Shown here: positions 1 to 64,000 of the stretch, in pieces
Position numbering within the stretch: position 1 is the first letter of the stretch
How the letters are laid out: each line of letters opens with the position of its first letter
Assembly: GCA_018714085.1 (NCBI GenBank)
Contig: DVNY01000176.1
Location: 388 to 64,387 of the forward strand
Direction: 5' to 3'
DNA: 64,000 nt
Source of the DNA: Candidatus Caccomonas pullistercoris
GTDB taxonomy: Bacteria; Bacteroidota; Bacteroidia; Bacteroidales; Bacteroidaceae
Program-made: the position numbers and the translations under genes
Notes under the pieces: generated by a model
What the model saw: the letters and a program-made list of their open reading frames with translations, nothing else
What the model was told of the DNA's origin: nothing
The model's database searches: none

Positions 1-37
1 TGCGGTCCGGACGCTATTCAAACCCTATCCGAACGAC

Positions 38-1885
38 ATGGAAACGACGCACGAGGCGCCCCGGAGGCGCCGCATACCGATGGAAGACTTCTTCCGAAAC
101 TCCGAGCGGACGGGCTACCAGCTCTCGCCCGACGGGCAGTTTTTCTCTTATTTCGCACCGTGGCACGATCGGCAGAACCTCTTTGTGCAACGCATCGGCG
201 AGCCTGAGGCGCGCCGCATCACTGCCGAGACGGAGCGTTCGCTGGCAGGCAGCCTCTGGGCCGGGCCGCGCCGCATCCTCTACATGAAAGACACGGCGGG
301 CGACGAGAACTATAAACTCTTCGGCGTGAACCTCGACGGCTCGGACCAGCGCGCTTACACCGACTTCGAGGGTGTGCGGACGCAGCTCATCGACTCGCTC
401 GAACACGTGGACGACGCCGTCATCGTCGGCCTGAACCGCCGCAATCCGGAGGTGTTCGACCCTTACCGGCTCGACCTCACGACGGGCGAACTGACCCAGC
501 TGGCCGAGAACCCGGGCAACGTGCAGGGGTGGATGACCGACCACGAGGGACGCCTGCGCGCGGCCACAGCCATCGTCGACGGGGTGAACACGCAGCTGCT
601 CTATCGCGAGCGGGAGGACGAGCCTTTCCGTGTGGTGCTGACCACGAACTTCAAAGAGACGGTGCATTTCGTTGAGTTCACTCCCGACAACCGTCTTGTC
701 TATGCCCTGACGAACCTCGGGCGCGACAAGCTGGCCCTCGTGCTGATGGATCCGGCCACGTGCAGGGAATTGGAAGTGCTCTATGAGCATCCGGACTATG
801 ACGTGTGCAGCCTGAGCTATTCCGAACGGCGCGGCCGTTTGCTCTCGGCGTGTTGCGTGGCGCACAAAGGCGTCATCCGCCACTACTTTGACGCTGAGGA
901 AGAGGCGATCCGCGCCCGCCTGACGCCGAGGTTGGCGGGGTATGATTTCGGTACGGCCGACTGGGACCGCTCGGAGCGCAAGCGCCTGATTTATGCCGCC
1001 AACGACCGGACGCGCGGCTACTATTATTTCTATGACGTCGACGCCGACCGGCTCGAACGGGTGGCAGAACTGGCGCCGTGGCTTGATGAAGAGGACATGG
1101 CCGCCATGTTGCCCGTCAGCTATACGACACGCGACGGCTTGCACATTGAGGCTTACCTCACGCTGCCTGCCGGCCTGACGATCGAGACGGTGCGCAGCTT
1201 GCCCGTGATCGTCCATCCCCATGGCGGCCCTTGGACACGCGACACGTGGGGTTACAACGCCGAGTGCCAGTTCCTGGCGAACCGCGGCTACGCTGTCTTT
1301 CAGATGAACTTCCGCGCCTCGACAGGCTTCGGCCGCCGTTTCAACGAGGCGGGCTTCAAACAGTGGGGACGGGCCATGCAGGACGACATCACCGACGGCG
1401 TCCGCTGGCTCGTGGAGCAGGGCATCGCCGACCCGGCGCGGGTGGCCATCTACGGTGCCAGTTATGGCGGATACGCCACACTGGCGGGCGTCACTTTCAC
1501 GCCCGACCTCTATGCTTGCGCCGTCGACTATGTCGGCGTCTCGAACCTGCTGACGTTCATGGAGACCGTGCCTCCTTATTGGAAACCCATGCTCGACATG
1601 ATGCACGAAATGGTGGGCGACCCTGTGGCCGACCACGACATGATGGTGGCCTGCTCGCCTGCCCTCCACGCCGATCGCATCAAGGCTCCCCTGCTCATCG
1701 CACAAGGCGCCAACGACCCGCGCGTCAACAAGGCCGAAAGCGACCAGATGGTGGAGGCGCTGCGCCGACGCGGCGTGGAGGTGGAATATATGGTCAAGGA
1801 CAACGAAGGCCACGGGTTCAGCAATCAGGAGAACCGTTATGACTTTTATCGTGTCATGGAGTGCTTCTTTGCCAAACATTTGTAG
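38..1885 (+). CDS. S9 family (prolyl oligopeptidase/dipeptidyl aminopeptidase-like) serine peptidase
   Basis: 615-aa ORF; HPHGGPW, nucleophile elbow GASYGGY, GANDPRV (Asp) and EGHGF (His) triad motifs; N-terminal beta-propeller-like region. Confidence 0.92.
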   Translation: METTHEAPRRRRIPMEDFFRNSERTGYQLSPDGQFFSYFAPWHDRQNLFVQRIGEPEARRITAETERSLAGSLWAGPRRILYMKDTAGDENYKLFGVNLDGSDQRAYTDFEGVRTQLIDSLEHVDDAVIVGLNRRNPEVFDPYRLDLTTGELTQLAENPGNVQGWMTDHEGRLRAATAIVDGVNTQLLYREREDEPFRVVLTTNFKETVHFVEFTPDNRLVYALTNLGRDKLALVLMDPATCRELEVLYEHPDYDVCSLSYSERRGRLLSACCVAHKGVIRHYFDAEEEAIRARLTPRLAGYDFGTADWDRSERKRLIYAANDRTRGYYYFYDVDADRLERVAELAPWLDEEDMAAMLPVSYTTRDGLHIEAYLTLPAGLTIETVRSLPVIVHPHGGPWTRDTWGYNAECQFLANRGYAVFQMNFRASTGFGRRFNEAGFKQWGRAMQDDITDGVRWLVEQGIADPARVAIYGASYGGYATLAGVTFTPDLYACAVDYVGVSNLLTFMETVPPYWKPMLDMMHEMVGDPVADHDMMVACSPALHADRIKAPLLIAQGANDPRVNKAESDQMVEALRRRGVEVEYMVKDNEGHGFSNQENRYDFYRVMECFFAKHL

Positions 1886-1916
1886 ACCCGGTGCTTTCCG
1901 CAGGCCGGAGGACACG

Positions 1917-1966
1917 ACAAAGGCGTCGGCCCGGGGAACGAGCGTTCCCCGGGCCGACGCCTTTGT
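1917..1966. terminator. Bidirectional intrinsic terminator-like hairpin between convergent peptidase and purT
   Basis: Perfect 24-bp arms ACAAAGGCGTCGGCCCGGGGAACG / CGTTCCCCGGGCCGACGCCTTTGT around AG. Confidence 0.8.
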
Positions 1967-1983
1967 GCTTGGTGGTAACGTTT

Positions 1984-3150
1984 TTAGTAGACTTCGACCT
2001 TGGCGGCAAGCGCCTTGCACTCGTCGCGCAGGGCGTCGAGGTCGCCGTCGAGCGGGCCGTTGCAGACCACAACGCCCATACGGCGGTTGACGCGGGTGGT
2101 GGGCTTCCCGAAGATGCGGAGGTCGGCATTCGCCACGGCTGTTACGTGTTCCAGACCGCGGTAGCGTGGCGGCTCTTGCGACGCGATGGGCGAGAGGATG
2201 ACGGCCGAGGCGCCGATGCGGAGCTGCTGCACGGGTGGCAGCGGCAGACCGAGCACGGCGCGCAAGTGGAGTTCGAACTCATTGAGGTTCTGCGTGCCGG
2301 CAAGGGTCACCATGCCGGTGTCGTGGGGGCGGGGCGAGAGTTCGGAGAAGTAGACACCGTTTTCGTGGCTGAGGAAGAACTCCACGCCCCAGATGCCGGC
2401 GCCTGTGAGGGCACGCGTCACCTTGTCGGCCATGCGTTCGGCTTCGCGGAGATGATCGGGGGCAATGTGGGCAGGCTGGAAGCTTTCGCGGTAGTCGCCG
2501 CCTTTCTGCACGTGGCCTATGGGCGGGCAGAAGAGGGTAGGCCCGTCTTTTTGGGTCACAGTGAGCAGCGTGATTTCGCTGTCGAAGCGGACGAACTCTT
2601 CAATGATGAGTTCCTTGATGTCGCCTCGGCTGCCTCCGATGCCGTACTCCCAGGCGTGTTGGAGGTCGTCGGGGGTTTTCACGACGGACTGCCCTTTGCC
2701 CGAAGACGACATGAGGGGCTTCACGACGCAGGGATAACCGATTTCGGCAGCAGCTTCTTTCAGTTCGTCGAACGTTTTGGCATAGAAATACTTGGCAGTT
2801 TTCAAACCTAACTCTTTGGCTGCCAAGTCGCGGATGGCCTTGCGGTTCATGGTGAAGTTGACAGCCCGTGCGCTCGGCACGACTTGTATGCCTTCCTGTT
2901 CGAACGCATAGAGGCGTTCCGTGCGGATGGCTTCGATCTCGGGGACAATGATGTCGGGACGGTGTTTCTCAACTACGCGTTCCAAAGCGTCGCCGTCGAG
3001 CATAGGGAACACTTCGGCTTCGTCTGCCACCTGCATGGCCGGCGCTCCGGCGTAAGCGTCGCAGGCAATGACGTATTGCCCCAGACGTTGCGCCGCGATG
3101 ACAAATTCCTTGCCCAGTTCGCCTGAGCCCAGTAACATGATTTTTTTCAT
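1984..3150 (-). CDS. purT: Formate-dependent phosphoribosylglycinamide formyltransferase
   Basis: [11 protein letters not shown] start, [30 protein letters not shown]-grasp motifs. Confidence 0.97.
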
Positions 3151-3208
3151 TCCACGTCGTGTTTTTGAAATCGGTAACGGGTGGACGCAAAACTGCGTTC
3201 ACGTGTGG

Positions 3209-3216
3209 CAAAGTTA
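3209..3216 (-). promoter_or_regulatory. Bacteroidetes primary-sigma -7 box for purT
   Basis: TAACTTTG (TAnnTTTG) about 60 nt upstream of the start codon. Confidence 0.7.
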
Positions 3217-3249
3217 CATCTTTTTGGGCGAAAAGGGTGCGGCTTCTTG

Positions 3250-3293
3250 AAAAAAGGCGTTCGGCCGGAGGTTAGCAGTAGGCCCGGAACGCC
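3250..3293 (-). terminator. Intrinsic terminator after the small ORF downstream of the ECF sigma gene
   Basis: Minus strand GGCGTTCCGGGCC...GGCCGAACGCC followed by TTTTTT. Confidence 0.7.
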
Positions 3294-3424
3294 GACATGG
3301 GTTTGGCTGCGTCGTCGTCTGTCGTTTCTTCTTCTCCTTCTGGCCGATAGGAACGGGCAAATGCCCGGATAAAATCCAACGTCTCTTTTTTCGGGTGTTG
3401 TCTTAGTGGTGTAGAATGATTCAT
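3272..3424 (-). CDS. Small (50 aa) hypothetical protein downstream of the ECF sigma factor
   Basis: Hand translation MNHSTPLRQHPKKETLDFIRAFARSYRPEGEEETTDDDAAKPMSAFRAYC*; absent from the ORF track (shortest listed ORFs are 60 aa); co-oriented with the sigma gene and followed by a terminator; PxKETLxFIRxFARxY resembles small proteins I recall beside this sigma in Bacteroidetes. Confidence 0.7.
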   Translation of the reverse strand: MNHSTPLRQHPKKETLDFIRAFARSYRPEGEEETTDDDAAKPMSAFRAYC

Positions 3425-3549
3425 AGGCGTATGGATAATGATAAACCTTACACCTATAAAAACGTCGGTTGTGCTATTTTATTGTATGTGAGGGAGAAAA
3501 AGCATAAGATGGCTCTGCGGCAGTCTCCGGATGCCGGCGCATGGGCGGA

Positions 3550-4131
3550 TCAGAACAGGTGGCGTTCGCCGGCTATGCGCCGCATGTTCAGAATGGCGTA
3601 GCGCATCCGTCCGAGGGCGGTGTTGATGCTGACTCCGGTGGCTTGGGCAATTTCCTTGAAGCTCATGTCGCGGTAGAAGCGCATGTGGAGCACTTCGCGT
3701 TGGGCGTCAGGAAGTTCGCGCATCAGCCCTTTGACATCGGACAGGGTTTCATCGCTGATGAGTTGCGTTTCTATGCAGGCTTCGGCAAGGCTGGTGCTGT
3801 TGAAAAGGTCTGTGGAGACTTCGTCGTTCGAGACCGTGTTCTCGTTCTTCTCGTCGCGGAATTGGTCGACGATGAGGTTGTGCGCAATGCGAGTGAGCCA
3901 GGCGGAGAACTTGCCTGTCTCGGTGTATCGGCCGTGCTTGATGGTCACGATGGCTTTGACGAACGTCTCTTGGAAGAGGTCGTCGGCGACGTCGTTGTTG
4001 CGGACAAAATATAGGATATAGGAATAGAGCCTCTTCTCATAGCGGGAAAGGATGACGTCGAATGCTTCGTTGTTCCCTTCGGCATAGAGTTTCACCAGCA
4101 TCTCGTCGGTGAAAGATTTCATATTATCCAT
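3550..4131 (-). CDS. ECF-type RNA polymerase sigma-70 factor
   Basis: Region 2 (DDLFQETFVK, FSAWLTRIAHNLIVD) and region 4 (LPDAQREV...SFKEIAQATGVSINTALGRMRYA). Confidence 0.95.
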   Translation of the reverse strand: MDNMKSFTDEMLVKLYAEGNNEAFDVILSRYEKRLYSYILYFVRNNDVADDLFQETFVKAIVTIKHGRYTETGKFSAWLTRIAHNLIVDQFRDEKNENTVSNDEVSTDLFNSTSLAEACIETQLISDETLSDVKGLMRELPDAQREVLHMRFYRDMSFKEIAQATGVSINTALGRMRYAILNMRRIAGERHLF

Positions 4132-4199
4132 TACTGCTTCTGTTTGTCGTTAGCGTAATGTTTTTCGATAGGCTCTGTATTTTTATGGTTAATGTGCGA

Positions 4200-4291
4200 C
4201 AAAGATAGTGAAAGGCGAGAGACAAGACCGGAAAAAGCACGTTTTTCCGGAACTTGGCCGAGCCGCATCCTATCTTCGCAGGGCAAAGATA
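4200..4291 (-). repeat. 84-bp promoter-associated structured element, copy A1 (upstream of ECF sigma)
   Basis: CAAAGATAGTGAAAGGCGAGAG-hairpin-TTGGCCGAGCCGCATCCTATCTT; CAAAGATA at 4200 and 4284; similar to copies at 5484 and 9653. Confidence 0.9.
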
Positions 4292-4345
4292 TATAATTGT
4301 GTGGAATTTTCCAAAAGGTCGGCGTTTTTTTCGTCTTGGTGGGGC

Positions 4346-4400
4346 GAAAAACTGTCGCAGCGACTGTTTTTGCAGATCGCCGGACAGGATTTACAGTCAG
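4346..4400. repeat. Degenerate member of the 21-bp-period palindromic repeat family
   Basis: GAAAAACTGTCGCAGCGACTG resembles GAAAAACGGTCGCAGTGACAG at 59070; GACAGGATTTACAG is shared with 44706. Confidence 0.55.
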
Positions 4401-4410
4401 TTAGAGGGTT

Positions 4411-5457
4411 TTACGTGGTCGACGTCTTGAGTAGGGGCAAGTAGGCTTCGACGGCTTTTTCGACTGTGGCGATAGCGCTCTCCATGGGCCACGGAAGGCG
4501 GCCGCCCGACGCATTGGCGTGGCCGCCGCCGTTGAAGAACTCAGTCGCCATCTTGTTGCAGGGGAAGTTGCCCACCGAGCGCAGCGAGACGCGGATGAGG
4601 TCTGTCTCAGTATCTTCGCGGAGCGAGATGCTGAGTTTGTTGCCCCTGACTTGGAGGGGGAGGTTGACAAAGCCCTCGGCGTCGCCGCGGATGTAGTGGA
4701 AACGATCTAAGTCGCTGCGTGTCAATGTGAAGAGACTGGCCCGGCCGTCAGCGAGGAAGCGCAGTTTCTCAAAAAGCACGTAACCCATGAGGCGAATCCG
4801 GCTTTCGGTGTAGTTGTTGAATACGTTGCGGTAGAGCTGGTCTTTGTCGATGCCTTTGGTGAGCAAGAGGCTGATGATGGTGTATATCTCCGGGTTGTTC
4901 GAGTTGTATGTGAACCCGCCCGTATCAGTCATCATGCCAGTGTAGATGGCGGCTGCGGCATCGTGGGATATGGCGTCGAAACCACCCAGCTGTTCGATGA
5001 GGCGGAAGATGATTTCACACGTCGAACTGCATTCGGGATGCGAGATGGTGAGTGAAGTGAAGCTGCTGTCGGGGTCAAGGTGGTGGTCGATGATGACTTT
5101 TTTCGCTTTGGCGCGTGCGATGTCCTCGCCCATTCCTTCAAGGCGGGAAAGTGCGTTGAAGTCGAGGCAGAAGATGAGGTCGGCTTCATGAATGAGGTGT
5201 GAGGACAGTTCGTTTTGTTTGTCGAATAGGACCGCCATCCCGGCGCCGGGCATCGAACGAAGAAAGTCGGGGAACGCATTGGGCATGACGATGTTCGTCG
5301 TTTTTCTCAGCCCGCGTAAATAGCAGGTCCATCCGATGGAGGCGCCCAATGCGTCGCCGTCGGGACTGCGGTGGGCACACACGACGATGCGGCGTGCCTC
5401 TTTGATGAGTTGAAGGAGTGTGAATAATTCTTTATTGGTGAGTAGCGGTGTCAGCAT
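4411..5457 (-). CDS. nrnA: DHH/DHHA1 family phosphoesterase (NrnA-like oligoribonuclease/PAP phosphatase)
   Basis: HRSPDGDALG, IDHH, TGMMTDTG and GGGHANASG motifs. Confidence 0.9.
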   Translation of the reverse strand: MLTPLLTNKELFTLLQLIKEARRIVVCAHRSPDGDALGASIGWTCYLRGLRKTTNIVMPNAFPDFLRSMPGAGMAVLFDKQNELSSHLIHEADLIFCLDFNALSRLEGMGEDIARAKAKKVIIDHHLDPDSSFTSLTISHPECSSTCEIIFRLIEQLGGFDAISHDAAAAIYTGMMTDTGGFTYNSNNPEIYTIISLLLTKGIDKDQLYRNVFNNYTESRIRLMGYVLFEKLRFLADGRASLFTLTRSDLDRFHYIRGDAEGFVNLPLQVRGNKLSISLREDTETDLIRVSLRSVGNFPCNKMATEFFNGGGHANASGGRLPWPMESAIATVEKAVEAYLPLLKTSTT

Positions 5458-5483
5458 GTTGAGACAGGAAAATCAATGAAGTG

Positions 5484-5576
5484 CAAAGATAGTGAAAGGC
5501 GAGAGCCGAAGCAAGGGAATGCCCGCTTTCTTCTTGATTTGGCCGAGCCGCATCTTGTGTTCGCGTAGCACAGATG
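5484..5576 (-). repeat. 85-bp promoter-associated structured element, copy A2 (upstream of DHH gene)
   Basis: CAAAGATAGTGAAAGGCGAGAG...TTGGCCGAGCCGCATCTTGTGTT; degenerate second box CACAGATG at 5569. Confidence 0.88.
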
Positions 5577-5765
5577 CGCGGAAGCTGGTTCGAAAAGTGA
5601 GGAAGGCTGTTTCTTTTGCGTTCTGGACGGGTAAAAATGCCTATAAAAGGTTATATGACGTGGGTTAATCTGACAAGATTTTTTACATCTTAAATAATTA
5701 TATCCATGAGGCAGATGCTGTGTGCAAATGCTTTCCTTCCGGCAATCGTGAGTAGTTTACGGTTT

Positions 5766-6866
5766 CTATAAAATGTTGGTAAATAATTCTTTAACGCAAA
5801 TCTCTTCTTTCTCTCGCAGTATGTTGAAAGTTTGGAAGTCAACTTCATTAAATAGACTATCCAGCGATCCGTCGTAGATGCGTTGTCGCAAATTGTGTCT
5901 CTCTAATAGGTCTGTTATTCGGCTATTCATTCCTTTTATTGAACCCTTTACGGGAAACGTAAGGAAAGGGCGGTTGAAATGGAGGCAGAAAACGGTACCA
6001 TGGAAGGAGTTGGTGATGACGTAGGCTGCACCGTCCAAAAGTCCCAGCCATTCTTCGACAGTGGGGTAAAGTTTTGGAAATTCGTCCGTACGGCCTTGAC
6101 TTGCCACGTAGCGTACCGGCAAGTGGTGCGCGTGGGCGAAAGCGTGAATGTCGGCGACGCTTACGTCTGTTTCGTTACCCAGCAGGTAGAGGAGGAGATA
6201 AGGTTCGTCTTTTCTGGGACTGACCTCAATCTCCCTGTATGTAGCAGCAGGGAGCAGGAGTGTCGGATCGGGTTGGAGTGATGCTTCGGGATGCCCCAAC
6301 TTGCGGAGGAGTTCGATGCCCGATCGCTCTCTTGAACTGAGGAAATCGAACCTTTCGAGGTAGGAGCGCGCCGTGTCTTCGAGTTTGGCCGACGGTTGAA
6401 GGCTTCCGAACGACGGCGCGAAGGCGATGCGCTTTGTGTGGGGGGAGCCAAACTGCAAGAAAAACATAGGGTCGAGGTTTGCCCACACCTGATCGCTCCC
6501 ACAGACGTAAGCGTCAGCTTCCGGAGGTGTACTTCTTAGCTGGGCTGCTGTGAAAGTGCAGGATGTCGATGCGATATGTTTACGCCTGAACTCGTCGAAA
6601 TGGCGAGGATGTTTCCGGGCTTCCTCCCGCTCAATCCTGTTCAGGCGTTTCCACATTTTTGCCTGTTGTCTGTAAGATGGTCTGACGGCATATAAAATGT
6701 GGGATTTAAGCCGTTGGATGAGCGGGCGCTTTGTGGACGACGACAGGTATTTGATGAGGAATGCGTCATGTCCCATTTGGCGCAAGAAACGGAGCAATGC
6801 GTAACATTGCAGCAGCTGTCCGTAATTTTCTTGACTTTCCCAGTAAGTGAGTGTGCCTATTTTCAT
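5766..6866 (-). CDS. Polysaccharide pyruvyl transferase family protein
   Basis: NYGQLLQCYAL, CGSDQVW, SSRE, DPTLLL and TNSFHGTVF motifs. Confidence 0.9.
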   Translation of the reverse strand: MKIGTLTYWESQENYGQLLQCYALLRFLRQMGHDAFLIKYLSSSTKRPLIQRLKSHILYAVRPSYRQQAKMWKRLNRIEREEARKHPRHFDEFRRKHIASTSCTFTAAQLRSTPPEADAYVCGSDQVWANLDPMFFLQFGSPHTKRIAFAPSFGSLQPSAKLEDTARSYLERFDFLSSRERSGIELLRKLGHPEASLQPDPTLLLPAATYREIEVSPRKDEPYLLLYLLGNETDVSVADIHAFAHAHHLPVRYVASQGRTDEFPKLYPTVEEWLGLLDGAAYVITNSFHGTVFCLHFNRPFLTFPVKGSIKGMNSRITDLLERHNLRQRIYDGSLDSLFNEVDFQTFNILREKEEICVKELFTNIL

Positions 6867-6881
6867 ATTCAGAACAAGTCT

Positions 6882-8075
6882 TTATTTCTTCCATGCCCGT
6901 AACCGTCTCATGAGGCCAACCGGCAAGTGGAGCAGGCGTTTCCACCGTCTTGCGAGCAGGCGGCATTGGTAGACGGTCTCAACTCTTCTCATGAACTGCA
7001 CGCCGTGTAGGCGTTTGTAAAGACTACGTTCAAAAGACGGGTGGGACGAATGGAACAGCGAGGGATTGTACCGGGCAATATCGCTGAAAGGAGTTGACGT
7101 AAGTTGCATTGTACCAGAGATTTCAGCGACCCAGCGAGCGCCTTTCCCCGTATTGACCATGAGGGCGCACATCCCTTTGTTGTCGTCCAGTTCAGGATGC
7201 GTCTGTTCGAGTCCCCAGTAATCGCCAAGGGTCAGGTCGCTTCCGCTTTTCAGGTGTTTGGCCGGACAGGCGTCACAACTGGGACGGAGATACAGGTCCA
7301 TGAGGAAACCGCGCATGAATGTGTTGCGGCTGCCGGGCTCGCTGACGCGTAGCTCGTCGCCCGAGGGCGTTTTTACGGTATAGGTGAAACTGTAACTTTT
7401 CCATCCGGTCGATTTGTCGCGGAAACTGATCGACGTGATGGCCGAAGTGCTTTCAAAGCCGCAACGGTGTTTCAGTTCAGCGTTCAAGTAGTCCCGCCAC
7501 ACGCTCGGGCTTGGCACGCCGTGGCAGATAATGTCGACGAGCAGGAGGTTTTCGTACGTTTTTCGCAAGAAAAGCCTGAGGCCGGCAATCTGGCAGGGCG
7601 TACCAGAAAACAGTACGGTGCGGCCTTCTTTGAGGAATTTTTCGGCTTGTACGTAACTGTCGCCGATGCGGCTTTGCACGTATTTCGAACAGCGGAAGGG
7701 CGTGAGTTTTTCCGAAGTGTCGGCCCAATCGTGCACCACTTCCCATTGTTTGTCGAAGCGGGCACCGAACACAACGCCGCCTTGGCGGACGACTTCTTCG
7801 GACAGAGCGGAGAAAATGCCGCCCGACGAACTCTTCAGACGTATGGCGTCTTCGCGGTTCGTGGCAGCGTATGCGGCTTTGGGCTCGCGCTTTTCTGCTT
7901 GATTGATGACGGGACAGACCTTTTCGCAGAGCCCGCAATCGATGCACAACGCCGCGTCGGCTGTGGGGTAGAGGAATCCTTCGTTGTCCTCGTGCATACT
8001 GATGCAGCGTTTCGGGCAGCGCTGTACGCAGGCCCAACAGCCTACGCAATCTTCTTTCCTCGTGATTTCTATCAT
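6882..8075 (-). CDS. Coenzyme F420 hydrogenase/dehydrogenase beta-subunit-like Fe-S protein (polysaccharide-locus type)
   Basis: Two N-terminal CxxCxxCxxxCP ferredoxin motifs, SSSGG, SKYVQS, GTPCQIAG, ICHGVPS, RPSCxxC, SDLTLGDYWG. Confidence 0.9.
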   Translation of the reverse strand: MIEITRKEDCVGCWACVQRCPKRCISMHEDNEGFLYPTADAALCIDCGLCEKVCPVINQAEKREPKAAYAATNREDAIRLKSSSGGIFSALSEEVVRQGGVVFGARFDKQWEVVHDWADTSEKLTPFRCSKYVQSRIGDSYVQAEKFLKEGRTVLFSGTPCQIAGLRLFLRKTYENLLLVDIICHGVPSPSVWRDYLNAELKHRCGFESTSAITSISFRDKSTGWKSYSFTYTVKTPSGDELRVSEPGSRNTFMRGFLMDLYLRPSCDACPAKHLKSGSDLTLGDYWGLEQTHPELDDNKGMCALMVNTGKGARWVAEISGTMQLTSTPFSDIARYNPSLFHSSHPSFERSLYKRLHGVQFMRRVETVYQCRLLARRWKRLLHLPVGLMRRLRAWKK

Positions 8076-9592
8076 GTGAGTTTGTGTTTGATTTTGAGTA
8101 GTGGTGCGGTCACCATGCTCCGTTCGTCCTTGTTCATGACGAAGAACCAGCAGCAGGGCAGGTAGACCAAGGTGAACGCCACAGCACCCGAGACGAACCA
8201 GAGGGGGCGTTCCAGGTCGATAAAACTGAGCGCGTAATAGCTGGCAGTGCCTACGGCCAACGGAGCGAGGCTCATCTTTCCGATTTCACGCCAGAAGCGG
8301 GGGATGTCCAAGCGTTGCTTCTTCTTGTAGTATATGTTCATCACGACGACCTGTCCGGCCGTCAGAGCCAAGGCGGTGGCTACGGCGCAGCCTATGCCGC
8401 CGTAGTGTTTGGCACCGTAGATGGAAAACACGAGACTGGCGAGGGCTATGATGACATAGGCGATGGAGCGGAATTTCATTTCGTTACGGGCTTGGAGCAC
8501 GCAGATGCCCACGTTTTGGATTAAGGGAACCGTCAGTGGGATAAAGAACAGCAGCGTGATCGGATAGGCGTCCTCGTAGCCCGGGCCGGCCCAAAGATGA
8601 ATGAAAGCCTTCCCGAAGACGATGAAAGCTGTCAGGATGTAGGCCATAATGATGTATTGCACGCGGCCTGTGCGGATGAATAGATCCGAAATCTCCCTGT
8701 CGCTGCTGTGGCGGCTGACCATTGACGTCACCCGAGGCAGAAATACGCTCGAAATGGCTGTCGAAAACATCATGTACATGTTTTGGAGCTGGATGGCCAC
8801 GGCATAGACCGCCACGACGGCCGTGCCACAGAAAATGCCCAAGACGAACTGCCCGGTGCTCCAATAGATGCGATCCATGACGGCGTTAAGGAAAATCCAA
8901 AAGGAGAAGATGGAAACCTCGCGCAGGAACTTCCAGTTGAAGCGGCCGTAGCGGACACGGATGGACAGGCGGTGGCGGCAATACCACCAATTCAGTGTCA
9001 GTGTCAGCACGTTGAACACCGTTGTCACGACGACCATCGTGATGGCGCGGTAGCCGTAGAGCAGGAAAATGACCATTACCAACGGGTTGAGCACGATGCG
9101 GACGATACTCACGATGCGCTGGAAGATGAAGTTCTCGTATGCCGTGATGATCGAGCCCCAGATGCTCATGGGAAAGGTGAACGCAAGGTTGAACGAGAGG
9201 AGCATCAACATGATGCGCACCTTCCGGACTTCCTCGGGCGTCATTGATTGTGAAAAGAGGCCGTCCGCATTGAAATAGAGGACCATGCCGAGTGCGAAGG
9301 CGATGACGCTGATCACGCCGTAAAGCACGAGGAACATGCCGAACATTTCCTGTTGTTCGCGTATTCGGCCTTCCGCGCGGAACTTGGCCGTGTAGCGGAT
9401 GACCGCATTGCCGAAGCCGAGGTCGAGCACGGTCAGGTAGGCAATCACAGAGGCGGCCAGGGCATAAAGGCCATATTCTGACTGCCCCATGATGCGGAGC
9501 ATGAAAGGGGTGTAGAGCAGGCCGATGGCTGCGTTTAGTCCGATGATGACGTATGAGAGGGCTGCTCCGGCTTTCAGTTGGTTGATAGGCAT
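8072..9592 (-). CDS. Wzx/MOP-superfamily oligosaccharide flippase
   Basis: Start reassigned to MPINQLKAG (ATG 9592); many hydrophobic helices; G-x-x-EYGLY and DLGFGNAVIRY; 4-nt overlap with the next gene. Confidence 0.9.
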   Translation of the reverse strand: MPINQLKAGAALSYVIIGLNAAIGLLYTPFMLRIMGQSEYGLYALAASVIAYLTVLDLGFGNAVIRYTAKFRAEGRIREQQEMFGMFLVLYGVISVIAFALGMVLYFNADGLFSQSMTPEEVRKVRIMLMLLSFNLAFTFPMSIWGSIITAYENFIFQRIVSIVRIVLNPLVMVIFLLYGYRAITMVVVTTVFNVLTLTLNWWYCRHRLSIRVRYGRFNWKFLREVSIFSFWIFLNAVMDRIYWSTGQFVLGIFCGTAVVAVYAVAIQLQNMYMMFSTAISSVFLPRVTSMVSRHSSDREISDLFIRTGRVQYIIMAYILTAFIVFGKAFIHLWAGPGYEDAYPITLLFFIPLTVPLIQNVGICVLQARNEMKFRSIAYVIIALASLVFSIYGAKHYGGIGCAVATALALTAGQVVVMNIYYKKKQRLDIPRFWREIGKMSLAPLAVGTASYYALSFIDLERPLWFVSGAVAFTLVYLPCCWFFVMNKDERSMVTAPLLKIKHKLT

Positions 9593-9652
9593 GTGCGTGG
9601 TTCTTGTGTGTGATGTGCAGCAGCTGTCCGGGCTGTGCGGAGTCCAACAGTG

Positions 9653-9750
9653 CAAAGATACGCAAAGGCGAGAGCCAAGACAAGGAAAAACTTGTTTTTC
9701 AGTGGGCTTGGCCGAGCCGCATTCTGTCTTCGTGAAACAAAGATACGCAA
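9653..9750 (-). repeat. 85-bp promoter-associated structured element, copy A3 (upstream of flippase)
   Basis: Same conserved blocks as A1/A2; bounded by a 13-bp direct repeat CAAAGATACGCAA at 9653 and 9738. Confidence 0.9.
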
Positions 9751-9827
9751 TACCGCCGAGTTGGCCAACAGGCGTACCTCTTTCACGGTCGTCCCGCTCG
9801 CGAAAAAGCCTGGCGATGCAGGGCCGG

Positions 9828-9905
9828 CGGTCAGCCGTCCCGGAATTACTGAAGGAGTGACAGAAAATCCTGTCACTGCGACGGAAAATCCGGTCAGCCA
9901 ACTTG
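9828..9905. repeat. 21-bp-period palindromic repeat
   Basis: AGTGACAG-AAAATC-CTGTCACT at 9856-9877; GAAAATCC(T/G)GTCA at 9863 and 9884; TCAGCCGTCCCG and TCAGCCAACTTG shared with 53967-53999. Confidence 0.75.
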
Positions 9906-10058
9906 TTCGTGCGTTTCTTCCTGCCTGTGTTTTACATAGGATGGTCAAATTCTTATGCACATCGTGCGGACGTCCTGCGTGGTCGAGTTTCTGCATCTTC
10001 CTGTGCTTGCGATGAACGCAGATTTATTTATGCCTGATAGGGCAGTGCGAATGATATG

Positions 10059-10095
10059 AAAAGATCCCTGCTCCGCTTCGCGGAACAGGGATCTT
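10059..10095 (-). terminator. Intrinsic terminator of the RND operon
   Basis: AAGATCCCTG.TCCGC-TTC-GCGGA.CAGGGATCTT hairpin with a minus-strand T run, 28 nt after the TolC stop. Confidence 0.75.
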
Positions 10096-10122
10096 GCGTG
10101 AAGGCCCGCTTGTGCGGGTTTG

Positions 10123-11445
10123 TCATTCGAGGTAGCTGGTGATTTTTCCGCTGATTTGGAGCAGCGAGATTTCACAGACTTTTGTGTCGTATTCGGCGAT
10201 CAGCAGTCGCTCTTCGGCGTCGAGCAGGCTGTTTTGCGCTTCGCGTATTTCGATACCGGCCAAATCGCCGAGCAGGAATCGTTCGCGGGCAATGAGGTGG
10301 TTTTCTCGGGCCACGGTCAGGTTTTCCCGTTCAAGGCTGAGCAGGCGCAGGTTGTTGCAATAGGCTTGCCAGAGGTCCGCAAGCCGTGCGCGGAGCGATA
10401 TTTCTAGGTCGTTGCGTTCCCATTCGGCGTTTTCGAGTGCCAATTGAGCGTTGCGGCGTTCGCGTTTTCGGTTGCCGTCGAACAGGTTGAAGCCGATGGT
10501 TGCGCCGAAGTTGAGGCCGAGGTTGCCGCGGCTCGACGTTGTCCCGATTCCGTAGCGGTTGTGCGTGTATCCGTAGCCTGCGTTGAGCGTGACGTACGGG
10601 TAGTCGCGCGAGCGGACGGCCTTCAGGTCGATGGCGGCTATGCGCGTGTTGTGGTCGGCGTTGAGCAGTTCGCTGTTGCTGCGCAGCATGCCCGCCAGCA
10701 AGGAGTCGTAGCTCAATTCAGTGTCGATGTGAATGACAGTGTCGGGCACGAAAATGTGGCGGTCAATTTGGTTGGACGACATCAGCTCGTTGAGCCGGAT
10801 GCGTGAAGTGGCCAGTGCTTCAAGTTGTTTGAGGCACTGCGAGCTGTCGGCGTTGAAGTCCACGCCGGCCTGACGGTAGTCGAGGCGGGCCGCGCTACCG
10901 ATGATGTATCGTTCTTCCACGATGCGCAGGCGCTCTTTCGAGAGTTGCACGGCGGCGAGCAGGTTCTTGTAGCGGATCTCTTGTTGGATCAGGTTGAAGT
11001 ATTCGGCCGTGAGGTTGGCAATGTAGTCCTCGATGGCAACGCGCGTGGCAATGCGGCTTTGGCTTTGCAGTTCGCGCAGGCGCTGCATGTTGGTCTGGAT
11101 CTTGAACCCGTCGAAGAGGGTCCAGTCGGCTGTGATGCCGGCAGTGAACGTGTGGTCGAGCACGTTGCGGTCGTGTGTGGTCAGGCCGGTGCCGCGTTCC
11201 TTGGTCTTCGTGTTGTCCAGTGCTCCTGAGTATCCGGCGCTGAGGCTCACTGTGGGCAGTGCGCCGGCGTTGGCCAGCGTGTTGTTGTTTGCGGCGGTCT
11301 GCTCATCGTTACGCACGATTTTGAGCGAGTAACTGTTTTGCAGGCCTTCTTGCAGCAGCTCGCGCAACGAGTAGTTCTGCGCCGGCGCGGTGGCAGGGAG
11401 CATCGCCGCCGTCAAGAGGGCAAGTAGGAATTTTATGTACTTCAT
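10123..11445 (-). CDS. TolC family outer-membrane efflux protein
   Basis: Signal peptide, OEP repeats (LPTVSLSAG, WTLFDGF, NLFDG); last gene of an MFP-RND-OMF operon. Confidence 0.92.
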   Translation of the reverse strand: MKYIKFLLALLTAAMLPATAPAQNYSLRELLQEGLQNSYSLKIVRNDEQTAANNNTLANAGALPTVSLSAGYSGALDNTKTKERGTGLTTHDRNVLDHTFTAGITADWTLFDGFKIQTNMQRLRELQSQSRIATRVAIEDYIANLTAEYFNLIQQEIRYKNLLAAVQLSKERLRIVEERYIIGSAARLDYRQAGVDFNADSSQCLKQLEALATSRIRLNELMSSNQIDRHIFVPDTVIHIDTELSYDSLLAGMLRSNSELLNADHNTRIAAIDLKAVRSRDYPYVTLNAGYGYTHNRYGIGTTSSRGNLGLNFGATIGFNLFDGNRKRERRNAQLALENAEWERNDLEISLRARLADLWQAYCNNLRLLSLERENLTVARENHLIARERFLLGDLAGIEIREAQNSLLDAEERLLIAEYDTKVCEISLLQISGKITSYLE

Positions 11446-14400
11446 TTTTTTGTCGTTTTAACGGCCTTCTTAGCCAAGTCGGTGGAGAGGTAACTGTAAA
11501 TGGCCGGGACGATGAACAGCGTCAGGAACGTCGAAATGAGCATTCCGCCGACAACTGCGATGCCCATGGAGATACGCCCGTTGGCTCCTTCGCCGTTGGC
11601 GAAAACAAGGGGCAGCAGACCAAGGATCGTGGCGGCGCTTGTCATCAGGATCGGGCGCAGTCGTTGTGCTGCGGCGTCGCGGATGGCCTGGCCTTTCGGC
11701 TCGCCGTTCTTCTGTTTCTGATTGGCAAACTCAACGATTAGGATGCCGTTCTTGGCCACAAGTCCGATGAGCATGATGATGCCGATCTGGCTGAAGATGT
11801 TCATCGTCTGGTCGCTGCAAGCCATGAAGATGAGTGCGCCGCAGATGGCGAGGGGAACGGTGAGCATGATGACGAACGGATCTTTGAAACTCTCGAATTG
11901 CGCAGCCAGAATGAGGTAAATCAAGACAAGTGCCAGCGTGAAGGCAAAGAGCAGGCTCGACGCGCTTTCGCTGAACTCTTTTGAATCGCCTGCCAAGGCC
12001 GTGCGGAACGAGTCGTCGAGCGTGGCTTTGGCTATTTTGTCCATTTCTTCGATACCTTGTCCGATGGTTTTTCCTTCGGCCAATCCCGCCGAAACAGTAG
12101 CCGAGACGAAACGGTTGTAGCGGTAGAGCTTTGGCGGCGCAATGCCTTCCACGAGTTCCACGAGGTTGTCCATCTGGACCATTGTGCCGTCGTCGTTGCG
12201 CACGTAGAGCGACTTCAAGTGCATGGGCTTGTTGCGCTGCTGGCGGTTGATTTCCCCGACGATTTCATACTGCTTTCCGTTCAGGTAAAGGTAGCCCATG
12301 CGCTGTCCGCTGAGGCCGTATTGAAGGGTCTCGGCGATGTCCTGCGTGCTGACGCCCATGAGGTTGGCTTTGTCACGGTTGATGTGTATTCGGATTTCGG
12401 GATTGCTGAATTTGAGATCGACGTCGGCCATCTGGAATGTCGGGTTCTCGTACACTTGCGCCATGAACTTCGGCAGCACTTCTTCGAGCTTTTCGATGTT
12501 GGTGGCTTGCAGTACGTATTGCACAGGCATCGAGCCGCGTCGGCCGCCGAATGTGGATTGCTGTTGCACGAAAGAGCGGGCGTCGGTCTTGCTCTTGATG
12601 GCTTGTGAGAGGCGTTCGGCCACTTCCATCTGCGTGTAGTCGCGTTCGCTCAGGTCTTTCAGGGTGATTTGTATGTTGCCCGAGCCGTCCGACACGCGGG
12701 CCGTAATGAAGTCGGCGTCGGGGACGATGGAGTCGGCCAGGCGGTTGATGCTCTCAGTGTAGTCGCGCATGTATTCATACGTCGATCCCTCGGGGCCGGT
12801 GGTGCGGATGGTGATGCTCGACCGGTCTTCGAGCGGGGCCATCTCGCTGGGTATTTTGTTCCACAGCCAGACGATGAGCCCAAGAGCGACGACCATGATA
12901 CCGATCGACCAGCTACGGTGGCGCAGGAAGAGGTCGAGGCCTTTTGCATACCAGTGGTTCATGCCCGCGAAGAAAGGTTCGGTCTTTCGATAGAACCAAC
13001 TCTGCTTGTCTCTGTGTATCAGTAACTTGGTGGCCAGCATAGGCGTGAACGTAAGGGCTGCGAAGGCTGATATGATCACAGAACCGGCGACGACGAAACT
13101 GAACTCACGGAAGAGGCGCCCTGTGGTGCCCTCCATGAACACAATGGGGAAGAACACGGACACGAGGGTGATGGTCGTCGAAACGACGGCAAAGAAAATT
13201 TCTTTTGAACCCTCAATGCCGGCCTCTTTGGGGGGCATTCCTTCCTCAATTTTGATGTAGATGTTCTCTGTCATAACGATGGCGTCGTCCACCACCAGTC
13301 CGACAGCCAGCACGATGGCCAGCATCGAAAGCACATTGATCGAGAATCCCGCGACATACATGACGAAGAAAGCGCCGATCAGTGAGACCGGAATAACGAT
13401 GCAGGGCACAAGTGTCACGCGCCAGTCGCGCAGGAAGAGGAAGATGATGATGATCACGAGCACGAAGGCTTCATAGACGGTGTCTTTGACTTCGTTGATC
13501 GAAGCGCGGATGAACTTTGTGTTGTCGAATCCATAGCTGTACTGGACATCAGACGGAAGGTCTTTCTTCATCTGTTCCATGCGTTGGTAGACCGCCTCGG
13601 CAATGTTGATGTGGTTGGCGCCCGGTTGTGGTATGACGACAACGCCTACCATGGGAACGCCGTTCATCTTCATGTAGCTTTTGAGGTCACGGGCGCTCAG
13701 TTCGGCACGTCCGATGTCGCTGAAACGGATGATGCGTCCGTCAACTTCCTTGATAACCAGGTTGTTGAATTCTTCGGTTGTGTGCATCTGTCCTAACGTT
13801 CGGATTGTCAGTTCGACCGTGTTGCCCTCGATGCTTCCTGAGGGCAGTTCGACGTTTTCACGGTCGAGGGCTTGTTTCACGTCAAGTGGGGTGATGCCGT
13901 ATCCGGACATACGGACCGGATCGAGCCAGAGGCGCATACAATAGCGTTTCTCGCCCCAAATCGAGACGCTGCTGACTTCGGGGATGGTTTGCAGCTGTTC
14001 CTTGACAGTGAGGTCCGCTATCTCGCTGAGTTCCAACAGTGAACGCTTGTCGCTCTGGATGGCGACCATCAGGATGGGTTGGGCGTCAGCGTCAGCCTTA
14101 GACACCGTCGGGGGGTCACAGTCGCGCGGCAAGTTGCGTTGGGCGCGCGACACCTTGTCACGGACGTCGTTGGCCGCTGTTTCGAGGTCTACGGAGAGCT
14201 CGAATTCCACAGTGATGCGGCTTTGTCCTTGCTGGCTCACGCTGGTCAGTGAGCGGATGCCGGGAATGCCGTTGATGTTCTGTTCGAGCGGTTCGGTGAT
14301 TTGGTTTTCAATCACGTCGGCATTGGCTCCCGGATAGGAGCATGTGACGGAGATGATGGGGTTGTCGACCGAGGGGTACTCCCTGACGCCGAGGCTCAAA

Positions 14401-14486
14401 TAGCCGATGGCGCCGAAGAGCAGGATGATTAGGGTCAACACGGTCGCCAGGACGGGGCGCCGGATGCTTAGTTCGGATATGTTCAT
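11442..14486 (-). CDS. RND efflux transporter permease (AcrB/AcrD/AcrF family)
   Basis: 1014 aa; SIRRPVLA, GLVVDDAIV, KNGILIVEFA, RLRPILMT. Confidence 0.96.
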   Translation of the reverse strand: MNISELSIRRPVLATVLTLIILLFGAIGYLSLGVREYPSVDNPIISVTCSYPGANADVIENQITEPLEQNINGIPGIRSLTSVSQQGQSRITVEFELSVDLETAANDVRDKVSRAQRNLPRDCDPPTVSKADADAQPILMVAIQSDKRSLLELSEIADLTVKEQLQTIPEVSSVSIWGEKRYCMRLWLDPVRMSGYGITPLDVKQALDRENVELPSGSIEGNTVELTIRTLGQMHTTEEFNNLVIKEVDGRIIRFSDIGRAELSARDLKSYMKMNGVPMVGVVVIPQPGANHINIAEAVYQRMEQMKKDLPSDVQYSYGFDNTKFIRASINEVKDTVYEAFVLVIIIIFLFLRDWRVTLVPCIVIPVSLIGAFFVMYVAGFSINVLSMLAIVLAVGLVVDDAIVMTENIYIKIEEGMPPKEAGIEGSKEIFFAVVSTTITLVSVFFPIVFMEGTTGRLFREFSFVVAGSVIISAFAALTFTPMLATKLLIHRDKQSWFYRKTEPFFAGMNHWYAKGLDLFLRHRSWSIGIMVVALGLIVWLWNKIPSEMAPLEDRSSITIRTTGPEGSTYEYMRDYTESINRLADSIVPDADFITARVSDGSGNIQITLKDLSERDYTQMEVAERLSQAIKSKTDARSFVQQQSTFGGRRGSMPVQYVLQATNIEKLEEVLPKFMAQVYENPTFQMADVDLKFSNPEIRIHINRDKANLMGVSTQDIAETLQYGLSGQRMGYLYLNGKQYEIVGEINRQQRNKPMHLKSLYVRNDDGTMVQMDNLVELVEGIAPPKLYRYNRFVSATVSAGLAEGKTIGQGIEEMDKIAKATLDDSFRTALAGDSKEFSESASSLLFAFTLALVLIYLILAAQFESFKDPFVIMLTVPLAICGALIFMACSDQTMNIFSQIGIIMLIGLVAKNGILIVEFANQKQKNGEPKGQAIRDAAAQRLRPILMTSAATILGLLPLVFANGEGANGRISMGIAVVGGMLISTFLTLFIVPAIYSYLSTDLAKKAVKTTKK

Positions 14487-14504
14487 ACGTCGTGGCTTTC
14501 AGGG

Positions 14505-15581
14505 TTAATCAACGCTGTCCAGCGTGACGCGCTGGCCGGTGCGCAGCTGCATCGTTCCGCTGACAATGACCGTATCTCCGGGTTCTATCCCTTTGAGTAC
14601 CTGTACTTTCGATTCGGTGCGGAGGCCTTTGATGATTTTGGCGGGCTGAGCCACGCCTCCTTTGTAGAGGAACACTTTGTCTACGCCCATTTCTGACACG
14701 ATTGCTTCGCTCGGAACTGCCAAAGCGTTCTTATATTCTTGTGCGTTGAGCGAGACGTTGACGAAGCGTCCCGGCATGAGTTTGCCGTCGCTGTTGGCGT
14801 AGAGCGCGCGGATGGTGTAAGTGTGGGTCTCCTGGTCTACGCGAGAGTCCGTCGCGTAGATTTTGGCGGCCAGGGTGTTCATTTGCCCTTCAACCGTGAA
14901 GTGAAGGGTGGCTCCCGGTTTGAGCACGCCTGCATATCGTTCAGGGACAGCAAATTCCAGTTTCAAGGGCTTGATCTTGGTCAGTGTGGCGACGATGGTG
15001 CTCGGTGAGGCATAGGCACCGGTGCTGACCTGACGCAGACCGATGATTCCGTCGAAAGGAGCACGGAGTTCCGTTTGGGCGATGTTGGCTTTGATTTGGT
15101 CGATTTCCGCGCGCAGCATGGCCAGGTTGGTTTGGGCTTCCTGCAAGGCTTCGCGGCTGACGGCTTCTTTGGCCAACAGGGCGTTTTGGCGGAATACACG
15201 GTCGCTGGCCAGCCGTAACTGCGATTCGAGGCGGCGCAACTCAGCTTGCAGCGGGGCGTCGTTCACTTTGGCAAGGAGCTGTCCTTCATGCACGGTCGCT
15301 CCTTCCTTGAAGTGTATGCCTGTGATTTTACCCGACGTCTCGAACGAGAGTTGCACCTCTTCGTCCGGCAACAGGTTTCCGCTGACTGAAAGGCCGTCTG
15401 TGAGGGTTTGACGTTTGACGGTGACAGCCCTTACGTTCAGAATGTTACTCTTTTTTTCTTTCTTTGTTTCCTCGTTGGCGGACAGCTCTTTGTTCTCGTG
15501 CGGCACGAATGTGTGGATGCCTAATCCTGTCAGACCGACCACGATCACTCCGACTATTCCCCATTTGATGTATTTGTTCAT
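14505..15581 (-). CDS. RND efflux periplasmic adaptor (MFP) subunit
   Basis: N-terminal membrane anchor, SGKITGIHFKEG, RAPFDGIIG, LMPGRFV. Confidence 0.94.
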   Translation of the reverse strand: MNKYIKWGIVGVIVVGLTGLGIHTFVPHENKELSANEETKKEKKSNILNVRAVTVKRQTLTDGLSVSGNLLPDEEVQLSFETSGKITGIHFKEGATVHEGQLLAKVNDAPLQAELRRLESQLRLASDRVFRQNALLAKEAVSREALQEAQTNLAMLRAEIDQIKANIAQTELRAPFDGIIGLRQVSTGAYASPSTIVATLTKIKPLKLEFAVPERYAGVLKPGATLHFTVEGQMNTLAAKIYATDSRVDQETHTYTIRALYANSDGKLMPGRFVNVSLNAQEYKNALAVPSEAIVSEMGVDKVFLYKGGVAQPAKIIKGLRTESKVQVLKGIEPGDTVIVSGTMQLRTGQRVTLDSVD

Positions 15582-15900
15582 ACGGATTTTGATTAAGTTT
15601 TACCAATTTAGACGTAAAAGTATAAAAAGGATTAATAGGTGATGCACTTTAAATGCTCAAAATTGCTGAAAAAAATGTAAGAAATACGGAATGGCTTGCA
15701 GGGCAGCCCCTTATGTGCGACGCTTCTCTTTTTATGTCCCGCGTTGGAGCAGGAAAATGGGGGACACTGTCCGTTGAAAATGAGGGTGATTGAGGGAGTA
15801 GGCCGTGGGCTCATGTGGGCATGATGGGACATAACGATAATCGCGGTTGGGCTTGCAGTTTGGGCGCCATGTTATCCGGTGGTTGTCGCCCGCCTGCATC

Positions 15901-15949
15901 GAAATCCTGTCAGCCGGACAGGAATTTCTGTCCGGCTGACAGAAATTTC
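15901..15949. repeat. 21-bp-period palindromic repeat
   Basis: 15-bp perfect arms CTGTCAGCCGGACAG-GAATTT-CTGTCCGGCTGACAG (15907-15942). Confidence 0.8.
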
Positions 15950-16066
15950 GGAAACTGCGACTGTTTTTTCTCCCTACCGGCCGTGAGTCGTGGTTGGCAT
16001 TCGGCTTGTCGTGGACGGGTGTCTGCGCTTTTAGCCTGCACGGACGTTTCCCGTTGTCAGGGTTAT

Positions 16067-16264
16067 GCGCTTTCCGTTCGTTTGCACTATTTTTTCAGAA
16101 GTATAGGCTGCACTCGGGAAAGCCCTAGTGAAAATCCTTCGGTTTTTCCCGTGCTTTCCGCTCGTTTGCACTATCTTTTCAGAAGTATAGGCTGCACTCG
16201 GGAAAGCCCTTGTGAAAATCCTTCGGTTTTTCCCGCGCTTTCCGCTCGTTTGCACTATCTTTGC
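16067..16264 (+). repeat. Tandem array (about 2.3 units, period 84 bp) of the promoter-associated element, subfamily B
   Basis: Units start at 16067, 16151 and 16235 (G[CT]GCTTTCCG[TC]TCGTTTGCACTAT); last unit ends in TATCTTTG (16256-16263). Confidence 0.93.
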
Positions 16265-16283
16265 CCGCGTTTTCGGTAAAAAG

Positions 16284-17243
16284 ATGGAGACAGACACACA
16301 TTATTATATATATACAGGCTTGGACGCATTCCTCGGCTCCCGTTTCGGTGGAAAAGTCCAGAAGTTGTCTGTCAACGCAGGCACAACGTGCCCCAACCGG
16401 GACGGGACGCTTGGCCGGGGAGGTTGCACGTATTGTAACAACAGGACCTTTAATCCGGACTATTGCGCGACAACCGCCGACATCCGCAAGCAATTGGAAG
16501 AGGGCAAACGCTTTTTTGGTCGGAAATATCCGCAGATGAAATACCTTGCGTATTTCCAAGCCTACACCAATACATATGGCGACGCAGCCCGGTTGCGACG
16601 CATGTACGAGGAGGCCCTCGCCGTCGATGGCGTGGTAGGCCTCGTCGTGGGCACACGCCCTGATTGCGTGACCGCTGAGTGGCTGGATTATTTCGAACGC
16701 CTTTCGCGCGAAACGTTCGTCTGGATTGAATACGGCATCGAGAGTGTGTACGACCGCACCTTGCGGCGAGTGAATCGGGGGCATGATTTTGCCGCAACCC
16801 GTTGGGCCGTGGAGGAAACGGCGGCGCGAGGCATCCCGGTTGGCGGACATCTCATCTTGGGCCTGCCCGGCGAATCCTTCAAAGAGATGGTCGACGAAGC
16901 GGCCATTTTGTCGCGTTTGCCGCTTGACACGTTGAAGCTTCATCAGTTGCAGGTCATCCGCGGCACACGTATGGCGCGTGAATATGCAGAGAGGCCGGAG
17001 CAGTTCCACCTGATGACAGTCGATCGCTATCTTGCACTCGTGTCCGCGTTCTTGCAGCGGTTGCGGCCCGGCATAGCTGTCGAACGTTTCGTTTCGCAGT
17101 CGCCGCCCTCTTTGTTGGTGGCTCCGGCGTGGGGCATCAAGAACTATGAGTTTGTGGAATTGCTGAAAAAACACATGCACGCAGAAGGCGTTTTCCAAGG
17201 CCAGCTTTATGTTCCGGATAAAGAGCGTACAGACGCCCCGTAG
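16284..17243 (+). CDS. TIGR01212 (YhcC-like) radical SAM protein
   Basis: CPNRDGTLGRGGCTYC, YFQAYTNTY, GTRPDC, HLILGLPGE, KLHQL; start moved to ATG 16284, downstream of the repeat and -7 box. Confidence 0.92.
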   Translation: METDTHYYIYTGLDAFLGSRFGGKVQKLSVNAGTTCPNRDGTLGRGGCTYCNNRTFNPDYCATTADIRKQLEEGKRFFGRKYPQMKYLAYFQAYTNTYGDAARLRRMYEEALAVDGVVGLVVGTRPDCVTAEWLDYFERLSRETFVWIEYGIESVYDRTLRRVNRGHDFAATRWAVEETAARGIPVGGHLILGLPGESFKEMVDEAAILSRLPLDTLKLHQLQVIRGTRMAREYAERPEQFHLMTVDRYLALVSAFLQRLRPGIAVERFVSQSPPSLLVAPAWGIKNYEFVELLKKHMHAEGVFQGQLYVPDKERTDAP

Positions 17244-17428
17244 CCGGTGGCGGGCCCGGGCGTCGTGACTGGAGCAAAGGTTCGGAGTGTCGTGCTGCTT
17301 GTTAACGGCCTGTCGCGGCATCCTGGCGGAGACCTGCTATTTAACATATTACCACGAGTGATTATTAAAAAAGCTTAACGGTGATAAAGTTGACTGTGGT
17401 TTTCGCAAGTAAGCAAATAAAAAACTAT

Positions 17429-17436
17429 TAATTTTG
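17429..17436 (+). promoter_or_regulatory. -7 promoter box of the SusC/SusD locus
   Basis: TAATTTTG in an AT-rich stretch about 80 nt upstream of the first gene. Confidence 0.65.
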
Positions 17437-17516
17437 CCTCAATCAAGAGGTGTGTACAAATGCACAGACGTAGAGTTAAACGAATAAATAATATAACTAT
17501 AATTGAATTAATGCGT

Positions 17517-20500
17517 ATGAAAAACCGTTTATGCAAAATGGGCCAGACGCTCCTCGGGGCGGCCTGTCTGCTCACGACTTGCGGGTTAACGTACTCTTGT
17601 TCAGATGATTACGATCTTCCGGATACCACTCCGGATTTTCTGGGCGCGAGTATCTACGACGAGTTGAAGAATCGCGGAAATTTCACGACGATGGTGCGCT
17701 TGATCGACGACTTGGGGCAGCGCGACGTGCTCTCCAAGACGGGTAGCAAGACCCTCTTCGTGGCTGACGACCAAGCTTTCGCTGCATTCTTTGCAAACCC
17801 GATTTGGACCACAGGGACTGGCGAACCGGTTAAAAGCTACGAACAGTTGAGCAGTGCGCAAAAGCGTTTGCTCTTCAATGGCTGTATGCTGGACAATGCC
17901 TACCTGTTGGAGATGATGCCCAATTTGGGTGGAACGGGCGGAATTACGAAAAACACGTGTCTCCGTCAAGTGACGTCGGCTGCCAATACCGACTCTATCT
18001 CTTTGATGAATTCTTTGGACCTGCCTCGCTCTTACAATACGACGGAGCGCGACTACTGGGCTCGCTATAACAACTTGCCCGGGTTCAAGATGTGGCTGGC
18101 TACAGACAACACCACGCCGATGATGACGCACTTCATGCTCGCACAGATGAACATGACTGGCATCACCACCGACGACGTGTCGTTCATCCTTGGCCTGCCC
18201 GACAGCTTGAAATGGAATGAGGGCGCCCGACGCAATTATATATATAATGCGCAGGTGTTGAGCGGACGTGATGAACAGGACCGCTACCAGAGCGACGTGA
18301 CCTGCTTGAACGGATACTTCAATGTGCTCGACCGCGTGATGCTGACGCCGTCCAACATGGCCGAGGAAATCCGCAAGAATCCCGAGACAAGCTATTTCAG
18401 CCACATGCTCGACCGTTTCAGTGCTCCTTATCCCGACATGTCGCTGACTACGGCGTTCCGCGCGTTGAATGCCAATGTGGGCGAAGGTGATACGGTGTTT
18501 GTGAAACGTTACATCTCCATGTCGTCGCAGGGCGCCGAACTCCGGACGGATCCGGATGGCAATACGGTGAACGACGCCGACGGTGTGCTGTCTTACGATC
18601 CGGGATGGAACCTGTATAGGGCCGAGAATAGTTCGGCTGAGACGGATATGGCTGCCATGTTCGTGCCGAACAATGAGGCAATGTACCACTTCTTCCACGA
18701 GGGACAGGGACGTCCGTTCATTGAACGTTACAGTTCTATGGACCTCTTGGAAACAGGAAACCCCGAAGACTTCTTGCGCGCCATCGACCAGATTCCTAAA
18801 AACCGTGTGCAGCCGCTCGTCAACAACTTGATGAAAGCTTCTTTCAACGCCTCGGTTCCGAGCAAGTTCCGCACGATTATGAACGACGCGCGCGACCCGA
18901 TGTTCTCGGCTTTCACGCCCGAGACCTATCGCGAGCTCATCGATACGTGTATGTTGGCCAATAACGGTGTGGTTTATGTGATGAATCAGGTCGTTGCGCC
19001 TGCCACATACGCTTCCGTGGCCGGTCCGGCTCTGTTGAGTGACCAGTCGCAGATCATTAACGCCGTTATCACGGCTGATGACAATAATATAACGAGTAGT
19101 TCTTATCAGGGCGCACCCTTGAAGCAGTATTTCAGCACTTACCTCAAGGCCATGCAGTCTCACTTCTCGTTCTTTATTCCTTCGGACGAATCTCTCGGCA
19201 CTTATGGTTATGTCGACCCGGCTGCGTATCCCCTTCCCAATTCTCGCCGTTACTGGCGTTTCTTCTATGACGACGTGACGTCCGATGCGGTGATTCCTAT
19301 CCGTGCCGTGGCTTACACGTTCGATGCAACGACCGGTCAGACCGAGAACGATGCTGCTATCGCTCGTGCTGAATCCGCAGCGAACGACGACCTGAGCTCA
19401 AAAAACGCCCAAGCGGCGAACGGTACTGGTGGTTTCGGTGCCACGAAGCGCAATCTGCTGATCGAGATGGTGAACCAGCACATTGTCGTGCACAGCGGTT
19501 CTCAGGCTGAGGACGGAATCAATGGTGACGCCAACTATTACCTCTCGCGCAGTGGCTCTCCGATCCATGTGATCTCCAAGGGTGAGTATCCCGTTGTCGA
19601 AGGTGGTTTGCAGCGCATGTTGAACAGCAGCAGCGACTATACGGGTGAAAAACTGCAGTGTAACGTGATCGAAACCTTCGATCAGACCGGTCGTGGCGAA
19701 GATGGTTCAGACGGTTATGGTAACGGTATGACCTACATCCTCGACCGTCCGATTCAGTCGACCATGCAGAACACGTATTCCGCCATCAGCGCCAACAGCA
19801 ATTACAGCGACTTCCTTCAAGAGGCTTTCAACATTTATGATGCCGACATGCTCCGTATGGCAGGTATCGTCGACAGCGTGGACGAAGACGATCAGGAAAA
19901 TGAATTGAATAAGTATCGTATCTTCGAACAGAATGAGTTGAGTGAACAAGTTGTAGCTTTCTTCAACAACTTCCGCTATACCGTTTATCTCCCGACGAAT
20001 GCCGCCATGGCGCAGGCTCGTGAGGAAGGACTTCCGACCTATGCCGATATTTCCGACTTCGTGACGAATAATTGTGATCCTGCGATCGTTACGGATTCGC
20101 TTACGCTCGTGACGAACAAGACAAAAGCGAAAGCCATGATTACCTGCTTGGTGAACTTCTTGAAGTATCACTTTATGGACGAGTCTGTCTTCTTCGATAG
20201 TGGCTCCAACTTGGAAGCCGCCAACTACGAGACTTCTTGCATCAACAGCGATGCAAATATATATCTTAAGATAAAAGTATCGCAGAATGCTTCGGAAGGA
20301 ATGGTTATCACGGACAACCGTGGAGTGAAACACGGTGTAAATCCCAGCATGGCTAACCTCTTTACCCGCGACAACAAGGATATCCAAGGACCGGCTCCGT
20401 CCACAGTCAATCGTTATCCGAAATATGTGGGTTCGACGTCTTATGCCGTTCTGCACGAACTGGCCGATACGGGCAACGAAAACGACAAAGGTTTCCTCTA

Positions 20501-20606
20501 TTTCTTAGAAGCTTCTGACTGCGTCGGCAAAACGAAACCTTTCGTAACGTGGAACAACGGAGACGAGGCTGCACGTTTCGTGAAGAAGTACCGCATTAGA
20601 AAATAA
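17517..20606 (+). CDS. Multi-fasciclin (FAS1) domain surface lipoprotein
   Basis: Lipoprotein signal ...TYSC-SDDYD; four FAS1 H1-like motifs (TLFVADDQAF, AMFVPNNEAM, SFFIPSDESL, TVYLPTNAAM) and H2-like motifs (NGYFNVLDRV, NGVVYVMNQV, NGMTYILDRP); start may be 17511. Confidence 0.85.
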   Translation: MKNRLCKMGQTLLGAACLLTTCGLTYSCSDDYDLPDTTPDFLGASIYDELKNRGNFTTMVRLIDDLGQRDVLSKTGSKTLFVADDQAFAAFFANPIWTTGTGEPVKSYEQLSSAQKRLLFNGCMLDNAYLLEMMPNLGGTGGITKNTCLRQVTSAANTDSISLMNSLDLPRSYNTTERDYWARYNNLPGFKMWLATDNTTPMMTHFMLAQMNMTGITTDDVSFILGLPDSLKWNEGARRNYIYNAQVLSGRDEQDRYQSDVTCLNGYFNVLDRVMLTPSNMAEEIRKNPETSYFSHMLDRFSAPYPDMSLTTAFRALNANVGEGDTVFVKRYISMSSQGAELRTDPDGNTVNDADGVLSYDPGWNLYRAENSSAETDMAAMFVPNNEAMYHFFHEGQGRPFIERYSSMDLLETGNPEDFLRAIDQIPKNRVQPLVNNLMKASFNASVPSKFRTIMNDARDPMFSAFTPETYRELIDTCMLANNGVVYVMNQVVAPATYASVAGPALLSDQSQIINAVITADDNNITSSSYQGAPLKQYFSTYLKAMQSHFSFFIPSDESLGTYGYVDPAAYPLPNSRRYWRFFYDDVTSDAVIPIRAVAYTFDATTGQTENDAAIARAESAANDDLSSKNAQAANGTGGFGATKRNLLIEMVNQHIVVHSGSQAEDGINGDANYYLSRSGSPIHVISKGEYPVVEGGLQRMLNSSSDYTGEKLQCNVIETFDQTGRGEDGSDGYGNGMTYILDRPIQSTMQNTYSAISANSNYSDFLQEAFNIYDADMLRMAGIVDSVDEDDQENELNKYRIFEQNELSEQVVAFFNNFRYTVYLPTNAAMAQAREEGLPTYADISDFVTNNCDPAIVTDSLTLVTNKTKAKAMITCLVNFLKYHFMDESVFFDSGSNLEAANYETSCINSDANIYLKIKVSQNASEGMVITDNRGVKHGVNPSMANLFTRDNKDIQGPAPSTVNRYPKYVGSTSYAVLHELADTGNENDKGFLYFLEASDCVGKTKPFVTWNNGDEAARFVKKYRIRK

Positions 20607-20617
20607 CATTTAATATC

Positions 20618-23600
20618 ATGAATAACATAAAGTATCTATTGACTCTGGTCTTGTGCTTCTGCTTTACGGCAGTGATGGCACAACGACGAATTTCAGGTCA
20701 CGTCTGGAACAAGGCAGACGGTCCTGTGATTATGGCGAATGTGGTAGAGTTGGATAAGGATAACCGTATCGTTTCGGCTACACAGACGGACGCAAGCGGT
20801 AACTTCTCCATGACTATCAAGAATCCGGCCAACAGGCTGAGAGTCACGTATATCGGTTACGGACCCCGCGAGTTGCCGATTGGCGGAACGTCCGTGTTCC
20901 GTATCGAGATGCAGACAAAAGCCATCAAGGAGGTCGTGATTAAAGGTACGCGCCGCGTGACGTCTAATGGCTTCTCCATCCCCGCCCGCGAGATCTCCGT
21001 GGCCCAACAGTCGTTGAACATGGACGAAATGGAGGGCCTCTCATTCGAAACTGCCGGTGAAGCGCTCCAAGGACAGATCGCAGGTCTTGACATTGTGGCC
21101 AACTCTGGTAACCTGGGTGCCGGTACGAGCATGCGTCTGCGTGGTGTATCTTCTATTAATGGTAATCAGGAACCTTTGATCGTTGTCGATGGTTATATCC
21201 TTGAAGACTACAATGCCGACGAACTCGACCTCAACGACATGGAAAATGAGGAACAGTTCGCCACCCTTTTGCAGGTGAACCCCGAGGATATCCAGAGCAT
21301 CGGCGTATTGAAAGACGCCGCCGCGACCGCAATCTGGGGTTCGCGTGGTGCCAACGGTGTAATCGAAATCAAGACACGCCGTGGACGTCGTGGTAAGACC
21401 CGCGTGAATTTCTCTTACCGCTTCTCCGGTTCTTGGCAGCCCGAAGGCATGAAGATGCTCGACGGTGATGGCTACACGATGATGCTGAAAGAGGCCTACT
21501 TCAACCCGAACCAGAGCGACGTGGCATCCGGTATCGTCGAGTTGATGTATCGCCCGGACTACACAGCCTATTATGGCAACTTTAACAACAACACCGACTG
21601 GATTGATGAAGTGACGCAGTTTGGACAGACTCACAACTACGGTATTTCAATCGACGGTGGTGGTGAGAAAGCTACGTTCCGCGTGTCGGCCAGCTACGAC
21701 CACGAGACAGGTACCATCATTGAGCAGCAGTTGGATCGTTTTACCTCGCGTTTGGCTTTGGACTACTACGTGTCCGACCGTATCAAATTCTCGTCTAACT
21801 TCGCTTTGACCTATACGAAGAACAACAAGAATTTTGAGGAAGGCCGTACGAGTATCTTGTCGCGCGCCTACCAGGCTATGCCGAACATGACGGTCTATCG
21901 TCAGGAATATGACGCACGCACCGGTACGTACAATATGACGGACGATTATTTCCAGATGTTCCCTGCCGCTGGTGCCGCAGGCTTGGTTTCGCCGACATCT
22001 GGTCAGTCTTCTTACTATCTCCGCGACATGGTGAGCAACGGCAACCCCGTGGCTTGGGCTCGTTTGGCTTGGCGTCATCAGTCGACCTATACCATCACTC
22101 CGCAGTTCTCTATCGAGTATAAACTGTTGGGTAAGGGTGAGGAAGAAACCCAGTTGAACTACCAGGGCGAAGTGTATATGAACTCATATACCGAAACTTC
22201 GAATACGTATAAACCTGGTGCGTTGACTTCTGGTACATGGGAAGACCAAATCAATACGACGACCAACTATGAATATAAGTCGCTCGATTTCCGCACGAAG
22301 CACACATTATTCTATATACCTTGGTTCGACAACACGGATCATAGTTTGCAGATGATGGCCCGTTTCGAGATGGGTACGAGCACCAACACCGGACAGACCA
22401 TCGGTTCGAGCGGTGTGGTTGGTGGCATCACGGACCCGAACGTAAATGCTTATCTGAATTCTCTTTCGACTACAACGGGCAAGGGACACACGATGAGTGT
22501 GACGGGTTCTTTCCACTATGCTTACAAATCGAAGTACATCTTCGACTTCACAATCCGTGGCGACGGTAGCACGAAGTTCGGCGCCGGCAACAAGTGGGGT
22601 TTCTTCCCCGGTGTCTCCGGTCGTTGGAACATCAGTGACGAAGCCTTCTTCCGTCCTTTGCGTAAAGCTATCTCCATGTTGGCTGTCCGCGGTGGCTGGG
22701 GCGTCGGCGGTAACGCGTCGTTCAGCGAAGGTTTGATGTATAATAATTATGGTAGCATCGGTTCTTACCTTTCGAGCAACGCCATCGCTCCGAGCAACCT
22801 CCGTCTGACTGAAATCCGTTGGGAGAAGACGAAGTCTTGGAACTTGGGTTTCAACTTGGGTATCCTCGATGACCTCTTGTCGTTCGACTTGAACATCTAT
22901 GACCGCCGTACAACCGACCTCCTGATGCAGAATGTCGGGATTCCCTCTTCTACCGGTTTCTCCAAATTGCAGTGGGCTAACGTTGGTTCGTTGAAGAACA
23001 ATGGTTGGGAGTTGTATGTCAACACCCGTCGCCTCTTCAATGTAGGTAAGTTCTCCATGGTTGTACGTTTCAACTTGGCGCAGAACATCAACCGTATCAC
23101 CTCGATGGAACCGACCGTTTTGGCCAGCATGAACCCTGAGTTCGATCACGCTGGTGCGAATGAGAACTGGGTAAGCCGCGTACAGATCGGTAACGCGCTC
23201 GGTGGTATCTATGGTTTCCGCTACAAGGGCGTTTACCGTTATGACTATGACCACAGTGGTTACTTCCGTGACCAGGACGACAACGACATGTATGGTACGA
23301 TGGAAGAATGGTTGAAAGACCCGACGTTGGCTCCGCCGACGGCAGCCATCGCCGAAGCAGTCGGCCAAGTGGCTACGACCCCTGTCGCACGTGATGCACA
23401 AGGTAACATCATCTACGACCAGAACGGTGACCCGAAGCACATGATGTATAACTACGGTGGAGTTGAATATGCGTTCCAAGGTGGTGATGCCATCTACGAA
23501 GATATCAACCACGATGGTCAGATCGACGAACTCGACGTTGTTTACTTGGGTAGCTCTAACCCGAAAATCAATGGTGGTTTCGGCTTCGACTTCAACTATG

Positions 23601-24064
23601 GTAAGTGGACTTTGAAGACGAACTTTAACTTCCGCGTGGGTAACAAGATTGTCAACTTGGCCCGCATGCGTGCAGAAGATATGCGTACGAACAAGAACCA
23701 AAGCACAGCAGTGAACTGGCGTTGGCGTAAGAACGGTGACATCACCGAAATTCCTCGTGCCATGAACGCCGAAGCGGCCGGTAGTAAGGTCTACAACTCT
23801 CTCCCCAGCGACCGTTACGTGGAGAAAGGTGACTTCGTCCGCCTGCAGTACTTGCAGCTTTCATACAGCTTCGACGCTGATAAGCTGAAGCGTTTCGGCA
23901 TCCGCTCGCTCCGTCTGGCAGCCTCCGGTAACAACCTCTGGTTCTGGACACGTTATCATGGCGTCGATCCCGAGCACTCGCAGTCTGGCTATGCCCCCTG
24001 TATCGACAGTTCGCAGACTCCGCGCTCGCGTTCGTTCACGTTAAGTTTGAATTTAGGTTTCTAA
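20618..24064 (+). CDS. susC: SusC/RagA TonB-dependent transporter
   Basis: PLIVVDG, NPEDIQSIGVLKDAAATAIWGSRGANGVIEIKT plug signature, WEKT, C-terminal F. Confidence 0.96.
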   Translation: MNNIKYLLTLVLCFCFTAVMAQRRISGHVWNKADGPVIMANVVELDKDNRIVSATQTDASGNFSMTIKNPANRLRVTYIGYGPRELPIGGTSVFRIEMQTKAIKEVVIKGTRRVTSNGFSIPAREISVAQQSLNMDEMEGLSFETAGEALQGQIAGLDIVANSGNLGAGTSMRLRGVSSINGNQEPLIVVDGYILEDYNADELDLNDMENEEQFATLLQVNPEDIQSIGVLKDAAATAIWGSRGANGVIEIKTRRGRRGKTRVNFSYRFSGSWQPEGMKMLDGDGYTMMLKEAYFNPNQSDVASGIVELMYRPDYTAYYGNFNNNTDWIDEVTQFGQTHNYGISIDGGGEKATFRVSASYDHETGTIIEQQLDRFTSRLALDYYVSDRIKFSSNFALTYTKNNKNFEEGRTSILSRAYQAMPNMTVYRQEYDARTGTYNMTDDYFQMFPAAGAAGLVSPTSGQSSYYLRDMVSNGNPVAWARLAWRHQSTYTITPQFSIEYKLLGKGEEETQLNYQGEVYMNSYTETSNTYKPGALTSGTWEDQINTTTNYEYKSLDFRTKHTLFYIPWFDNTDHSLQMMARFEMGTSTNTGQTIGSSGVVGGITDPNVNAYLNSLSTTTGKGHTMSVTGSFHYAYKSKYIFDFTIRGDGSTKFGAGNKWGFFPGVSGRWNISDEAFFRPLRKAISMLAVRGGWGVGGNASFSEGLMYNNYGSIGSYLSSNAIAPSNLRLTEIRWEKTKSWNLGFNLGILDDLLSFDLNIYDRRTTDLLMQNVGIPSSTGFSKLQWANVGSLKNNGWELYVNTRRLFNVGKFSMVVRFNLAQNINRITSMEPTVLASMNPEFDHAGANENWVSRVQIGNALGGIYGFRYKGVYRYDYDHSGYFRDQDDNDMYGTMEEWLKDPTLAPPTAAIAEAVGQVATTPVARDAQGNIIYDQNGDPKHMMYNYGGVEYAFQGGDAIYEDINHDGQIDELDVVYLGSSNPKINGGFGFDFNYGKWTLKTNFNFRVGNKIVNLARMRAEDMRTNKNQSTAVNWRWRKNGDITEIPRAMNAEAAGSKVYNSLPSDRYVEKGDFVRLQYLQLSYSFDADKLKRFGIRSLRLAASGNNLWFWTRYHGVDPEHSQSGYAPCIDSSQTPRSRSFTLSLNLGF

Positions 24065-24081
24065 GAAATCGAGAATTAAGT

Positions 24082-25908
24082 ATGAAAACGAATAAGATAT
24101 TGACATTGGTAGCTGGTGGCTGTCTTCTTCTTGGGGGCTTGTCCTCTTGCGAAGATTTCTTGACGCTCTATCCGACAAACTCCATCACAGAAGAGGAGTT
24201 CTGGGAGGACAAGGGCGACTTGGAGAACGCCATGATGGCTTGCTATAAGCAGATGACCAACGGAGATTTGGTCAGCAAAGTGCTGCTCTGGGGTGAGGCC
24301 CGCTCCGACAATGCTGTGTTGAAAAACATGAGCAATGCCAGTTTCGTGAATTACAAGGATGCCATCCTTGAATATACGGAAGGCATGTTCAGCTGGGCAC
24401 CGTTCTATACAGCCATCAACTATTGCAACAAGGTGATTGAATACACTCCGTTGGTGGCAGAGCGCGACCTCAGCTTGTCCGAGGGCGAGCAGATGCAGTA
24501 TATTACTGAGGCCAAGACGCTGCGCGCTTTGAACTATTTCTATCTCGTGCGTGCTTTCCGCGATGTACCTCTGGTAATGCAATCGATCAGCACCGATGCT
24601 GAGGCGATGAATAGCCAGTTGCCCCAGACGCCGGGCTTGAATGTGCTCGACTCTCTTATTGCCGACCTTGATACGATTAAAGACCTTGGTGTGCGTCGCC
24701 ATGGAACGGCAGCTGAGAACTGTGGTCGTGTCACGCGTAACGCTACTTACACCTTGTTGGCCGACATGTATCTTTGGCGTGCTTGCATGTTGAAGGATGC
24801 TGAGGCCAAAGGATATACTTTCAATCCTTCGAGCCGCTCGAACACGGAGGCTACGGCTGCCGCGCAGAGCACTGCTGACTTGAACAAGGCCATCGAGTAT
24901 TGCGACGTGGTGATCCAGGCAATGCGTGATGAGTATAACGAAGAGCACAATAACAATTTCGGCAGTAACCAGAACCAGACAGAGCAGGAAAGCCGTTATC
25001 CGTTGATTCGCATTTCGAACAATTATACCCGTACGGACGAAATTTTCAATGCCATCTTTGGTTCGAAGAATTCTTCCGAAGGTATCTTGGAAATCCAGTA
25101 CGACGGAACGAACAACGTGAATGGTACATGGTGTTCATACTTGACGAGCAATACGACAACCGGTCTCGTCGGTCAGTACTTTACGATTAACTCGAAGATG
25201 TACGGTTCTGTATCGTCAAGTGCAGATCCTACCGGTGGTGTTGGTTTCGGAAAAGGTGACCTCCGTGCTTTGTGGAGTGGTGAGATTACCCCGACGACTT
25301 CTCAGATCGAGTATCTGTATACGAAGGGTTCACGTTCAAACATTACGTTGAACACCATGAGTGATGTTTCGCAAGGTGTGGCAACTTCGACCGACAGACC
25401 AAATGCAAGTAACGCAGCAAACTGGATCATCTATCGTTTGAGTGACGTGATGTTGATCAAGGCCGAGGCATTGGCTCGTTTGGGCGCTACTGGCGATGAC
25501 CTCCGCGAAGGATACTGGCTTGTCAATGCGCTCTATCAGCGTGCCAATCCAAAGGTTAGCCTAAATGGAGATATTCCCGCTGATGATGGAAAAGAAAACA
25601 TGACGAGCACACGTTTCGACGATAATTATTATAATCTTAATGGTCGAATTGATCTTCTGACGTTGGTTTATCAAGAGCGTCAGCGCGAGTTCTTGGGCGA
25701 ATACAAGCGTTGGTTCGATTTGGTTCGTTATGCCGAGGCTGAGAATGATACGGAAGGCGCATTGAACCTCATGGGAGCCTCCCGCGCTATCCAGACCCGT
25801 TTGCGTTCTCTGAACTCATTCTACAACCCCGTCTTCGAAGATGAGATGAAGGTTAATCCTAACTTGGTTCAGAATCCGGCATGGAATACGGGCGTGAACA
25901 TCAATTAA
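24082..25908 (+). CDS. susD: SusD/RagB nutrient-binding lipoprotein
   Basis: LSSC-EDFL lipobox, EAKTLRALNYFYLVRAFRDVP, YRLSDVMLIKAEA, ERQREFLGEYKRWFDLVR, QNPAW. Confidence 0.95.
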   Translation: MKTNKILTLVAGGCLLLGGLSSCEDFLTLYPTNSITEEEFWEDKGDLENAMMACYKQMTNGDLVSKVLLWGEARSDNAVLKNMSNASFVNYKDAILEYTEGMFSWAPFYTAINYCNKVIEYTPLVAERDLSLSEGEQMQYITEAKTLRALNYFYLVRAFRDVPLVMQSISTDAEAMNSQLPQTPGLNVLDSLIADLDTIKDLGVRRHGTAAENCGRVTRNATYTLLADMYLWRACMLKDAEAKGYTFNPSSRSNTEATAAAQSTADLNKAIEYCDVVIQAMRDEYNEEHNNNFGSNQNQTEQESRYPLIRISNNYTRTDEIFNAIFGSKNSSEGILEIQYDGTNNVNGTWCSYLTSNTTTGLVGQYFTINSKMYGSVSSSADPTGGVGFGKGDLRALWSGEITPTTSQIEYLYTKGSRSNITLNTMSDVSQGVATSTDRPNASNAANWIIYRLSDVMLIKAEALARLGATGDDLREGYWLVNALYQRANPKVSLNGDIPADDGKENMTSTRFDDNYYNLNGRIDLLTLVYQERQREFLGEYKRWFDLVRYAEAENDTEGALNLMGASRAIQTRLRSLNSFYNPVFEDEMKVNPNLVQNPAWNTGVNIN

Positions 25909-25922
25909 TAAAACAAAGGAAG

Positions 25923-28073
25923 ATGAAAACGAAAAGAACATATCACTTATTGCTGTCTGTCTTCACTTTCCCGCTCTTAATCGGAAGTGTGCTGCTGGGA
26001 TTTTCCAGTTGTAAGGACGAGATAGACGCTTCCAATTTGGTGACGAAAACGGAGGCCACTATTGGTGATTACCTTGATTCTGTGGCTGCCTATTCTGATT
26101 ATATGGAAATCCTGAGCGTGGTGCGTACAGGTGAGGGTAGCAATACGTCTTCGCTTGCAAGTATGTTGTCCGCTTATGGAAACTACACTTGCTTCGCGCC
26201 CAACAACGAAGCCATCCGCAAGTATGTCTTGCAGGTGACTGACAGCGTGACGGACGATTGGCGTGTGCTTTATGATACTGACTCGGTGGCCATCATCGAC
26301 TTGGCAAAGAACAGCATCATCGACAATGGCGACGCCCGTGCCTATTCAATTGCCGATTTCCCAACCGACGGTGGCGCATTCGGTTTGCCTAACTTGAATG
26401 ACCGTATGTTGACCTGCCTCTTGGACTCTACGGGTAGCTATGTCATCAACGGTATGGCAAGTGTTGACCGCCTTGATGTTCAGCTCGGCAATGGTTACGT
26501 GCAAGGTGTGAACACTGTAATTACCCTGTCGACGAGTAGTGTATTCGACTTGATTGCAGCAGCACCCAACATGAAAGTGATGGCTACGCTGTTGCGCGAG
26601 ACTGGCTGGGCGGACTCGCTGATTCGCTTCCGCAACGATGAGAACTATTCTACTGACGGATATCCCGAGACCGAGCGCTATCAATCTGATATTCAAACTG
26701 GTCTCCCGATTGCTCAGCACCGTTATTATGGATTCACCGGTTTCGTCGAGACTGACGACGTCTATGAGCGTGAGTTGGGCGTTACGCTTCAAGCTGACCT
26801 TGCAGGAAACATCTCAAATTTTGACGTTGTGTTGGACAAACTCCGTGAGAAGTGCCAAGACGCTTATGGAACGGCTGACGCTGATGATCTGACCAGTCCG
26901 GACAATGCCATTAACCGTTTCGTGGCCTATCACTTCCTCGATGGTTCGATCACCTACAATCGTCTTGTGCACCATTGCAATGAGTTCGGTTATGAGCCGG
27001 GTACCGATTTGGGTAATCCGCAGTTGACCAACCTCAGCGTGGACGTTTGGGATTTCTATACGACAATGGGTAAGTATCGCCGTCTCATAAAAGTTTTGCA
27101 GGACGCAGAGGAGACGGAACATCCTATCTACCTGAACAGATATCGTGAATACAACAACGGCCGTAGCGGGAACTACCGTCATGCCACTCCCGAGCCCGAG
27201 GTGCGTGGTGCCATGGTTTATGCCCAGAACGTATATACGGACGAGACAGGTGTGCAACAGACTCTCGAAAACAATGCTGAGAACGGTTATTACTACCCGA
27301 TCGACGATCTTCTTATCTATGATTCCGAAGTATCTACGAACGTGCTTAACGACCGTCTCCGTTTTGATATAACGACGATTTTGCCTGAACTTTGGTCTGC
27401 CAACATCCGCGGTGCAGCCGGTTCGTTCTTCACGCGTGATTATTTCAAGAACATCGTGAATGTTTCCGACGAGTCCAACATCTTCTATCTGATGTCTGGT
27501 GTATCAGGTGGTGGTAGTGGCCGTCCTTGGTCTGACTATCAAGGTGATGAGCTTATCATCAATGGTGTCTATGACTTTACCATAAAACTCCCGCCTGTTC
27601 CCAGAGAGGACAGCTACGAACTTCGTTTTGCCCTCAACATGAACCCGCGTCGTGGAATGGCTCAGATTTATTTCGGTGAGGATCCCTATGAAATGCAGCC
27701 GACCGGCCTGCCGCTCGACCTGCGTATCATGAACACCGATAATATGAACCTCCCGTCCTTGGATATTTTTGCCATCTATCCTTGGGAGAACGATGTGGAA
27801 GACGATCAGACCAATTTGACGACCGAGCGTAACCTTCGCAACCAAGGTTATATGAAGGCGCCGAACTACTTCTGGTCTGGTAATAACCAGATAGTACGTG
27901 CCATCCCGGGTGCAAGCCGTCGTATCATCACGACGCAGCGAATGGAGCCTGACAAGAACTACTACATCCGCTTCAAGTCAGCCTTGGAAGACCCGATGGG
28001 TCAGTTCGTTGTTGACTACATTGAAATTACTCCGACCTGGATGGTGAACCAGAACGAGGAAGACATTTGGTAA
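25923..28073 (+). CDS. Fasciclin domain surface lipoprotein
   Basis: FSSC-KDEID lipobox; YTCFAPNNEAI/NGYVQGVNTVI and FTGFVETD/NGYYYPIDDLL; C-terminal beta-sandwich-like region. Confidence 0.85.
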   Translation: MKTKRTYHLLLSVFTFPLLIGSVLLGFSSCKDEIDASNLVTKTEATIGDYLDSVAAYSDYMEILSVVRTGEGSNTSSLASMLSAYGNYTCFAPNNEAIRKYVLQVTDSVTDDWRVLYDTDSVAIIDLAKNSIIDNGDARAYSIADFPTDGGAFGLPNLNDRMLTCLLDSTGSYVINGMASVDRLDVQLGNGYVQGVNTVITLSTSSVFDLIAAAPNMKVMATLLRETGWADSLIRFRNDENYSTDGYPETERYQSDIQTGLPIAQHRYYGFTGFVETDDVYERELGVTLQADLAGNISNFDVVLDKLREKCQDAYGTADADDLTSPDNAINRFVAYHFLDGSITYNRLVHHCNEFGYEPGTDLGNPQLTNLSVDVWDFYTTMGKYRRLIKVLQDAEETEHPIYLNRYREYNNGRSGNYRHATPEPEVRGAMVYAQNVYTDETGVQQTLENNAENGYYYPIDDLLIYDSEVSTNVLNDRLRFDITTILPELWSANIRGAAGSFFTRDYFKNIVNVSDESNIFYLMSGVSGGGSGRPWSDYQGDELIINGVYDFTIKLPPVPREDSYELRFALNMNPRRGMAQIYFGEDPYEMQPTGLPLDLRIMNTDNMNLPSLDIFAIYPWENDVEDDQTNLTTERNLRNQGYMKAPNYFWSGNNQIVRAIPGASRRIITTQRMEPDKNYYIRFKSALEDPMGQFVVDYIEITPTWMVNQNEEDIW

Positions 28074-28099
28074 ACAAACATAGAAATACATAAGTAACT

Positions 28100-29863
28100 A
28101 TGAACCGAAATAAAAGTAGCAAAATATGGGGCATGATGCTGTCTGCTGCACTTGTGCTGAGCGGGACGGTAGCATGTAGCGATGACCATTTCGATGTGGT
28201 TGTCACCGAAAGCGCTTCGGCTTCTATTTGGGAGAACATGGAGGCGCAGTCGGACCTGTCCAATTTTGTTGAGATACTTGAGAACACGCAAGTCATGCGC
28301 ACTGATAATGACCAGAATGCGACGATCAGTTATGCGCAGTTGCTTTCGTCGAGCCAGAACTTCACGGTTTGGGCTCCTGTTGATGGCAGCTATGACGCCC
28401 AGCGTTATCTTGATATCCTCAAAGAGGCAAAGGACGTAAAGAATACGGATCCCGCCCGTTTCCGCGAGTTGAACCGTGAGGTGGAAGTACAGTTCGTGCG
28501 TAACCACATCGCCCGCTCCAATTATGAAGCCACTGCGGCTCCCCAGACGGTGCGTTTGATGAACGACAAACGGTGTGAATACACGGTCGGGGACTCTTTC
28601 AACGGGGTGAAACTTAGCGGAAACGTAATTCCTGCCAGCAATGGTATGTTGCATAAGTTGTCTGCCGTTTCTCCTTTCGCATTCAATATCTTCGACTATC
28701 TTGCCGAAAATCCTGATTGGAGTGCAATAAACGAGTACATACACTCACAAGATACATTGATTTTCGACGAGACTTCGAGTATCGAAGGAACGATTATCGA
28801 TGGTGAGATGGTATATGTCGACTCTGTCTTCAATGAACGGACGCCGCTCATGAGCTATCTTGGTTCCGTTTCGAGCGAGGACAGTATGTATGTAGGTGTT
28901 CTGCCCACGAACGAGGCATGGAACAAGGCTTACGAGAAGTATAAGACCTATTACCAGTATGGGGAATCCTACGATCATGAATTCAATAGCGAGACCGGAC
29001 GTTTTATCAATACCGGTTCGGCGGCTTATAAGGTGAATGCCGACTCTTTGCAGGAGGTGCGTACGAAAAATGCCATGCTTTCAGACTTGTTCTTCACGGC
29101 TACGCAATTCTCAACGATCGACTTGGCCGATTCCGCAAGTATTGTGAGCACCATTCTGAACGCCGATTCTTTGCAGTCGACAGGGTGGGATTATATCTAT
29201 AATCCGAATGCACCGGGCCGGAATCCCTATTTCGGCGCAGCCGACAACAAGCCTTTGAAGGCATCAAACGGCTACATCTTCACCGTAGATGATTTGGCCA
29301 TCGATGCGTCCAAGTCATGGCAGAATGAAATTAATGAGGAAGGCGAGAGCCTGTCATACATTTATATCTCCGGTGGTATGGGACTTTCTATGAGCCTGAC
29401 AGAAGCCACGCGCAACGATTCCATCACAGGTGTCGTACACGAGGAAAGCTATGGCCGCTATGAGCGTAGCGGTGTGGGCCAGATGTACGTAGAATTCTCA
29501 TTGTCCGGTGTGATGAGTGCCAAGTATGACATCTATGCTGTGATGCTGCCCTCTGAGATCAACCGTGACTACATTGGCGCGTTAGGTGAAGGCGTAAAAG
29601 AGCAGATCGTGTTCAACGCAGAACTTTACATGGACGATGATTCGCGAACCAGCCCGACGGCTGAGGTCGAGGGCCTGCAAGCCTCTTCTGATTCAGTCAC
29701 CCACGTGCTGTTGTTCAAGGATTTCAAATTCGAGAAATGCTACAACGGTCTCGAAGTGTCTTCTTTCCCCCGTTTGCGCCTGATTCTGCCGCGCGGAACG
29801 TATGACACCTGTCGTGCGCTGAACATCGACCGTATTTATTTGGTTCCGAAGGGAAATGATTAA
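28100..29863 (+). CDS. Fasciclin domain surface lipoprotein (putative glycan-binding protein)
   Basis: TVAC-SDDHFD lipobox; FTVWAPVD, ASNGMLHKL, VLPTNEAW, ASNGYIF. Confidence 0.82.
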   Translation: MNRNKSSKIWGMMLSAALVLSGTVACSDDHFDVVVTESASASIWENMEAQSDLSNFVEILENTQVMRTDNDQNATISYAQLLSSSQNFTVWAPVDGSYDAQRYLDILKEAKDVKNTDPARFRELNREVEVQFVRNHIARSNYEATAAPQTVRLMNDKRCEYTVGDSFNGVKLSGNVIPASNGMLHKLSAVSPFAFNIFDYLAENPDWSAINEYIHSQDTLIFDETSSIEGTIIDGEMVYVDSVFNERTPLMSYLGSVSSEDSMYVGVLPTNEAWNKAYEKYKTYYQYGESYDHEFNSETGRFINTGSAAYKVNADSLQEVRTKNAMLSDLFFTATQFSTIDLADSASIVSTILNADSLQSTGWDYIYNPNAPGRNPYFGAADNKPLKASNGYIFTVDDLAIDASKSWQNEINEEGESLSYIYISGGMGLSMSLTEATRNDSITGVVHEESYGRYERSGVGQMYVEFSLSGVMSAKYDIYAVMLPSEINRDYIGALGEGVKEQIVFNAELYMDDDSRTSPTAEVEGLQASSDSVTHVLLFKDFKFEKCYNGLEVSSFPRLRLILPRGTYDTCRALNIDRIYLVPKGND

Positions 29864-29892
29864 GGTTCTTGTTAACTAATAAACTACTGACG

Positions 29893-32800
29893 ATGAAAAA
29901 GAAAACTAAAATAGAAATGGTGCAAGGCACGCTTCGCGCTGGTTTCTGCTTGTTCATGCTGTCAAGTGCATGTGCTCTTCCTGCCCAAACGGCGGAAACG
30001 GCGGCTAATGATAGCGTAACAGCAGCGCCTGTGGCAAAAAAGGCCAATGCTGATAAGTACGTGATGCGTGAGATTTCCGGTACCGTCCTCGACGCTGCTA
30101 CCAAGGAACCCATGCCCGGTGTGCGTGTGCAGGCATTGGATAACCGTCTGTATACCGCGATGACTGACGAAAACGGTAAGTACACCTTGCGCGCTCCCGA
30201 ATTTGTCACTGCATTGTATATCTCTTGTCCTGACTATAACCCGGTACAGCTGCCCGTCAAGGCAGCTACCGGCCAGGACGCCCAGTTGTACAGTAACAAG
30301 ATTGCTCCCGTACCGTTCTATCAGGACGGAACGGCGTTGGTTTCCAACCCGACCGCAACGATCGAAAATTCGAGTGCGATTTCCGTAGAAAGCGAAGTCG
30401 AGAACACGCTGAACAGCACGCTTCGCGTTGTGTCGCGTGGCGGACTGCCAGCCCAAGGTGCAGCCATGTTTATCAACGGTATCAACTCGTTGAACTCCAT
30501 CGCTCAGCCGCTGGTTGTTGTGGATGGCGTAATCTGGGATATGCAGTATGACCGTTCGACCCTTCATGACGGTTATTACAACAACTTGTTCAACCTGCTT
30601 GACGTAGAGGACATCGAACAAGTGAAAGTCCTGAACAATGGTGCTGCGCTCTATGGTGCGAAGGCTTCGAATGGTGTGATTGAGATCACCACTAAGCGAG
30701 GCAAGAGCATGGCCACGCGAATCAACGTCCGTGTCTATGGTGGCTACGAGTTGAACCCCTCGAAGCTGTCCATGATGAATGCCGACCAATATCGGAGCTA
30801 TCTGACTGAATATATCGGGACGACCAGTTACATCCAGCAGAATCCTTATGCGGTCAACAACATCAAGTTCTTGAACGAGGATCCCAATTATGCTTATTAC
30901 CGTTTGTTCCACAACAATACGGATTGGCAAAAGGACCTGTATCAGAATTCTTTCACGCAGAACTACCGTATCAACGTAGATGGTGGTGACGACGTGGCCA
31001 TGTACCGCTTGTCTTTGGGTTACACCAAGGCTGACGCTACCGCCAAGGAGAACGATTTTGACCGTCTGAACATTCGTTTCAACACAGACATTCTGTTGTT
31101 CAACAATTTCACGACAAAGTTCGACATCTCGTTCGTCCGTACTTCCGCTAACGTCCGTGACAATGGGTGGGCCTCGTCTTATGATGACCGTAACATCTCC
31201 TCCCCGAATGTGCTCGGTCTGATTCAGGCGCCGTTCATCAGCCCCTACCAGTACTTCATGGATCCTGAAACCATGACCTTGAAGCAGAGCATGGATGTGT
31301 ATGCCGGAAAGGATAACGTGACCAGCGACGCAACGAACCCGTTCAATTTTGCTTCTGAATTTGGTGACCAGGCCTTGGCAAACCCGTATTGGATTTTGCT
31401 GAACGGACAGGGTGACAACAAGAACTTCATGGAGCAGACGCAGTTCAATATCAATGTGAATCCGCAGTATACGATTGGCAAGTATTGGACGATTAGCGAC
31501 AGGTTCAGCTATATGATTAACCGTAACAACGAGAAGTATTATATGCCTCGTAACGGTACGCCCGACAAGTTTGTTGACGGATTGGGCTCGATCAATAGCG
31601 TGTTGGCCTCACAGTTCGGAAAGGAAACTACGCTCTACAATGATTTCCGCATTGACTGGAACCAGAATTTCGGAGCACATTCCGTGCATGCGTTCGGAGG
31701 TTTCCGCTTGGCGTCGTACACGTTTACGGACAGCTACGCGCGAGGCTATAACAACTCGAACGACAAGATGCCTAACATGTCGATGACGCTCAACCCGAAG
31801 ACCTATGGTGGTACGACGGACAAGTGGATGAACTTGGCTTATTATCTGAATGCCGAGTACAACTACAAGAACCGCTATTTCATCCAGGCTTTGGCCACGA
31901 TGGAGTCTTCGTCACGTTTCGGCCGTGATGCGGAAGAAGGCATCAAGCTCGCTGGCGTTCGTTGGGGCTTCTTCCCCTCTGTTCAGGCCGCATGGCTGAT
32001 ATCTTCCGAATCTTGGTTCAACGTGAAGCCTATCAACTATTTGAAGTTGATGGCAGGTTATGAGGAAACAGGTAACGACAACATCGACTACTATGCCAGC
32101 CGGACCTATTTCTCGAATGTCGAGTTCTTCGGCGAGGCCACAGCCTTGTTGCTCTCTAACATTCAGAATCCGACCATTCAGTGGGAAACCAACCGTCGCG
32201 TGAATGTCGGTTTGGAAGGTGCCTTACTGAACAACCGCCTCATGTTCGGTGTGAACTTCTATCGCAGCAAGATTTCCAACCTGTTGACCCAGCAGGCTGT
32301 GAGCGACATCACCGGTCTTCCTTTCATGTGGTCCAATGGTGGTGCTATGAAGAACATCGGTGTGAATGCGAACCTCAGCGCCGTGCTTGTCAATAAAAAA
32401 GACTGGCGTTGGGAAGTCAGCGGTTCTGTCGGTCATTATAAGAATGAGATCACCCAGCTTCCTGGTTCAAACACCATCGAGTATTACCGCTTGGATGATA
32501 AGGGCCAGAAACTCGGCGATCCGTATAAGACCGTCAACGGATATACCAGTTCCATCTACGGAACAGATAATGTGCTGACCGCAGTCGGCGAGGCAGCCGG
32601 TGTGTTCTACGGTTATCAGACGCAAGGCGTGTTCGCTTCGGCCGAAGAAGCACAGGAAGCAGGCTTGCGTTATCCGACCGGTTTGACGAACGATCCCTAT
32701 CGTGAGTTCAAGGCGGGCGACGTGCACTTCGTTGACCAAAACGGCGACGGATGGATCGACGAGTCCGATATGGTGAAGATTGGCGATCCGAATCCGGATA

Positions 32801-33291
32801 TATACGGAAACTTCGCTACGCGCCTTTCTTGGAAAGACCTGACGTTGGATGTCATGTTCAAGTATTCGTTGGGCAATGATATCTTCAACTACCAGCGTTC
32901 GCAGTTGGAAGGTGGAAACACCAGCTGGAATCAGACGACTGCTTTGGTGAACCGTTGGAGATATGACGGTCAGGTAACCGATGTTCCCCGCGCCGTATCG
33001 TCGACCAGCAGTGACTGGGTGAACAACGAGCGCTTCTCGGATCGCTGGATTGAGGACGGTTCTTATCTGAAACTGAAAAAGATCCGCCTGACCTACCGCA
33101 TTCCGGTCAATGTCTCGTGGTTGCAGAGCCTGTCCGTATGGGGAGAAGCCAACAATGTCTTCACCGTGACGAAGTATTTAGGTCTTGACCCGGAAGTATC
33201 GTGCAGCAACAGCGTCCTGTCGCAAGGAATCGATGCTGGCTACTTGCCGCAAAGCTGTAACTTTAATTTGGGTGTAACGATTAACTTGTAA
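29893..33291 (+). CDS. susC: SusC/RagA TonB-dependent transporter
   Basis: QPLVVVDG, EDIEQVKVLNNGAALYGAKASNGVIEITTKRG, IQWET, IGDPNPD, IEDGSYLKLK. Confidence 0.95.
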   Translation: MKKKTKIEMVQGTLRAGFCLFMLSSACALPAQTAETAANDSVTAAPVAKKANADKYVMREISGTVLDAATKEPMPGVRVQALDNRLYTAMTDENGKYTLRAPEFVTALYISCPDYNPVQLPVKAATGQDAQLYSNKIAPVPFYQDGTALVSNPTATIENSSAISVESEVENTLNSTLRVVSRGGLPAQGAAMFINGINSLNSIAQPLVVVDGVIWDMQYDRSTLHDGYYNNLFNLLDVEDIEQVKVLNNGAALYGAKASNGVIEITTKRGKSMATRINVRVYGGYELNPSKLSMMNADQYRSYLTEYIGTTSYIQQNPYAVNNIKFLNEDPNYAYYRLFHNNTDWQKDLYQNSFTQNYRINVDGGDDVAMYRLSLGYTKADATAKENDFDRLNIRFNTDILLFNNFTTKFDISFVRTSANVRDNGWASSYDDRNISSPNVLGLIQAPFISPYQYFMDPETMTLKQSMDVYAGKDNVTSDATNPFNFASEFGDQALANPYWILLNGQGDNKNFMEQTQFNINVNPQYTIGKYWTISDRFSYMINRNNEKYYMPRNGTPDKFVDGLGSINSVLASQFGKETTLYNDFRIDWNQNFGAHSVHAFGGFRLASYTFTDSYARGYNNSNDKMPNMSMTLNPKTYGGTTDKWMNLAYYLNAEYNYKNRYFIQALATMESSSRFGRDAEEGIKLAGVRWGFFPSVQAAWLISSESWFNVKPINYLKLMAGYEETGNDNIDYYASRTYFSNVEFFGEATALLLSNIQNPTIQWETNRRVNVGLEGALLNNRLMFGVNFYRSKISNLLTQQAVSDITGLPFMWSNGGAMKNIGVNANLSAVLVNKKDWRWEVSGSVGHYKNEITQLPGSNTIEYYRLDDKGQKLGDPYKTVNGYTSSIYGTDNVLTAVGEAAGVFYGYQTQGVFASAEEAQEAGLRYPTGLTNDPYREFKAGDVHFVDQNGDGWIDESDMVKIGDPNPDIYGNFATRLSWKDLTLDVMFKYSLGNDIFNYQRSQLEGGNTSWNQTTALVNRWRYDGQVTDVPRAVSSTSSDWVNNERFSDRWIEDGSYLKLKKIRLTYRIPVNVSWLQSLSVWGEANNVFTVTKYLGLDPEVSCSNSVLSQGIDAGYLPQSCNFNLGVTINL

Positions 33292-33304
33292 CAATTTGTC
33301 TGAT

Positions 33305-35443
33305 ATGAAAAAGACTTCAATTATAGGTGCATTGTTTGCACTTCTTTGCACTGGCACTGTGGCTACTTCGTGCGAGGACATGCTGTCGCCCGAAATGACC
33401 AACAATGTCGACGGAGGCGCAGCAATTACCGATACGGTATACAACTTCCATGGCATACTGAAATCGGTACAAGATATAGCTGAGCGCACCGTAATTCTTG
33501 GCGAGGCGCGCGGTGACCTGACGTCTCCGGGCTTGTATGTGAGTGATTCCGTGTATGAAATCGCCAACTATCAGCCTGCGGCCAACGGGTCGAGCGGTTT
33601 GCTGGATCGGTCCGCCTATTATAAGGTGATCAACCAGTGTAACTTCTATTTCGCCCGTGTGGACACCAATGCATTGATGAACAACACGTACTACATGCGT
33701 CGCGAATACGCGCAAGTACAGATGATTCGTGCGTGGGTCTATATGCAGTTGGTGCAGAACTACGGTTCGGTGCCTTTCATCACCGAACCTGTGGACAATG
33801 CCAATACCGGATGGGAGAACACAGCGCCGAAGGCTACGCGTTCCAACTTGTTGAACCTGCTTCTCTCCGATAACCTCGAACAGGCTTATCGTTGGAGCAA
33901 CCAGTATGGACTGCCCTCGTATCGTTCCTACAACACCTACAACGCGTCGAACACGACGATTAACTCGCAGTTGTGCATGTTCCCGGCCGATTTGGTGATG
34001 GGTGACCTGTACTTGTTCGGTGCCAAGGATTCTATGGACTACGTGCGTGCAGCCACGTATTACTACAACTACATCACCGACAATGATCTGGCCATCACTC
34101 AGTCGCGTGCAGCTACGTTCAGCGTCTTTGCACAAGGAACGGACGAAGAGTCGTACAGCTCGAGCGTAAGTTCGTGGTCGTCTGTATTCAACCAGTATGC
34201 GAAGGGTGAACTGGTCACGGTTATTCCTTCTTGTGCCGTAAGCACGATGGGTACTGTCTTGACTGACGTTCAGCAGATCTACGGTTTTGAACTGTCTTCG
34301 AACCAGTCTGTGAACGTAAGTACGGATGATGAAGGAACTGAGCAAACTGACATTACGGGTAGCATCACGCCGACTGCGTCTGAGCAGTATCGCCAGTTGA
34401 TGCCCTCCACGGCTTACATGCGGTTGAATGCCGCTCAAATGTATGCTGGTGAAAACACCAGAGGTACGTCGCAGGCCGAGCTGGACTATTATGAAAATGC
34501 CGGTGATGCCCGCGTAGACGGTTCCGCTCCTATCGTGCGTGTGCAGTCCAGCGACGGTACAATGAACCGCGACCGCTTCATCCACAAGTTCTGCCCCGCT
34601 TCGAACATCAGTTCATTTGGATCGAGTGGTTTCAGTTTCCACTATTGCATACCGGTTTATCGCACGTCCTTGATTTACCTTCGTTATGCCGAGGCTCTCA
34701 ACCGTGCCGGTTTCCCGCAGCATGCCTTTGCCATCCTGAGCCACGGTCTGACTCCCGACAACCTGCCCACATTGTTGGACAGCACGAAAGTCAATGCCAA
34801 CGGTCAGCAGGAGTCGGTATATTATCTTGATTCCACGACGATCGCAGGCCGTGCACAGATTGGCGTAGACGAGTTGCGCCGCGCCCGTTTTGCGACTGCG
34901 TTCCTGAACGTAAACATGATGCCCACAGAAAACGTGATTGGCATCCACAGTTTGGGTTGTGGCGGTATTGAGGTTGAAGACACGCTCTACACGTTCAGTA
35001 AAGCTGTCGCACAGCGCATCAGCGAAGAGAAAGCACGCGTGGCGAATAATCCCAGTGCGGGTGTTGAAGCGGCCAAACGCTTCCTCCGTCAGACCGAGGG
35101 TGACGTAACGACCGACGATGGTGAGGACGATACGGATGACTCCGATTGGATCAGTGAACCGCCCTACACTGGGCCGAACAAGGATGCCCAGAATGCCGTG
35201 GAAGACCTCATCGTGGATGAACTGGCTCTCGAAACCGCATTCGAAGGATATCGTTTCGGCGATCTCCAGCGCATAGCCGACCACAAGAACGTAAGCAAGT
35301 CCGGTTATGGCACGGAATGGTTCGCATGGAAGATTTCGCGCCGCGATGAAGACTTGGCTCCGTACGAAAATCCGGATCAAAAGAACGAGGAGTTGTACAC
35401 GCTGCTCAACAATCAGAGCAACTGGTACTTGCAGAATCCCTGA
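33305..35443 (+). CDS. susD: SusD/RagB nutrient-binding lipoprotein
   Basis: ATSC-EDML lipobox, YYKVINQCNFY, RAWVYMQLVQNYGSVP, YRTSLIYLRYAEALN, ELALETAFEGYRFGDLQR. Confidence 0.92.
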   Translation: MKKTSIIGALFALLCTGTVATSCEDMLSPEMTNNVDGGAAITDTVYNFHGILKSVQDIAERTVILGEARGDLTSPGLYVSDSVYEIANYQPAANGSSGLLDRSAYYKVINQCNFYFARVDTNALMNNTYYMRREYAQVQMIRAWVYMQLVQNYGSVPFITEPVDNANTGWENTAPKATRSNLLNLLLSDNLEQAYRWSNQYGLPSYRSYNTYNASNTTINSQLCMFPADLVMGDLYLFGAKDSMDYVRAATYYYNYITDNDLAITQSRAATFSVFAQGTDEESYSSSVSSWSSVFNQYAKGELVTVIPSCAVSTMGTVLTDVQQIYGFELSSNQSVNVSTDDEGTEQTDITGSITPTASEQYRQLMPSTAYMRLNAAQMYAGENTRGTSQAELDYYENAGDARVDGSAPIVRVQSSDGTMNRDRFIHKFCPASNISSFGSSGFSFHYCIPVYRTSLIYLRYAEALNRAGFPQHAFAILSHGLTPDNLPTLLDSTKVNANGQQESVYYLDSTTIAGRAQIGVDELRRARFATAFLNVNMMPTENVIGIHSLGCGGIEVEDTLYTFSKAVAQRISEEKARVANNPSAGVEAAKRFLRQTEGDVTTDDGEDDTDDSDWISEPPYTGPNKDAQNAVEDLIVDELALETAFEGYRFGDLQRIADHKNVSKSGYGTEWFAWKISRRDEDLAPYENPDQKNEELYTLLNNQSNWYLQNP

Positions 35444-35462
35444 TCTTTTGTGACAGACTGAT

Positions 35463-35505
35463 AAACAAGCGGGTGACGACATCTGTCGGCGCCCGCTTGT
35501 TTTTT
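35463..35505 (+). terminator. Intrinsic terminator of the SusC/SusD locus
   Basis: AAACAAGCGGG...CCCGCTTGTTTTTT 20 nt after the SusD stop. Confidence 0.8.
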
Positions 35506-35684
35506 ATGCTTGCGCTGCGATATTCTCTGGTTTGCTGCGGCCTGAACTTTGTCCCTTTTTCGGGCGTGAGCCTTTTCTGGTCGTTGCAGCGCGGCAAAAA
35601 CGGCGGCGGGTTGGCTTTATAATGTGCAGTAAGCTTGTTCCCCAGTTTGTCTCTCGGACATTGCCGTCGTCCTCACGATGCCGC

Positions 35685-35777
35685 CAGCCAGGCCGTTCTT
35701 CCTCTCAGTACTCCCGTATTTTCTGTCGGTACTCCCGTTTTTTCTGTCACTGCTTCCGACGTTCCTGTCAGTGTATC
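35685..35777. repeat. 21-bp tandem repeat (4+ degenerate units)
   Basis: Units at 35685, 35706, 35727, 35748, 35769 (e.g. CAGTACTCCCGTATTTTCTGT, CGGTACTCCCGTTTTTTCTGT); similar to 44727-44771. Confidence 0.8.
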
Positions 35778-36210
35778 TCTCGTTTGGTTCCTGTTTCATG
35801 CTTTTCCCAGTCGACGCTTTTTGTGTCATACAAGCGTGGCGAGGCTTTTGGGATGCCATTGTTTTTTTGTCTGTAAGGCAGCCTTTAACCGTGGCGCCCA
35901 TGCCGACGTCGTGTCGAAGCTATGTGGCTCGGTCGTTGCGTCGGATGCCCTATGCGTGTGAGGAAAAGTTTTTCCGCGCCGGCGGACGTGAAAATGCCGG
36001 CCGCTATGTCGCTGCGTTCGCGTTGCCGCAGCCGCGCCATTTAGGCCGCGTCGAGCAGCTCTTTCCTGCTTTGCGGATGCACGTGCCGGGCCAGATATGT
36101 GTTCGTGTTCCTTGCATCGCGCTGCGAGTTCCGAGGCGCCAGCGTTGGCAGTATGATATTAAACATTTATTTTTTCACGTCCGCTCTATCGGTATGTCAG
36201 TAAACTTTAC

Positions 36211-36218
36211 TATTTTTG
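36211..36218 (+). promoter_or_regulatory. -7 promoter box for the lpxD operon
   Basis: TATTTTTG about 22 nt upstream of the lpxD ATG. Confidence 0.7.
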
Positions 36219-36240
36219 CGTTAATAATAGAATGCTTATC

Positions 36241-37284
36241 ATGAAATTCACCGCAGAGCAGATAGCCGCATACTTGCACGGCGACATCGTCGGCGACGCC
36301 AAGACTGTCGTACGGACGTTCGCGAAGATCGAGGAAGGTCAGCCGGAAGCCATTTCTTTTTTGGCCAACCCCAAATATGAGTCCTATCTTTATGAGACAC
36401 AATCTTCCATCGTGCTTGTAAACCGCAGTTTTACTCCTGCGAAGCCGGTCTCTGCCACATTGATAAAAGTCGATGACGCGTACGCTGCAATCGCGTCGCT
36501 CATGACGCTTTACGAACGTGCCGTACAGAAGCGCACCGGCATCAGCCCGCTGGCCTATGTGGATGAGACGGCAAGCGTGGGCGCAGACTGCTATGTCGCG
36601 CCATTCGTTTATATCGGCAAAGGCGTAAAAGTGGGCAACGGCACCCAGCTCTACGCCCATGTGGTGTTGGAGGAAGGTGTCGAGGTGGGTGCTGACTGTG
36701 TACTCTATCCCAACGTGTCGGTCTACCACGGTTGCCGCTTGGGTGATCGCGTCATCCTGCATTCCGGGTGCGTGGTCGGGGCTGACGGCTTTGGCTTCGC
36801 GCCTACTGCCGAAGGTTATGAAAAGATACCCCAACTCGGCATCGTCGTTGTCGAGGATGATGTGGAGATCGGTGCAAACGCTTGCGTGGACCGTTCCACG
36901 ATGGGGCAGACTGTCGTTCATCGTGGCGTGAAACTCGACAATCTTGTCCAGATTGCCCATAACTGCGAAGTGGGAGAGCATACCGTCATGTCCGCACAGG
37001 TGGGCGTGGCCGGTTCCACAAAGATCGGTCGCTGGTGCATGTTCGGAGGCCAAGTCGGCATAGCCGGACATGCTGTGATTGGCGACGAGGTCCGTTCCGG
37101 CGCACAGGCCGGCATTGCGGGTAGCCTGCGCAAGGGGCACGTAACCGTCCAAGGGTCACCCGCCATAGAGGCCCACAATTTCGCTCGTTCGAGCGTCGTC
37201 TATAAGAAATTGCCAGAAATGTACGCGCAGCTGAACCAATTGCAGGCGGAGCTTGACGCGTTAAAGAAACAACTTGAAAAGTAA
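36241..37284 (+). CDS. lpxD: UDP-3-O-(3-hydroxyacyl)glucosamine N-acyltransferase
   Basis: [33 protein letters not shown], hexapeptide repeats. Confidence 0.97.
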
Positions 37285-37289
37285 GACCC

Positions 37290-38675
37290 ATGTTGAAGCA
37301 GACAACTCTCAGAGGAAGTTTCTCCCTTTTCGGAAAAGGTCTCCACACCGGCTTGCAACTGACCGTGACCTTTAATCCCGCACCGGAGAACTTCGGGTAT
37401 AAGATAAAACGAATCGACCTTGAAGGGGAACCCGTGATCGAAGCTATCGCCGAAAATGTGGCCGAAACTTCGCGTGGCACGGTCGTGGCCAAAGGCGAAG
37501 CACGGTGCAGCACGATTGAACACGGCATGGCTGCGCTGTACGCGATGGGGATAGACAACTGTCTGATCACAGTCAACGGGCCGGAATTCCCCATCCTCGA
37601 CGGAAGCGCCAAGCAATATGTGGAAAACATAAAGCGTGTCGGCATTGAAGAACAGAACGCACCGAAGGACTTCTACGTCATCAAGAAGAAAATCGAGGTG
37701 CGCGACGAAACTTCGGATTCGTCCATCATCATTCTTCCGGATGACCAGTTCTCGATCACAGCCATGATCTCCTTCGATTCTCAGTTCCTGAGCAGCCAGT
37801 TCGCGACATTGGATGACATGGCGGACTTTGAGACGGAAATCGCATCGGCCCGTACGTTCGTTTTTGTCCGTGAGATCGAGCCTCTGCTCAAAGCCGGGCT
37901 TATCAAGGGCGGCGACCTCGACAACGCCATAGTGATCTACGAACGGCAGATTCCGCAAGAAAGCCTGGACAAGTTGGCTGACTACATGAACGTCGAGCAC
38001 AAGGATGCCACGAAATTAGGGTATATCAACGACAAACCCTTGGTTTGGTATAACGAACCCGCCCGCCATAAACTTCTGGACATCATTGGCGACATGGCCT
38101 TGATTGGCCGTCCGATAAAAGGGCGCATCATCGCCACGCGGCCCGGCCACACCATTAATAACAAGTTCGCCCGCCAGATCCGTCGCGAAATCCGTGCACA
38201 CGAGGTGCAGGCTCCGAACTACGACTGCAACGAGGCGCCGCTGATGGACGTGAATCGCATCCGCGAGTTGCTCCCTCACCGTTATCCCATGCAGCTTGTG
38301 GACAAGGTGATCGCCATCGGTGCAAATTCGATAGTGGCCATCAAGAATGTGACTACTAACGAGCCTTTCTTCCAAGGCCATTTCCCGCAAGAGCCCGTCA
38401 TGCCCGGTGTGTTGCAGATAGAAGCAATGGCGCAGGCCGGTGGCTTGCTGGTGCTCAACTCTGTGGAAGAGCCTGAACGGTGGAGCACCTATTTCTTAAA
38501 GATCGACGGCGTGAAGTTCCGGCAGAAAGTAGTGCCCGGCGATACGCTCATCTTCAAAGTCGAGCTGCTTGCTCCCTTACGCCATGGTATCTCTTCGATG
38601 AAAGGTTTCGCCTTTGTGGGTGAGAAAGTCGTGTGTGAAGCTACTTTCACGGCTCAAATCGTGAAAAACAAGTAA
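37290..38675 (+). CDS. lpxC-fabZ: Bifunctional LpxC deacetylase / FabZ dehydratase
   Basis: [20 protein letters not shown] (LpxC); [27 protein letters not shown] (FabZ). Confidence 0.97.
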
Positions 38676-38681
38676 CTAGTT

Positions 38682-39455
38682 ATGAATAAGATAAGTCCCT
38701 TAGCTTATATCGATCCCGACGCCAAGATTGGCGAGAACTGTGAGATCGGTCCTTTCTGTTATGTTGACCGCGGCGTTGTTATCGGCGATAACAATGTACT
38801 GATGAATAGCGTGACCCTTTTGTACGGGACGCGCATGGGGAATGGCAATACAGTTTTCCCGGGTGCTGTCATCGGCGCGATTCCTCAGGATTTGAAGTTC
38901 AAAGGCGAAGATACCACAGCCGAAATCGGCGACAACAACACGATACGCGAAAATGTGACGATCAACCGCGGGACGGCTGCAAAAGGGAAAACTGTCGTAG
39001 GAAGCGGAAACCTTTTCATGGAGGCGGTCCACATTGCGCATGACGCTTTGGTCGGTAACGGCTGCATAGTCGGAAATACGACAAAACTGGCCGGCGAGGT
39101 GATTGTGGACGACTATGCAATAATCAGCGCGTCCGTCCTCGTTCATCAGTTTTGCCGAATCGGCAGTTATGTGATGATAGGCGGCGGAACGCGTACCGGT
39201 CAGGATGTCCCGCCGTTTGTGATGGCCGCGCGCGAACCCGTGGCTTTCTGTGGCCTGAACGTCGTGGGGCTCCGGCGTCGCGGTTTCAGTTCCGAAATGA
39301 TCGAAAACATCCACTCTGCTTATCGGCTCCTGTATCAACGTGGCAAACTCCGTGACGAGTGTCTGGCCCAGATTGAGCGTGAAGTGCCGATGAGCAAGGA
39401 AATTGAATATATCCTTGACTTCGTGAAAACGTCGAAACGAGGGATAATTAAATAA
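38682..39455 (+). CDS. lpxA: Acyl-ACP--UDP-N-acetylglucosamine O-acyltransferase
   Basis: IPQDLKF, IRENVTINRGT, HIAHD, VHQFCRIG, GLNVVGLRRRGF. Confidence 0.97.
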   Translation: MNKISPLAYIDPDAKIGENCEIGPFCYVDRGVVIGDNNVLMNSVTLLYGTRMGNGNTVFPGAVIGAIPQDLKFKGEDTTAEIGDNNTIRENVTINRGTAAKGKTVVGSGNLFMEAVHIAHDALVGNGCIVGNTTKLAGEVIVDDYAIISASVLVHQFCRIGSYVMIGGGTRTGQDVPPFVMAAREPVAFCGLNVVGLRRRGFSSEMIENIHSAYRLLYQRGKLRDECLAQIEREVPMSKEIEYILDFVKTSKRGIIK

Positions 39456-39466
39456 TAGTACCAGTT

Positions 39467-40027
39467 ATGCTGTTCAGAATAAAACTCATTTCAGACGAAG
39501 TCGAAAACTTTTTGCGCGAGTATCTGATAGAGGATGACGCAACTTTTCTTGACCTGAACCGGGTCATTCTCGCCTCGTGCGGTTATCCCGATGATCAGAT
39601 CACGTCGTTCTATCTTTGTGACGAAGAGTGGGAGCGGAAAAAACAAGTGACGCGCGAAGACATGAGCCTTGACCGAGGCTCTTCGTACGAAGAAGATATT
39701 TTTGTGATGGAAACGACGCGTCTGAACGAACTGATCGAGGAAGAGGATCAAAAGCTGGAATATGTTTTTGACCCGTTTGCTGAGCGAGTGTTCTATTTAG
39801 ATGTGGTGGAGATAGTGCCAGCTCAACATATCGACGAACCACAGGTTGTTCGTTCTATCGGCAAAGCGCCTGCACAGATAGAAGATTTGTCCGGACTAGA
39901 TGTTCAACCCAAGGGAGGTAGCGTTGGTGTGGACGATGGGCTGGATGACGAATTTTATGGCAGCGAGTCGTATAACAGCGACGAATTTGATCCCGAAGGC
40001 TTCGAAGTGTCTGAAGACGGACGTTGA
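39467..40027 (+). CDS. Conserved hypothetical protein (pRiA4b ORF-3-like) with acidic tail
   Basis: 186 aa between lpxA and miaA; [23 protein letters not shown]. Confidence 0.75.
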
Positions 40028-40056
40028 CGTTCGGTACATCCATCCGCACTGTAAAC

Positions 40057-40965
40057 GTGAAGACCCTCTTTGTGCTTTTAGGCCCGACCGGCGTTGGGAA
40101 AACGGAACTCAGCTTGCAGATAGCTGAGTTCTTGCATATACCCATCTTGAACGCCGATTCGCGGCAGCTATACAAGGATTTGCCTATCGGGACGGCGGCA
40201 CCGACGGCAGAAGAGCAGGCGCGGGTCCGTCATTACTTTGTGGGCACCTTGGACTTGACTGATTATTACAGCGCCGCCCGTTATGAAGCCGAAGCCTTGG
40301 CTGTTTTGAACACGCAGTTCGCCGAGCGCGATGTAGCCCTGCTTAGCGGCGGCTCGATGCTCTACATTGACGCCGTGTGCCAAGGCATAGACGATATGCC
40401 CTCGGTGGATGCTGAAACGCGCGCCAGTGTGCTCCAGCGTTTGGAAGAGCGCGGGCTTGATGCGCTCAGCGCTGAGCTGAAACTCTTGGATCCCGACTAT
40501 TATGCCCAGTGCGACATCCGCAACACCAAACGCGTGGTCCATGCACTCGAAATCTGTTATATGACGGGGCGACCCTATTCCTCTTTTCGCATCCGGGCTA
40601 CAAAGGAACGCCCTTTCCGCATCATAAAGATTGGCTTGACCCGCGATCGTGAAGAATTATACGACCGAATCAACCGTCGTGTTGACCTCATGATGGATCA
40701 CGGTCTGCTTGACGAGGCACGCCGCGTCTATCCATACCGTCATCTCAACGCCTTGAATACGGTGGGGTATAAGGAACTCTTCCGCCATTTCGACGGTGAG
40801 TGGACGCTGGATTTCGCATTGGACAAGGTGCGTCGCAACTCGCGGGTTTATTCGCGTAAACAGATGACGTGGTTCCGGCGCGACCCGTCAATACAGTGGT
40901 TCTCTCCTGACAAAGCGGAAGAAATAAGAAATTTTATTACAAAACAGATAAGCGCAAAGGCGTAA
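40057..40965 (+). CDS. miaA: tRNA dimethylallyltransferase
   Basis: [42 protein letters not shown]; GTG start at 40057 preferred. Confidence 0.96.
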
Positions 40966-40971
40966 TTCTTT

Positions 40972-40979
40972 ACTTTTGC
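40972..40979 (+). promoter_or_regulatory. -7 promoter box for the PBP gene
   Basis: TACTTTTG 20 nt upstream of ATG 40999. Confidence 0.6.
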
Positions 40980-40998
40980 GTGCGTAATCCTTATTGAT

Positions 40999-43590
40999 AT
41001 GAGTAGAGAAAGTCAGAGCCTATGGGCAAAAGTCGCGTTGTTCTTTTGTTGGCTCGGAAGAAAAATAAAAGCTGCCGGGCGGTGGTATGTCGGTCTTTAT
41101 CGAGGTACGCCGTGGTATAAGAAGTTGTGTGCGGCAGTGCTGTCGTTCCTGGCGTTTGTCGTGTTCTATATTTTCGCCGTATCCGTCAACCTGTTCTGGC
41201 TGTTCGGACGTTCGCCGTCGATCAACAGCATTATGAATCCCCGGACTGCCGCTGCGTCAGAAATATACAGTGAAGACAGTGTGTTGATCGGACGCTTTTT
41301 CAGCGAGAACCGTCAGCCTGTTCCGTACGACTCCATCAGCCCCGTGTTTTTCGATGCTTTGATTTCGACCGAAGACGAACGTTTCTATCGTCATCACGGT
41401 ATTGATTTTCAAGGCCTTGTGGCTGCAGTGAAAGACGCGTTCCGAGGCCGGGCACGTGGGGCGTCGACCATTACGCAACAATTAGTGAAGAACATGTTCC
41501 GCGTCCGGACGGAGTATTCAACCGGATTGCTCGGTTACATTCCCGGGGTGAAGATACTTGTCATGAAGAGCAAGGAGATGATTCTTGCTGTCGAGTTGGA
41601 GATGTTTTATTCCAAGCGCGAGATTCTGAACATGTATGCCAACACGGTTGATTTCGGTTCAAACGCTTTCGGGATAAAGACTGCCGCGAAGACCTACTTT
41701 GACACGACGCCTTCGCGCTTGAAGCCGGAAGAGGCTGCCGTCCTTGTGGGGCTTCTGAAAGCGACCTCAGCCTACAATCCCCGAATTAATCCCGACAACA
41801 GCCTTCGCCGGCGCAACACGGTGCTCGACAACATGTGCACCCATGGCCATCTGACCCCAGCGGAATGCGATTCGCTGAAAGATCTGCCCATTGACCTGAA
41901 ATTTAAGGTCGAGACAGTCTATGACGGGAAAGCCTTGTACTTCCGTGAAGCCGTGGCCGATTACCTGAAAGAGAAACTGCCCGACGTCGACCTTTATTCC
42001 GACGGCTTGAAGATATACACCACGTTGAACATGCGGATGCAGCGTTACGCCGAAGCTGCTGTGAGCAAGCAGATGCGTATCGTTCAGCGCAATTTTGATA
42101 ACCACTGGGGCAAGCGGGCTCCGTGGGTGGACGAGCGAGGGCAGGAGATACCTCATTTCATAGAGGACCTGGCTGAAAAGACTGACGCCTACAAAATCCT
42201 GTCGGCGCGCTATCCCGATACGCCGGACTCGGTAACTTACTATTTGAACCAGCCACATCCGGTCAAGCTCTTCACGTATGACGGGCCGAAGACCGAGATG
42301 ATGAGCACGATGGACTCCATTCGTTACATGGTGCGTTTCATGCACACGGGTTTTGTGGCAATGGAACCGGAAAACGGACATGTGAAAGTGTGGGTCGGCG
42401 ATATCGATTTCCAGGCTTGGAAGTATGACAAGGTGACGGCCATGCGCCAGCCCGGTTCGACGTTCAAACTTTTTGTGTACACCGAGGCGATGAACCAAGG
42501 CATGACTCCGGCCGACCGTATGCGTGACGAGTTCATCAGCATGGAGGTCTACGATGCCAAGAAGAAGGAAACGACGCTTTGGCAGCCCCATAACGCCAAC
42601 GGCTACTTCACCGGCGATTCCATTCCCCTGCGTGCCGCTTTCGCGCGAAGCATCAACACGATAGCCGTCAAACTCGGACAGCGCGCGGGAATAGACCGCG
42701 TCGCCGAGACAGCCCATGCTATGGGCATCAAATCACCTTTGGACGAAACCCCGGCTTTGGCCTTGGGCGCGAGCGACGTGAACCTCTTGGAGATGGTCAA
42801 TGCTTACGCCACAGTGGCAAACAACGGCCGTCATGTCGAGCCTGTCTTGGTGACGAAAGTCGTCGACCGCGACGGCGAGGTCATCTATGAAGCGGCGGAA
42901 GAAGGGGAACAAGTCATTCCCTATCGCTCCGCGTTCTTCATGCAACAACTTTTGCGGGCCGGCGTCAACGACGGTGGAGGCACCTCGCAGTCCCTGCGCC
43001 GCTATGTGGGGCAGTATGCCCGGGAAGTCGACTTCGGAGGAAAGACCGGAACTTCGAACAATCACTCTGACGCTTGGTTCATCGGCACGACGCCCGGTCT
43101 CGTCGGCGGGGCTTGGGTCGGCGGCGAATACCGCAGTATCCATTTCCGCACCGGAGCGCTGGGACAGGGTAGCCGCACGGCTTTGCCCATCTTCGGTTAT
43201 TTCATGGAAAGTGTGCTCGGTGACCCGCTTTTCCACGACAAGTATGCCCGGAAATATGGCGACCCGAAAGAAAAGATTGATGCTTCGCTTTACGAAGTGA
43301 CCTATGCTCCTGCGCGGCTCGATACCGACACGGTGGCTGTGGATTCTACTGTCATCATGATGGGCGACTCCTTGGGAGTTGAACTGCGTTTTGACGAGAA
43401 TGGCGTGCCGTCCCTCGTGCCCGCGCATTCGTCTGATTCAACAGCGCGGCCTGCATCCACGACTACCACTCCGGCCGCGAGGGTGACTCAGAAAGACGCG
43501 GACCAGGAACTGAGTCGGCGCGAGCGGCGCAAACTGCGCCGTCAGCAGAAGAAGGCTGGCGAGGTGCAAGGAGCACAAGACCTGATATAG
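40999..43590 (+). CDS. Class A penicillin-binding protein (PBP1A-like transglycosylase/transpeptidase)
   Basis: EDERFYRHHG, GASTITQQLVKN (GT51); PGSTFK, SIN, KTGT (transpeptidase). Confidence 0.95.
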   Translation: MSRESQSLWAKVALFFCWLGRKIKAAGRWYVGLYRGTPWYKKLCAAVLSFLAFVVFYIFAVSVNLFWLFGRSPSINSIMNPRTAAASEIYSEDSVLIGRFFSENRQPVPYDSISPVFFDALISTEDERFYRHHGIDFQGLVAAVKDAFRGRARGASTITQQLVKNMFRVRTEYSTGLLGYIPGVKILVMKSKEMILAVELEMFYSKREILNMYANTVDFGSNAFGIKTAAKTYFDTTPSRLKPEEAAVLVGLLKATSAYNPRINPDNSLRRRNTVLDNMCTHGHLTPAECDSLKDLPIDLKFKVETVYDGKALYFREAVADYLKEKLPDVDLYSDGLKIYTTLNMRMQRYAEAAVSKQMRIVQRNFDNHWGKRAPWVDERGQEIPHFIEDLAEKTDAYKILSARYPDTPDSVTYYLNQPHPVKLFTYDGPKTEMMSTMDSIRYMVRFMHTGFVAMEPENGHVKVWVGDIDFQAWKYDKVTAMRQPGSTFKLFVYTEAMNQGMTPADRMRDEFISMEVYDAKKKETTLWQPHNANGYFTGDSIPLRAAFARSINTIAVKLGQRAGIDRVAETAHAMGIKSPLDETPALALGASDVNLLEMVNAYATVANNGRHVEPVLVTKVVDRDGEVIYEAAEEGEQVIPYRSAFFMQQLLRAGVNDGGGTSQSLRRYVGQYAREVDFGGKTGTSNNHSDAWFIGTTPGLVGGAWVGGEYRSIHFRTGALGQGSRTALPIFGYFMESVLGDPLFHDKYARKYGDPKEKIDASLYEVTYAPARLDTDTVAVDSTVIMMGDSLGVELRFDENGVPSLVPAHSSDSTARPASTTTTPAARVTQKDADQELSRRERRKLRRQQKKAGEVQGAQDLI

Positions 43591-43676
43591 CCTCGCGCCG
43601 CCGCTGCAGGATGCGCCACAATGCGTTGAAGCGTATTCTTGAATGCAAATCATTTCATCACGCGTACCGACAGTTT

Positions 43677-44684
43677 ATGTGTTTGCAACGAACTTCAATT
43701 TTTCAGAGCCGTCCGTTCGTGGCGGCTCTTCTCTTATGTGCGTGCTTCCTGTCCGGGGAAACGCTGTGCGCTTTCTGCGACGACCGTCAAGCTGCATCCA
43801 TAGCCGCGGGCCATTACCTACCTCCGGCGCCCGATTATGCCGATTCGACGATGTGGTTTGTGCAGAAAAACGATACGACAGGAAGAGGGGCGGATGTGTT
43901 CTACATCGTGTCAACGTGGGAGAAGGATTGGACGACTGCCGATGGTGTCCTCTGCCATTACGCTGACGTGTACAACGCCGCCCATCGCGCGGATATGAAC
44001 AGGGAGATCAGCCGCATTGCCGCCTACATGGGCGAGGGCAATGACTTTTATTCGCCATACTACCGCCACATGACGATCGAAATGTGGGCCACGCAGAACG
44101 AGGATACGGTGAACAAGTACGTCGCCTTGGCCATGGACGATGTGCGCGCAGCTTTTCAGGAGTTTCAGCGTCGGCGCAATCCCCGGCGCCCCTTCGTCTT
44201 GGCCGGGTTTAGTCAAGGTGGGCGCGCCGTAGTCGAACTGCTGAAAACGATGCCTGCCGACCTCCACCGTTATCTTGTGGCGGCCTATGTGTTGGGATAT
44301 AAGGTGACGCCCGACGACGTGGCGGCTACGACGAACATAAGGGCAGCGCAGGATTCGACAGACACAGGCGTGACCGTCTGCTACAACTCTGTCTCTGATG
44401 TTCGCTATGTCAAGCCCATTGTCAGTGCCCCCTGCGCCATGTGCATCAACCCCGTGAACTGGCGCACCGACGCCACGCCTGCCGTGCTCGACGATACGGT
44501 GACGGTCAGCGTGTCGCCTGAGCATCGTGTCTTGGTCGTCCGTGGATACAGCGGGGCGGAGTATCGTCCTATTCTCGGTTTCCTGAATGTGGGCGACTTC
44601 CATGGCGCAGAGCCTTGGCTCTATCAGGAGTGCTTGCGCCGCAACATACAGGCGCGCGTCCGGGCCTATCACAACAAGCGTTGA
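43677..44684 (+). CDS. DUF3089-like alpha/beta hydrolase
   Basis: ADVFYI, SPYYR, PFVLAGFSQG nucleophile elbow, CINPVNW; start uncertain (43611 possible). Confidence 0.75.
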   Translation: MCLQRTSIFQSRPFVAALLLCACFLSGETLCAFCDDRQAASIAAGHYLPPAPDYADSTMWFVQKNDTTGRGADVFYIVSTWEKDWTTADGVLCHYADVYNAAHRADMNREISRIAAYMGEGNDFYSPYYRHMTIEMWATQNEDTVNKYVALAMDDVRAAFQEFQRRRNPRRPFVLAGFSQGGRAVVELLKTMPADLHRYLVAAYVLGYKVTPDDVAATTNIRAAQDSTDTGVTVCYNSVSDVRYVKPIVSAPCAMCINPVNWRTDATPAVLDDTVTVSVSPEHRVLVVRGYSGAEYRPILGFLNVGDFHGAEPWLYQECLRRNIQARVRAYHNKR

Positions 44685-44690
44685 GGCCAT

Positions 44691-44780
44691 CCTGACGGAA
44701 GCAGTGACAGGATTTACAGAAGAAGTTCCCGTTTTTCCTATCACTGCTTTCGTAAAGCCTGTCAGTATATCCGTATTTTT
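44691..44780. repeat. 21-bp-period repeat/hairpin between convergent DUF3089 and HD genes
   Basis: CGGAAGCAGTGACAGGA...TCCTATCACTGCTTTCG imperfect hairpin; 44727-44771 matches 35733-35777 at about 36 of 45 positions (hand count). Confidence 0.75.
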
Positions 44781-44785
44781 TAACG

Positions 44786-44832
44786 CTGCCACCCCTTGTC
44801 CGCTTCACAGTGAAGCGGGGCAACGGGTGCAG
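44786..44832. terminator. Hairpin between convergent genes (possible terminator)
   Basis: CACCC.TTG.CCGCTTCAC-A-GTGAAGCGG..CAA.GGGTG. Confidence 0.5.
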
Positions 44833-44904
44833 TGTTTGTGTCTGTCAGACAGTTTGTCCGGTAATGCTCCGCGTCGAAAAGACTTGCGGGGACGGCTGCT
44901 GGCG

Positions 44905-46128
44905 TCAGTCCGTGCGCATGTAGTAGAGATAGAGCTTGTGGTCGGCGCAGTCGGCAGTTTCGGAGTCGATGAGCGAAGAGACGGAAGCGACGTCACGTAT
45001 GCTTTCGTCGGGATAGAGAATGCCGATGCCGTCGGCCGTCGTAGAGTACATTTCCTTGGTCTCTCTGCGGGTGCTGACAAAGTAGGCGGCCTCGTCCGCC
45101 GTGATGCCCAAGCGGCTGGCTATCGCGGCTCGGAGTGATTGTAACCGTTCTTCCGACGGTGGCTCTTGGAGCACTTCAACCTTGAACAGGCGGCGGTTGA
45201 TGAAAGCGTCAGCCAGCAGGGCCAGCACGCGGTCGTCGTGGTGGCGCCACACTTTGAGTGCGTTGATGACATCGCTGTCGTCCAGTTCCGCGAAGAGTTC
45301 CAAGCATCTTGGGCCGCTGTGAAAGGTTTGTGCATCGACGTGATTGTACAGGAAGAAGCGTAAGGCCGGCGATGCGAACAGGGCGACGTCCCGCTGCGCC
45401 AGCTCTTTGGCACGCCGGAGCGCGGCGGTGAGCACGGTCTCGCCGGAGGTCGCCGTTTTGTGCAGGTAGACCTGCCAGTACATCAGTCGCCGCGCCATCA
45501 GGTAGTTCTCCACCGAAAGCAGGCCTTTCTGTTCCACGACGAGGCGGTCGTCGTGCACGTTGAGCGTCTGTATGATGCGTTCGGCGCCGATGTTGCCTTC
45601 GCGGACTCCGGTGAAGAAACTGTCACGGCAGAGGTAGTCCAGACGGTCCATGTCGAGCTGGCTGCAAATCAGTTCGTGGAGGAAACGTTTGCCGTAGTCG
45701 TCTTTGAAAATCTTGATCGCCAGATTGAGTTGCCCGTGCAGTTCACTGTTGATTTCTTCCATCATCATGAGGGAAATGTCCTCGTGGCTTACGCCGTCGA
45801 TAAAGACCTTTTCCAGCACGTGCGAGAACGGACCGTGCCCCATGTCGTGCATCAGGATGGCGGCCTCGACGGCTTCGATTTCGGAGTCGAAGATGAAAAC
45901 GCCTTTCGAGGTGAGGCTCTCGATGGCGCGGTGCATCAGGTGGTAGGCGCCGAGCGAGTGCAGAAAGCGGGTGTGCTGCGCGCCGGGATAGACCAGTCCG
46001 GCCAATCCCAGCTGGCGGATGCGGTGGAGTCGTTGGAAGTAAGGGTGTTTGATGATGTCGCAGAGCAGCCCGCGCGGCACTTCGGTGAAGCCGTAGACAG
46101 GGTCGTTGATGATGAGGCGGTCGGTCAT
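44905..46128 (-). CDS. HD-domain phosphohydrolase (dNTP triphosphohydrolase-like)
   Basis: NDPVYG, FQRLHRIRQLG..VYPGAQHTRFLHSLG, HDMGHGPFSH, DMDRLDYL.RD, MYWQVYLHK. Confidence 0.92.
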   Translation of the reverse strand: MTDRLIINDPVYGFTEVPRGLLCDIIKHPYFQRLHRIRQLGLAGLVYPGAQHTRFLHSLGAYHLMHRAIESLTSKGVFIFDSEIEAVEAAILMHDMGHGPFSHVLEKVFIDGVSHEDISLMMMEEINSELHGQLNLAIKIFKDDYGKRFLHELICSQLDMDRLDYLCRDSFFTGVREGNIGAERIIQTLNVHDDRLVVEQKGLLSVENYLMARRLMYWQVYLHKTATSGETVLTAALRRAKELAQRDVALFASPALRFFLYNHVDAQTFHSGPRCLELFAELDDSDVINALKVWRHHDDRVLALLADAFINRRLFKVEVLQEPPSEERLQSLRAAIASRLGITADEAAYFVSTRRETKEMYSTTADGIGILYPDESIRDVASVSSLIDSETADCADHKLYLYYMRTD

Positions 46129-46229
46129 GTCGTTCAGTGGTAGGGTGGGTGTGTGGATGGGCGGTCAAAGCGACGGCCGCCTTCCTGCCCGAGGGGCGTG
46201 AGAAAGGCGGCCGCTGTTGTTTGGCAGTG

Positions 46230-47060
46230 TCAGATGATGCCGTGTTGGCGGAGCTGCCCGGCCATCTGTTCTTGCAGTTCCTTGGCCTTGACTGCGGCCA
46301 CGTCGGCGAAGTCCGTCCCGCCCGACGCGTAGATGATGCCGCGCGATGAGTTGACGAGCAGGCCGCATTCGGTGTTCATGCCGTAGCGGCAGACTTCTTC
46401 GAGCGAACCGCCCTGTGCACCGACGCCCGGCACGAGCAGGAAGTGGTCGGGGACGATGCGGCGGATGTCAGCGAAGAGGCTGCCCTGCGTGGCGCCGACC
46501 ACGTACATCATGCGGTCCGGGCCGGCCCATTGCTGCGACGTGCGCAGCACCCGTTCGAACAGTCGCTCACCCGCTTTGTCCTCGGTCAGCTGGAAATCGT
46601 GCGAACCCTTGTTGCTCGTCAGGGCGAGCAGGATGACCCATTTCCCGTCATAGCCAAGGAAAGGCGTGACGCTGTCTTCACCCATGTAGGGCGCTACGGT
46701 CAGGGCGTCGATGTCCATCTCCTCGAAGAACGAGCGGGCATACATGGCCGACGTGTTGCCGATGTCGCCGCGCTTGGCGTCGGCGATGATGAACTGGTCG
46801 GGGTAGTTTTCCTTCAAGTAGGCCACCGTCTTCTCGAAGGCCGCCCAGCCTTTCAGCCCGCCACACTCGTAGAAAGCGAGGTTCGGCTTATAGGCTACGC
46901 AATAAGGCGCCGTGGCGTCAATGATGGCTTTGTTGAACGCGAAGATGGGGTCGTCCTCGCCGAGCAGGTGGGCGGGAATCTTTTTGATGTCCGTGTCGAG
47001 ACCTACGCAGAGGAACGACGCTTTCCGCCGTATGTTCGCGATGATTGCTTGTCTGTCCAT
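46230..47060 (-). CDS. pyrF: Orotidine-5'-phosphate decarboxylase
   Basis: [46 protein letters not shown]. Confidence 0.97.
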
Positions 47061-47103
47061 TGGTTTGATGTGTATGGGGTTGGATGTTTCTTGTTGCTTT
47101 GTG

Positions 47104-47111
47104 CAAAGTTA
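47104..47111 (-). promoter_or_regulatory. -7 promoter box for pyrF
   Basis: TAACTTTG about 44 nt upstream of the start codon. Confidence 0.7.
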
Positions 47112-47147
47112 CGCATTTCCCGCGAGATGCCGCCGGGCGGCGTTGGG

Positions 47148-48872
47148 CTACTTGGCGAGCAGCGTGCCGGCGAGCGTGAGGGTGTTGACTTCGCGCTTGT
47201 CGGTGCGGGGAGTGGTGTAGTAGCTGAGGTCGAAGTTTTCGACCACGAGGCACGCTCGGCCGTTGCGGCTGGTCAGCACGCGGCTGGGCGTGGTGGTCGG
47301 GAGCGTGTCCCAACCGCGCAGTTCGTCGAGCGCGACGTCGAAAAGTAGCGACTTTCCGGTTTCGCCGGGCACCTTGCCCGTCAGGTTGAAGCAGACGGTG
47401 TCGCGGCGCAGTTCGTCGGGCGTGAAAGCCTGTGTGTAGTAGAAGTCTCTCAGCCGGGCCATGCTGTCGGGAAGGACGACGGTGGAGGTCGACACGAAGT
47501 TGCCTCTGAACGTGACGAATGCGGTTTCGTAGCGCGGGTCGACAACGGCGGGGACCACGTCGCCCTTGATGAACGCCGCGACGCTCTCGGGGCCGTAGGT
47601 GTCGAGGAGGTAGGCGAGCTTGTCGTTGACGTAGCGCGCCGTCTCGTCGGTCATGGCGTCGAGAGTGTGGCCGTAGGCTTCACGGTCCATGGGGCAGGCG
47701 GCTACGCCGCTGGCTTCGAGGGCGCGTTTCACTTCGCGCGTCAGCACGCGCTGCGTCGTTTGGACGATGCTCCACGGCCCCACGGAGGCGAGGAATACGA
47801 GCACGACGGGCGAGAGCAGCAACCATTTGATGCGGCGGGAGCGGGTGAAGATGAGGTAGAAGCAGGCGCCGTAGCACCAAAGGTTGAAGAGGAGCAGATA
47901 AAGGCGGCGGACGGTGAGGCCGTAGTCGTAGAGCCGCCGGCCTATGCCGACGCTCATCAGCACCAGCAGGGGCAGCATGAAAGCCGGGCCGTAGCGCGCC
48001 ACGAAGTCGTCGCGCTCCCAGCCGTCTGTGCGGCGCAGCGGCAGGAAAAGGTAGACCGCAAGCACCACGCCGCCCATCAGTGCGCTCACCAGCCCCGACA
48101 CCCATCCGTCGGGCAGGTTCCACGTCAGCAGGATGTAGGCCGCGTAGGCGTAGAGCACCACTGCGTAGGCGCAGAGCAGGGGATTGAGCACGTAGCGCAC
48201 GGCGTAGCGCGTCAGGGCGCCCACGGCATGGTGCTCCTGCCCCAACGCGTCGGGCGCGGGCATCCGGGCGAGGAACACGAGCGGCGCGCAGCAGACGAGG
48301 AAGATGGTCAGGCAGACCTCGGCGGCGTGCCCGCCCAGCGTGATGCCGAACAGTGGGTCGAGCGAGGCCAGCAGGAGCACGACGCCGCCGAAGAGAATGA
48401 GCCCGGTGAGCCCGGCGGCGAGGGCAGAGAAGACGAGACGCGAACAGAACCGGCGGAAGGCCAGTTCGCTCCGGCTGCGCAGATAGGGCAGGCCGGGCAG
48501 CAGCACGACGAGCAGGGCCACGGTGGCGGCGTTGGCCGTCGTGGTGGCGAGCGTCGTCCTCGTCTGGGTGTAGAGGTAGGCCGCATAGCCCAGCCAAAGG
48601 AGCTGCGTGGCGAGCGTGACGCTGTACGGGAGGCGTTTCGACCGCCGCGTCTCGCCCCACGTGGCGGTGACAGTGGCCAGCAGGGCGGCGGTGGCTAAAT
48701 AGTAGAGCACGACACCCTCTTCATATCCCGACCCGCTTTTCATGCCGAGTTGGTAGAGGATGGTTTTCAGGGTGAGCAGCAGGATGAACGCTGCGGGGAG
48801 AGGAAATCGGCGCAGGGTGCGGACAATGCCAAGCAGCCATCCGCGCATCAGGGTGGTGAGGGCGTTTTTCAT
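47148..48872 (-). CDS. DUF4153-like multi-pass membrane protein
   Basis: Start at MKNALTT (48872); RRFP, PLLCAYAVVLYAY...WNLPDGWVS, RRLYDYGLTVRRLY, GPW motifs; many TM segments. Confidence 0.8.
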   Translation of the reverse strand: MKNALTTLMRGWLLGIVRTLRRFPLPAAFILLLTLKTILYQLGMKSGSGYEEGVVLYYLATAALLATVTATWGETRRSKRLPYSVTLATQLLWLGYAAYLYTQTRTTLATTTANAATVALLVVLLPGLPYLRSRSELAFRRFCSRLVFSALAAGLTGLILFGGVVLLLASLDPLFGITLGGHAAEVCLTIFLVCCAPLVFLARMPAPDALGQEHHAVGALTRYAVRYVLNPLLCAYAVVLYAYAAYILLTWNLPDGWVSGLVSALMGGVVLAVYLFLPLRRTDGWERDDFVARYGPAFMLPLLVLMSVGIGRRLYDYGLTVRRLYLLLFNLWCYGACFYLIFTRSRRIKWLLLSPVVLVFLASVGPWSIVQTTQRVLTREVKRALEASGVAACPMDREAYGHTLDAMTDETARYVNDKLAYLLDTYGPESVAAFIKGDVVPAVVDPRYETAFVTFRGNFVSTSTVVLPDSMARLRDFYYTQAFTPDELRRDTVCFNLTGKVPGETGKSLLFDVALDELRGWDTLPTTTPSRVLTSRNGRACLVVENFDLSYYTTPRTDKREVNTLTLAGTLLAK

Positions 48873-48912
48873 GGCACTACGTTTTATGTGGCGGTCTGCC
48901 AAGTTGTTATTT

Positions 48913-49074
48913 GCAAAGATAGTGCAAACGAGCGGAAAGCAGGTCGAAAAGCCGCAGGTTTTTCGCCGGTCTTTCCCGAGTGCCGCCTGTCTTGGCGCAG
49001 CAAAGTGTGCAAACGAGTGGAAAGCAGGTCGAAAAGCCGTAGGTTTTTCGCCAGTCTTTCCCGAGTGCCGCCTG
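48913..49074 (-). repeat. Tandem pair (period 85 bp) of the promoter-associated element, subfamily B
   Basis: GTGCAAACGAG(C/T)GGAAAGCAGGTCGAAAAGCCG...CTTTCCCGAGTGCCGCCTG at 48922 and 49007; CAAAGATA at 48914. Confidence 0.92.
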
Positions 49075-49321
49075 GAATGTAGGAAATGGGCTGCGTCATT
49101 TATGATGTCCGGCGCCGGGACGGTACAACCTGTCTCCGCGTTGCGTGCGATGCTGTCGGGCGTTTGCGGCGGTGAATGCGCCGCCCGTGGCGGCGTTCCG
49201 TGTGTTTGCGGCAGCCTTCCGAGCGTCACAAGTGGCGCCCCTACGCTTGCGTTTGTGCGGTCAACGATGGTGGAGCGATATTCCGTATGTTCGCGGCGGC
49301 CTTTCAGACTTTCCGCCCTTG

Positions 49322-49436
49322 GTGACAAAGTTTTCGGACGCCGTGACAAAGTTCATTTCACATCGTGAAATTTGCAATTCACGTCGTGAAATATAAAAGT
49401 CACGACGTGAAATATATAATTCACGACGTGAAACAG
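49322..49436. repeat. 21-bp tandem array with four TTCACGWCGTGAA-like palindromes
   Basis: GTGAAA at 49365, 49386, 49407, 49428; GTGACAAAGTT at 49322 and 49343. Confidence 0.88.
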
Positions 49437-49470
49437 ACTTTTGCACTGCTGATGGGATTTTTCTCAGGGC

Positions 49471-49533
49471 GTCCGTCGTTTCTGTCGCCCTGCCCGTCGT
49501 TTCTGTCGTCTTGTCCGTTGTTTCTGTCAGGGT
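49471..49533. repeat. 21-bp tandem repeat (3 units)
   Basis: G(T/C)CCGT(C/T)GTTTCTGTC at 49471, 49492, 49513. Confidence 0.8.
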
Positions 49534-49559
49534 TCCCGCCCTTTCCGGCCGGCCAGACG

Positions 49560-49606
49560 AAAAAGCGGGCGCCCCGGCCGCAGGGTGCAGTCGGGGCGTC
49601 CGCTTC
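49560..49606 (-). terminator. Intrinsic terminator after prfA
   Basis: AAGCGGGCGCCCCGGC...GTCGGGGCGTCCGCTT hairpin with a minus-strand T tract. Confidence 0.75.
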
Positions 49607-49634
49607 GTGGGGCGTCGGGCCGGGTGTGCCCGGA

Positions 49635-50750
49635 TCAGAGTTCGGCCTCTTTCAGGCGCTCTGCGTTCTCGGCCACGATGAGGTGGTCGATGCAGTCTTG
49701 GATGTCGCCGTCCATGAAAGCCGCCAAGTTATAAATGGTGTAGTTGATGCGGTGGTCGGTGATGCGCCCCTGCGGATAGTTGTAGGTCCGGATCTTCGCG
49801 GAGCGGTCGCCGGTCGACACGAGGGTCTTGCGGCGCGAGGCGATGTCGTCCACGTATTTCTGGTGTTCCCGGTCGTAGATGAAGGTGCGCAGGCGGGCCA
49901 GCGCGCGTTCCTTGTTCTTCGGCTGGTCGCGGGTTTCGGTACACTCAATGAGGATTTCCTCCACCTCGCCGGTGTTGGGGTTTTTCCAGTTGTAGCGCAG
50001 GCGCACACCGCTCTCCACCTTGTTCACGTTCTGGCCGCCGGCGCCCGAGGAGCGGAAGGTGTCCCATTTTATCTCGCCCTCGTTGATGACCACGTCGAAT
50101 GCCTCGGCTTCGGGCAGGACGGCGACGGTGGCCGCCGAGGTGTGCACGCGCCCTTGCGTCTCAGTGGCCGGGACGCGCTGGACGCGGTGGACGCCACTCT
50201 CGTATTTGAGCGTGCCGTAGACGTCGGTGCCCGTGACGGAGCAGACGATCTCTTTGAAGCCTCCGGCGGCGCCTTCGCTGGCGCTGGACACCTCGAGGCG
50301 CCATCCCTTGCGCTCGGCGAACTTCGTGTACATGCGGAAGAGATCGCCGGCAAAGAGAGCCGCCTCGTCGCCGCCCGTGCCGCCGCGGATTTCCAGTATG
50401 GCGTTTTTGGCGTCCTCGGGATCCTTGGGCACGAGCATGAGCTTGATTTCTTCTTCGAGCTGCGGCAGGCGCTGCTCGCAGGCGGCCACTTCCTCGCGGG
50501 CCATCTCTTTGAGTTCGGGGTCGCTCTCGTTGAGCAGGAGGGTCTTGCTTTCGTCGAGGTTGCGGAGCAGGGCGGCGTATTCCTCACGGGCTGCCATGAG
50601 GTCTTCGAGCTCCTTGTATTCTTTGGTCAGGCGGACGTAGCGCGCCTGGTCGGTGATGACGGCGGGGTCAGTGATGAGCGTGCCCACTTCGGCAAAGCGC
50701 GATTGGAGCGCATCGAGTTTCTCTAAAAGCGTGTCAGCGTTTGCGGCCAT
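49635..50750 (-). CDS. prfA: Peptide chain release factor 1
   Basis: GTGGDEA, ESGVHRVQRVPAT (PxT), SSGAGGQNVNK (GGQ), KIRTYNYPQGRITDHRI. Confidence 0.98.
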   Translation of the reverse strand: MAANADTLLEKLDALQSRFAEVGTLITDPAVITDQARYVRLTKEYKELEDLMAAREEYAALLRNLDESKTLLLNESDPELKEMAREEVAACEQRLPQLEEEIKLMLVPKDPEDAKNAILEIRGGTGGDEAALFAGDLFRMYTKFAERKGWRLEVSSASEGAAGGFKEIVCSVTGTDVYGTLKYESGVHRVQRVPATETQGRVHTSAATVAVLPEAEAFDVVINEGEIKWDTFRSSGAGGQNVNKVESGVRLRYNWKNPNTGEVEEILIECTETRDQPKNKERALARLRTFIYDREHQKYVDDIASRRKTLVSTGDRSAKIRTYNYPQGRITDHRINYTIYNLAAFMDGDIQDCIDHLIVAENAERLKEAEL

Positions 50751-50988
50751 TCCATAACTGTTTGATGAGGACGAAGAGCACGCCGCACCAGCCCAGAATG
50801 CCGAGGCTCCGCATGATGACGCGGCCTGTGCGGACGGCGTCGGCTTGCAGGTAGTCCACCAGCTCGATGCCCAAGTGGATGACGACGTATGCGACGGCGA
50901 AAGTGCACATCCAGACCGCGGAGCGGCTCAGGGTGATGGCGTGCTGCGACGGGAGCGTCTCTTCGTTCTTCTTTTCGTTTTCGTTCAT
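50734..50988 (-). CDS. Small hypothetical two-TM membrane protein
   Basis: 84-aa ORF filling the purM-prfA gap; two hydrophobic segments; overlaps the prfA start by 17 nt. Confidence 0.6.
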   Translation of the reverse strand: MNENEKKNEETLPSQHAITLSRSAVWMCTFAVAYVVIHLGIELVDYLQADAVRTGRVIMRSLGILGWCGVLFVLIKQLWNGRKR

Positions 50989-51033
50989 TGTCTTTTCGTT
51001 TTCGTTGACGGTGTGCCCTGGTCTGTTTCCGGC

Positions 51034-52203
51034 TTAGTAGTGGAACTCGCCGAACTCGCTGCGGATGGTGAGCGAGCGGGGGCCTTCCTCAATGCGGCCC
51101 ACGACCTGCGCGTCGATGTTGAAGCTGCGTGAGATGGCGATGACGCGGTCGGCGTCGGCGGGGCTGACGTAGACTTCGAGCCGGTGGCCCATGTTGAACA
51201 CCTTGTACATTTCGCTCCAATCCGTGCCGCTTTCTTTGGCAATGGCTTTGAAGAGGGGCGGCACGGGGAACATGTTGTCTTTCACTACGCGGCAATTCTC
51301 GCCCACGAAGTGCAGCACCTTTGTCTGGGCACCGCCGGTGCAGTGCACCATACCGTGAATCCGCGGCCGCAACTCGTCGAGCAGCCGCTTCACCACTGGG
51401 GCGTAGGTGCGCGTCGGCGAGAGCACCAGCCGGCCGGCGTCGAGGGGCGAACCCTCCACCGGGTCGGTCAGGTGGTATGAACCGCTGTACACCAGCTCCT
51501 CGGGCACGGCGTGGTCGTAGGTCTCGGGGTATTTCTCGGCCAGGTATTTCGCAAAGACGTCGTGGCGGGCTGAGGTGAGACCGTTGCTGCCCATTCCGCC
51601 GTTGTAGTCCGTCTCGTAGGTGGCTTTCCCGCTTGACGAGAGACCCACGATGACGTCACCGGGACGGATGTGGGCGTTGTCGATGACGTCGCTGCGCTTC
51701 ATGCGGCAGGTGACGGTCGAATCGACGATGATGGTGCGCACCAGGTCGCCCACGTCGGCCGTCTCACCGCCGGTGGCATAGATACCGATGCCCATGTCGC
51801 GCATCTGCGCAAGGAGTTCGTCGGTTCCGTTGATGATGGCTGAGATCACCTCGCCCGGGATGAGCATCTTGTTGCGCCCGATGGTCGACGAGACAAGGAT
51901 GTTGTCCACCGCACCGACGCAGAGCAGGTCGTCGGTGTTCATGATCAGCGCGTCTTGTGCTATTCCCTTCCAGACGGAAAGGTCGCCCGTCTCTTTCCAA
52001 TAGGCATAGGCGAGGCTCGACTTGGTGCCGGCGCCGTCGGCGTGCATAATGTTGCAATACTCGGGGTCGCCGCCGAGAATGTCGGGGATTATCTTGCAGA
52101 AGGCTTGCGGGTAGAGGCCTTTGTCGATGTGCTTGATGGCGTTGTGCACGTCTTCTTTCATGGCGCTCACACCGCGCATCATGTATCTTTGTTTGCTGTC
52201 CAT
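51034..52203 (-). CDS. purM: AIR synthase (phosphoribosylformylglycinamidine cyclo-ligase), Bacteroidetes type
   Basis: HADGAGTKS, MNTDDLLCVGA, GGETADVGD, GMGSNGLT, VFNMGHR. Confidence 0.95.
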   Translation of the reverse strand: MDSKQRYMMRGVSAMKEDVHNAIKHIDKGLYPQAFCKIIPDILGGDPEYCNIMHADGAGTKSSLAYAYWKETGDLSVWKGIAQDALIMNTDDLLCVGAVDNILVSSTIGRNKMLIPGEVISAIINGTDELLAQMRDMGIGIYATGGETADVGDLVRTIIVDSTVTCRMKRSDVIDNAHIRPGDVIVGLSSSGKATYETDYNGGMGSNGLTSARHDVFAKYLAEKYPETYDHAVPEELVYSGSYHLTDPVEGSPLDAGRLVLSPTRTYAPVVKRLLDELRPRIHGMVHCTGGAQTKVLHFVGENCRVVKDNMFPVPPLFKAIAKESGTDWSEMYKVFNMGHRLEVYVSPADADRVIAISRSFNIDAQVVGRIEEGPRSLTIRSEFGEFHY

Positions 52204-52226
52204 TTTTCCGATGGCTATGTGTGTTT

Positions 52227-52817
52227 TTAGAATTCTACTTTCGGGGCTTGTTCGGCGCCGTCTGTGGCTTCGAACTTGTCGCGTTTCTCAAAGCCGAAGA
52301 GGCCGGCGAAGATGTTGCCGGGGAAGCGGCGGATGCTGAGGTTGTACTCTTGCACTGCCTCGTTGAAGCGGAGGCGGCTTTCGTTGATTCGGTTTTCCGT
52401 ACCTTCGAGTTGGGCTTGCAGTTCAGAGAAGTTCTCGTTCGCGCGGAGCTGGGGGTAGTTCTCGGTGATGCGCATCAGCCGGCCGAGGGCAGCAGAGAGT
52501 TCGCCTTGCGCTTTTTGGAATTCGGCGAAACGTTCGGGGGTGAGGTTGTCGGCACTGACTGTCACCTGTGTGGCTTTGGCGCGCGCTTCGACTACGCCTT
52601 CGAGGGTTTCCTTTTCGTGTGCGGCGTAACCCTTGACGGTGTTCACGAGGTTCGGGATGAGGTCGCTGCGGCGCTGGTACTGCGACTCGACGCCGGCCCA
52701 GGCCGTCGTGACGGCTTCGTCGTTAGCTACCATGCCGTTATACTGTATGGTCACCCATCCTGCCAGGAGGATGACGATTGCTCCAATGACGAAGAGCGTG
52801 ATGGTCGATTTTTTCAT
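52227..52817 (-). CDS. lemA: LemA family protein
   Basis: QYQRRSDLIPNLVNTVKGYAAHE, ENYPQLRANENF..LQAQLEGTENRI. Confidence 0.95.
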   Translation of the reverse strand: MKKSTITLFVIGAIVILLAGWVTIQYNGMVANDEAVTTAWAGVESQYQRRSDLIPNLVNTVKGYAAHEKETLEGVVEARAKATQVTVSADNLTPERFAEFQKAQGELSAALGRLMRITENYPQLRANENFSELQAQLEGTENRINESRLRFNEAVQEYNLSIRRFPGNIFAGLFGFEKRDKFEATDGAEQAPKVEF

Positions 52818-52864
52818 ATTGCTGAACGTTTAGGTTGGATATTTATAAGGTCTTTTTATGTAGT

Positions 52865-53800
52865 TCAGAAACTGCCTCCGGCACCACCGCCGCCGAATGA
52901 TCCACCTCCGAACGAGCCTCCGCTGATGCCGCCGAAGCCCCCGCCGTGATGGCCAAAGCCCCCGGCTCTCATGCCGCCGAGGAAGAAGATTGGAGGCAGG
53001 ATGTCGCCACCGTGGAAGCGGTTGTTCGGGTCTTCGTCGCGGAGTTCGGCGTAATGGCAGTGGTCGCACTGGTACGTCACCTGCCGCACGTAGCGACCGT
53101 CGGGGCGACGCACCATCCGGGCGTGGGTGGCGTGGAGTGTGTGATGCCTGCATCGCGGGCAGCGTTGGCCACCAGCCCGTCCGCGACGGTGTGCGATGCT
53201 CAGCGCAAAGAGCAGGAAGAGGAAGCCCAGGGCGATGGCGAGTCCGATGCCTTTGCCCTCGCTCTCGTCGTCGCCGAGTTCGGCGCGCAGCGAGGGGTCG
53301 CCGTAGATGTAGCCGCTGAGGGCGCGTACTGAGGCGTAGACCGCCATGTCCCAGTCGCCGCTTTTGAGGTAAGGAACCATAACGCGGTTTTCGACGCGCT
53401 TACAGATGGCGTCGGGCAAGGTGCCTTCGAGGCCGCGGCCAGTGAGGATGAAAAACTTGCGGTCTTCGGTGCTGATGACGATGACAAGTCCGGAGTTCTG
53501 CTCACGGCTGCCCACGCCGTACTTCTTCGCCAGTGCCATGCCGAAGTCGTACGGGTCGCCGCCTTCGATGCGGCGCACGATGGCCACGACGGTCTCGACG
53601 CCTTTCTCACGTTCGAGGCGATAGAGGAGGGCGTCGGTTGAGTCGACCGCCACGGGCGACATGAGGCCGTCGGGGTTACAGACGTAGCGCCGGGCGTCGT
53701 CAAGATGAACCATGGGCAACGTCTCGGGTGTCCATGCGGCGCGAGCGGCTATGGCGGTCAGACCGAGGATCAGGAGTAGGAGTAGGCGAAGTTTCTTCAT
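52865..53800 (-). CDS. TPM domain membrane protein with Zn-ribbon and Gly-rich tail
   Basis: Signal peptide from ATG 53800; TGRGLEGTLPD; TM helix; CPRC...CDHC; GGSFGGGSFGGGGAGGSF end. Confidence 0.88.
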   Translation of the reverse strand: MKKLRLLLLLILGLTAIAARAAWTPETLPMVHLDDARRYVCNPDGLMSPVAVDSTDALLYRLEREKGVETVVAIVRRIEGGDPYDFGMALAKKYGVGSREQNSGLVIVISTEDRKFFILTGRGLEGTLPDAICKRVENRVMVPYLKSGDWDMAVYASVRALSGYIYGDPSLRAELGDDESEGKGIGLAIALGFLFLLFALSIAHRRGRAGGQRCPRCRHHTLHATHARMVRRPDGRYVRQVTYQCDHCHYAELRDEDPNNRFHGGDILPPIFFLGGMRAGGFGHHGGGFGGISGGSFGGGSFGGGGAGGSF

Positions 53801-53828
53801 GCCTGCGTGAGGATTCTGTAACGTGGGA

Positions 53829-53913
53829 CAAAGATAGTGCAAACGAGCGGAATGGCGGGCGAAAAGCGGTAGGATTTTCGCACAGGCATTCCCGAGTGTC
53901 GCCTTGTCTTGTC
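53829..53913 (-). repeat. Single copy of the promoter-associated element, subfamily B (upstream of TPM gene)
   Basis: CAAAGATAGTGCAAACGAGCGGAATG...CATTCCCGAGTGTCGCCTTGTCTT. Confidence 0.88.
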
Positions 53914-53941
53914 TGCAAGAATGGTCAGGGCGATCGAAAAA

Positions 53942-53999
53942 ACGGGACGGCTGACAGGAAAAACTGTCAGCCGTCCCGTAATTCCTGTCAGCCAACTTG
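53942..53999. repeat. 21-bp-period palindromic repeat
   Basis: 16-bp arms ACGGGACGGCTGACAG-GAAAAA-CTGTCAGCCGTCCCGT; CTGTCAGCC at 53964 and 53985. Confidence 0.8.
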
Positions 54000-54037
54000 C
54001 AGAACGGGGGGTATGACGAGTGGCACCGTTCAGGCCG

Positions 54038-54784
54038 TCAGTCATCGCTGTTCCAGAACGCCCAGCTCGCTTCGGCTTGCAGGTGGAGCATTTCGAGGCC
54101 GTTCTTCACCGCGGCGCCCTGTCCGGCGGCGCGGCGAAGGAAGAGCGTTTCGTCGGGATTGTAGATGAGGTCGTAAAAGAGGTGTCCGGGCGTGACGAGG
54201 CCGTAGGGCAGGTCCGGGCATGCCTCGGTGTGCGGGAACATCCCTAAGGGCGTGCAGTTCACCACGACGGTGTGCGTGGCCATCACTTCGGGTGTGAGTT
54301 CGGCATAACCGATGGCTCCGTCGTGCGGCGTGCGGCTGACGTATTGCGTAGTGAGTCCCAGCTGGTGAAGGCCGTGGACAACGGCTTTCGATGCTCCTCC
54401 TGTGCCGAGCACGAGGGCCGCGCGGTGTGTCGGGCGGAGCAGGGGGCGGATGGAACGTGTGAATCCGATGACGTCGGCGTTGAATCCACGCAAGACGGTC
54501 TTTCCGCCGCGGCGGTCAATCCGGATGACGTTCACAGCCCCGATGGCGCGCGCTTCGTCGCTGAGCGAGTCGAGCAGGGGGATGACTGCCTGCTTGTGAG
54601 GTATGGTCACGTTGAGGCCCACGAGGGTCGGATTGTCGCGCACGACGTCGGGCAGCAGCCCGGCTGTGGGGATTTCGTAGTTCAGGTATTCGGCGTCGAT
54701 GCCTTCGGCCTTGAACTTGCGGGCGAAATAGCCCGCAGAGAAGGAGTGACCGAGGGGATAGCCGATGAGGCCGTATCGTTTCAT
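54038..54784 (-). CDS. aroE: Shikimate dehydrogenase
   Basis: GLIGYPLGHSFS, GLNVTIPHK, IGAVNVI, LGTGGAS, NCTPLGM, DLIYNP, NGLEML; start MKRYG at 54784. Confidence 0.95.
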   Translation of the reverse strand: MKRYGLIGYPLGHSFSAGYFARKFKAEGIDAEYLNYEIPTAGLLPDVVRDNPTLVGLNVTIPHKQAVIPLLDSLSDEARAIGAVNVIRIDRRGGKTVLRGFNADVIGFTRSIRPLLRPTHRAALVLGTGGASKAVVHGLHQLGLTTQYVSRTPHDGAIGYAELTPEVMATHTVVVNCTPLGMFPHTEACPDLPYGLVTPGHLFYDLIYNPDETLFLRRAAGQGAAVKNGLEMLHLQAEASWAFWNSDD

Positions 54785-54810
54785 GGCTGTTGGGGTAAGA
54801 GGATGGGGCG

Positions 54811-55545
54811 TTATTTGGCGGCGGTGTAGAGTGTGCTCAGGCCGAACGTGAAGCGCTTGAAACGCACTTCGCGGAAGCCGGCGCGTTCGAGGATGCCCTG
54901 CATCACTTCGCCTTGCGGGAAGGCTTCCATCGTGGCCGGCAGGTAGCTGTATGCCCGGTGGTCGCGTGAGACCAGTCGGCCCACGGCGGGCATGAATGCG
55001 CGTGAGTAGAGTTTGAAAAGCTGCTTCATGGGGAACCTGTTGGGCGTGCATAGCTCAATGATGGCCAACCGGCCGCCGGGGCGCATGACGCGACGCATCT
55101 CGCGCAGTCCCCGGTCGAGGTCCTCGAAGTTGCGGATGCCGTAGGCTACCGTGACGGCGTCGAACATGTCGTCGGGCAGCGAAAGGTGGAGGCAGTCGTC
55201 CTTGCGGAACGTAATGACCGTGTCGAGGCCTGCGCGTTTCACCTTTTCGCGCCCGACGCCGAGCATTCCTTCGGACAGGTCTATGCCGACCAGACGCTCC
55301 GGACGGAGCATACGGGCGGCGAGCAGGGCGAAATCGCCTGTGCCGGTGGCTACGTCGAGCACGGTCTTCGGACAGTATGGACGCAGCGAGGCGATGGCGG
55401 CGCGGCGCCAACGGCGGTCGATGCCCAGCGAGAGGAGGTGGTTGAGCAGGTCATAGGAGTGGGCGATGCTGTCGAACATGTGTTCAACCTGCTGCCCCTT
55501 GCTGCCTGCGTCGTCGTAGGGTTTTATCTTTTCTTGTTCGTACAT
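54811..55545 (-). CDS. ubiE: Demethylmenaquinone methyltransferase (UbiE/MenG)
   Basis: [38 protein letters not shown]; start at 55545. Confidence 0.95.
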
Positions 55546-55741
55546 GTTAGCGTTGTTGGAGGGACACCGGGCGTCCCGGCAGGCGAAGTTACGACTTTTG
55601 CGGGACACTCGGTCACTGCGAGGGGAAAAACTGTCGGCCGGACGGGTTACGCAGGCGGTTCGGGCGTGAGGACGAAAAAGCCGGTCCGGCTTGTGCGCGC
55701 AGGGCGGACAGGCCGGACCGGCTGTATGGGTGGGGCGGGAG

Positions 55742-56686
55742 TTACTTCTGCAAGTAGTCCTTGACGTTCTTTTCGATGCGTTCGGCCAGGTTGGCGTGTT
55801 CCTCCTTGACGAAGGGTTCGCCGGTGATGTGCTCGTAGAGCTCAATGTAGCGGTTGCTGATGCTTTCCACTATGGCCGGTGTCATTTCAGGCACTGTCTG
55901 TCCTTCTTTGCCTTGGAATCCGTTGTCCATCAGCCATTCGCGGACAAACTCCTTGGACAGCTGTTTCTGCGGCTCGCCTTTGGCAAAACGTTCCTCGTAG
56001 CCTTCGCTGTAAAAGTAGCGGCTTGAGTCGGGCGTGTGTATCTCGTCCATGAGATAGATCTTGCCGTCGTGTTTGCCAAACTCATACTTCGTGTCGACGA
56101 GGATAAGTCCGCGTTTTGCGGCGATTTCGGTGCCGCGGCGGAAGAGGGCGAGCGTGTATTTTTCGAGCAGGGCGTACTCTTCGGGCGTAGCGAGGCCACG
56201 GGCCAGGATTTCTTCCTTCGAAATGTCCTCGTCGTGCGCGCCGATTTCTGCTTTGGTCGTCGGCGTGATGATGGGTTCGGGGAAGCGCTGGTTTTCTTTC
56301 ATTCCTTCGGGCAGGCGGACGCCGCAGATTTCGCGGACACCGCTCTTGTAGGCTCGCCATGCGCTGCCGCAGAGGTAGCCGCGCACAATCATTTCGACGG
56401 GGAAGCCTTCGCAGCGGAGGCCGACTGTCACCATCGGGTCGGGGGTGGCGAGCTTCCATGTCGGACAGATGTCGGCGGAGGCGTCGAGGAATTTGGCCGC
56501 AATCTGGTTCAGAATTTGTCCCTTGTACGGGATGCCTTCCGGCAGTATGACGTCGAAGGCCGAGATACGGTCTGTGGCCACCATGACGAGGCGGTCGTCA
56601 CCAAGGAAGTAGACGTCGCGCACTTTACCGTGGTAGACGTCGGTCTGCCCAGGGAAGTGGAAATCAGTTTTAGTGAGTGTGCTCAT
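55742..56686 (-). CDS. purC: SAICAR synthase
   Basis: [42 protein letters not shown]; start at 56686. Confidence 0.97.
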
Positions 56687-56721
56687 TGTTGTGGGTAGAT
56701 TAAATATGTTTGTCAATATGT

Positions 56722-57165
56722 TTATCTGTATGAGAAAGCGCCGTTGCCCACTGGAAGTGCTTTGTAGCGATTGTAGAAGCACTCCATAATTTTACTTTCC
56801 AAGTCTTTGCTCTCCTCGACGCCGGAAACGGGCAGGTAGTAAGCGTCGCAGCCAAATGCCTTGGCGTAGTAGTAACGTCCGTATTCCCATCGGGAGAAAA
56901 AGTCGCTTTGCGTCTCTTCGCAGACAGTGAGGTATTTATTTGAATGTTCCCGGATGCGACGCCGGAGATTGTCGCTCTTTCCGATGTAAAAGACGCGCGA
57001 ATTGCCTTTCGGGTATACGAATTTTTGGTCTTGACTGACGAAAATGTAAACTCCCCGTTTGGGTGGAACGGCGGCGTATCCGTCAGGTTCCAATGCGTCT
57101 GGCAGGAATGAGAAGCGTACTTTACGTGCAAAGGCCGATAGGAAAGAGAGATCTAGCTTGTGCAT
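56722..57165 (-). CDS. Stand-alone GIY-YIG nuclease family protein
   Basis: GVY...[15 protein letters not shown], helix Glu (DLESKI) and C-terminal PVGN; start abuts the phoH stop (TAAATG). Confidence 0.85.
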
Positions 57166-58140
57166 TTATTTGTCGGTTTGGTCTGTTCCTTTCTCTTCCT
57201 TGCGCTGCCGTGCGTCCTGTTCGTAGGCTTCGACGATGCGGGTTACGAGTTTGTGGCGTACGATGTCCTTTTTGTTCATCTCGATAAAGGCGATGCCCGG
57301 CACGTCGCGGAGGATGCGCATCGCCTCAATGAGGCCGGAACGCTGCGACGGCGGGAGGTCGATTTGTGTCCGGTCGCCCGTGACGATCATCTTGGTGTTC
57401 ATTCCCATGCGCGTAAGGAACATCTTTATTTGCGCGGATGTCGTGTTTTGCGCCTCATCGAGGATGACGACGGCGTCGTTGAGCGTGCGGCCTCGCATAA
57501 AGGCCAGCGGGGCAATCTGTATGATGTTCGTGTCGATGTATTCTTGGAGTTTGCCGGGCGGTATCATCTCTTCGAGCGCGTCGTAGAGCGGTTGCAGGTA
57601 CGGGTCGATCTTCTCTTTCATGTCGCCGGGCAGGAAGCCGAGCTTTTCGCCAGCTTCGACGGCTGGGCGGCAAAGGATGATTTTCTTTATTTCCTTGTTC
57701 TTCAACGCCCGGACAGCGAGGGCGATGCCTGTGAACGTCTTTCCCGAACCGGCTGGGCCGACGGCAAAGACCATGTCGCTTGTTTCGTAGGCTTCGACCA
57801 TACGCCGCTGGTTTTCGCTACGTGCGGTGATAGGCCTGCCCCCCGTGCTGTACACGATGACGCCAGTGGAGGCTTCTTTGCCGGTATGTTGTCCGCGTAC
57901 GATGTGGAGAATGTCTTCTTCGGTGAGCGAGTTGAACTGGGCGCAGTGGCGTTCGAGGGCTGTGAACTGTTTGGCGAATGCGGCGATGTCGTCTTCGTCG
58001 CCAATGACGCGGACCACGTTGTCGCGTGCCGTGATGCGCAGTTTGGGGCTCAGGGCGCGCAGCATGCGCAAATTGGCGTTTCCGGCACCAAAGAAGAGCT
58101 GCGGGTCGGCTTCTTCAAGTATAAAGTGTTTATCGATCAC
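57166..58140 (-). CDS. phoH: PhoH family ATPase (PhoH-like/YbeZ)
   Basis: GPAGSGKT, RPAVEAGEKLGFLPGD, PLAFMRGRTL, LDEAQN, VRHKLV; GTG start. Confidence 0.96.
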   Translation of the reverse strand: MIDKHFILEEADPQLFFGAGNANLRMLRALSPKLRITARDNVVRVIGDEDDIAAFAKQFTALERHCAQFNSLTEEDILHIVRGQHTGKEASTGVIVYSTGGRPITARSENQRRMVEAYETSDMVFAVGPAGSGKTFTGIALAVRALKNKEIKKIILCRPAVEAGEKLGFLPGDMKEKIDPYLQPLYDALEEMIPPGKLQEYIDTNIIQIAPLAFMRGRTLNDAVVILDEAQNTTSAQIKMFLTRMGMNTKMIVTGDRTQIDLPPSQRSGLIEAMRILRDVPGIAFIEMNKKDIVRHKLVTRIVEAYEQDARQRKEEKGTDQTDK

Positions 58141-58156
58141 TCTTCGTAATTTTCCG

Positions 58157-58207
58157 CAAATTTAAGCAATCCCTACGAAAGGATACCCTCTTTTTTGACT
58201 ACTTTTG
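58157..58207. promoter_or_regulatory. Divergent -7 boxes for phoH (minus) and the DUF5715 gene (plus)
   Basis: TAAATTTG on minus (58157-58164) and TACTTTTG on plus (58200-58207) within an 89-nt gap. Confidence 0.7.
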
Positions 58208-58229
58208 CGCCACGTTATGACGAAGAAGC

Positions 58230-59039
58230 ATGAGACAACGTTTTTCATTCGGGAAAAAGCATTTTTTATATACGTTCGCGGCGGTTGTATTTGTACTGGC
58301 TTTGGTGAAATGGATCTGGATTATCCCAGGAAGCAAGCCTGCCGAGCCGCCCAAGCCTGTGGCTGCGGTGGAGCCTGATTCGATTGTGCGGCGGAGTGCG
58401 GCCAACGACACGCTGGTTTCGGACAGGCGGAACCGGGTGCGCCTTGTCGGTGCGGACGGAATGCCTGTGCGCAACCGGATTACGAGTGTGTCGAGTTTCC
58501 GCGACTGTTTCCCTGACCTGAATGACATCCAGCTGGCCACGGCGCAGCGCCTTGGCGTCAAGCCAGTGAAAGACAGGGCCGAGGCCGCACGCAACAAGGA
58601 GGGACTTGTCTATGTGGGCGACAACCCGTTCTTTCACGTGCAACCGCTTTCACATTCAATACCTTACCTCGTGCCCCGTGCGGCGAACCTGCTGACGCAT
58701 ATATCGAGGGCTTTCCTCGATTCTCTGTCTTCGAAAGGTGTTCCTTTTCACAAACTGATCATTACGTCGGTCTTGCGCACGGAGGACGACGTCACGCGGC
58801 TGCGCAACTTCAACACAAACGCGTCGAGCCAGAGCTGTCACCGCTATGGAACGACTTTCGACATCAGCTATAACCGATACGTCACCGTGGAAGACCCAGA
58901 CGGGCCCGAACGTCGCCGGGTGCGCAACGACACGCTGAAATGGATCCTCTCGGAGGTGCTTTATGACCAGCGGATGCTCGGAACGTGTTATGTGAAGTAT
59001 GAGGTGAAGCAGGGATGCTTCCATGTGACGGCGCGCTGA
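58230..59039 (+). CDS. DUF5715-like protein (peptidase M15/LAS-fold-like)
   Basis: N-terminal TM anchor; PYLVPRA, ITSVLRT, SCHRYGTTFDISY, CYVKYEVKQGCFHVT. Confidence 0.78.
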   Translation: MRQRFSFGKKHFLYTFAAVVFVLALVKWIWIIPGSKPAEPPKPVAAVEPDSIVRRSAANDTLVSDRRNRVRLVGADGMPVRNRITSVSSFRDCFPDLNDIQLATAQRLGVKPVKDRAEAARNKEGLVYVGDNPFFHVQPLSHSIPYLVPRAANLLTHISRAFLDSLSSKGVPFHKLIITSVLRTEDDVTRLRNFNTNASSQSCHRYGTTFDISYNRYVTVEDPDGPERRRVRNDTLKWILSEVLYDQRMLGTCYVKYEVKQGCFHVTAR

Positions 59040-59062
59040 GCCGCCCGCCCGTTGCGTGACGG

Positions 59063-59124
59063 CTTTCAGGAAAAACGGTCGCAGTGACAGAAATTTCTGT
59101 CACTGCGACCGTTTTTCCTGAAAG
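59063..59124. repeat. Perfect 62-bp palindrome between convergent genes (21-bp repeat family; may act as a terminator)
   Basis: CTTTCAGGAAAAACGGTCGCAGTGACAGAAA followed directly by its reverse complement. Confidence 0.92.
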
Positions 59125-59185
59125 GGCATCCGTGTGCAGCGCGTCGGCTCAGTGCATTGTTTGATGCCGGCGCGGGGGCTGCGTG

Positions 59186-60154
59186 TCATTCAACGTGGCA
59201 GTCGCCGTCCGGATGGAAGCCGCGCAGGAAGTCAGCGATGGGCATGCGGCGCTTTCCGGCTATCTGGACGTCGGTGAGTGCGACGTAGCCGTCGGCAACA
59301 GCGATTCTCATCCGGCTTTGGCCGTCGGTTTCCACTTGGCCCGGGGCCGCTGTGGGCGTGCAGAATTGTTTTTCGCAAGCGTAGACTTTTAGAGTCGATA
59401 CCTTTCCGCCGTGATGCAGCTCTGTCCATGCTGCCGGATAGGGGGAGAGCCCTCGCACGAAGTCGTAGACGCTTTTTGCTCCGTGCTGCCAGTTGATGCG
59501 GCAGGTTTCTTTGAAAATCTTGGGCGCACCGTGGAGTTCCGTGCCGGGTGCGAGTTCGCGTTGAGGGACGGACGTGACCGTGCCGTCGAGGATGCGGTCG
59601 ACTGTTTCGGTGACAAGGCGTGCGCCGAGGAGCATGAGGCGGTCGTGCACGTCGCCGGCGGTGTCGCTGTCGGCTATGGGGACGCGCACTTGCTGTATGA
59701 CGTCGCCCGTGTCGATTTCATGTTTCAAGAAGAATGTAGTGATGCCCGTTTCTGTCTCACCGTTGATGACAGCCCAATTGATGGGCGCTGCGCCGCGGTA
59801 CTGCGGCAGGAGCGAGGCGTGGAGGTTGAAGGTTCCCAAGCGGGGCATGGCCCATACCACTTCGGGCAACATGCGGAAAGCTACGACGATTTGCAGGTCG
59901 GCACGTAGGGCACGCAACTCTTCGACAAACTCCGGGTCTTTCAGCTTGACGGGTTGGAGCACTTTCAGTCCTTTGTCAGTGGCATAGGTCTTCACAGGGC
60001 TTGGACGCAGGTCGCTTTGGTGGCGTCCGATGGCTTTGTCGGGCATGGTGACGACCCCGACCACGTTGTATCCGCCCTCGACAAGGGCACGCAGGCTCTC
60101 GACGGCAAAATCGGGAGTACCCATATAGACGATGCGCAGGTCTTCTTTCTTCAT
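59186..60154 (-). CDS. fmt: Methionyl-tRNA formyltransferase
   Basis: YMGTPDFAV, NLHASLLPQYRGAAPINWA, IDTGD, GLSPYPAAW; start at 60154. Confidence 0.97.
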   Translation of the reverse strand: MKKEDLRIVYMGTPDFAVESLRALVEGGYNVVGVVTMPDKAIGRHQSDLRPSPVKTYATDKGLKVLQPVKLKDPEFVEELRALRADLQIVVAFRMLPEVVWAMPRLGTFNLHASLLPQYRGAAPINWAVINGETETGITTFFLKHEIDTGDVIQQVRVPIADSDTAGDVHDRLMLLGARLVTETVDRILDGTVTSVPQRELAPGTELHGAPKIFKETCRINWQHGAKSVYDFVRGLSPYPAAWTELHHGGKVSTLKVYACEKQFCTPTAAPGQVETDGQSRMRIAVADGYVALTDVQIAGKRRMPIADFLRGFHPDGDCHVE

Positions 60155-60174
60155 GGTGGCAGTGGTGGTTTGGT

Positions 60175-61971
60175 TTATTCTTCTGAGAAATCGACGAGCA
60201 CCTTGCGGTAGGAACTGTAAAGGTGCTCCTTGGTGATGAAGCCGACGAAGACGCGGCGTGCGTCGACGACGGGGAGGACGTCGGCACCTGTGTCTTCGAA
60301 TTGTTGCATGACGGCCGACATCGGGTCGTCGGTTGTCAGGACGGTTGTCGCCGGTTTCATGAGTTGTTGTGCCGTATAATAGCGGTACAGTTCCTGTCGG
60401 AAGGCGATTTTCCGGATATCCTTGAACTCTATGACGCCGAGCAGCGAGCCTTTCCCGTCGGTGACGGCAAACACGCTCGACTGGCTCGTGGCGATGAGTC
60501 GCACAATGCGGCCCAAGTCCATGTCGGGGGCGATGCGCGGGGTCGTCTTGTCGATGATCGAATCGAGCGTCATGAGCGTCAGGATGGAGCGGTCCTTGTG
60601 ATGGGTGAGCAACTGGCCGGTGCGGGCAAGGCGCATGGCATAGATGCTGTGCGGCTCGAAAATGTTGATCGTCAGGTAGGCCGAAACGGAAACAATGATG
60701 AGCGGGATGAAAAGGTCGTATCCTCCGGTCAGTTCGGCGATGAGGAACACGCCGGTCAAGGGAGCGTGGAACACTCCGCTCATCAGGCCCGCCATACCCA
60801 AGAGGGCATAGTTGGTCTCGGGCACGTGGATGCCCAGCAGGTCGATGCGGTTCCACATCCGTGCAAAGATGAAGCCGCCCACGCAACCCAGGAAGAGGCT
60901 CGGGGCGAACGTACCGCCACATCCGCCGCCGCCATTGGTGGCCGTTGTGGCGAACACTTTGAACACAACGATCAGGGCGAGGTATAGTAGCAGATACTCC
61001 GGATGGCCGTAGAACATGGAGTTGTTAAGCACCTTGTCCCAGTCGCTGACGTTGTCGCCGCCAATCAGCATGGTGATGGTGGAATATCCCTCGCCGTAGA
61101 GCGGCGGAAAGAAGTAGATAAGTACGGCGAGCACCGTGCCGCCCAGGGCCAGCCGTCGGTATAGTCCTTTCATCCGGCTGAACACCTGCTCAAAGGCATT
61201 CATCGCCCGCGTGAAGTAGAGGGCGATGAGGCCGCAGAAAATGCCCAGCAGGATGGACGAAGGGATGCGTTCGACTGAAAAGGGGTCGTGCAGTTCGAAC
61301 GAGAAGAGGGCGCCCGTCCCGCTGAGGGCGTAGGTGACGCATGTGGCCGTCACGCTCGAAATGAGCAAGGGCAGGAGCGATGCCATGGTCAGGTCGATCA
61401 TTAGCACTTCGAGCGTAAAGACAAGCCCGGCAATAGGCGCCTTGAATATGCCGGCCACCGCCCCAGATGCCCCGCAGCCGATAAGGAGCATCAGGGTCTT
61501 GTGGTCGAGTTTGAAGATGCGCCCCAGGTCTGACCCGATGGCCGACCCGGTCAGCACAATGGGTGATTCGGCTCCGACCGAGCCGCCGAAACCGATGGTG
61601 AGAGCCGAGGCGATGACGCTCGACCAGCAGTTGTGTCGCCGGATGTGGCCCTGACGGCGCGAGATGGCGTAGAGGATTTTCGTGACGCCGTGCCCGATGT
61701 CGTCGCGCACGACGTATTTGATGAACAGTGCCGTGAGGTAAATGCCCACGACAGGATAGACAAGAAACAGCCAGTTGGCTCCCGTCACGTCAAACCTGTC
61801 CGTCAAGATGAGCTCTATCTCGTGAATGAGGAATTTAAGGATGAAAGCGGCCAATGCTGTCGCGATGCCCACGAAAAAACTGAGCATGAGGATGACTTGG
61901 CGTTGGCTGAGGTGGCGTTCAACCCAGAGGATGAGCGGACTGTGTGGTGCGGCTGTCTGTGTCTGTGCCAT
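60175..61971 (-). CDS. ClC chloride channel/antiporter with C-terminal CBS domains
   Basis: GGSVGAESP, FKAPIAGLVF.LE, GG.FAPSLF.G, APLTGVFLIAELTGGY; CBS-like tail; start at 61971. Confidence 0.93.
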   Translation of the reverse strand: MAQTQTAAPHSPLILWVERHLSQRQVILMLSFFVGIATALAAFILKFLIHEIELILTDRFDVTGANWLFLVYPVVGIYLTALFIKYVVRDDIGHGVTKILYAISRRQGHIRRHNCWSSVIASALTIGFGGSVGAESPIVLTGSAIGSDLGRIFKLDHKTLMLLIGCGASGAVAGIFKAPIAGLVFTLEVLMIDLTMASLLPLLISSVTATCVTYALSGTGALFSFELHDPFSVERIPSSILLGIFCGLIALYFTRAMNAFEQVFSRMKGLYRRLALGGTVLAVLIYFFPPLYGEGYSTITMLIGGDNVSDWDKVLNNSMFYGHPEYLLLYLALIVVFKVFATTATNGGGGCGGTFAPSLFLGCVGGFIFARMWNRIDLLGIHVPETNYALLGMAGLMSGVFHAPLTGVFLIAELTGGYDLFIPLIIVSVSAYLTINIFEPHSIYAMRLARTGQLLTHHKDRSILTLMTLDSIIDKTTPRIAPDMDLGRIVRLIATSQSSVFAVTDGKGSLLGVIEFKDIRKIAFRQELYRYYTAQQLMKPATTVLTTDDPMSAVMQQFEDTGADVLPVVDARRVFVGFITKEHLYSSYRKVLVDFSEE

Positions 61972-61972
61972 G

Positions 61973-62548
61973 TTATTCTCTGATAATCTTGACTTCTCCG
62001 TTTGCTGCCAACTTGATGATGGAAGAGGGGCGGGCAGGGGTGTGATCGTCGCGCCTCGACGTGCAGACGTAGTCGACGGCTTGTTTGATGCTTTCCGGGA
62101 TGTCGTCGAAGGTGGCCGGCGAGGGCTCACCGCTCAGGTTGGCCGATGTGGAGACGATGGGGCGATGAAAGCGCAGGCAGAGCTCTCTGCTGAATGCTTC
62201 GCGCGTCAGGCGGATGGCTACGCTGCCGTCTTCGGCCAGCAGGTTAGGAGCCAAGTGGCGCGCTCCGTCGTAGATGATGGTCAGCGGGCGTGTGCTGCAA
62301 TCGATGAGTTGCCATGCCACGTCGGGGACTTCGCGGACGTAGCCTTGGATCTTGGCTTCCGAGTCGACGAGCGTGATGAGCGCCTTGGCATCGGCGCGGT
62401 GCTTGATGGCGTATACGCGGCTGACGGCCTCCTCGTTCGTGGCGTCGCACCCTATTCCCCAGATGGTGTCCGTCGGGTAGAGGATTACGCCTCCCCGATT
62501 TAGCACGTCGAGAGCGCGTCTGATGTCTTCTTTCATTGCTTTGTCCAT
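61973..62548 (-). CDS. tsaC: L-threonylcarbamoyladenylate synthase (Sua5/YrdC/TsaC)
   Basis: ILYPTDTIWGIGCDA, K.R..K, PIVSTSANLSG, PSSII; start 62548 or 62536. Confidence 0.93.
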   Translation of the reverse strand: MDKAMKEDIRRALDVLNRGGVILYPTDTIWGIGCDATNEEAVSRVYAIKHRADAKALITLVDSEAKIQGYVREVPDVAWQLIDCSTRPLTIIYDGARHLAPNLLAEDGSVAIRLTREAFSRELCLRFHRPIVSTSANLSGEPSPATFDDIPESIKQAVDYVCTSRRDDHTPARPSSIIKLAANGEVKIIRE

Positions 62549-62561
62549 GGCTGTGACAGTT

Positions 62562-64000
62562 TCAGAATTCACTGGTGAAGTGGAATTTGATATGCTCAAA
62601 GTCAGCCTGCGCCATTTGAAGCACGTAGTTGCTGTCGGCAAGGAACACGTCGCGCCCCTCGCGGTCTTTGGCCATATACTGGTACTTCCGCTTCTTGAAG
62701 GCGTCGAGTTGGGCGGGATCATCGCTCTCTATCCAGCACGCCTTGTAGAGACTGACAGGTTCCCAACGGCATTTGGCGTTATACTCGTTCTCCAAGCGGT
62801 ATTGGATGACCTCGAACTGCAACTGGCCGACGGTCCCGATGATTTTGCGGTTGTTGAACTGGTTGACGAATAACTGGGCGACGCCCTCGTCCATGAGCTG
62901 CTCGATCCCCTTGTTGAGCTGCTTCGTCTTCATAGGGTCGGCGTTCTCAATATATTTGAACATCTCAGGCGAGAAGCTGGGCAAGCCGCGGAAGTGTAAC
63001 TGTTCGCCTTCGGTGAGGGTATCGCCGATTTTGAAGATGCCGTTGTCGGGCAGGCCGACGATGTCGCCCGGCCATGCTTCGTCGATTGTGCTCTTGCGTT
63101 GAGCCATGAATTGCGTTGGCGAGGAGAACCTGACCGTCTTCTCCTGCCGCACGTGAAGATAGGGAGCATTGCGGACAAAGCGGCCGCTGCACACCTTGCA
63201 AAAGGCGATGCAGGAGCGGTGATTGGGGTCGATGTTGGCCGTAATCTTGAAGATGAAGCCCGTGAACTTGCTCTCTTCGGGTTTCACGACGCGCTCTTCG
63301 GCTTGCGTGGGGCGCGGCGAGGGCGCAATCTTGACGAAACAGTCGAGCAGCTCTTTAACACCGAAATTGTTGAGGGCTGAGCCGAAGAAAACGGGAGCTA
63401 CATCAGCCGCAAGATAATCGTTGACGTCGAATTCCGGGTAGACTCCGGAGACGAGTTCCAAGTCTTCGCGCAGTTTGGCGGCGTCGTTTGGTCCTACGTG
63501 CGCTTCGAGTGCGTCGCTGTGGATGTCGACTTCGACTTTCTCCGTCACTTTCTGCTTGTCGGGGGCGAAGAGGTCGAGCTTCTGTTCATAGATGTTGTAG
63601 ACACCTTTGAAGCGCTGGCCTTGGTTGATGGGCCATGAGAGTGGGCGGACACTGATTTGGAGCTCTTGTTCGAGCTCATCGAGAAGGTCGAACGGGTCTT
63701 TGCCCTCGCGGTCCATTTTGTTGATAAAAATGATAACGGGGGTCTTGCGCATCCGGCAGACCGTCATGAGTTTGCGTGTCTGTGCTTCGACGCCTTTGGC
63801 ACTGTCCACGACGATGATGGCGCTGTCCACGGCAGTGAGCGTGCGGAAGGTGTCTTCCGCGAAGTCCTGGTGGCCAGGCGTGTCGAGAATGTTGACTTTG
63901 TAGCCGTCGTAGTCGAATTCCATGACGGACGTCGTGACCGAGATGCCGCGCTGTTTCTCGATTTCCATCCAGTCGCTGGTGGCCGTCTTCTTTATCTTGT
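62562..64000 (-). CDS. prfC: Peptide chain release factor 3 (5' end outside the window)
   Basis: [47 protein letters not shown]; frame stays open to the window edge. Confidence 0.97.

Follow-up and report, generated by a model that had tools for sequence, protein, structure and literature searches.

An 84-85-nt hairpin unit at -7 promoter boxes of gut Bacteroidaceae, a probable non-autonomous mobile element

The unit in the window and across genomes

The window, i.e., the whole stretch of 64,000 nucleotides analyzed here, carries an 84-85-nt unit at six loci. The downstream genes are unrelated and encode an ECF sigma factor, a DHH phosphoesterase, a polysaccharide flippase, a radical-SAM protein, a DUF4153 protein and a TPM-domain protein (gene calls are the output of an ad hoc, crude gene finder). 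Read in promoter orientation, the unit always terminates in the box TATCTTTG, which is found 20-68 nt from the ATG. An earlier inspection of the letters, here called the sequence-only reading, had listed the same six loci with this terminal box, an element length of 84-85 bp and about 20-70 nt to the start codons of unrelated genes, and all of this was recovered. The features are:

4200..4283, minus strand: copy A1 (subfamily A), 84 nt, ending in the box TATCTTTG (4200-4207, CAAAGATA on the plus strand)
4284..4291, minus strand: native -7 box of the sigma-factor promoter, moved 84 nt upstream; target half-site (left junction)
5484..5568, minus strand: copy A2 (subfamily A), before the DHH gene (4411-5457, minus strand)
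9653..9737, minus strand: copy A3 (subfamily A), 85 nt, before the flippase gene (8072-9592, minus strand), with the native box at 9738-9745
16068..16263, plus strand: two tandem B copies (16097-16178 and 16181-16263) and a 3'-half remnant (16068-16095)
48914..49077, minus strand: two tandem B copies before the DUF4153 gene (47148-48872, minus strand), with a degenerate internal box (ACACTTTG)
53829..53911, minus strand: copy B5 (subfamily B), before the TPM-domain gene (52865-53800, minus strand)

All six loci belong to one family with two subfamilies, A and B. The last box of the 16-kb array (16256-16263) lies 20 nt upstream of the radical-SAM ATG at 16284, and copy A1, judging from its position, is the probable source of the promoter box used by the ECF sigma gene (3550-4131, minus strand).

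A search HMM built from 8 window copies gave 115 matches at 81 loci in the source genome (G000), a 2.15-Mb chicken-gut Bacteroidaceae genome, with E-values from 6e-21 to 1e-3; we state its copy count as about 110-115. This frequency is far above chance. Many loci are arrays whose period equals the unit length, and the HMM matches divide the 81 loci into 49 single, 30 double and 2 with three copies. An extra 3'-half remnant is found upstream of the unit at many loci. The unit has the same orientation as the downstream gene at all loci with a scorable neighbor (77/77), and the median distance from the terminal TATCTTTG to the start codon is 28 nt. Element-borne boxes at these 81 loci make up ~15% of the recognizable promoter-type boxes of the source genome. 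As a side observation, DNA contigs end at every copy, and the repeats break short-read assemblies at promoters.

Copy number differs widely among relatives, with 0, 1, 2, 3, 6, 8, 17 and up to 101 copies per genome among 24 congeners, and the source genome (about 110) stands at the top of this range. The highest congener value is found in G004 (101 copies), and the complete genome G057, the closest relative of G000, has 88. The family was detected in 89 of 150 Bacteroidaceae genomes, covering 27 of the 35 sampled genera. Outside the Bacteroidaceae, 16 families of the order were searched; 15 had no match, and the remaining one had a single weak one (E about 1e-3). Phage and plasmid collections yielded one unannotated Phocaeicola record and six unannotated virome fragments, and pattern scans of viral contigs found no true copies. 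The searchable literature contained no description of the element. The sequence-only reading had cautioned that an Rfam entry might exist. This point is now settled, as the whole window gave no Rfam match at gathering score, and at E<=10 only chance-level matches on two element regions. The FopS sRNA family was considered as a candidate and rejected; it is already in Rfam and has a different architecture (PMC11697453).

Insertion at the promoter box

Three promoters allow an exact comparison between empty and filled sites, i.e., the sigma-factor promoter (empty in L031 and G057), the flippase promoter (G057) and the DHH promoter (L031). Copy A1 is an exact 84-nt insertion relative to both relatives, in which attacaTATCTTTG is directly followed by tcgcca (L031) or tcgcac (G057). 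At the flippase promoter of G057, the native ccGTATCTTTG runs directly into the same flank, cacagttagact, as is found beyond copy A3. The site of copy A2 is empty in L031 and holds two copies in G057; in the window its old box (5569-5576) has decayed to CATCTGTG, and the copy has lost its folding (fold z-score about 0). The subfamily B loci differ between genomes as well. The radical-SAM promoter is filled only in G000 and G057 (one copy in G057), with no copy at 24 other congener loci, where the L129 locus consists of only 81 nt of upstream sequence. The DUF4153 promoter of G057 has just a 3' half, and the G057 ortholog of copy B5 has a decayed 5' arm and a conserved 3' part.

Judging from these comparisons, the family is mobile, because close relatives have exact empty sites in which the native box is directly followed by the same flank. 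The empty sites could in principle also reflect precise deletion between two boxes instead of insertion, and at one further locus (C94:8463), where G000 has one unit more than G057, the direction of change is ambiguous. The sequence-only reading had proposed a non-autonomous, promoter-targeting mobile cassette and had named empty orthologous sites in relatives as a check. Such sites exist in L031 and G057, and the proposal is further borne out by the range from 0 to ~110 copies, the new insertions beside resident copies and the shared orientation at 77/77 loci.

Integration of a unit takes place at the box of a resident promoter or immediately after it, always in the same orientation. The unit has a box at its own end, in most cases TATCTTTG. 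The sequence of the gene downstream of the box is untouched and the box distance is retained; the resident box is displaced 84-85 nt upstream and then decays. Insertion thus regenerates the target, and more units can therefore insert head-to-tail. Tandem arrays arise from such head-to-tail insertion together with local duplication. Of 17 pairs of array neighbors, only 7 consist of mutually closest relatives; some arrays have therefore grown by new insertion. A copy of at least 95% identity is found elsewhere in the genome for 19 of 91 copies.

The target can still be read upstream of many units. An exact TAnnTTTG is found 5-7 nt before the 5' arm in 22 of 58 arrays, and a one-mismatch form in 10 more. 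Of the 213 TAnnTTTG sites inside genes, none coincides with any of the 81 loci. At native boxes, the next base is C in 345 of 451 cases and the preceding base is G in 201 of 451, and the base after the box does not differ between occupied and native sites (C in 82% and 76%, respectively). Replication-strand bias was not detected, as GC skew tracks gene strand and element orientation (20:43) follows the gene baseline (279:464, p=0.42), and matches along the complete G057 chromosome form no clean two-block pattern. Collectively, we propose that the units are 84-85-nt non-autonomous mobile DNA elements with the Bacteroidota primary-sigma -7 box, (G)TAnnTTTG(C), as their attachment site, and we give this reading a probability of about 0.8.

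Such an element would be selfish and yet dodge the usual cost of insertion by replacing the signal that it destroys; with the box rebuilt at its own end, it can therefore spread without silencing genes. The ~15% share of element-borne boxes in the source genome bears on promoter prediction, start-site annotation and strain-level expression differences in gut Bacteroidaceae.

The hairpin and its conservation

The body of the unit forms one long imperfect hairpin, in which the outer stem (AAGATAG/CTATCTT) is followed by a middle stem and, at the apex, by a variable stem rich in A/T. Over 26 diverse copies, 80.9% of the cells of the stem alignment pair, compared to 66.6% after shuffling, and none of 500 shuffles reached the observed value. 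Sliding the partners in the same copies reduced pairing to 38-53%. As changes on both sides occur at 15 of 21 stem pairs, in agreement with the earlier claim that the inner stem keeps pairing while its sequence changes, the stems are supported by covariation. No structure emerged from consensus folding of the large subfamily alignments, and a listing of covariation across all pairs was too noisy to be usable. Three points correct the sequence-only reading, one of them being the extra 3'-half remnant upstream at many loci. Its complementary ends AAGATAG/CTATCTT do pair, but the 5' arm is positioned 6-7 nt inside the unit, away from the tip. The two CGAG blocks, which it took to be unpaired, face each other in the fold, where the bottom strand can form a tandem G.A pair.

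The bottom strand, antisense to the gene, is the more stable one in 72 of 91 copies (p=1e-7) and in 6/6 window copies with DNA folding parameters. Once inserted, the copies do not keep this structure. In 10 orthologous copies, identity is 73% in the 5' arm, 80% in the apical stem, 92% in the 3' arm with the box and 88% in the leader. After insertion, only the promoter part of the unit, its last ~28 nt on the 3' side, remains conserved. Provided that the terminal box works as the -7 box, this part covers roughly -35 to -5 from the expected transcription start. A hairpin that covaries among copies but decays in orthologs is the signature of selection at the copying step. We infer that the element acts as a working promoter and that the hairpin serves mobility and not the gene. 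Promoter activity is deduced here from position and conservation, and the RNA data are assembled contigs. These RNA contigs break at the repeats as the DNA contigs do, and therefore no start sites can be read from them.

Means of movement and comparison with known systems

The left and inter-unit junctions read CTATCTTT-G(C/T)NNNNN-GAAGATAG, i.e., a 7-nt spacer flanked by 8-nt arms in inverted orientation. Of the 51 copies with an upstream box, 31 have a spacer of this length, which begins with GC in 18 and GT in 13. In about 15 of the 51, a B subtype, the spacer is 4 nt shorter (TCAT), and this subtype fits a 7-bp overlap only if the cleavage register is shifted by 2 nt. The CTnDOT core-site consensus is GTANNTTTGC. 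The junction looks like a CTnDOT-type tyrosine-recombinase core site, with a half-site, a 7-bp overlap (31/51) and imperfect inverted arms (CTATCTTT and GAAGATAG). Core sites of IntDOT, the CTnDOT integrase, end in TTTGC and are cut between T and G, and their 7-bp overlap consists of GC and a 5-bp coupling sequence flanked by imperfect inverted repeats (PMC2817482). IntDOT tolerates heterology, as one identical base beside the cut is enough, and of the half-sites of its targets only one is conserved (PMC2817482).

These likenesses suggest, with slightly less than an even chance, that a trans-acting tyrosine recombinase, and not a transposase, would move the unit. The substrate may be either a very small circle of double-stranded DNA or a single strand in folded form, the latter as for integron attC or CTX-phage attP. 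Several features fit poorly with a recombinase. An 85-bp unit offers no obvious room for arm-type and accessory sites (~200 bp in IntDOT), a double-stranded circle of 85 bp would be very strained, and a double-strand core site alone leaves the covarying inner stems and the strand asymmetry unexplained. A more specific version, which we consider possible but rather doubtful, is a cargo-less element reduced to an att site and moved in trans by integrases of resident conjugative or mobilizable elements, whose known preference for ...TTT/GC core sites matches the promoter box, perhaps via a folded single strand. If so, ICE integrases would continuously rewrite promoter architecture genome-wide, and ~15% of the promoter boxes of some gut Bacteroidaceae would be element-borne. 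If a recombinase does move it, the unit would represent a minimal 85-bp Bacteroides integrase substrate, perhaps useful for the study or engineering of site-specific integration at promoters in bacteria that are difficult to engineer. Bacteroides-type integrases with the SAM-like domain are found in 27 of 29 congeners, and all searched element-bearing genomes have one except G005 (1 copy) and G018 (6 copies). Copy-free congeners have them too, and integrase presence therefore does not discriminate. A XerD-like gene beside one copy (C125) was judged to be a housekeeping gene and its position coincidental.

The sequence-only reading had also named HUH enzymes (REP/RAYT, IS200/605) and integron integrases, none of which was found where needed. 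For the integron integrase, TIGR02249 reached no more than 82 bits (cut-off 265) across five high-copy genomes, the complete G057 among them, and the same sub-threshold signal appeared in all 14 control genomes. The IS110 DEDD transposase domain (PF01548) was absent from the five high-copy genomes and detected in six known genomes, including B. thetaiotaomicron. A search of G000 for an autonomous, longer element sharing these ends returned only contig-edge fragments and upstream 3' remnants.

Single-strand transposition by an HUH enzyme is unlikely, although it would explain several features. A Y1 or Y2 enzyme (IS200/IS605 TnpA, RAYT or IS91-like) would cut after TTTG and join the unit to the 3' side of another TTTG without truly duplicating the target, which suits insertion 3' of a fixed short sequence by a unit ending in that sequence, and a hairpin with strand asymmetry. 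RAYT-like genes of 200 aa are in addition found in 6 of 14 high-copy and 0 of 15 low-copy congeners (6/29). However, they are absent from G000, G004 and G057, as is the IS200/IS605 Y1 transposase (PF01797), despite the 111, 101 and 88 copies, respectively, of these genomes, of which G057 is complete, and IS200 Y1 presence does not correlate with copy number. The RAYT of G163 is flanked by its own, unrelated REPIN-like array, and five RAYT genes have no copy of the element within 2 kb. The unit forms one composite hairpin instead of two subterminal ones, and its orientation bias is no greater than that of genes. The IS91 Y2 domain was found in 0/5 high-copy and equally in 0/14 control genomes, which makes this a weak search.

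Even less probable is that no dedicated mobility exists and that promoter regions bearing a palindromic upstream module were multiplied through slippage, tandem duplication and ectopic gene conversion between box-sharing promoters. Local processes of this kind agree with the array lengths that differ at 5/14 compared loci between G000 and G057, the near-identical neighbors in 7/17 pairs, the upstream 3'-half remnants and a crossover position that appears variable within the box region (A3, C94:8463). They do not account for base-exact insertions at unrelated promoters, where donor homology is just 8-13 nt on each side and therefore too little for RecA-type conversion, nor for near-identical copies on different contigs or a hairpin kept among copies by covariation yet lost in place by orthologous copies. 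A structured RNA, whether the shared 5'-leader switch of the sequence-only reading, a family of small RNAs or a terminator/insulator whose transcription starts at the upstream box, is highly improbable: although a downstream unit would be transcribed in arrays or where the old box survives, one RNA-library contig spans copy A2 and the stems covary, the element lies upstream of the gene-proximal -7 box, no Rfam family matches beyond chance level even at E<=10, the sense strand folds worse (the antisense tandem G.A becomes pyrimidine mismatches), the 5' arm decays in orthologs (73% against 92% in the 3' 28 nt), the downstream genes are unrelated and congeners with 0-3 copies exist.

Among known systems, CTnDOT shares with the element the core-site layout of the junction CTATCTTT-G(C/T)NNNNN-GAAGATAG and of the box targets. 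CTnDOT is however a 65-kb ICE with ~200-bp att sites, arm-type sites and accessory proteins, whereas the element is 85 bp without cargo, present in ~100 copies per genome, an imperfect palindrome with strand asymmetry, and integrase action on it is predicted. Integron attC sites resemble it in their imperfect hairpin, the better folding bottom strand, the paired outer box, head-to-tail arrays, conserved bases in an unpaired spacer, an apical part that varies but is maintained by compensatory change and a double-stranded target with only one conserved box. This match to the attC-type folded bottom strand (paired boxes, unpaired spacer, variable apex) is one of form only. The element lacks GTTRRRY/RYYYAAC boxes and has instead AAGATAG/CTATCTT outer boxes without an AAC/GTT core, and it is dispersed at 81 promoters without integron integrase, ORF cargo or a single platform.

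REP/REPIN-RAYT systems resemble the element in size and abundance; they too are extragenic hairpin repeats passed on within lineages, and single-strand folding is implied for both. REPs are tagged by GTAG or CGTC, occur for the most part at the 3' ends of genes, are often arranged as inverted pairs and flank a single-copy RAYT (PMC3733652, PMC6006769). In contrast, the element is promoter-proximal, oriented one way and tandem, and most carriers have no RAYT. IS200/IS605-derived MITEs (PATE) combine Y1 with two subterminal hairpins, which the element does not. Classical TIR MITEs have inverted repeats at their extreme ends, a target duplication of fixed length and a parent IS with matching ends; the element has an inverted pair of 7-8 nt with the 5' arm 6-7 nt inside, and its box repeat measures 8 nt, or as much as 13 nt at A3.

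The Correia elements of Neisseria and other promoter-bearing MITEs are similar in being small non-autonomous repeats with ~100 or more copies and promoters before unrelated genes. Correia elements have 26-bp terminal inverted repeats and a TA duplication, and whether promoters arise at their ends depends on a chance context. In the present family, insertion targets the promoter box as such and replaces it like for like, and to our knowledge no described element has such a target and replacement. A survey of 'putative mobile promoters' reported that promoter-region repeats are common, with their means of movement unknown (PMC3575422). The element at the -7 box presents a concrete and testable case of the promoter movement in bacteria that such surveys left open.

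Insertion at the promoter box

Read toward the downstream gene, all six loci in the window carry an 84-85-nt unit with TATCTTTG as its end. The units fall into two subfamilies, A (...GAAGATAGGATGCGGCTCGGCCAAG-[apical hairpin]-CTTGGCTCTCGCCTTTCACTATCTTTG) and B (...AAGACAGGCGGCACTCGGGAAAG-[apical hairpin]-CTTTCCGCTCGTTTGCACTATCTTTG). The six genes differ in function, which bears out the sequence-only reading of one shared element ahead of unrelated genes. The genome assembly comprises 2.15 Mb in 181 contigs with 59% G+C, and the sequencing runs containing window sequence are chicken-gut metagenomes. An HMM made from eight window copies detected 115 copies in this genome, spread over 81 loci, of which 49 have one unit, 30 have two and 2 have three; a covariance model detected 111. 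In two independent chicken-gut studies, short-read metagenome contigs stop at each element copy within window 3400-17400. Assemblies thus break systematically at element promoters, and MAG copy numbers of the element are probably underestimates.

According to our own simple codon-usage gene finder (85% coding, some genes missed), the element points at the downstream gene in 77 of the 77 loci having one on the contig. The median distance from the terminal box to the predicted start is 28 nt (IQR 20-51), and 43 nt for native boxes. The 1044 TAnnTTTG sites of the genome include 113 that are element-borne, 452 native promoter-like, 266 other intergenic and 213 intragenic sites, and none of the intragenic ones has an element. 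An exact TAnnTTTG ends 5-7 nt ahead of the 5' arm in 22 of 58 arrays, and a box with one mismatch is found there in 10 further arrays. Units insert at the box in a single orientation and leave it repeated.

That the element is a mobile cassette, one of two readings first suggested from the sequence, is supported by filled and empty orthologous sites at three promoters. The closest relative, G057, has a complete 2.67 Mb genome with about 87% identity in syntenic DNA and 88 element copies, about half of which fall within a quarter of the chromosome (G057:C1, about 1.27-1.93 Mb). Its sigma-factor promoter is empty (...acaattacaTATCTTTGtcgcacattaacc), while the window has ...acaattataTATCTTTG, 84 nt ending TATCTTTG, then tcgcacattaacc; L031, a less closely related Prevotellamassilia, has an empty site at the identical base. 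The flippase promoter of G057 is also empty (...ggtattccGTATCTTTGcacagttagact), and in the window 85 nt are added after the box. The DHH promoter has no unit in L031, one in the window, where the displaced old promoter has decayed, and two in G057.

At the radical-SAM promoter, 2.3 units are present in the window against one in G057, with none at 24 other congener loci, one of which offers just 81 nt of upstream sequence. At eight further loci compared between the two genomes, most units are common to both and several loci are one unit apart. Array neighbours are mutual closest relatives in only 7 of 17 pairs, which indicates that arrays lengthen through local duplication as well as through new insertions beside a resident unit. 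For 19 of 91 copies, a different locus carries a unit of at least 95% identity; in a few of these cases the same locus may have been assembled twice, on separate contigs.

A model search of 24 other species of the genus gave 0 to 101 copies, and several genomes with none are at least 93% complete. Within a Bacteroidaceae sample the element occurs in 89 of 150 genomes and 27 of 35 genera (a count of 30 per genome meaning at least 30). Outside the Bacteroidaceae, 15 of the 16 families of the order that were scanned were without a match, and the last had a single weak one (E about 1e-3).

Two other kinds of repeat occur in the window. The first is a short, G+C-rich, terminator- or REP-like hairpin, GGGACGGCTGACAG...CTGTCAGCCGTCCC, found just 3' of genes, with 6 matches in the window vs 1.5 expected and many 25-45-nt matches of 88-100% identity around the G057 chromosome. 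The second is a 21-nt array upstream of the B3/B4 units at the DUF4153 gene, partly conserved in G057, with the short palindrome CACGNCGTG within each unit; possibly, proteins bind it as an operator or an iteron-like array.

Other repeats in the window
9831-9841 (-), G+C-rich hairpin
53944-53977, G+C-rich hairpin, both arms
26868, 38970 and 44889, G+C-rich hairpin, weaker
49357-49433, tandem array, 3.7 copies of the 21-nt unit TTCACGACGTGAAATATAAAA

Hairpin structure and the part kept by the host

Across 26 diverse copies, 80.9% of cells pair in a three-helix hairpin, compared to 66.6% in shuffles (0 of 500 equal the observed value) and 38-53% with partners slid by 1-3 columns, and changes occur on both sides in 15 of 21 pairs. 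The inner stem had been noted to keep pairing despite sequence change, and this holds for the middle stem (GGCCAAG/CTTGGC vs GGAAAG/CTTTCC). The apical stem varies from GAAAA/TTTTC to GAGTT/AACTC, and the outer stem from AAGATAG/CTATCTT to AAGGTAG/CTACCTT, AAGTTA/TAACTT or AATATA/TATATT. The strand antisense to the gene is the better folder in 72 of 91 copies (-27.4 vs -24.6 kcal/mol, p=1e-7) and, with DNA parameters, in all 6 window copies. The two CGAG blocks are conserved as described but not simply unpaired, as they lie opposite each other in the fold; the sequence itself shows that a tandem G.A pair is possible on the antisense strand, where the sense strand would have pyrimidine mismatches.

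We compared ten orthologous gene-proximal copies between the window genome and G057.

Identity by segment, ten orthologous copies
5' arm, 73%
Apical part, 80%
3' arm plus box, 92%
First 40 nt downstream, 88%

The segment identities show that the hairpin is not preserved after insertion. What is preserved are 28 nt that would correspond to about -35 to -5 of a transcription start. As this 3' part is kept and the hairpin is not, we infer that the 3' end of the element is the working promoter, and selection on the hairpin likely acts at the copying step. Bacteroides promoters have the form TTTG-N19-21-TAnnTTTG, with a -33 element. In subfamily A, CTTG precedes the box by 20 nt, the spacing of this -33 element; subfamily B has no well-spaced -33.

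Possible routes of insertion

The unit boundary reads CTATCTTT-G(C/T)NNNNN-GAAGATAG, i.e., two inverted 8-nt arms around a spacer, which is 7 nt in 31 of 51 copies. This layout resembles a tyrosine-recombinase core site and matches published properties of IntDOT, whose D and B sites end in TTTGC with cleavage at T/G, whose 7-bp overlap consists of GC and five variable bases, and whose inverted repeats are imperfect; heterology is tolerated, one identical base beside the cut being enough (PMC2817482). In this genome, C follows the native box in 76% of cases and G precedes it in 45%, so the box and the preferred IntDOT half-site are practically one sequence. Resolving a heteroduplex would give one of two outcomes, an element-type spacer to the left with a target-type one to the right, or the opposite arrangement. 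In all three exact comparisons the left-hand spacer matches the element type, and the seven bases following the unit belong to the target, consistent with one of these two outcomes. If the element moved as a circle, the 84-85-nt circle junction would read ...CACTATCTTT-GYNNNNN-GAAGATAGG....

Unlike IntDOT/CTnDOT, the element is without arm-type sites and very small, which is a weak point of the core-site model. In one B subtype the spacer is shorter by 4 nt, the internal boxes are TTTC or TTTT, and TTTG is confined to the gene-proximal box. Moreover, neither the inner stems nor the strand asymmetry is accounted for by a double-strand model; a folded single-strand route, like that of integron attC or CTX-phage attP, would account for both.

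Among the enzymes suggested from the sequence, HUH or integron, RAYT-like genes occur in 6 of 29 congeners. The IS200/605 Y1 transposase is absent from G000 (the window genome), G004 and G057, the last of which nonetheless has its 88 copies, and neither an integron integrase nor an IS110 transposase was found in five high-copy genomes; IS91 was not found either, a weak result since the search also matched no control genome. The RAYT-like gene of G163 is adjoined by a different repeat of its own. This locus, L120 (G163:C15:258500-263500), encodes a 206-aa HUH protein at 2271-2891(-) with motifs NHVH ... WQ ... YIARNP, flanked on both sides by ~42-nt repeat arrays in alternating orientation, AAACGCAAGCTCTAATGGGGGCGACGCGTCTCGCGTCGGG; this Bacteroidaceae genome therefore has a REPIN-RAYT system, which bears no relation to the promoter element. 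Nearly all congeners have Bacteroides-type integrases, with 14 candidate tyrosine recombinases of this type in G057, and their presence therefore says little about the mobilising enzyme. G000 and G057 each have an element copy in a divergent intergenic region by a XerD-like tyrosine recombinase gene (323-368 aa), probably a coincidence with a housekeeping gene.

Element copy by the XerD-like gene
G000:C125:5455-5532, gene at 5632-6600 (+)
G057:C1:1988743-1989771

Relation to known repeat families

The caution that an Rfam entry might exist was checked, and Rfam holds no family for the element. The element is not FopS. Literature on the -7 box with repeats or insertions, on REP/RAYT in Bacteroidetes and on Prevotella repeats gave no description, with most subscription journals outside the search, so a prior description is possible. 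Bulk catalogues of MITEs and "putative mobile promoters" may hold such repeats, without describing this one or its target. The element is a small non-autonomous promoter-bearing repeat, and its novelty is that it uses the promoter box itself for attachment and that insertion restores this box.
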